Source: Candidatus Nanohaloarchaea archaeon | GTDB taxonomy: Archaea > Nanohalarchaeota > Nanosalinia > Nanosalinales > Nanosalinaceae | Direction: 5' to 3' | DNA: 24,348 nt | Assembly (NCBI GenBank): GCA_046539225.1 | Contig: JBKHHG010000007.1 | Span: 1-24,348 of the forward strand | In this document: positions 1-24,348 of the stretch, piece by piece | Layout of the letters: each line of letters begins with the position of its first letter | How positions within the stretch are numbered: the first letter of the stretch is position 1 | Program-made: the position numbers and the translations under genes | The notes under the pieces: generated by a model | Databases searched by the model: none | Seen by the model: the letters and a program-made list of their open reading frames with translations, nothing else | What the model was told of the DNA's origin: nothing

Positions 1-121
1 CAACTGAAAATTCTACTTCATCTTGAAAATAATCCTCAGAAGGCTCATCGATAGTAAGTGCAGAAACAGATCCGATCAGTAAGAATGTTAGTCCAAGCAG
101 TAGTAGGCCTCTAGATTTGAT
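1..121 (-). CDS. 5' part of a secreted or surface protein gene that runs off the window's left edge; apparent ATC start
   Basis: My translation of the minus strand from 121 is IKSRGLLLLGLTFLLIGSVSA-LTIDEPSEDYFQDEVEFSV: a basic N-region, a hydrophobic core, a VSA cleavage site and an acidic mature part. An in-frame TGA lies at 128-130, with no ATG/GTG/TTG between it and the signal peptide. Confidence 0.6.
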   Translation of the reverse strand, partial: MKSRGLLLLGLTFLLIGSVSALTIDEPSEDYFQDEVEFSV

Positions 122-162
122 GGTTAATCACTATGAACGGTTTGTTGACGGACATTTAAATT

Positions 163-1575
163 CTATTCCCGGGCGTCCTCGAACCTTTCGACCGCTTTTT
201 TCCTCTCCTCGTCGTGATCGATTATATGCCAGGGGTAATCTTCACCAATCATACAATCTGATTCATTCTGGGCAATCTGGCTCATTTCCTGAGGCCTGTG
301 AATGTATTCATTGGGAACATCTCTAAGTTCTGGAACCCATTCACGAATATACTTACCCGAGGGATCGTACTTTTCTCCCTGTTTCCAGGGATTGAAGACG
401 CGGAAGTAGGGCTGTGCGTCCGTCCCGATCGAATAGGCCCACTGGATCCCTCCGATCATCGAAGCCGTTTCTGCATCAACAAAGTTTCTGGAGAAGTATT
501 CGTGAAGATCTTTCCAGTTCAGCCAGAGGTCTTTACAGGCGAAAGAAGTGACGACCATTCTCAGCCTGTTATGCATCCATCCCGTCTTCTTCAACTGACG
601 CATTCCGGCGTCGACGAACGGAAAACCTGTCTTTCCATCGGTAAAGGCCTTCCAGTCATCCTTTGCTTCCTCTCTGCTTCGCCATTTAATGCTGCGGAAC
701 TGCTCCTGTAAGGCCTTTTCCCGGGACTCTGGAAAGTTGTAGAGCATCTGGAAGTAGAAGTCTCGCCACGCCAGTTCCTCCTGCCAGGTTTTAATCCCTG
801 AAGTATCTTCGTTCGGGTTCCTGGCTTTGATTCTCTCCGCTTCCCAGAAAAGTTCTCTAACACTGACAGCTCCAAACTTCAGGTGCGGAGAAAGTTTAGA
901 AGTAGAGTCTTTCCAGGCATAGTCTCGATCCTTGTCGTAACTCATTATCTTTTCCTTGAACTCCTCGAATTTTTCCTGGGCGCCTTCTCTACTCGGGTTC
1001 CAGCTCCAATCAAAGTTTTGAGGCCTTTCAAAGCCTAAATCCCTCAGCGAAGGAATCTCTTCGCTTTCAACTTCTGGAACCTCATATTTCTCGACTTCTT
1101 GAGGCCTCTCCTTATCTTTCTTGAACCATTTCTTGGCGTAATAGGTAAATGTCTGGTAAGGAGCGCCATCATTAGTTAAAATCTCATCTTTCTCGAACAT
1201 TACAAGATCCTTGAAGGATTCGATCTCTGCGTCGAGGCCTCTCACTTTTTCATCTCTTTCCCTCGCATACCCGGAGTAGTCGCGGTTGAAGTATACTTTT
1301 TCAGCACCTGTTTCTTCAACTATTTTTTGTAGCTCCTCGAATGGATCTCCTTTACGCACGACCAGGTTTTTCCCGTCTTCCTGCAAATCCTCCCGGAAGT
1401 TTTCCAGTGCATCGTGCCAGAACTTTACCCGGGGATAGCCTAAATCAGCTTTCTCAAAGTAGTTCTCATCGACCACGTAGAAAGGTATAACTTTGTCGTG
1501 TTCTTTCGAGGCCTCTACAAGCGCGGTGTTATCGTGTTCCCGCATCGATCTCCTGATCCAGGCGATCGCTACCAT
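163..1575 (-). CDS. phrB: Deoxyribodipyrimidine photolyase (class I CPD photolyase/cryptochrome family)
   Basis: N-terminal WIRRSMREHDNTAL; TSKLSPHLKFG; ELAWRDFY; GKTGFPFVDAGMRQL; GWMHNRLRM; FRVFNP; YIREWVPEL. Confidence 0.93.
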   Translation of the reverse strand: MVAIAWIRRSMREHDNTALVEASKEHDKVIPFYVVDENYFEKADLGYPRVKFWHDALENFREDLQEDGKNLVVRKGDPFEELQKIVEETGAEKVYFNRDYSGYARERDEKVRGLDAEIESFKDLVMFEKDEILTNDGAPYQTFTYYAKKWFKKDKERPQEVEKYEVPEVESEEIPSLRDLGFERPQNFDWSWNPSREGAQEKFEEFKEKIMSYDKDRDYAWKDSTSKLSPHLKFGAVSVRELFWEAERIKARNPNEDTSGIKTWQEELAWRDFYFQMLYNFPESREKALQEQFRSIKWRSREEAKDDWKAFTDGKTGFPFVDAGMRQLKKTGWMHNRLRMVVTSFACKDLWLNWKDLHEYFSRNFVDAETASMIGGIQWAYSIGTDAQPYFRVFNPWKQGEKYDPSGKYIREWVPELRDVPNEYIHRPQEMSQIAQNESDCMIGEDYPWHIIDHDEERKKAVERFEDARE

Positions 1576-1600
1576 GTGAAGTTTTTGAGGCCTTGTTCTT

Positions 1601-2260
1601 TTACTGGTTCTGGAAGTATTTGTCGAGTTTTTCTTTTCCTTCGGAGGGGCCTACCAGTATTATTTCGTCGCCTTCTTTGAGTATGGGGTCGTCGGATGCG
1701 TCGACGGTTTCGTCTTCTTTGAGTATTGTCGTGACTTTGAAGGCCTGAGGGAATTTGGAGTCGTTTTTCATCTGGTCGACGGTTGTTTCCATGAGACCGG
1801 AGTCTTCTTTTACTGATGCCTTCAGGATTTCCCGGTCGCCGGAAAGGTTGGAGAGTTTGACCAGGTAAGGATGTTCCACGGCCGATAAAAATTCGGAGAG
1901 CAGGAGGTCTGTGTGGCCTATTGTCTGGGCGCCGATTATTTCGAAGGCGTCGAAGTATTCGTCGTCTTCCAGTCTTGAGATGACTTTGGGGACTCCATAT
2001 TTTTTGGCGAGGCTGCATACGACCATGTTTTCGTTGTCGCCTTTCATGGTAGAGATCAGGATGTCCGCTTCTGTGATTCCTGCGTCTTCCAGTGCGGTCA
2101 GGGTGGCTGGCGATTTGTTTATGACTGTTGCACCGCTCGAGGAATAAAGCCTGTTGCATTTGTCTTCATTCTCTTCTACTACCACTACGTCGTGTCTTCC
2201 CTCAAGTCTTTCCACCAGTCTTCTTGAGAGAATGTTGATCCCTGCGATTATGACGTACAT
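1601..2260 (-). CDS. trkA: TrkA-family K+ uptake regulatory subunit (RCK-N plus RCK-C)
   Basis: LEDAGITEADILI, DNENMVVCSLAK.YGVPKVISR and ILKEGDEIILVG motifs; lies directly downstream of trkH. Confidence 0.88.
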   Translation of the reverse strand: MYVIIAGINILSRRLVERLEGRHDVVVVEENEDKCNRLYSSSGATVINKSPATLTALEDAGITEADILISTMKGDNENMVVCSLAKKYGVPKVISRLEDDEYFDAFEIIGAQTIGHTDLLLSEFLSAVEHPYLVKLSNLSGDREILKASVKEDSGLMETTVDQMKNDSKFPQAFKVTTILKEDETVDASDDPILKEGDEIILVGPSEGKEKLDKYFQNQ

Positions 2261-2263
2261 GGG

Positions 2264-3685
2264 TTAAGATGAGAGTACTTTCCTATTAAAGATTGCCAGA
2301 ACCGGCAGCATCTCCAGTCTCCCTGCTATCATTACAACTACCCAGACCATTTTTGCGGGGATCGAAAGGTTCACCATTTCAGCGCCTTCCATGTAGACCG
2401 GGCCCATGTTGCCGACGGCCGAGACAGTCCCGGAAAGCGCCCCCATAAACGAGACATCTTCCAGAAGCATCAGGAGGCCTGTAGCGGCGAACACCACGCC
2501 GATCCATGTAAATAACAGGACGCTGATGGTGTGGAGCATCGAGTTGTCAAGTATCTCTCCGTCGATCTTCACCTCGTTTATAGCGGTGCTTGGAAGCGAG
2601 TAACTCCTTAAACGGGTGCGGGTCAGCTCTATCAAGGCCTTGAGCCTGAATGTTTTGATGCCTCCGGAGGTCGAGCCGAGGGATCCTCCTACGAACATCA
2701 GGCCTATCAACATGAACTGTACAAACACCGAGAGAGACATTATGCTCATCGTGCCGTAGCCTGTGGATGAGAGCACCGAGGCAGACTGGAAAAGCGAGTC
2801 CAGAACGTTTCCGGCTGCAAGGCCTGAACGGGAGAGATCCAGGAAGATCAAAGCGGAGAACGCTACGAAAATCTTGATGTAGAGTCTGAACTCCGAGTTG
2901 TCGAAGATCGAGGAGTCAAGGTTCAAGGCCTTGTAGAGCAGCACAAAGTTGACACCGCCCAGGAGCATGAAGACAACGGTCACGGCCTGAATCGGGGTTC
3001 CGAAGGCTGCGATGCTTGCGCCGGTGGTGGAGAAACCTCCCGTTGATATGGCGGAGAATGCGTGGGCTACCGCGTTGAAAAAATTCATTCCAAGCATCGA
3101 GTAGGACGCGACCATGACACCGGTGATAAAGATGTAGACCTTCCAGAGCTCTATAATCGATTTCTTGAGTGAAGGCCTGATCGAGCCGGGATCGGTCTTA
3201 TGGGTTTCGGCGGAGAAAAGTTTTCTGGAGATACCGCCTGATTCCCTGATGACCGCGATGAAGAATGTAAGGACTCCGAGGCCTCCGACCCACTGCATCA
3301 ATGCCCTCCAGAAAAGCAGGGAAGGGTTCAAGGCCTGAGGCTCAAGGAACATTGAGATTCCCGTGGTTGTGAGGCCTGCGGTCGACTCAAAGACTGCGTT
3401 GGTGAGGCCTACCTCGACGAGGAACGGTATGGCTCCGAGGACTATCGCCAGGCTCCATCCCATCACGGTCGAGACCATTGCTTCGGATACGCTCGGCTCC
3501 TCGTAGTCTCCTATCCTGCCGAGCGAGACCCCGAGTATCAGCGATGCGATGGATGCGTAGAGAAAACCTGTCAACGCGAGGAACGATTCTCCATAGTAAA
3601 GGCCTACAGGGATTGGGAGGGCGATAACCGCTGTGAAGACCTTGAGGAAGCTTCCGAGTATTGCGGCCAGCACCTCTCCTCTCAT
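2264..3685 (-). CDS. trkH: TrkH-family K+ uptake membrane protein
   Basis: Polytopic membrane protein with four pore-loop glycine motifs (TTTG, STGG, STGY, NMGP), plus GGSLGSTSGGIK and MIAGRLE. Confidence 0.93.
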   Translation of the reverse strand: MRGEVLAAILGSFLKVFTAVIALPIPVGLYYGESFLALTGFLYASIASLILGVSLGRIGDYEEPSVSEAMVSTVMGWSLAIVLGAIPFLVEVGLTNAVFESTAGLTTTGISMFLEPQALNPSLLFWRALMQWVGGLGVLTFFIAVIRESGGISRKLFSAETHKTDPGSIRPSLKKSIIELWKVYIFITGVMVASYSMLGMNFFNAVAHAFSAISTGGFSTTGASIAAFGTPIQAVTVVFMLLGGVNFVLLYKALNLDSSIFDNSEFRLYIKIFVAFSALIFLDLSRSGLAAGNVLDSLFQSASVLSSTGYGTMSIMSLSVFVQFMLIGLMFVGGSLGSTSGGIKTFRLKALIELTRTRLRSYSLPSTAINEVKIDGEILDNSMLHTISVLLFTWIGVVFAATGLLMLLEDVSFMGALSGTVSAVGNMGPVYMEGAEMVNLSIPAKMVWVVVMIAGRLEMLPVLAIFNRKVLSS

Positions 3686-3781
3686 GTTTTTTACTCAGCG
3701 AGTCCGACATAAATAAGCTGCATGTTGAAAAAGATTTTTACCCAAGACTTTGATGTTCGGGAAACTGAGCGTGAACCTAAA

Positions 3782-4147
3782 ATGCAAATTAACATTGGTA
3801 CAGAGGACGGAGAAGTTTTTCAGGTAGAAACAGAAGCGGAAAACCTTGCAGGCAAACAGATCGGCGACAGCTTCAGCGGAGAGATTTTAGGCCTTGAAGG
3901 CTACGAACTCGAGATCACGGGGGGAAGTGACAGATCCGGGTTCCCGATGAGGCAGTCAATCAACGGCAGCGAAAGGGAACGGGTCCTTATCGAGGAAGGA
4001 TCCGGTGTAAGGCCTGAAGAAGACGGGGTCATGAAGAGAAAATCCGTCAGAGGCAACACTGTAAGCACCGAGATAGAGCAGCTTAACGCCAAAGTTGTCG
4101 AAGAAGGCAGCAAAAGCCTTGAAGAACTTCTAACCGAAGAAGAATGA
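3782..4147 (+). CDS. rps6e: 30S ribosomal protein S6e (eS6); start more likely the ATG at 3782 than 3722
   Basis: GYELEITGGSDRSGFPMR and RKSVRGN motifs; sits immediately upstream of aIF2-gamma, as is usual in archaea. Confidence 0.93.
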   Translation: MQINIGTEDGEVFQVETEAENLAGKQIGDSFSGEILGLEGYELEITGGSDRSGFPMRQSINGSERERVLIEEGSGVRPEEDGVMKRKSVRGNTVSTEIEQLNAKVVEEGSKSLEELLTEEE

Positions 4148-5328
4148 GCAAGATACCAGAAGTAAATATAGGCCTTGTAGGCCACGTAGACCATGGGAAG
4201 ACCACTTTAACACAGGCCTTGTCCGGCCAGTGGACGGACCGTCACAGCGAAGAACTCAAGAAAGGTATTACGATCAGACTCGGATACGCCGACGTAACAT
4301 ACTACAGAGACGAGGAAGGCCTGAACGTGGATGGAAACGGAGAAGTCGAACGCACAGTTTCTCTCGTGGATGCTCCAGGCCATGAAACCTTGATGGCCAA
4401 CGTTCTCTCCGGTTCAGCGATAATGGACGGCGCAATCCTAATGGTCGCTGCAAATGAAGAAGTTCCGCAGCCCCAGACCCATGAACACCTCGCAGTTCTG
4501 GACATGGCAGGAATAGAGAACATAATCATTGTACAGAACAAGATTGATCTCGTAGATGAGGAAGAGGCTAAGAAGAACTACGAGCAGATCAGGGAGTTTG
4601 TCGAGGGAACGGTCGCGGAAGACGCACCGATAATCCCTCTGTCAGCCCAGCATGAGGTCAATATCGACCTCTTGCTTGAAAAAATCGATGACGAGATCCC
4701 TACACCTGAAAGAGATGCCGAGGCCTCGCCGAAAATGCTTGTAGCGCGTTCATTCGACACCAACAAGCCTGGAACCTCTCCAGAAGACATGAGAGGTGGA
4801 GTAGTCGGCGGAAGCCTGACAAAAGGAAAGCTTGCTGTCGGAGACAAGATAGAGCTGAAGCCGGGCGTCAGAAAAGACGGGGAAAAATGGGAGACGGTTA
4901 AAACAGAGATTACAGGTATAATACAGGGAGATTCTCCTGTTGAAGAGGCGGTGCCTGGAGGCCTGATAGGTGTGGAAACAGAGCTGGATCCCTCAATGGT
5001 TAAATCGGACGGCCTGTCCGGGAACATTCTCGGTAAAGAAGGAGAACTCCCTGAGACAACCGAGGAGCTTGAACTTGACGTAGAACTGATGGACTCCCTG
5101 ATCGGGTCCGGAGAACAGGTAGAGATCGAGAACATTAAAGAGCACGAGGCCTTGATGGTTAACGTCGGCACAACAAAGTCCGCAGGCGTTGTAACCCAGG
5201 CAGGCAAAGACGTTAAAATCGATCTGAAGATGCCTGTATGCGCTGAAATCGGAGATAGAGCGGCTATAAGCCGTCAAATCGACTCTCGGTGGCGTTTAAT
5301 CGGCCACGGCAAAATCAAAGGTTTATAA
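4144..5328 (+). CDS. eif2g: Translation initiation factor 2 subunit gamma (aIF2-gamma)
   Basis: GHVDHGKTT, HSEELKKGITIRLGYA, DAPGHE, QPQT.EH, QNKID, SAQH, RSFD.NKPG and C-terminal RWRLIGHG. Confidence 0.97.
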   Translation: MSKIPEVNIGLVGHVDHGKTTLTQALSGQWTDRHSEELKKGITIRLGYADVTYYRDEEGLNVDGNGEVERTVSLVDAPGHETLMANVLSGSAIMDGAILMVAANEEVPQPQTHEHLAVLDMAGIENIIIVQNKIDLVDEEEAKKNYEQIREFVEGTVAEDAPIIPLSAQHEVNIDLLLEKIDDEIPTPERDAEASPKMLVARSFDTNKPGTSPEDMRGGVVGGSLTKGKLAVGDKIELKPGVRKDGEKWETVKTEITGIIQGDSPVEEAVPGGLIGVETELDPSMVKSDGLSGNILGKEGELPETTEELELDVELMDSLIGSGEQVEIENIKEHEALMVNVGTTKSAGVVTQAGKDVKIDLKMPVCAEIGDRAAISRQIDSRWRLIGHGKIKGL

Positions 5329-5367
5329 AAAGAGGGATCTCTACATTGATTGTAAGGTGGAACAACC

Positions 5368-6873
5368 TTGAGCCTTCTCTCCCAGTTAATAAATTTTGTA
5401 ACAGCAGAGAGCCTCGCGGTCCGGATATCGGTAACCCTTTTGATACTCGTACTGGGGCATCTCACGGTAAGAATCTACAGGAGAATAACTGAAAGAGTAT
5501 TCATAGAGGGAAAAGACTTCAACAGAAAACAGTTAAAGGCCTACAAGGACCGGATACAGTACTCAACCTACGCATTAAACGCAGGAATTATAGGCGCGGC
5601 TTTGTTCTACCTCAACGCCGACATAAGTAGAGAACTGTACACGGGAGTGGTTTCAGCCCTGCCAAACCTGTTCTCAATAATTTTAGTCGCCATACTTGGA
5701 ATAATAGGAGTCAACATCTTCACAAAACTTACAACAGACTTTTTCAAGACCGTAGGATTTGAAAAGTACATCCGGGACGCAGGAATCTCACGCGAAATCA
5801 CCCAGGTAGGCGAGATACTGTTCAAATCGGTTCTCTACCTATTAATCCTCCAGTTTATACTTGCACAGGCCGGTCTGGCGGAAAGCACAATGCAAGAGTT
5901 TGTAAGGGCCGCGGCCTGGTCGATCGCAGTACTGATCGCAGGCCTGATGTTCTACGGCTTCAAAGACCTTTTCCACAACCTGGCATCTGGAATGTACCTC
6001 AAGAACTCGAGAGCGGTCAGGCCTGGAGAACAGGTCCAGATAGATGGAGAGACCGGAGAGATCCAGAACGTCTCCCTTTTCTCCACCGAGATAAACACCC
6101 AGGACGGCTACACCTTGATGGCGCAAAACAGGGAAGTAGTAAGATCCAAGTTCAAGTTCAAGAGATCAAAAAGCGATATAGAAACGCTCGAAGAAATAAT
6201 CGACTACTTTGTAGCCGATAGAGAAGGATACAGCGGCCCAGCCTCAATCGAAATGGCGCTCGACATCCTTGGCTACAGTATAACACAGGAGGATATCGCA
6301 GAAAAAAGCCTTGAAGACGAAGAGATCCAGAGAGAGAAAATGATGGAAGCAGTAGAACAGATGACCGACGGAGACGTAAAAACCGCCTGGATCGAATCAG
6401 AATCAATCAGCGACCTTGAAGACGAGTTCAAGGCCTGGTTCAACGATGGAGGCCTGATAGTGCCGCGGTTCGAAAAATCCGAGATCTTCCCGGGCGAGGA
6501 AGAAGGAGAATACGCGCTTTCAGTAGGAGTGGAAGACGGAGAAGTCCTTGTAGTTGATCCAAGCCCTGAAAGCGGCGGGGTATACTACATCAACAAGGAC
6601 AGACTGACGAACGCGATCTCTGGACACGGCTACATAGTCTTCGCCCCGGAAGGAACACAGGCCTACTGGCGTATCAAGAAAGGCCTGATCTACTCCGATA
6701 AAAGCTACTACGACGAGCTCTCCAAGGCGCTTGAGAGCAAGCTTCGGAGGATTATGAGGCAGGGACGGATCCTGAAAGATGTGATGCCTGAAGAGGTTGA
6801 AAAGTACGCGGAGAACTGGCGTTCGGATGAGAAGATCTCAAGAGTCTGGAGGCCTGAACAGGTGGAAGAGTGA
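5368..6873 (+). CDS. MscS-family (CmpX-like) membrane protein fused to a C-terminal C39-peptidase-like domain that appears inactive
   Basis: About five TM helices, then an MscS beta-domain (GEQVQIDGETGEIQNVSLFSTEINTQDG). After that come GYSGPASIEMAL.ILG..ITQEDIAE and GEYALSVGVEDGEVLVVDP, which match the C39 pattern with Cys replaced by Ser and His by Glu. TTG start follows an AAGGTGG SD-like sequence. Confidence 0.75.
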   Translation: MSLLSQLINFVTAESLAVRISVTLLILVLGHLTVRIYRRITERVFIEGKDFNRKQLKAYKDRIQYSTYALNAGIIGAALFYLNADISRELYTGVVSALPNLFSIILVAILGIIGVNIFTKLTTDFFKTVGFEKYIRDAGISREITQVGEILFKSVLYLLILQFILAQAGLAESTMQEFVRAAAWSIAVLIAGLMFYGFKDLFHNLASGMYLKNSRAVRPGEQVQIDGETGEIQNVSLFSTEINTQDGYTLMAQNREVVRSKFKFKRSKSDIETLEEIIDYFVADREGYSGPASIEMALDILGYSITQEDIAEKSLEDEEIQREKMMEAVEQMTDGDVKTAWIESESISDLEDEFKAWFNDGGLIVPRFEKSEIFPGEEEGEYALSVGVEDGEVLVVDPSPESGGVYYINKDRLTNAISGHGYIVFAPEGTQAYWRIKKGLIYSDKSYYDELSKALESKLRRIMRQGRILKDVMPEEVEKYAENWRSDEKISRVWRPEQVEE

Positions 6874-7682
6874 AACTCCTTATAATTTCGGAGAACTCCC
6901 TGGAAAGATTCGAGGATTATTTTGAGGAGGTTGACAGGGCCCGGATCGATGAAGTGGCTCCAGAGGTGAGGGACAGGGGAAACGATATCAAGATCGAAGG
7001 CGAAAGCATCAGAAAATACGACTGCGTCTACACCGAGATACCCGGCAAAAACGCGGTCTTCGGCCGGGTACTGCTTGAAATGATTGAAGACGAGAGAATA
7101 CCTGTAAACCACTCATCCACAGGTTTCTTCGTATCGGCGAAGAAAAACTATCTCTACTACACACTCCACGAACAGAATATACCAGCCGCGAAGACCGCAA
7201 TCTTCTCGACAGAAAAGGCCTCAAGAAGCATCGAAAAACAGTTGAAAGGCCCTGTAGTCGGCAGAAAGTTCGAAAACCTTGAAGAAGTGGAGAACAGAAA
7301 GATCGACACCGTCGACAGCATAAGCGAGTTTGTAGAAGGAGCAGAATACCAGGAAGACCTCTTCATATTCCACGAACACAGGCCTGGAGACAAGATAAAG
7401 TGCCTTGTGATCGAAGACCAGGTTATAGGCCTTAGAGACGACTCTGAAGGCTGGAGGTTCAAGGATAAAAACCTTAAATACTCAAATATCTCCGATAGAA
7501 AAGAAGAGATCGTTAAAACCACCGCAAAAAAGATAGGAGCACCTATGGCCGAAGTAATGCTCAGGGGCGATAAAGTCTACGATGTAAACCCTAATCCAGA
7601 TCTCGAGCGGTACACCCAGCTCTCCGGCAAAAACGCCTTCGAAGCAGCAGCAGAAATGCTGAAACAGGAGGCCTCAAAATGA
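6870..7682 (+). CDS. RimK-like ATP-grasp fold protein, degenerate
   Basis: RimK-like layout (IPVN..S, KNYLYYTL.EQNIP..KT, GPVV, DVNPNP), but no K...GxxGxGV loop and no RxN motif. Confidence 0.65.
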   Translation: MKLLIISENSLERFEDYFEEVDRARIDEVAPEVRDRGNDIKIEGESIRKYDCVYTEIPGKNAVFGRVLLEMIEDERIPVNHSSTGFFVSAKKNYLYYTLHEQNIPAAKTAIFSTEKASRSIEKQLKGPVVGRKFENLEEVENRKIDTVDSISEFVEGAEYQEDLFIFHEHRPGDKIKCLVIEDQVIGLRDDSEGWRFKDKNLKYSNISDRKEEIVKTTAKKIGAPMAEVMLRGDKVYDVNPNPDLERYTQLSGKNAFEAAAEMLKQEASK

Positions 7683-8560
7683 AGCTCGCAGTAGTCTACG
7701 GAGAAATATCCACAAAGCACCAGTTAATAATGAAGAGAGCCGAGGAAATATTCGATAAAGTTCTTGGAGCCCCTGTAGACGGGCTGAAATTTATACACGG
7801 CGAAGAAGACCAGGTGCTCTACAAAGACACCGATCTAACAGAGTTCGACGCAGTATACATCCGTGTAGACGACAGAGATATGATGCTTGCCGAACATCTC
7901 GCCGAAATACTGAACAACAACGGCGTTGTGACACAGGCAGAAGACGACACATTTGCATACGACTCAAACAAGTTCTACAACATGAAAATACTGGCTGAAA
8001 ACGGGATAAACGTTCCTGACAGCGTCTACACTCTTTCACCAGACGTGGCAGTGAACGCAGCGGAAGATCTCGGCTACCCGGTGATAATGAAGACTATAAG
8101 AGGTGCTGGAGGCCAGGGAGTTATGAGAGCCAGCTCTGAAAACGAGTTAAAACCTGTAATGGACACGATGAAATCCTTTGAACAGGAGATATGCTTGCAG
8201 GAGTACGAAGAGCACAACGGCACCGATAAACGAGTTATAGTTATAGGAGACTTCGTTGAGGCCTACGGAAGATCAAGCAACGGAGACGACTGGAGATCAA
8301 ACATTTCAGCCGGAGGAGAGAGAACCGAAACAGAGTTGACGGATGAAATGCGTGAAAAGGCCTTGACCTCAGCCAGGTCTACCGGCTTCGATATCTGCGG
8401 CTGCGATATGATCGAGACAGATGAAGGCCTGTACATTCTCGAGGTTAACGCGGCTTTCGCCGTCAACGAGAAAATGAATGAGATAATAGGCAGAGACGTG
8501 ATACTGAAGATAGTGGAGAGAATGCATGAACGGGCCCAGGAAAAGAAGCGTCAGGCCTGA
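7679..8560 (+). CDS. RimK/LysX-family ATP-grasp ligase (alpha-L-glutamate ligase-like)
   Basis: NKFYNMKIL..NGINVP, YPVIMKTIRGAGGQGV, LQEY, DKRVIVIG, WRSNIS.GG, GCDMI and LEVN are all intact. Confidence 0.9.
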   Translation: MKLAVVYGEISTKHQLIMKRAEEIFDKVLGAPVDGLKFIHGEEDQVLYKDTDLTEFDAVYIRVDDRDMMLAEHLAEILNNNGVVTQAEDDTFAYDSNKFYNMKILAENGINVPDSVYTLSPDVAVNAAEDLGYPVIMKTIRGAGGQGVMRASSENELKPVMDTMKSFEQEICLQEYEEHNGTDKRVIVIGDFVEAYGRSSNGDDWRSNISAGGERTETELTDEMREKALTSARSTGFDICGCDMIETDEGLYILEVNAAFAVNEKMNEIIGRDVILKIVERMHERAQEKKRQA

Positions 8561-9483
8561 AGCTTTTCAGCTATAGCATCGGCGATTCTCTCCATCCATG
8601 GCCTCTCCCACTCCTCTTCACGGCCTTCTCCGTGGTAATAAACTCCGGGCTGAGAGTTTAACTCGACTATCCACGGCCTTCCATCTGAATACATGAAGTC
8701 GACGGTGTAAACACTCGGGTTATAACTTTCGAGTTTTTCATCTACTTCTTCAACTATCTCAAAGATTCTCTGACCTAAACTATCTGTCTCGACGTAGATC
8801 TTGTTTCCGCCCAGGGCAACGTTGCTCAAGAGGCCTTCTCCAGGGACTCTGAAGTACGATCCTATCGGTTCTCCACTTACAACAAGGACTCTAAGATCGT
8901 GAGGCCCTTCTATACCGAACTCTGGAAGATTATCTGACTCCATAAACTCCTGCACCAGCATATCTTCGTCGATCCGTTCCGGAACCTTTTCTACAATCTC
9001 TATACCTTCTCCAGATGACCCATAACGTGGCTTCAACACTGCACGGGAAGCAGATTCGAGTATTTTTTGAGTACTCTGCTTTGAGGCCGTTAAAGTCTCA
9101 GGCATGTGCTCTGAAAAGTTTCTGTATGTCTCCAGTTTGTCCTGACAGAGCTCCGCAACCTCAGGATCATTGAAGACCTGGACTTCTTCCTGCATCTTCT
9201 TTTTCAGTCTGTATTTCTGCTTGCTGTGTCGGAAAAGATCGTAGACCCCGTCAAGCCCCACATCTTCGACTTTTTTCCAGTCTTCTCCGTCCCAGTGAAA
9301 GGCCTTCTCCAGCTCTCCACCCGTATACCAGCGGTAATCCCCGCATAAAACCTTCACGTCTCTCTCTTTTAGCATCTCTGTATACTCCGCGTAATCCCTG
9401 TTTTTCCACTTTTTGTCGCCGAAAGGCCTGTCCTTACTCCAGTCTATCTCATCTTCCCACCAGAGAAATGCGACAGTCTTCAT
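8551..9483 (-). CDS. ATP-grasp ligase, paralogue 2 (RimK/YheCD-related)
   Basis: FNDP...ELCQDKLETY, MPET, VLKPRYGSSGEGI, LVQEF, HDLRVLVV, SNVALGG, VDF and VELNSQPG. Confidence 0.85.
   Translation of the reverse strand: MKTVAFLWWEDEIDWSKDRPFGDKKWKNRDYAEYTEMLKERDVKVLCGDYRWYTGGELEKAFHWDGEDWKKVEDVGLDGVYDLFRHSKQKYRLKKKMQEEVQVFNDPEVAELCQDKLETYRNFSEHMPETLTASKQSTQKILESASRAVLKPRYGSSGEGIEIVEKVPERIDEDMLVQEFMESDNLPEFGIEGPHDLRVLVVSGEPIGSYFRVPGEGLLSNVALGGNKIYVETDSLGQRIFEIVEEVDEKLESYNPSVYTVDFMYSDGRPWIVELNSQPGVYYHGEGREEEWERPWMERIADAIAEKLQA
9287..9330. repeat. 44-bp exact direct repeat, copy 1 (copy 2 at 10231-10274)
   Basis: CCGTCCCAGTGAAAGGCCTTCTCCAGCTCTCCACCCGTATACCA is identical in both ATP-grasp paralogues. 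Confidence 0.95.
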
Positions 9484-10418
9484 TCAAACCTCTCCCTCAG
9501 CATCTCGAGAATGTTCTCGATTTTTGGAACCTCCTTCCCCTCCACCTTCACAGGATGATGGTAGTAGGTCCCGGGTTTAGAGTTTAACTCAACTATATGA
9601 GGCCTCCCCTTAAGGTCAAACATGAAGTCAACGGAGAAAATCGCAGGCTGGAAACGTTGAAACTCCGACGCCACTTCTTCAATGATTTTAACCGTGGATT
9701 CAGGAAGCTCGTCTCTATCAACGTAGACCTGATCGCCTCCACGCGAAATATTGCTTATAAGGCCTTCATCCGGGACACGGACATAGTTACCATCCTGGAT
9801 CTCACCGTTTACGACTATAGTTCTCAGGTCGTGAGGGCCTTCAACACCGAGCTCCGGAATCCCATCGGTCTCGACAAAGGCCTGTAACACAAAGTTTTCA
9901 GGCCTTTCAGGTTCTTCAAACTCACTGGTTTTCTCTATGACTTCTACACCCTTACCGGCGAAACCGTAACGCGGCTTGAAAACCGCTTTACCATACTTTT
10001 CCAGTATCTGTTCCAGGTTTTTGGTCGAGGCCTTTAAGGTCTCTGGAACATGATCCGGGAAAAACCTGTACGTCTCCAGTTTATCCTTGCAGATCTTCTC
10101 AAGCTCCGGATAGTTCAAGATCCCGACTTCCTCCCCGATTTTCTGTTTCAACTCTTCTGTCTCCGGGTTGAACTTGAACTTGTCGTATACTCCGTCAAGC
10201 TTCACGTTCCTTAGTTTCTGCCATTCTTTGCCGTCCCAGTGAAAGGCCTTCTCCAGCTCTCCACCCGTATACCATTGGTACTTTGCGATCAATACTTTGA
10301 GGCCTCTTTCTCTCCCAAGTTCTGTGTACCGGGCGAAGTCCTTGCTTCTCTCACCGCCGAAAGGATTATCTCTATCCCATTCGACTTCGGCATCCCATAG
10401 AAAACCTATATTCTTCAT
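9480..10418 (-). CDS. ATP-grasp ligase, paralogue 1 (RimK/YheCD-related)
   Basis: LNYP...KICKDKLETY, VPET, FKPRYGFAGKGV, LQAF, HDLRTIVV, SNISRGG, VDF and VELNSKPG; a clear tandem paralogue of 8551-9483. Confidence 0.85.
   Translation of the reverse strand: MKNIGFLWDAEVEWDRDNPFGGERSKDFARYTELGRERGLKVLIAKYQWYTGGELEKAFHWDGKEWQKLRNVKLDGVYDKFKFNPETEELKQKIGEEVGILNYPELEKICKDKLETYRFFPDHVPETLKASTKNLEQILEKYGKAVFKPRYGFAGKGVEVIEKTSEFEEPERPENFVLQAFVETDGIPELGVEGPHDLRTIVVNGEIQDGNYVRVPDEGLISNISRGGDQVYVDRDELPESTVKIIEEVASEFQRFQPAIFSVDFMFDLKGRPHIVELNSKPGTYYHHPVKVEGKEVPKIENILEMLRERFE
10231..10274. repeat. 44-bp exact direct repeat, copy 2
   Basis: Identical to 9287-9330; encodes WYTGGELEKAFHWDG on the minus strand. 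Confidence 0.95.
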
Positions 10419-10472
10419 AACAGGATTCTATTCCTCTACATTCTTAATAGATTTAATTACCTACACAGATGC

Positions 10473-11621
10473 ATGGATTACAGCCGGGAAAAACTTGAAG
10501 TCAGGCCCGAAAAACCTGTGCAGGAGCTGCAGCGGCTTCTTAAGCAGCTGGCCGGCGAGGCGGACTGGAACACCAACATCAGTATAAAGAACCGGGAAAG
10601 ACAGAAAAAAGCCTTCAAAAACGCCAGGAAAAAAGGAGAGGCCTGGGAGCCAGACTTCAGGTTTAAAGATCCGGGAAAAGACCTCAGTACTCTGAAGTAT
10701 AATATTGAGAAATGTATAGAGGCCTCGAAAAAGATAGGGGTTGAAGACGTTAGAGACGCAGGATTCAAAGTTTTAGAGCCAGAGGATTTACAGGAGTTTT
10801 TCAGGGAATCATTCAAGGAGTTAAAACTTTACGTCGAGCTCGCGGACCGGGTGGAGAAACGGAAGGCCTGGAAAAGTATCAGCAAAGAGATCTGGCCCAT
10901 GGTACCGAAGAAAGAGTTCCGAAAGTCCGTGAAAAAGGTTGAAGGCCTTCAACCCGGGGAGCCTGAGAAAGTTCTTGACGCCGAAGACCTGAAGAAGATG
11001 TTTGAAGACGAGATCAGTAGACTGGGCTTCGATTACGGCGTGGAGATCAGAGATGTTTCCGGCTGCTTCAACAGGCCTTCCGAGGAAAAACTTGTGGTCG
11101 CTAACGGGGAAAAAGGTGAAAGGCGTTTTTCACGTGAGGAAGCGGAAATGCTTACAAAGCACGAGATCTTCCACGTGGTAAGGGGTGTCAACGGTAGAGG
11201 CCTATCCGAGAAATTCGATGTACTCGGTGTGCACTCTCCTCTCTACGATAAAACCGAGGAGGGCGGGGCGGTTTACCGGGAGAGAAAGACCGGAGCAAAC
11301 TACGAGTCAAAAGACTTTGATTACCATCTGAGGCTGATCGCGGCCTACAAAATGAGCCGGGGAGAGGCCTTTCACAATGTAGTAGAGGAGCTTATGGAAC
11401 TCGGCGGCTCGCTGGACAGAAGCTTCTACCTTGTAGCAAGGAATAGAGAGGCTCTGCGCCATCATATCTATTTTTCTGGTATCAAGGCTTGGGAGGAGAA
11501 CAGTACGGAAAAGCTTTTGATGGGAAAAGTCAGTCCGGAATGGGCGGAGAAGTTCTGGAAAGAAGTAGAGGACGGCGGTTTCAAAAGGCCTGAGATCAGT
11601 GGGGAGGCTGTCTTCAAGTGA
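10473..11621 (+). CDS. DUF1704/MATCAP-like zinc metallocarboxypeptidase (QEGLA-motif family)
   Basis: HEIFHVVRGVNG zinc motif, a downstream TEEGGAVYRE (the QEGLA equivalent) and HHIYFSG. Confidence 0.72.
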   Translation: MDYSREKLEVRPEKPVQELQRLLKQLAGEADWNTNISIKNRERQKKAFKNARKKGEAWEPDFRFKDPGKDLSTLKYNIEKCIEASKKIGVEDVRDAGFKVLEPEDLQEFFRESFKELKLYVELADRVEKRKAWKSISKEIWPMVPKKEFRKSVKKVEGLQPGEPEKVLDAEDLKKMFEDEISRLGFDYGVEIRDVSGCFNRPSEEKLVVANGEKGERRFSREEAEMLTKHEIFHVVRGVNGRGLSEKFDVLGVHSPLYDKTEEGGAVYRERKTGANYESKDFDYHLRLIAAYKMSRGEAFHNVVEELMELGGSLDRSFYLVARNREALRHHIYFSGIKAWEENSTEKLLMGKVSPEWAEKFWKEVEDGGFKRPEISGEAVFK

Positions 11622-11989
11622 AGGATATACTGCTTGACACTAACTTTTTGACGGCGCCTTTCCAGCTGAACGTTTCGATCTTTGAAGGGTTCGAGGAGAA
11701 GTATCCGGGATGCAGTTTCTATACTCTGGATGAGGTTGTTGAAGAGGCTAAAAGCATTGAAGGCGGGAAGTATGGAGGCCTTGTCCAGCAACTGGTCGAG
11801 AAGGAAGGTGTTGAGGTATTGGAGACTGAGGGAAACGGTTTTGTGGACGATCTGCTTGTGGATCTTTCTGACAGGTTTCTGGTGGCGACGAACGATAAGG
11901 AACTTAGGCAGAGGATCCTGGAAAGAGGAAGGCCTGTAGCCTATATCAGGTCGGGGAGTCATGTGGTTATTGAGAACGAGGATTTCTGA
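11618..11989 (+). CDS. PIN-domain protein (Fcf1/Utp24-like)
   Basis: ILLDTNFL, VVEE, VDD and VATNDKELR motifs; in its conserved position upstream of rpoE1. GTG start overlaps the upstream stop codon. Confidence 0.9.
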   Translation: MKDILLDTNFLTAPFQLNVSIFEGFEEKYPGCSFYTLDEVVEEAKSIEGGKYGGLVQQLVEKEGVEVLETEGNGFVDDLLVDLSDRFLVATNDKELRQRILERGRPVAYIRSGSHVVIENEDF

Positions 11990-12055
11990 AGTAGGGGAGT
12001 CATTTAAAACTTTCTTCCGAACGGTTTTTTAGTTCCACAGAGGTAGAGAGTTTTT

Positions 12056-12634
12056 ATGTACAAAAGACTGACGATCGAGGACTCCGTAAGAGTGCCCCCA
12101 GAGCACCTGGGCGGCGATGTAGAGGAAAGCGTACTAAACGGCCTGAAAGAGAAGGAGGGAGAGATCCATCCAGAGCTCGGAGTGATTATAGGGGTGGAAG
12201 AAGTCGAAGATATTGAAGGCGGAGACATCGAGCCGGAGGACGCTGGAGTACATTACGAGGCGGAGTACACCGCGGTCGTCTTTGAACCCGAGATGCATGA
12301 AGTCATCAACGGAGAAGTCGTCGACCTTACAGAGTTCGGGGCCTTCATCAGGATAGGGCCTTTCGACGGACTATGCCACATCTCTCAGGTAACCGATGAC
12401 TACATGAACCTGGACGAGGAGAACATGATGCTGACCTCGGATGAACAGGAGAAGAGCCTGGGCGTCAACGATTTCGTGACTACAAGGATAATCGCGGTCA
12501 GCCTCGGCAACCAGGAAAGCAACAAGATCAACCTTACAATGAGGCAGCCAGGCCTCGGGAAACAGGAATGGATAGAGGCCTACGAGGAAGAAAAAGAGGA
12601 AGAAGAACAGGAAGAAAACGGTGACTCCGAGTGA
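12056..12634 (+). CDS. rpoE1: DNA-directed RNA polymerase subunit E' (Rpo7)
   Basis: VRVPP, EFGAFIRIGPFDGLCHISQV.DD and LTMRQPGLGK motifs; acidic tail. Confidence 0.96.
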   Translation: MYKRLTIEDSVRVPPEHLGGDVEESVLNGLKEKEGEIHPELGVIIGVEEVEDIEGGDIEPEDAGVHYEAEYTAVVFEPEMHEVINGEVVDLTEFGAFIRIGPFDGLCHISQVTDDYMNLDEENMMLTSDEQEKSLGVNDFVTTRIIAVSLGNQESNKINLTMRQPGLGKQEWIEAYEEEKEEEEQEENGDSE

Positions 12635-12816
12635 GCGAAAAGGCCTGTACCGATTGCAAGAGAATAGTAGAAGACTCAGATGAATGCCCTGTCTGCAAGA
12701 ACAACGTTCTATCGGATTCGTGGAGCGGCCTCGTCGTAATCTACGACACAGACTCCCAGATCGCGGAAGAGATGGGCGTGCAAACCCCTGGAAGATACGC
12801 AATAAGAGTAAAATAA
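12631..12816 (+). CDS. spt4: Transcription elongation factor Spt4 (RpoE'')
   Basis: ACTDC..I....CPVC, WSGLVVI.D..SQIA and PGRYAIRV. Confidence 0.95.
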   Translation: MSEKACTDCKRIVEDSDECPVCKNNVLSDSWSGLVVIYDTDSQIAEEMGVQTPGRYAIRVK

Positions 12817-12841
12817 AAGCTTTAACAGGTGAAAGACACAC

Positions 12842-13291
12842 ATGGAACTCGAGATAACAACCGTAAAAGAAAACCCTTTGATGGATAGAAGAGAAGTCAG
12901 GGCGGAAGTAAAACACCAGGAAGAATCAACGCCAAGCGAAGAAGACGTACTAAACCGTATAACAGCCGACAGAGGCCTTGAAAAAGACAACGTCGAAGTA
13001 AACCATATCTACACAAACTACGGAAGCAACAAGTCAGAGGCCTTCCTGCACATCTACGAAGAGTTCGAATACGACGAAGAACTCGAAGAACAGGCAGTAG
13101 AAGAACCAACAGAAGAAAAAACCGGAGCCGGCGAAGAATACACAGAAATAGTCTCAGGCACAATCACAGAAGCCAAAGAGGCCTTGAACGAAATGGAGGG
13201 CCCCGACTACGAAGCCGCGCTCACCGCAGAAAAAGAAAACAAAAACCGTAAAACACTTGTAAACTGGCTTGAAAACCAGATCGAAGCCTGA
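12842..13291 (+). CDS. rps24e: 30S ribosomal protein S24e (eS24) with an acidic linker and an extra C-terminal helical domain
   Basis: [14 protein letters not shown] and I.TNYG motifs; position between spt4 and rps27ae; SD-like AGGTGA upstream. Confidence 0.88.
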
Positions 13292-13325
13292 AAAAAGGCC
13301 TCCAAAAAAAACCGAGGTAAAGATC

Positions 13326-13475
13326 ATGAGCAAACACGAAAAAGTAGCAGTACACGAGAAATACGAAGAAGACGGAAGCAAAAACCACTCACAGTGCCCT
13401 CGATGCGGCAGCTTCCTCGCAGACCACGACGACCGCATGAGCTGCGGCAAATGCGGCTACACCAAGCATCAATAA
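13326..13475 (+). CDS. rps27ae: 30S ribosomal protein S27ae (eS31); real start is probably the ATG at 13326
   Basis: [22 protein letters not shown] zinc ribbon; SD GAGGT at 13314-13318. Confidence 0.92.
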
Positions 13476-13496
13476 CTTTCTTTTATCTACTTCCTT
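13476..13496 (+). terminator. Pyrimidine/T-rich archaeal terminator-like tract
   Basis: CTTTCTTTTATCTACTTCCTT directly after the rps27ae stop codon. Confidence 0.45.
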
Positions 13497-13542
13497 GAAG
13501 GTATAGAGCTTAAAAAGGCCTCTATGGACACACCATTAAACA

Positions 13543-13550
13543 TTTTACAT
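13543..13550 (+). promoter_or_regulatory. TATA-box-like element of kae1 (leaderless spacing)
   Basis: TTTTACAT 23-30 nt upstream of the ATG at 13573; the same ATTTTACATTC occurs at 19491-19501. Confidence 0.45.
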
Positions 13551-13572
13551 TCAAAACCTCAGATAGAAGAAA

Positions 13573-14520
13573 ATGAGAATTTTAGGCCTTGAATCCACCG
13601 CCCATACTTTTGCAGCATCTACTGTAGATGAGGAAGAGATCTATACCAACGAGAAAGATATGTTTGAACCTGATGAAGGCGGGATACATCCGAGAGAGGC
13701 GGCGGAGCACCATTACCAGAAAGCTGAAGAGGTAATCAAAAGAGGCCTGGAGGAACCGATTGATGCGGTGGCTTTTTCGCAGGGACCTGGAATCCCGCAG
13801 TGTCTCGATGTTGGGGCGGTAGCCGCGAGAACTCTGGCGCAGGAACACCAGACACCTTTAATCGGAGTGAACCACTGCGTCGCCCACATCGAAATCGGGA
13901 AGAGAACTACTGAAGCGGAGAGGCCTACCACACTGTATCTGTCAGGCGGCAACTCCCAGGTCATAGCAGAGAAAAACAAAGAGTACCGGATAATCGGAGA
14001 GACACTGGATATTGCGCTGGGAAACGCGGTCGACAAGTTAGCCCGAAAAATGGGTTATCCTCATCCTGGAGGCCCTGAAATCGAAAAATTGGCGGAACAA
14101 ACCGATGAAATTTTGGAGATCGCTTACCCGGTCAAAGGCATGGACTTCTCGTTTTCAGGGATCACAACTGAACTCCAGAAAAAAATCGGGGACGTTGACG
14201 ACACGGTTATTGCGAATACTTTCCAGGAACACGCATATGCAGCCACGGTCGAGGCTCTGGAACGAGCGATGAGCCAGACCAACAGCAACGAGGCCTTACT
14301 CACGGGAGGAGTAGCGATGAACTACCGGCTTAGAGAGATGGTGGAGTCGATGTGCGAGCAGAGAGGCGCGGAGGCCTACTTTATCCCGCCCGAATACTGC
14401 ATGGACAACGCAGCGATGATCGCAGAGCGAGGCCTCAAAAAAGCCAAGAGAAAAGAATTCATAGATATCAAAGACTCCAGGATTAAGCGTAATTGGAGGC
14501 CTGACAGGATAAAGGTGTGA
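13573..14520 (+). CDS. kae1: KEOPS subunit Kae1 (tRNA N6-threonylcarbamoyltransferase), stand-alone
   Basis: LGLESTAHT, GGIHPREAAEHH, SQGPG, VNHCVAHIE, SGGNSQ, GETLDIALGN, GGVAMN and DNAAMIA. Confidence 0.96.
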   Translation: MRILGLESTAHTFAASTVDEEEIYTNEKDMFEPDEGGIHPREAAEHHYQKAEEVIKRGLEEPIDAVAFSQGPGIPQCLDVGAVAARTLAQEHQTPLIGVNHCVAHIEIGKRTTEAERPTTLYLSGGNSQVIAEKNKEYRIIGETLDIALGNAVDKLARKMGYPHPGGPEIEKLAEQTDEILEIAYPVKGMDFSFSGITTELQKKIGDVDDTVIANTFQEHAYAATVEALERAMSQTNSNEALLTGGVAMNYRLREMVESMCEQRGAEAYFIPPEYCMDNAAMIAERGLKKAKRKEFIDIKDSRIKRNWRPDRIKV

Positions 14521-14524
14521 GTAA

Positions 14525-15115
14525 ATGAAAGAGACTGAAGAAGCCAAGAAAACTATAGAAGAAGGAGGCCTGATAATCTATCCGACCGAGACGGCTTACG
14601 CTATCGGTGGAAACGCGTTAGACGAAAAAGTTATTGAAAGGGTTTACGAGGCGAAGCAGAGGCCTCGGAGCAAAGGCTTAACTGTTATAGTGGATTCTCT
14701 GGAGACCGTGGAGAAATATGCTGAGTTAAGTGAGAGTGAGAAGGCCTTAGTTGATGAGTTCATGCCTGGGCCTTTGACACTGGTGGTGGAGAAAAAGGAT
14801 AAGGTCCCGGATTCTTTGAATGAAAGTTTTGTGTTCAGGGTTTCTTCTTCGCCTATCGCGCGAGAACTGGCTGAGAGGCCTTTGATCGCTACTTCCGCCA
14901 ATGTTTCAGGCGGGAAGACTTCTTATTCTGTTGACGAGATTTCCGACGAGCTTCTGGAGAAAGCCGATTTTGTGTTGGATCGCGGGAAACTTCCGAGGGG
15001 GCCTACTTCAACCATCGCTGAAATTCGAGACGGCGAGATTTATATTCACAGAGAGGGACCTGTTAAACAGGAGGAAATAGAGGCTGCTCTCGATGATAGA
15101 AGTCTTCACATCTGA
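14525..15115 (+). CDS. sua5: L-threonylcarbamoyladenylate synthase, single-domain TsaC/YrdC type
   Basis: YPTETAYAIG, K.RP..K, PGPLTLV, ATSANVSG, STI and REG motifs; 196 aa with no SUA5 C-terminal domain. Confidence 0.92.
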   Translation: MKETEEAKKTIEEGGLIIYPTETAYAIGGNALDEKVIERVYEAKQRPRSKGLTVIVDSLETVEKYAELSESEKALVDEFMPGPLTLVVEKKDKVPDSLNESFVFRVSSSPIARELAERPLIATSANVSGGKTSYSVDEISDELLEKADFVLDRGKLPRGPTSTIAEIRDGEIYIHREGPVKQEEIEAALDDRSLHI

Positions 15116-16769
15116 CCTTGCTTTAATTATAATCACAGCGACTCTGCTCGCCTTTCTGGCGAGGAAGACCGGTCAGCCGACGATAATCGGTTATATTGTG
15201 GCTGGCCTGCTTTTGGGCCCGGGTCTGAGTCTTATCTCTGAAACTGAGATGACACGGCTTTTCTCTGAACTGGGTCTTGTGTTACTGCTCTTCCTCATCG
15301 GGCTGGAGATGGAGCTTGAGGAGATAGAGGATATTTTGAGGCCTGTGACTGTGATCGGGGCGGTCCAGATGGCTCTTTTCTTCTGTGTGGGGCTCGGGCT
15401 TTCCAGCGTTCTGGGTTTCAGCCTGGTCGAATCAGTATTTATCGGGGCGGCGGTAATGTTCAGCTCGACCGCTCTCGTGGTTAAGCTGCTGACAGATGAG
15501 GGCCAGATATCGGAGATGTCCGGCAGGCTTGATGTGGGGATACTGCTGGTCCAGGATGTCGTAGTGGTCGTGATAATGGCCTTGATCTCTTCAGGCCTGG
15601 GCAGTCCTTCACAGGTTATCTTCAGGTTCTTTGAGGTAATGCTTCTGATCTCGATGATATCAGTTATCTCCATCTTGTTGTCCCGCAGAGGCCTTTCGCG
15701 GGTGCTCGGGAGAATTTCTGGCGACCAGCACACCCTGCTAATCTTCGGCCTGGCCTGGGCCTTCCTCTTTATATCAACAGCGGAAATACTGAATATTTCC
15801 ACAGAGATAGGCGCCTTTGTAGCAGGTGTAGGCCTGGCACAGCTTCCGTACAGCTTTGAGGTGCAGGAAAGAGTAAGGCCTATGACGGATCTGTTCATGG
15901 CGATCTTCTTCATCAACTTTGGACTGACCATCGTTCCAGAACACCTCACAGCCTATATCCCTGAAGCATTAGCGTTCTCTATTGTAATCATACCTTTGAA
16001 GGCCGTGGCTTTCTTCATAATTATAGACAGACTGGGCTACAGCCTTGAAACAAGTTTTATCGGCGGGATCAACATGACGCAGACAAGCGAGTTCTCCATC
16101 ATTCTCGCAAGCCTCGCAATCTCTACAGGCCTGATCGGTGAGAGCATACTCGGGTTCATAGGCCTTGTAGCCCTGATATCAATGGGTGCTTCATCATACT
16201 TGATAAAGTACAACGAGGAGATACTTGAAAAACTGAGGCCTTACCTCCAGAGATTTGAGACAGAAAAAGTTCAGGACAGCTTTGAGAGCTCGAGAGAAGG
16301 CCATGTGGCGATACTTGGATACGATGAGATGGCGAGGAACACTGTCGAAGAACTGGATGATTTCTACGATGATATAGTTATAGTAGACCGCAAACCCGAG
16401 AACATAGAGCAACTTAACGAGATAAGCCATGAATACATCTACGGCGACATTAGACACGGCAAGGTGAGGCGAGATTCAGGCCTGGAGAATGCAGAGATGG
16501 TGATCTCCTTTATACCGGAGTTCAACCTGAACAAACAGATACTCAGAGCCTGCGGCGAAGACGCCACAAAGATCGTGAAGGCCTCCAACTTTGAAGAGGC
16601 CTCAGAGCTTTATGACATGGACGCACATTACGTTATAATCAAGAACATGCTCTCCGGCGACAGACTCGGGAAACAGCTCAAGGTTTATCTTGAAGACCGG
16701 AAGCTTTTCGATGAAGAGGTAAAAGAGGAGAAGAGAAAGATCGACTGGAGGTCGAGAACATGGAGATAA
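15093..16769 (+). CDS. Kef-type (CPA2) K+/H+ antiporter with C-terminal RCK-N domain, copy 1
   Basis: QPTIIGYIVAGLLLGP, ELGLVLLLFLIGLE, SSTALVVK, GILLVQD, GAFVAG and QTSEFS motifs; RCK-N tail. Confidence 0.9.
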   Translation: MIEVFTSDLALIIITATLLAFLARKTGQPTIIGYIVAGLLLGPGLSLISETEMTRLFSELGLVLLLFLIGLEMELEEIEDILRPVTVIGAVQMALFFCVGLGLSSVLGFSLVESVFIGAAVMFSSTALVVKLLTDEGQISEMSGRLDVGILLVQDVVVVVIMALISSGLGSPSQVIFRFFEVMLLISMISVISILLSRRGLSRVLGRISGDQHTLLIFGLAWAFLFISTAEILNISTEIGAFVAGVGLAQLPYSFEVQERVRPMTDLFMAIFFINFGLTIVPEHLTAYIPEALAFSIVIIPLKAVAFFIIIDRLGYSLETSFIGGINMTQTSEFSIILASLAISTGLIGESILGFIGLVALISMGASSYLIKYNEEILEKLRPYLQRFETEKVQDSFESSREGHVAILGYDEMARNTVEELDDFYDDIVIVDRKPENIEQLNEISHEYIYGDIRHGKVRRDSGLENAEMVISFIPEFNLNKQILRACGEDATKIVKASNFEEASELYDMDAHYVIIKNMLSGDRLGKQLKVYLEDRKLFDEEVKEEKRKIDWRSRTWR

Positions 16770-18427
16770 TCTCAACCCTCACCCTGATATTCCTGACAGC
16801 CTCCGCAGTACTCCTGCTTTTCCACAGGTTCGATCATCCAGCGATACCCGCATACATCATCGCAGGAATTATAGTAGGAGGGATAACAGGCCTAGAACCC
16901 TTCATCACTCAGGAACTCCTGAACGGGGCTATACCCGAGATCACTCTTGTCGAAGACCAGCTGCTGAACCTGGCCCAGCTCGGGATCGCGTTCCTGGTCT
17001 TCACGTTCGGCCTAAAGTTTGACCCCCAGAGACTGCGACAGGAGGCCTCGGTCAGCCTCGACACCACCGCAGCCCAGATATTCGTTATAGGCGCTATAGC
17101 ATACTTTACAGGCCTCCAGCTCGGATTCACAAGCATGGAGAGTGCAATCTTCAGCACAGCCGCCGCTTTAAGCAGCTCCCTGGTAGGCCTCCAGTTAGCG
17201 GACAGAGAAATCCAGAACGACCTACTGCACGGAAGAATATCCGAATCAATCCACCTTATACAGGATCTGATAGGCCTCGCGCTTATCACAGTGCTCTTCG
17301 CCTCCACAGTCTCGAGTTCGCTACACGCTCTCGGAGCCGCAACCTCTGTAATCATCCTGGCCCTTCTGATAAGAGAGTACGGCTTCGACTTTGTAGCAGA
17401 TCAGTCTAATTACAGCACCGAACTTATGATGCTCGCAGGCCTCACCTCGCTTATAGGAATGATCGCTTTGACCTCCTACCTCGGGCTTCCGATGGTTATA
17501 GGCTCTTTCGCCGCAGGACTTACCGCGGCAAAGTTCCCGCACAACATGGAGCTGCTTGACACGCTGGGATCGTTGAAGGATTTTTTCTCAGCAATATTTT
17601 TCGTGGCGCTTGGCGCCCTGATATCCATACCCGATCCAAAAACTATTTTATCGGCTTTTCTGCTTGTACTTCTTACATCGATGCTTAAACCCTTTGTAAC
17701 CTACAAAAGTCTTGTCTTTGAAGGCCTTGATCCGAGGACTTCAATGCTTTCAGCTCTAAGCCTTGACCAGGTCAGCGAGATCGCGTTGATCGTGGCGATC
17801 CAGGCCTTCCTCACAGAGATGATCTCGGGACAGGTCTTCAACTCGGTTATAATCGCGGCAACGTTCTCGATGCTTACCTCGTCTTACACTAAGAGACACG
17901 AAGAATGGATCTACCAGAAGTTGAAACCGGACAGAGAAGTAGGCGAAAAAGTAAACCTGGAGGACCACGTGATAGTCGTCGGCTACCACGTACAGGGCAT
18001 AAGAGTAGTGGACTCGCTTCTCGAGGAGAACGCCCGGGTCGCGGTGATAGACAACGACCCTGAAAAAGTCTCCACAGTCGAAGAAAGAGGTATCCCTGGA
18101 GTCTACGGCGATATCATGGACAAAGAGACCTGGCAGGAGGCCAACTTTACAGAAGCAAAACTGGTGGTCTCGACGGTTCCCTCCTTCCGAGTATCCAAAA
18201 AGATAATGGAGCTTGAAGAACCTGAAGACAAGATAGTCAGGGCGGAAAACATGGAAGAGGCCTCAATCCTCCTGAACCAGGGAGCGGTACACGTCATCGT
18301 TCCAGACCTTGCATCCTCGGAAATACTGATCGACCACATAGAAGGAATTATACACAACGAAAACTACCGGGAAGAACTCAGGAGGAAAAGCCTTTTAGAA
18401 CTAAGAGAATACCTCGAAACACAATGA
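16760..18427 (+). CDS. Kef-type (CPA2) K+/H+ antiporter with C-terminal RCK-N domain, copy 2
   Basis: PAIPAYIIAG, LGIAFLVFTFGL, SSSLV, LIQD, GSFAAG, LKDFFSAIFFVALG and QVSE motifs; HVIVVGY...VYGD RCK-N. Confidence 0.9.
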   Translation: MEIISTLTLIFLTASAVLLLFHRFDHPAIPAYIIAGIIVGGITGLEPFITQELLNGAIPEITLVEDQLLNLAQLGIAFLVFTFGLKFDPQRLRQEASVSLDTTAAQIFVIGAIAYFTGLQLGFTSMESAIFSTAAALSSSLVGLQLADREIQNDLLHGRISESIHLIQDLIGLALITVLFASTVSSSLHALGAATSVIILALLIREYGFDFVADQSNYSTELMMLAGLTSLIGMIALTSYLGLPMVIGSFAAGLTAAKFPHNMELLDTLGSLKDFFSAIFFVALGALISIPDPKTILSAFLLVLLTSMLKPFVTYKSLVFEGLDPRTSMLSALSLDQVSEIALIVAIQAFLTEMISGQVFNSVIIAATFSMLTSSYTKRHEEWIYQKLKPDREVGEKVNLEDHVIVVGYHVQGIRVVDSLLEENARVAVIDNDPEKVSTVEERGIPGVYGDIMDKETWQEANFTEAKLVVSTVPSFRVSKKIMELEEPEDKIVRAENMEEASILLNQGAVHVIVPDLASSEILIDHIEGIIHNENYREELRRKSLLELREYLETQ

Positions 18428-18984
18428 TACAGGGAGCAGAAGCAGAAGTCACAGTGAAGGAGGAAAAAGTCATCAAGGAGAGGCCTGAAAAAAATTATCG
18501 CCACCCGGAGCTCGATAAAAGAATCAGAAGGCAGAGAACACAGACAGAGCACAGCACACTAAAAAAATCACTTAGAAACAGTGTAAACGTTCCGAAAGTC
18601 GAGAAAACCTCGGAATACAGATTGAAACTGGAGAAGATAGATGGAAAAACTTTAGAGGAAGAGTTCAGGCCTGAAAAATTGAAGGACGTCGGTAAAAACC
18701 TGGAAAAACTCCATGAATCAGGCCTCATCCACGGAGACCTCACCACCAGCAACATAATCGCAAACGAAGAAATCTACATTATAGACTTCGGCCTTTCACA
18801 GGAATCCTCAAAGACAGAGGACAGAGCGGTCGACCTACACCTCCTGAAGCAGATGCTCCAGAGCTCGCACCCTGAAAACTTTGAAGAGGCCTGGAACAAC
18901 TTTCTCAAAGGCTACAGGCCTGAATTCAGAGAGGAAGTATTGGAAAGGTTAAATGACGTGGAGGAGAGAGGCCGTTACAAGTAA
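18424..18984 (+). CDS. bud32: KEOPS kinase/ATPase Bud32
   Basis: GAEA, K.R..K.YRHPELD, HGDLTTSN, IDFGL, EDRAVDL and RGRY. Confidence 0.95.
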   Translation: MIQGAEAEVTVKEEKVIKERPEKNYRHPELDKRIRRQRTQTEHSTLKKSLRNSVNVPKVEKTSEYRLKLEKIDGKTLEEEFRPEKLKDVGKNLEKLHESGLIHGDLTTSNIIANEEIYIIDFGLSQESSKTEDRAVDLHLLKQMLQSSHPENFEEAWNNFLKGYRPEFREEVLERLNDVEERGRYK

Positions 18985-18987
18985 AGT

Positions 18988-19482
18988 ATGAAATACCTGT
19001 TTCCCGCTGCCTTGACATTCCTGATTTTAGGGTTTGGAGCCTTTTTCCCCGGTCACGAAATGGTAGGCCTTGAGAAAGTAGTGGATGGAGATACCATCGA
19101 CACTGAGAACGATACAGTCCGGTTTTTAGGGGTTGATACGCCTGAAGTATCTGAATTTTCCGGGAACGATCCCGGTGATTACGGCCTGAAAAATGATTCC
19201 GACACAGTCGATTGCCTTGACCGTTTCGGCGAAGAGGCCTCAAACGTTGTGGATAACAATACGAGAGACGAAGTGAGACTTGTTTTCGACAGGCGATCCG
19301 ATGACCGCGGCGAATACGATCGGAGGCTTGCCTACATTCAAACTGAGGGCGATTTGACGCGGAAGCTCCTGGTAGAAGGCCTTGCACGGGTTTATCCCTC
19401 AGGTTTTTCTCGATCGAATGAGTTCTACTTCTGGGAAGCGGTCGCAAAGAAGAATGGTAGAGGCCTCTGGAGCTGTGACTGA
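18988..19482 (+). CDS. Thermonuclease (SNase-like), secreted or membrane-anchored
   Basis: N-terminal hydrophobic signal; VVDGDTI, VRFLGVDTPE, YDRRLAYI, LLVEGLARVY and RGLW. Confidence 0.9.
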   Translation: MKYLFPAALTFLILGFGAFFPGHEMVGLEKVVDGDTIDTENDTVRFLGVDTPEVSEFSGNDPGDYGLKNDSDTVDCLDRFGEEASNVVDNNTRDEVRLVFDRRSDDRGEYDRRLAYIQTEGDLTRKLLVEGLARVYPSGFSRSNEFYFWEAVAKKNGRGLWSCD

Positions 19483-19512
19483 TATAAAAAATTTTACATT
19501 CCTTTGGAGGTT

Positions 19513-19624
19513 AGAGCGGTGAAGTCCGAGAGGCTGAGCCGTGTCGGCAACACAACGTGATACTATAATGAACGAAATTCGAAGAATTTCTGGCTACGCA
19601 GAAACTCATAGAGGTGAGTTTTGA
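19513..19624 (+). promoter_or_regulatory. Structured 5' leader of rps15 (candidate r-leader)
   Basis: Hairpins at 19516-19542, 19541-19553, 19574-19590 and 19602-19621; the last overlaps the SD GAGGTGA at 19611-19617. Confidence 0.55.
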
Positions 19625-20056
19625 GTGGCTAAGATGCATTCTGACGGAAGAGGAAGCAGTGGAAGCGAAAAACCTTTGGACGAGTCCCAACCTGACTGGG
19701 TCGACTACGACAAGGAAGAAGTAGTCGATCTCGTGCTGAAGCTGAGAGACGAAGGCCTTCAGCCAGCGCAGATAGGCCTCAGGTTGAGGGATCAGTACGG
19801 GATTCCCGATGTGGAGCAGATCACCGAGAACTCGGTAACCGAGATCCTCGAGGAGAACGATGCCTCCCTTAAAGTCCCGGAAGACCTTCAGAACCTTATA
19901 GAAAAGGCGGAAAAGATCCAGGAACATATAGAAGATAATCCTGAGGACGCCCAGGCCCAGAGACGGCTGGAACTGACAGAGGCCAAGATCAGGAGGATCG
20001 CTTCCTACCACCGTGAAAACGGCAACATCGACGAGGACTGGAACTACTCCCGATAA
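19625..20056 (+). CDS. rps15: 30S ribosomal protein S15 (uS15/S13e)
   Basis: MAKMH..GRGSSGS.KP, IGL.LRDQYGIPDV, PEDL.NL and L.LTEAKIRRI..Y; GTG start with SD. Confidence 0.96.
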   Translation: MAKMHSDGRGSSGSEKPLDESQPDWVDYDKEEVVDLVLKLRDEGLQPAQIGLRLRDQYGIPDVEQITENSVTEILEENDASLKVPEDLQNLIEKAEKIQEHIEDNPEDAQAQRRLELTEAKIRRIASYHRENGNIDEDWNYSR

Positions 20057-20077
20057 CCGGTTCAGGCCTTAAAACCC

Positions 20078-20094
20078 TTTTTCACGGCTTTTTT
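20078..20094 (+). terminator. Oligo-T terminator-like tract after rps15
   Basis: TTTTT at 20078-20082 and TTTTTT at 20089-20094. Confidence 0.45.
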
Positions 20095-20139
20095 ATCGGA
20101 AAAGAAACCAATAACCCTTTGGAGGAGAATTGAAGAGTT

Positions 20140-21498
20140 ATGACACTAAAAGAGATAAGGGATCAGGCCTCTGAAGCAGTTGAAAAGATCAAAGAGTTTG
20201 ATGAAAAGATCAGGCTGGTGGGGCAGTACGACGCCGACGGCATCTCCGCCACAGCCATCGCACACCAGATGCTGGAAAGAGCGGGGAAAAACTTTGAGTA
20301 CGAAATACTGAAGCAGCTCTACGACGAAGACGTTAAACGACTAAAGGAAGAGGAAGAAGGCCTCATACTTTTCGTGGACATCGGATCAGGAAAGGCCTCA
20401 AAAATAGAAGAGATTCTCATGGATGAAAAAGAGGTAGTGGTGTCAGACCACCACGAGCCCTCGGAGAAGGGGAGCTTCCCGCATATGAACCCGCATTTTC
20501 TCGGGTTCGATGGAGGGGAGGCAATCTCCGCCGCAGGCATGACTTTTGTCCTGGCGCACGAGTACGACGAGGAAAACATCGACCTGGTCGAATACGCGTT
20601 GATTGGTGCGACGGGAGATATGCAGAAGCAGGGCGGCGAGTTTATAGGCCTGAACGCAGAGCTTGAAGAACTCGCGCTTGAAAACGGTATAATCGAAAAA
20701 CGGCAAGGCCTCGATCTCTACGGCAGAACCACCAAACCGTTGAAGGACTCGCTGAAGTACACTACAGACCCTTACCTCCCTGGCATATCAAACGATGAAA
20801 ACGGGGCAGTCCAGTTCGTCCAGAAACACGGCGTAGAGATCAGGAAAGACGGAGAGTTCCGCACACTGAGCGACCTCACCGAGAAAGAAGAGAAAAAACT
20901 GATAAACGGACTTATAAAGACCGGAAGGCCTGTACAACCGCTTCTGAATGATATCTACACCTTGAAAAACGGTTACGAGATAGGAGAGTTCTCCACAGTT
21001 ATCAACGCGTGCGGAAGACTTGGAAGAGCTGAAGAAGGAGTAGAAATACTTGTAAACCAGGACCTCGAGCTCGCGGACCGGATCTCAACCGCTTACGGTA
21101 GAAAGATCAGCGAATCACTCCGGTTCGTGGAGGAAAACCAGGAAAACGAGGAATACATATATGAAAGAGACGGCCTCGGAGTAATAGACGCAGAAGATAA
21201 TATCCAGGACGATTTCATAGGAACTGTCTCCACCATCAGCATGTCAAACGGATTTTTCGACTCGGAAGTGGTGATGGGTGTAGCAGAGATGGAAGACGAG
21301 AAATCCAAGGTCTCAGCACGGGCCTCAAAAGACGCGGTGGAGAAAGGCCTCAACCTGGGCGACATTATAGGAGAAATATGCGAGGAACTGGATGGAGAAG
21401 GAGGAGGCCACAACGTAGCAGCAGGAGCCAAGATCCCGCGAGAAAACAAGGACAAGTTTATAGAGATGCTGGGGAACAAGATTTCGCAGGAATATTGA
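20140..21498 (+). CDS. DHH-family RecJ/GAN (Cdc45-like) nuclease with DHHA1 domain
   Basis: DADG, DIGSG, DHH, NP, GATGD, NACGR and GGGH.VAAG motifs; conserved position between rps15 and rps3ae. Confidence 0.9.
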   Translation: MTLKEIRDQASEAVEKIKEFDEKIRLVGQYDADGISATAIAHQMLERAGKNFEYEILKQLYDEDVKRLKEEEEGLILFVDIGSGKASKIEEILMDEKEVVVSDHHEPSEKGSFPHMNPHFLGFDGGEAISAAGMTFVLAHEYDEENIDLVEYALIGATGDMQKQGGEFIGLNAELEELALENGIIEKRQGLDLYGRTTKPLKDSLKYTTDPYLPGISNDENGAVQFVQKHGVEIRKDGEFRTLSDLTEKEEKKLINGLIKTGRPVQPLLNDIYTLKNGYEIGEFSTVINACGRLGRAEEGVEILVNQDLELADRISTAYGRKISESLRFVEENQENEEYIYERDGLGVIDAEDNIQDDFIGTVSTISMSNGFFDSEVVMGVAEMEDEKSKVSARASKDAVEKGLNLGDIIGEICEELDGEGGGHNVAAGAKIPRENKDKFIEMLGNKISQEY

Positions 21499-21504
21499 AT
21501 ATGG

Positions 21505-21512
21505 TTTATAAA
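21505..21512 (+). promoter_or_regulatory. TATA box of rps3ae (leaderless spacing)
   Basis: TTTATAAA 23-30 nt upstream of the ATG at 21535; no SD sequence. Confidence 0.6.
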
Positions 21513-21534
21513 GTTTTGATTTTGAACCCTTGGT

Positions 21535-22086
21535 ATGGCTAAAGCAGTACTGCAGAAAAACTGGTACGAAGTCCAGGCCCCAGAAATATTCGATGAAGAA
21601 GTAATCACAGAGACACCGGCAGAGAAGGAAGAACAGGTGGTCGGCAGAACAGTAAAGGAAGGCCTGAACGATTTGATGGACTCCAGCGACAAGTACTACG
21701 CGGACGTCACCCTGAAAGTTACAGAAGTCGAAGGAAACAAGGCCTTCACAGAGATCAGCGAGATGAGTGTATCATCAGAGTTCGTCTCAAGAATGATAAG
21801 GACAGACACGGACAGGTTCGACCTCGTCGAAGAATTCGAAACCAAGGATGAAGAAACCGTCAGGGTCAAGGTCGTCGGCGCAACACTCAGAAAGGCCTCG
21901 GGAAAACAGCATAAAGCAGTCAGAAACGAGATCAGCCAGATAATCGAGGAACGGGCCTCCGAACAGACATACGAAGAATTCATGGAAAACATCTTCACCG
22001 ACAGAATCCAGGAAGAGTTCCGCGAAAAAGCGGAGAAGATCTACCCGTTCAGAGAACTCGAGATCAGAAAAACAGAGCTCAAATAA
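21535..22086 (+). CDS. rps3ae: 30S ribosomal protein S3Ae (eS1)
   Basis: K.WYEV.APEIF, ETPA, GRTV, TKD...VRV and KIYP.R.LEIRK. Confidence 0.93.
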   Translation: MAKAVLQKNWYEVQAPEIFDEEVITETPAEKEEQVVGRTVKEGLNDLMDSSDKYYADVTLKVTEVEGNKAFTEISEMSVSSEFVSRMIRTDTDRFDLVEEFETKDEETVRVKVVGATLRKASGKQHKAVRNEISQIIEERASEQTYEEFMENIFTDRIQEEFREKAEKIYPFRELEIRKTELK

Positions 22087-22150
22087 AGGCCTAAATTCTT
22101 CAACAAAACTCAACTTAATTAAACGTCCCAGGCCTCAAAATATCCAGAAA

Positions 22151-22292
22151 GGGTCCGTAGCTCAGTCCGGCAGAGCACCAGGCTCTTAAAGGAACTTCTG
22201 AAAGTTCCACCATCACAGACCATTCCACGGAATGGCCCAGAGAAGGCCTGAGAGATACCTGGCAGCCGCGGGTTCAAATCCCGTCGGACCCA
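22151..22292 (+). tRNA. tRNA-Lys (CTT) with a 68-nt intron at the canonical 37/38 position (22189-22256)
   Basis: Acceptor stem GGGTCCG/CGGACCC; D-stem GCTC/GAGC; anticodon stem CCAGG/CCTGG; CTT at 22185-22187; T-arm GCGGG-TTCAAAT-CCCGT; BHB-like central helix CTCT/AGAG. CCA is not encoded, and a T-rich tract follows. Confidence 0.93.
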
Positions 22293-22317
22293 TATTTCTT
22301 TTAAGAAAATGCTTTAA

Positions 22318-22386
22318 GAAGCAAATTCAATTTGCTTCGACCCAAACGAAGATTCGTTTGATCAATCAAGGTGCGCGAGGCATCTT
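22318..22386. repeat. Three tandem inverted repeats (hairpins) between tRNA-Lys and the SDR gene
   Basis: GAAGCAAAT-TCA-ATTTGCTTC (22318-22338); CAAACGA-AGAT-TCGTTTG (22343-22360); AAGGTGC-GCGAG-GCATCTT (22368-22386, one G-T pair). Confidence 0.8.
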
Positions 22387-22425
22387 ACCGAAGCAATCAA
22401 ATACAGGCCTCCACAATTTAACTGC

Positions 22426-23295
22426 ATGAAAGTGTACGTCACCGGAGGCACAGGATTTGTAGGCTCTCATCTATCACATAAACTGGCGTGGGCCGGCCAC
22501 GAGGTAACGCTTGGAGGCCTTTCAACCGACTCCCCTATCGAACTGCCGGAAGATGCAGAAATCGAGCGGATCGATGTAACAGATCCTGATACTCTGGATT
22601 TTGAAGGTTTCGACGCAGTCATCCACCTGGTAGGCCTTTCACCGCTTTTCAAGCCGAATGTTTCTTACCACAGAATTCACGTGGAAGGCACGGAAAACGT
22701 TTTACAGGCCTGTAGAGAAGCCGGAGTAAATCGATATATCCATATGAGCGCGCTGGGAGCAGATCCTGGCGCAGAGACCCAGTACCTGTGGACAAAGGGA
22801 GAGGCCGAGGACGCCGTGAAGAACTCGGGCCTTGACTGGACTGTTTTCAGGCCTTCAGTAATTTTTGGAGAGGGCGGAGAGTTCCTCAACTTTACAGAAT
22901 CTATCCTGACGCCTTTCATCGCTGCACTGCCCCGTTCAAACCCGGGTTTCCAGCCTCTTTATGTTGAAGATATCGGCGACCTGTTCGTGGAAGCTGTCGA
23001 AGATGAAAAACATATTCGTCAATCATACGATCTGGGCGGTCCAGAGGCCTACTCATTGAAAGAGATCGCGGAGATGATAGAGGCCTCAAAGGGTAGAAAC
23101 CTGACAGCTCTTCCGCTTCCGATGACCATAGTCAAAGCAGGGATGACCCTGAGCGATAAACTCGGGCTGAAGTTCGGCATGGACCAGTACCGATCCCTGA
23201 AAAAGGATAATATTCCAGATAAAAACGATGTCGACGCCTTCAGGAAAAACGTTGAAAAAATGAAAAATCTGGAACAGTATTTAGGCCTTGAATAA
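22426..23295 (+). CDS. NAD(P)-binding atypical SDR (NDUFA9-like epimerase/dehydratase family)
   Basis: VTGGTGFVG, VIHLVG, HVEGT.N, HMSALGA, YLWTK and FRPSVIFG. Confidence 0.9.
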   Translation: MKVYVTGGTGFVGSHLSHKLAWAGHEVTLGGLSTDSPIELPEDAEIERIDVTDPDTLDFEGFDAVIHLVGLSPLFKPNVSYHRIHVEGTENVLQACREAGVNRYIHMSALGADPGAETQYLWTKGEAEDAVKNSGLDWTVFRPSVIFGEGGEFLNFTESILTPFIAALPRSNPGFQPLYVEDIGDLFVEAVEDEKHIRQSYDLGGPEAYSLKEIAEMIEASKGRNLTALPLPMTIVKAGMTLSDKLGLKFGMDQYRSLKKDNIPDKNDVDAFRKNVEKMKNLEQYLGLE

Positions 23296-23328
23296 AGATA
23301 TCTAAAGATCAGACCTGAAGATAAAGTT

Positions 23329-23826
23329 ATGGAACTCTCCCGCGAAGAGTTCAGGGAAGAAGCTACAGAAGCCACTCTGCTCTTCATAATCCAAGACGGA
23401 GAAGCACTTTTAATCGAGAAGAAACGTGGTGTCGGAGAAGGATTGTTCAACGGTCCAGGCGGTAAACTGGAAGGAGTTGAGACTCCTGAAGAAGCCGCGA
23501 TAAGGGAGACAATGGAGGAAACCTGTGTAAATCCTCTTAAAGTTGAGAAAATGGGTGAACTGGAGTTCCTGTTTGGCGACGACCCGTTTATGTTTGTCCA
23601 TGTTTTCAAAGCCTCAGACTTTACCGGAACACCTGAAGAGACGGAAGAAGCAAGGCCTGAATGGTTCGACACCGAGAATCTTCCGTTCGAGGAAATGTGG
23701 CCGGACGACCGCTACTGGATGCCGAAAATGCTGGAAGAAGAAAAATTCTCCGCCAGATTCTATTTTGACGAGGAAGGCAACGAAATACAGGATCACAAGT
23801 TCAGACCTCCAGAATTCCAGAACTGA
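23329..23826 (+). CDS. NUDIX hydrolase, 8-oxo-dGTP diphosphatase (MTH1/NUDT1-like)
   Basis: NGPGGKLE..ETPEEAAIRE..EET Nudix box; EE.RP.WF and MWPDD.YW.P motifs. Confidence 0.88.
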   Translation: MELSREEFREEATEATLLFIIQDGEALLIEKKRGVGEGLFNGPGGKLEGVETPEEAAIRETMEETCVNPLKVEKMGELEFLFGDDPFMFVHVFKASDFTGTPEETEEARPEWFDTENLPFEEMWPDDRYWMPKMLEEEKFSARFYFDEEGNEIQDHKFRPPEFQN

Positions 23827-23922
23827 AACGAAGTACCCAAAGAATTTTTCGAACCCCCGACACTTAATTTTTCGGTTCGATATTTAACCCAGCAAACCCA
23901 AACATTTCTCCCAGGGGTTACC

Positions 23923-24213
23923 TTGGCAACAGAGTCCGAAATTCGATACGTTTCTAAACTGGATCAACTCAAATCACATACTGAAAAAGGGGAGGTAGAA
24001 ATTGCTTCATCGGAGGAAGCCACTTTCAAGCTGTATGATGGAGTTCAGAGCTTCGAGTTAGTCTATCAAGATGGAAAGCTCATCCAACGCAGCAGATTCG
24101 GGCCTGAAAAATCCTTCGGAGAGTATGGAACACCTGAAGAAGCTGCCGAAGCCTTAGAAGATGCCCTTGGAATCAACCTCTCCATAGAAGAAGAACTATC
24201 ACCTAACACATAG
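23923..24213 (+). CDS. Hypothetical small acidic protein
   Basis: 96-aa ORF with a TTG start and acidic composition like its neighbours; fills the gap between the NUDIX gene and dph6; no family recognised. Confidence 0.55.
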   Translation: MATESEIRYVSKLDQLKSHTEKGEVEIASSEEATFKLYDGVQSFELVYQDGKLIQRSRFGPEKSFGEYGTPEEAAEALEDALGINLSIEEELSPNT

Positions 24214-24348
24214 AATCAGGAAAACCAACGACCTTGGTCTCGTACTCACCGCCTTCACCGGCCGCATTGAAACCGTACTCCCGGGAAAGCTGTATCAGCT
24301 CTTCTACTTTTTCTTCATCCAGAACGGTTCCAATCCATTCTTCGTCGA
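24203..24348 (-). CDS. dph6: 3' end of diphthine--ammonia ligase (Dph6 family); gene enters from the right edge
   Basis: My minus-strand translation DEEWIGTVLDEEKVEELIQLSREYGFNAAGEGGEYETKVVGFPDSMC* contains the GEGGE(Y/F)ET signature. Confidence 0.82.
   Translation of the reverse strand, partial: DEEWIGTVLDEEKVEELIQLSREYGFNAAGEGGEYETKVVGFPDSMC

Follow-up and report, generated by a model that had tools for sequence, protein, structure and literature searches.

AGGCCT palindromes in the window

The window, i.e. the whole stretch of 24,348 nt analysed here, contains 138 exact copies of the palindrome AGGCCT (one per 176 bp; the genome mean is one per 213 bp), the last of which occupies positions 23653-23658. 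This is a 22-fold excess over 100 dinucleotide shuffles of the sequence (mean 6.27, maximum 13), in agreement with the first-pass annotation, which had put the number at about 138 and the enrichment at more than 20-fold. Single-flank variants were counted 5-13 times each (CGGCCT 13, GGGCCT 11, AGGCCC 7, the remaining three 5-7), within the earlier estimate of about 5-15.

Called protein genes hold 129 of the 138 sites, spread over all three frames and both strands, as had been claimed (20/36/44 by frame on the + strand and 7/11/11 on the - strand). The other nine lie outside called genes (Table 1); the earlier list of non-coding and tRNA-intron sites matches the gene calls, which add one site, at position 105. 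The tRNA gene was located by Rfam. ARAGORN called no tRNA in the window with default settings and, with introns allowed, predicted a tRNA-Lys(CTT) whose intron starts at offset 39 and spans the palindrome at 22244.

Table 1. Positions of AGGCCT sites and associated features in the window
Feature	Position	Strand	Remarks
Dispersed set of AGGCCT palindromes	105..23658	.	138 sites, counted
Genic AGGCCT sites	163..23826	.	129 sites, read as Arg-Pro, Glu/Lys/Gln-Ala-x or x-Gly-Leu; genes on both strands
Non-genic AGGCCT	105..110	.	Outside called genes; missing from the earlier non-coding list
Intergenic AGGCCT	1588..1593	.	
Intergenic AGGCCT	13296..13301	.	
Intergenic AGGCCT	13516..13521	.	
Intergenic AGGCCT	20064..20069	.	
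AGGCCT after a gene	22087..22092	.	Immediately after the stop codon of gene 21535-22086
Intergenic AGGCCT	22130..22135	.	Upstream of the tRNA
tRNA-Lys(CTT)	22151..22292	+	68-nt intron at about 22189-22256, containing AGGCCT at 22244-22249
Intergenic AGGCCT	22405..22410	.	
Close AGGCCT pair	6431..6455	.	19 bp apart; one of few

Genome-wide abundance

The genome holding the window (G000; 606,781 bases in 38 contigs) carries 2,850 AGGCCT sites, found on 38/38 contigs at 1.7-5.8 per kb; the enrichment is thus genome-wide and not limited to the window, a possibility raised by the first-pass annotation. Synonymous-codon shuffling yielded a mean of 438 and a maximum of 472 sites (20 shuffles) against 2,485 observed, and the excess remained under a dicodon Markov null in both three-codon frames tested (915 vs 493 and 1,117 vs 621, observed vs null). 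Synonymous opportunities for the site are filled in 2,449 of 3,086 cases (79%), against 286 (9%) expected, an odds ratio of 38; the corresponding ratios are 35 in G010, 11 in G034 and 0.6 in the site-poor G024. Short intergenic DNA contains 177 sites vs 4.6 expected, a 38-fold excess.

The hyper-abundance of AGGCCT in the window and in the genome is therefore confirmed. It is extremely improbable that a preference for certain codons or amino acids, faulty assembly or a synthetic origin produces it: AGG-CCT is indeed the top dicodon, but the use of three frames and both strands, the intergenic excess, the presence of sites in tRNA introns and the recurrence of the trait in 12 independent genomes already refute this explanation. 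Moreover, contigs from two public runs (of one study, possibly on the source sample) span the window with few differences. These data support the earlier view that codon and amino-acid bias are insufficient and that AGGCCT is a dispersed palindrome of the HIP kind, actively maintained at the DNA level. Like the cyanobacterial HIP1 (GCGATCGC; Elhai 2015, PMC4390886; Xu et al. 2018, PMC5861425), it is palindromic, dispersed, frame-independent and conserved beyond codon needs.

Distribution among relatives

Twelve of 70 genomes of the phylum are site-rich (2,000-4,700 sites per Mb), including 2 of 6 in genus g2 and 4 of 5 in genus g1. The trait is labile, being on or off within these two genera, and it is decaying in one sister genome: 8 of 10 sites of G002 are one-off in its sister G003. 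Lineages that lose the trait persist. The tree (FastTree) has weak deep support and is compatible both with one origin followed by losses and with more than one gain.

Two islands of G010 are only partly poor in sites (1.5-2.0 vs 4.0 per kb), as are four regions of G034 (0.1-1.5 vs 2.0 per kb); such site-poor islands may simply be recent. In a scan of all genomes for AGGCCT the matches listed were dominated by tandem repeats, which does not imply absence from other phyla. When viral sequences were scanned for three spaced sites, none of the 80 long loci listed matched the rich genomes (the best of those listed, L236, belongs to a phage whose proteome does not look acidic), and a search with an integrase-like sequence gave no relative among viruses; these scans thus yielded no nanohaloarchaeal virus in which to check site avoidance.

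Core, flanks and spacing

Where the full site is not encodable, one-off words with a broken GGCC stand at 1.0-1.5 in G000 and, similarly, at 0.9-1.4 in the site-poor G024, whereas single-flank variants are raised (AGGCCC/GGGCCT at 3.7 in G000; all three AGGCCN pairs at 3.2-5.0 in G034). The GGCC core is required, as had been guessed, and the A/T flanks are graded, the preference being near-strict in G000 and relaxed in genus g19.

Genome-wide, AGGCCT pairs closer than about 30 bp are depleted. With G000, G010 and G034 taken together, the density of pairs 6-35 bp apart is 0.55; it rises to 0.86-0.95 for distances of 36-155 bp and is close to 1 for larger ones, whereas control palindromes show no close-pair depletion (0.99-1.49). 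Half-sites of G000 are also excluded at close range (0.4-0.7 under 30 bp), unlike core-broken control words (1.04-1.08), and the fill of opportunities in this genome falls from about 0.9 to 0.67 with a neighbouring site at less than 20 bp and to 0.36 with one at less than 10 bp. Sites and half-sites thus avoid one another within about 30-45 bp, in a footprint-like manner.

Archaeal histone dimers and tetramers have footprints of 30 and 60 bp. The exclusion length is near these values, histones are encoded in these genomes, and the variance/mean of site counts in G010 is 0.75-0.88 at 0.2-2 kb, all of which would suit an architectural chromatin signal positioning histones or a nucleoid protein. 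We nevertheless consider such a role improbable, since site spacing shows no periodicity, helical or of repeat length, at 6-80 bp, the trait switches inside genera, and the histones, rejected as the causal genes, are near-identical by eye in rich and poor genomes. A Fourier test on the complete G034 genome gave no clear long period (top power 5.9x the mean, at whole-half-genome scale); this is one test on one genome, and Xu et al. used a damped-sine method.

Conservation and protein effects

The first-pass annotation had proposed looking for conservation at synonymous positions, and this was found: in 7/7 genome pairs, divergence at four-fold positions is lower within sites than elsewhere (for example, 0.08 against 0.55 and 0.045 against 0.50), in small samples of 22-50 in-site positions per pair. 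Between rich genera, 25-38% of sites are held in common, vs 11-13% for control hexamers. AGGCCT pressure has reshaped protein sequences, amino acids included, and lineage-private site-holding peptides number 395 vs 183 for the control in G000 and 286 vs 165 in G010.

Synonymous divergence beside sites is flat (0.97-1.13 of the gene-matched expectation, at divergence near saturation), so no local repair or mutagenic patch is indicated, and there was no sign of sites lowering the mutation rate in their vicinity. This also speaks against a molecular drive without benefit, in which a site-recognising factor would bias repair or gene conversion between chromosome copies or strains, the intact-site allele would win and steric occlusion would give the exclusion zone. 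We regard such a drive as possible, though rather unlikely. It would accord with the near-independence of sites past about 45 bp, the missing periodicity, the persistence of lineages that lost the trait and a fill much alike across protein-conservation classes (0.74-0.85 in G000). The repair-related candidate NucS is encoded in 34 of 37 genomes, which would also suit a drive, but it has no trait-tracking residue (best separation 0.61 vs 0.83 in an RNA-polymerase control). Strain differences give a similarly divided picture: 16 of 18 clusters, resting on 40 of 109 differences, are no more than 60 bp away from a site (p=0.007, with the cut-off chosen post hoc), but by mean distance to a site the same clusters give p=0.18. 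Among these 40 differences none breaks a site and one creates one, too few to interpret.

Methyltransferases, mismatch repair and restriction

The first-pass annotation had suggested a cognate methyltransferase (MTase) and methylation-directed repair, and this part of its reading found no support. No C5 MTase was detected in G000 or in the rich single-contig genomes G005, G010, G022 and G034, nor was a full-length N4/N6 beta-class MTase seen in G000, G004, G005, G010, G025, G026 and G034; the D12 family is missing from 5/5 rich genomes, and no MTase of PF00145, PF01555, PF02086 or PF02384 is common to site-rich genomes. Regex scans of the complete G034 proteome found no DNA-MTase motif pair, and those of four proteomes, G034 included, no DndC-like motif such as would point to Dnd phosphorothioation at GGCC. 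The search comprised these four Pfam families and the motif scan, with other folds and host enzymes outside its reach. MutS is encoded in 0/5 genomes (4 rich, 1 poor), and AGGCCT was not found in the supplement text of nanohaloarchaeal methylome papers.

A HaeIII/NgoPII-type restriction pair, a type specific for GGCC, is present in G020 and G024, which rank among the three site-poorest genomes of the family; in the set of C5 loci compared, this type is confined to site-poor genomes. In G024 the HaeIII-like MTase accompanies GGCC depletion (O/E 0.41), the opposite sign to that in AGGCCT-rich genomes, although the four-base core is shared and the pair occurs in the same family. AGGCCT thus differs from a type II restriction-modification target in being enriched, not avoided.

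These findings weigh against a ratchet of the HIP1 type, in which GGCC would be modified by an unrecognised enzyme or one of the haloarchaeal host, and modification-directed repair would create sites. On the other side, the essential core and tolerated outer bases of AGGCCT match Elhai's account of HIP1 (PMC4390886); PMC13756078 describes the GGCC core of CAGGCCTG, the alternate HIP of Synechococcus sp. PCC 6312 (PMC5861425, PMC13756078), as methylated; and trans-cellular methylation is claimed in the title of PMC11001535. Taking both sides into account, we judge this ratchet unlikely.

Candidate genes

No binding protein or causal gene was found, and ten candidate proteins, chosen as absent or divergent in G024 or as having a repair role, were rejected, as was NucS, which has no diagnostic residues; the gene contrast drew on one poor genome, on an 82% draft and on 45% of G010. 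A DnaG-like protein (39/61 genomes), a 69-aa winged helix (36/61), an RHH-nucleotidyltransferase (39/50), a Cdc6 paralogue and an esterase (5/5 genomes each) do not follow the trait. The 65-aa winged helix is full-length in most rich and poor genera, with no more than weak matches in the rich G005 and G025, and the 89-aa one has no diagnostic recognition helix. Endo_dU is missing from the rich G005 and present in the poor G017, the pilin-cluster protein is missing from G005 and present in G017 and G023, and a 116-aa protein occurs in 0/5 genomes, the rich G004 and G005 included. The across-relatives screen left out a MazG-like protein, a cupin, several unannotated proteins and 193 further G034 proteins, 12 of which entered a Pfam scan; Atlas look-ups named no family.

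A putative binding factor

The best reading of these observations is that a putative sequence-specific binding factor gives each site an edge, through either selection or conversion drive, two forces that these data do not separate. Our preferred, still tentative explanation is that AGGCCT sites are selected as part of a self-marking coat. The factor, probably a dimer with AGGCCT as its preferred site, would need the GGCC core, prefer A/T flanks and cover about 30-45 bp, and a second site within one footprint would add less. Each occupied site would bring a small advantage, and selection would write AGGCCT almost everywhere possible, if need be by altering the encoded amino acids. Since it is on in some genomes and off in their close relatives, the trait looks labile and defence-like; the coat would mark the chromosome as self instead of serving core chromosome architecture. 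Protein binding, selection as the force and the self-marking function are what we infer from the sequence patterns. Against the last of these, a mark of self directed at a processive nuclease would be expected to reach saturation once sites are kilobases apart; density instead rises to the footprint limit, which would fit a site-local drive as well.

In a broader form, which we hold with similar reserve, a mobile, methylation-independent system of DPANN symbionts may read unmodified AGGCCT as a chromosome-wide mark, rewriting proteins, drifting in specificity among genera from strict hexamer to half-site and being gained and lost within genera.

Comparison with known dispersed motifs

The uptake sequences DUS/USS and the Chi site are short non-palindromic words accumulated genome-wide in genes through a recognising protein; they are tied to ComEC/DprA competence or to RecBCD, and Chi is strand-polarised. 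AGGCCT is likewise a short word accumulated genome-wide inside genes, but it is palindromic, its copies avoid close pairing, and the rich genomes tested gave neither ComEC nor DprA. A DNA uptake or exchange signal, known for DUS/USS and proposed for HIP1, is accordingly very unlikely here: of 37 genomes, a single site-poor genome has DprA, ComEC occurs in 0/5 rich genomes, and the pilin-cluster protein does not follow the trait. The lower site density of recent islands would fit such a signal, as would the tie between HIP1 and uptake machinery described in PMC13756078.

HIP1 is the closest parallel. Both motifs have been lost in some lineages, and both have an essential core with more tolerant outer bases. 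AGGCCT differs in being archaeal, 6 bp long, subject to short-range exclusion and without a clear long-range period in G034; its density compares with 300-2,700 per Mb for HIP1 in most HIP1-rich cyanobacteria (PMC4390886). Unlike HIP1, it occurs in genomes in which no shared cognate MTase and no MutS were found on searching. The absence of an MTase is not unprecedented, since four of the HIP1-rich strains listed by Elhai have no CGATCG MTase (PMC4390886).

The iteration of HIP1 in cyanobacteria has been unexplained for about 30 years, current models invoking methylation, MutS repair or DNA uptake. Here an archaeal case reaches a density equal to or above that of HIP1, and none of these machineries was found; if the methylation-independent system outlined above is real, no earlier HIP-like phenomenon would have been shown to operate with neither methylase nor MutS, and the gene responsible should be findable by comparing congeners. 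The on/off pairs within g1 and g2 and genomes of 1 Mb mean that the cause can be narrowed by whole-genome comparison of this kind. A DNA-level force that changes proteins in a reduced symbiont also matters for how codon usage, binning and phylogeny are read for these organisms.

The Synechococcus octamer CAGGCCTG contains AGGCCT and has the same GGCC core; it is known from one bacterium, where GGCC is a known methylation target (PMC5861425, PMC13756078). In contrast, searches of the rich genomes gave no GGCC MTase, and the next outer base is not fixed in G000, where this octamer accounts for 157 of the 2,850 AGGCCT sites.

Abundance of AGGCCT in the window and in the genome

The palindrome AGGCCT occurs as 138 exact copies in the window. 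In 100 dinucleotide shuffles the count averaged 6.27 and never exceeded 13, and the next-commonest palindromic hexamers have 13 copies. Recounting bore out the first-pass annotation in its counts of single-flank variants, and also in its account of frame usage and of non-coding positions. One site (22244) lies in the 68-nt intron of tRNA-Lys(CTT); with intron-aware tRNA calling, 5 of the 27 tRNAs of this genome (G000) carry the site, all five being intron-bearing. The window, whose proteins are archaeal and acidic-looking, is contig C7 of a 607-kb, 82% complete assembly from a microbial mat (genomes of the phylum range from 0.5 to 1.7 Mb). The protein character, the genome sizes and the mat origin point to Nanohaloarchaeota as the lineage. 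This assembly contains 2,850 sites (4.7 per kb), present in every one of its 38 contigs. The enrichment is genuine, strong and specific.

The 712 genes found with our own gene caller, the basis of the frame and codon-shuffle counts, hold 2,485 sites (438, 916 and 1,131 by frame), whereas 20 synonymous shuffles averaged 438. The motif inflates a dicodon Markov null, yet even with this null the two three-codon frames gave 915 observed vs 493 and 1,117 vs 621. Short intergenic DNA contains 177 sites (4.6 expected). Furthermore, 2,449 of the 3,086 places where the protein permits a site are filled (286 expected; odds ratio 38); the same test gave 35 in site-rich G010, 11 in site-rich G034 and 0.6 in site-poor G024. 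The excess is due neither to chance nor to codon bias.

The effect extends to proteins. Relative to what composition predicts, the peptides EAS, KAS and QAS are enriched to 2.6-2.8 times in G000 and RP to 1.65 times, compared with 0.7-1.0 in G024. Among 211 four-way orthologue sets, lineage-private site-holding peptides outnumber control peptides in G000 (395 vs 183) and G010 (286 vs 165), with no excess in G034 (168 vs 176); the pressure therefore continued separately in at least two lineages. In each of 7 comparisons between two rich genomes, four-fold positions diverge less within sites (0.045-0.42; 22-50 positions for each comparison) than elsewhere (0.46-0.68). The filled share in G000 is 0.74-0.85 across all protein-conservation classes. 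The strength per site amounts to ln odds of about 3.6, and this force beats wobble choice and fixes amino-acid changes.

Recognised sequence and spacing of sites

One-off words were counted solely at places unable to encode AGGCCT, and thus decay of full sites does not explain them. The six GGCC-breaking word pairs occur at 1.0-1.5 of expectation in G000, near the values of G024 (0.9-1.4). The GGCC-keeping pair AGGCCC/GGGCCT reaches 3.7 in G000 and 3.5 in G010, and the other two such pairs 1.2-1.6 in both; in G034 all three stand at 3.2-5.0. Intergenic counts match those from coding places. What is recognised is therefore a GGCC core whose flanks are graded: requirements are near-strict in genera g1 (which includes G000) and g7, and relaxed in g19. 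The ratio of half-sites (one-off words keeping GGCC) to full sites is 65:48 in loci of G022, from the genus of G034, vs 1,125:2,850 in G000. Outside the hexamer, the only trends are that A is weakly preferred at +3/+4 and avoided at +1.

Sites seldom lie close together. In G000, G010 and G034 pooled, site pairs separated by 6-35 bp reach 0.55 of their expected density and those separated by 36-155 bp reach 0.86-0.95; farther apart, the value is about 1. Close pairs of other palindromes are not depleted, and pairs of places able to hold a site have densities far nearer 1 than actual site pairs. The filled share in G000 falls from about 0.9 to 0.67 with a neighbouring site at <20 bp and to 0.36 at <10 bp, still above the 0.09 baseline, which indicates a diminishing return rather than prohibition. 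Half-sites are scarce close to full sites, while core-broken words show no such exclusion. An essential core, flanks of graded importance and an exclusion zone that extends to half-sites are the traces expected of a dimeric DNA-binding protein covering 30-45 bp, and we infer one, tentatively, from these features of the palindrome. No period stands out in the spacing at 6-80 bp. That the sites are selected for chromosome architecture seems very improbable.

A drive, i.e. biased conversion toward the intact site, is possible: sites are near-independent past the footprint and long-range saturation is missing. A hint of recombination comes from strain differences, 16 of 18 clusters of which lie within 60 bp of a site, although this is a post hoc count and the mean distance is not significant. 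Flanking synonymous divergence is flat, which argues against a repair patch around sites. Two dense stretches of strain differences in the window resemble imported patches, and one difference, at 23235, generates an additional AGGCCT.

Site density is lower in rRNA-containing stretches, low-GC islands and some usually highly expressed genes (S-layer-like, EF-1a); despite this scarcity, the EF-2 and RpoA' genes of G000 are filled with sites. In G000, G010 and G034, site frequency is about 1.7-2 times higher around stop codons, and sites are rare at start codons; free sequence space may account for this pattern.

Distribution and GGCC restriction in relatives

Twelve of 70 phylum genomes carry about 2.0-4.7 sites per kb (densities based on rounded sizes): 4/5 in g1, 3/3 in g7, 3/3 in g19 and 2/6 in g2. 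Of the rest, G003 stands at 0.95 and G063 at 0.7, and none of the remaining 56 exceeds 0.6. In an RNA-polymerase tree of 31 genomes, whose deep nodes are weak, rich genera are interleaved with poor ones and g21 is the sister of g1. Because related genomes are not independent, no cross-genome statistical test is given. G003 is a close sister of G002, which has 3.5 sites per kb. In the rpoB region, 2 of 10 sites of G002 persist in G003, and the other 8 are one-off words there, all G/C to A, as would be expected if the force had stopped.

HaeIII and NgoPII cleave GGCC. In G024, an M.HaeIII-like methyltransferase (E 1.8e-95) adjoins an NgoPII-family nuclease, and the pair of G020, from another genus, is 87% and 75% identical to it. 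GGCC is depleted in G024 (0.41 of expectation), and AGGCCT occurs 97 times there and 73 times in G020. The restriction pair thus shows a reverse association, with site-poor genomes. In G019, G021 and G023, too, the rpoB locus contains almost no GGCC.

Selection for a defence-like self coat marked by the sites is a serious candidate, though still short of even odds: the trait is labile inside genera, GGCC has the opposite fate in relatives carrying the restriction pair, and islands are poorer in sites.

Positions of features discussed in the text
Feature	Source	Position	Strand
HaeIII-like C5 methyltransferase + NgoPII-family nuclease	G024	L120:491-2386	
HaeIII-like C5 methyltransferase + NgoPII-family nuclease	G020	L031	
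tRNA-Lys(CTT)	window	22151-22292	
Dense strain-difference clusters	window	14621-14638; 14708-14787	
ATP-grasp paralogues	window	8551-9483; 9480-10418	minus
MATCAP match	window	10473-11621	
NAD-dependent DNA ligase + PolX-PHP protein	G034	L158:6717-10433	
Small MTase-like ORF	L236 phage	9101-9691	

Search for a causal gene

Modification of the sites, by an enzyme that is unrecognised or comes from the host, appears unlikely. C5 methyltransferases (PF00145) matched in 14 of 61 genomes, G004 being the sole rich one (its gene, on a short contig, adjoins an AAA-type gene). The only full-length PF01555 match among the rich genomes tested was in G022; G000, G001, G002, G004, G005, G010, G025, G026 and G034 gave none, or short C-terminal matches. 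PF02086 was missing from all 5 rich genomes searched, strong type I HsdM-sized matches to PF02384 were limited to G005 and G022, and a motif scan found no DNA-methyltransferase motif pair in any protein of the complete 916-kb G034.

MutS was not found in 5 of 5 genomes searched, ComEC was missing from 5 of 5 rich genomes and DprA from 36 of 37 genomes. NucS is present in 34 of 37, and no NucS residues tracking the trait were found. Complete G024 served as the site-poor reference in a comparison of gene content, in which the rich side consisted of G000, the complete G034 genome and the first 500 of 1,119 kb of G010. This contrast is weak, because G024 lost many genes retained by other poor genomes and the rich set is incomplete; ten candidate proteins were checked across relatives, and none tracks the trait. 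The causal gene may be one of the remaining contrast genes, may encode an altered form of a shared protein, or may be a gene of the host. A DnaG-like gene gave no match with the query used in the g21/g15 genomes G024, G036, G018 and G030 (two single-contig genomes included). In G034, an NAD-dependent DNA ligase adjoins a PolX-PHP protein, neither of which was found in G024.

Comparison with highly iterated palindromes

In the accessible text of PMC4390886, PMC5861425 and PMC13756078, highly iterated palindromes (HIPs) are reported from cyanobacteria, and the word 'archae(a)' is missing; CAGGCCTG is given there as an alternate HIP of Synechococcus PCC 6312 (PMC13756078, PMC5861425). AGGCCT behaves alike and shares the sequence-level features of HIPs, but not the cognate methylase and MutS features of HIP1, and is therefore set outside the HIP1 system, as a variant of HIP. 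Nanohaloarchaeal methylome papers (PMC11001535, PMC10266531) report, in the parts available, GDGCHC methylation in one strain; GGCC is missing from their main texts and AGGCCT from their supplement files (8 and 3, respectively). Our literature search, outside which most subscription papers lay, found no archaeal HIP description and no match for AGGCCT with Nanohaloarchaeota.

Other observations

CTAG is strongly avoided across G000 (133 copies, O/E 0.14), whereas the rpoB loci of congeners G002-G004 contain 11-18 copies in 4.8 kb. The phage L236 (IMGVR_UViG_3300006867_000009) carries 47 dispersed AGGCCT in 20 kb; WGGCCW is preferred and SGGCCS nearly missing, and its top hexamers are GATCGC and GCGATC. 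Its MTase-like ORF has an NPPY motif and no Pfam match. In the window, two neighbouring ATP-grasp paralogues have a near-identical peptide stretch in common, and contigs of run X1 end within this region; adjoining them is a protein gene with a MATCAP (tyrosine carboxypeptidase-like) match.
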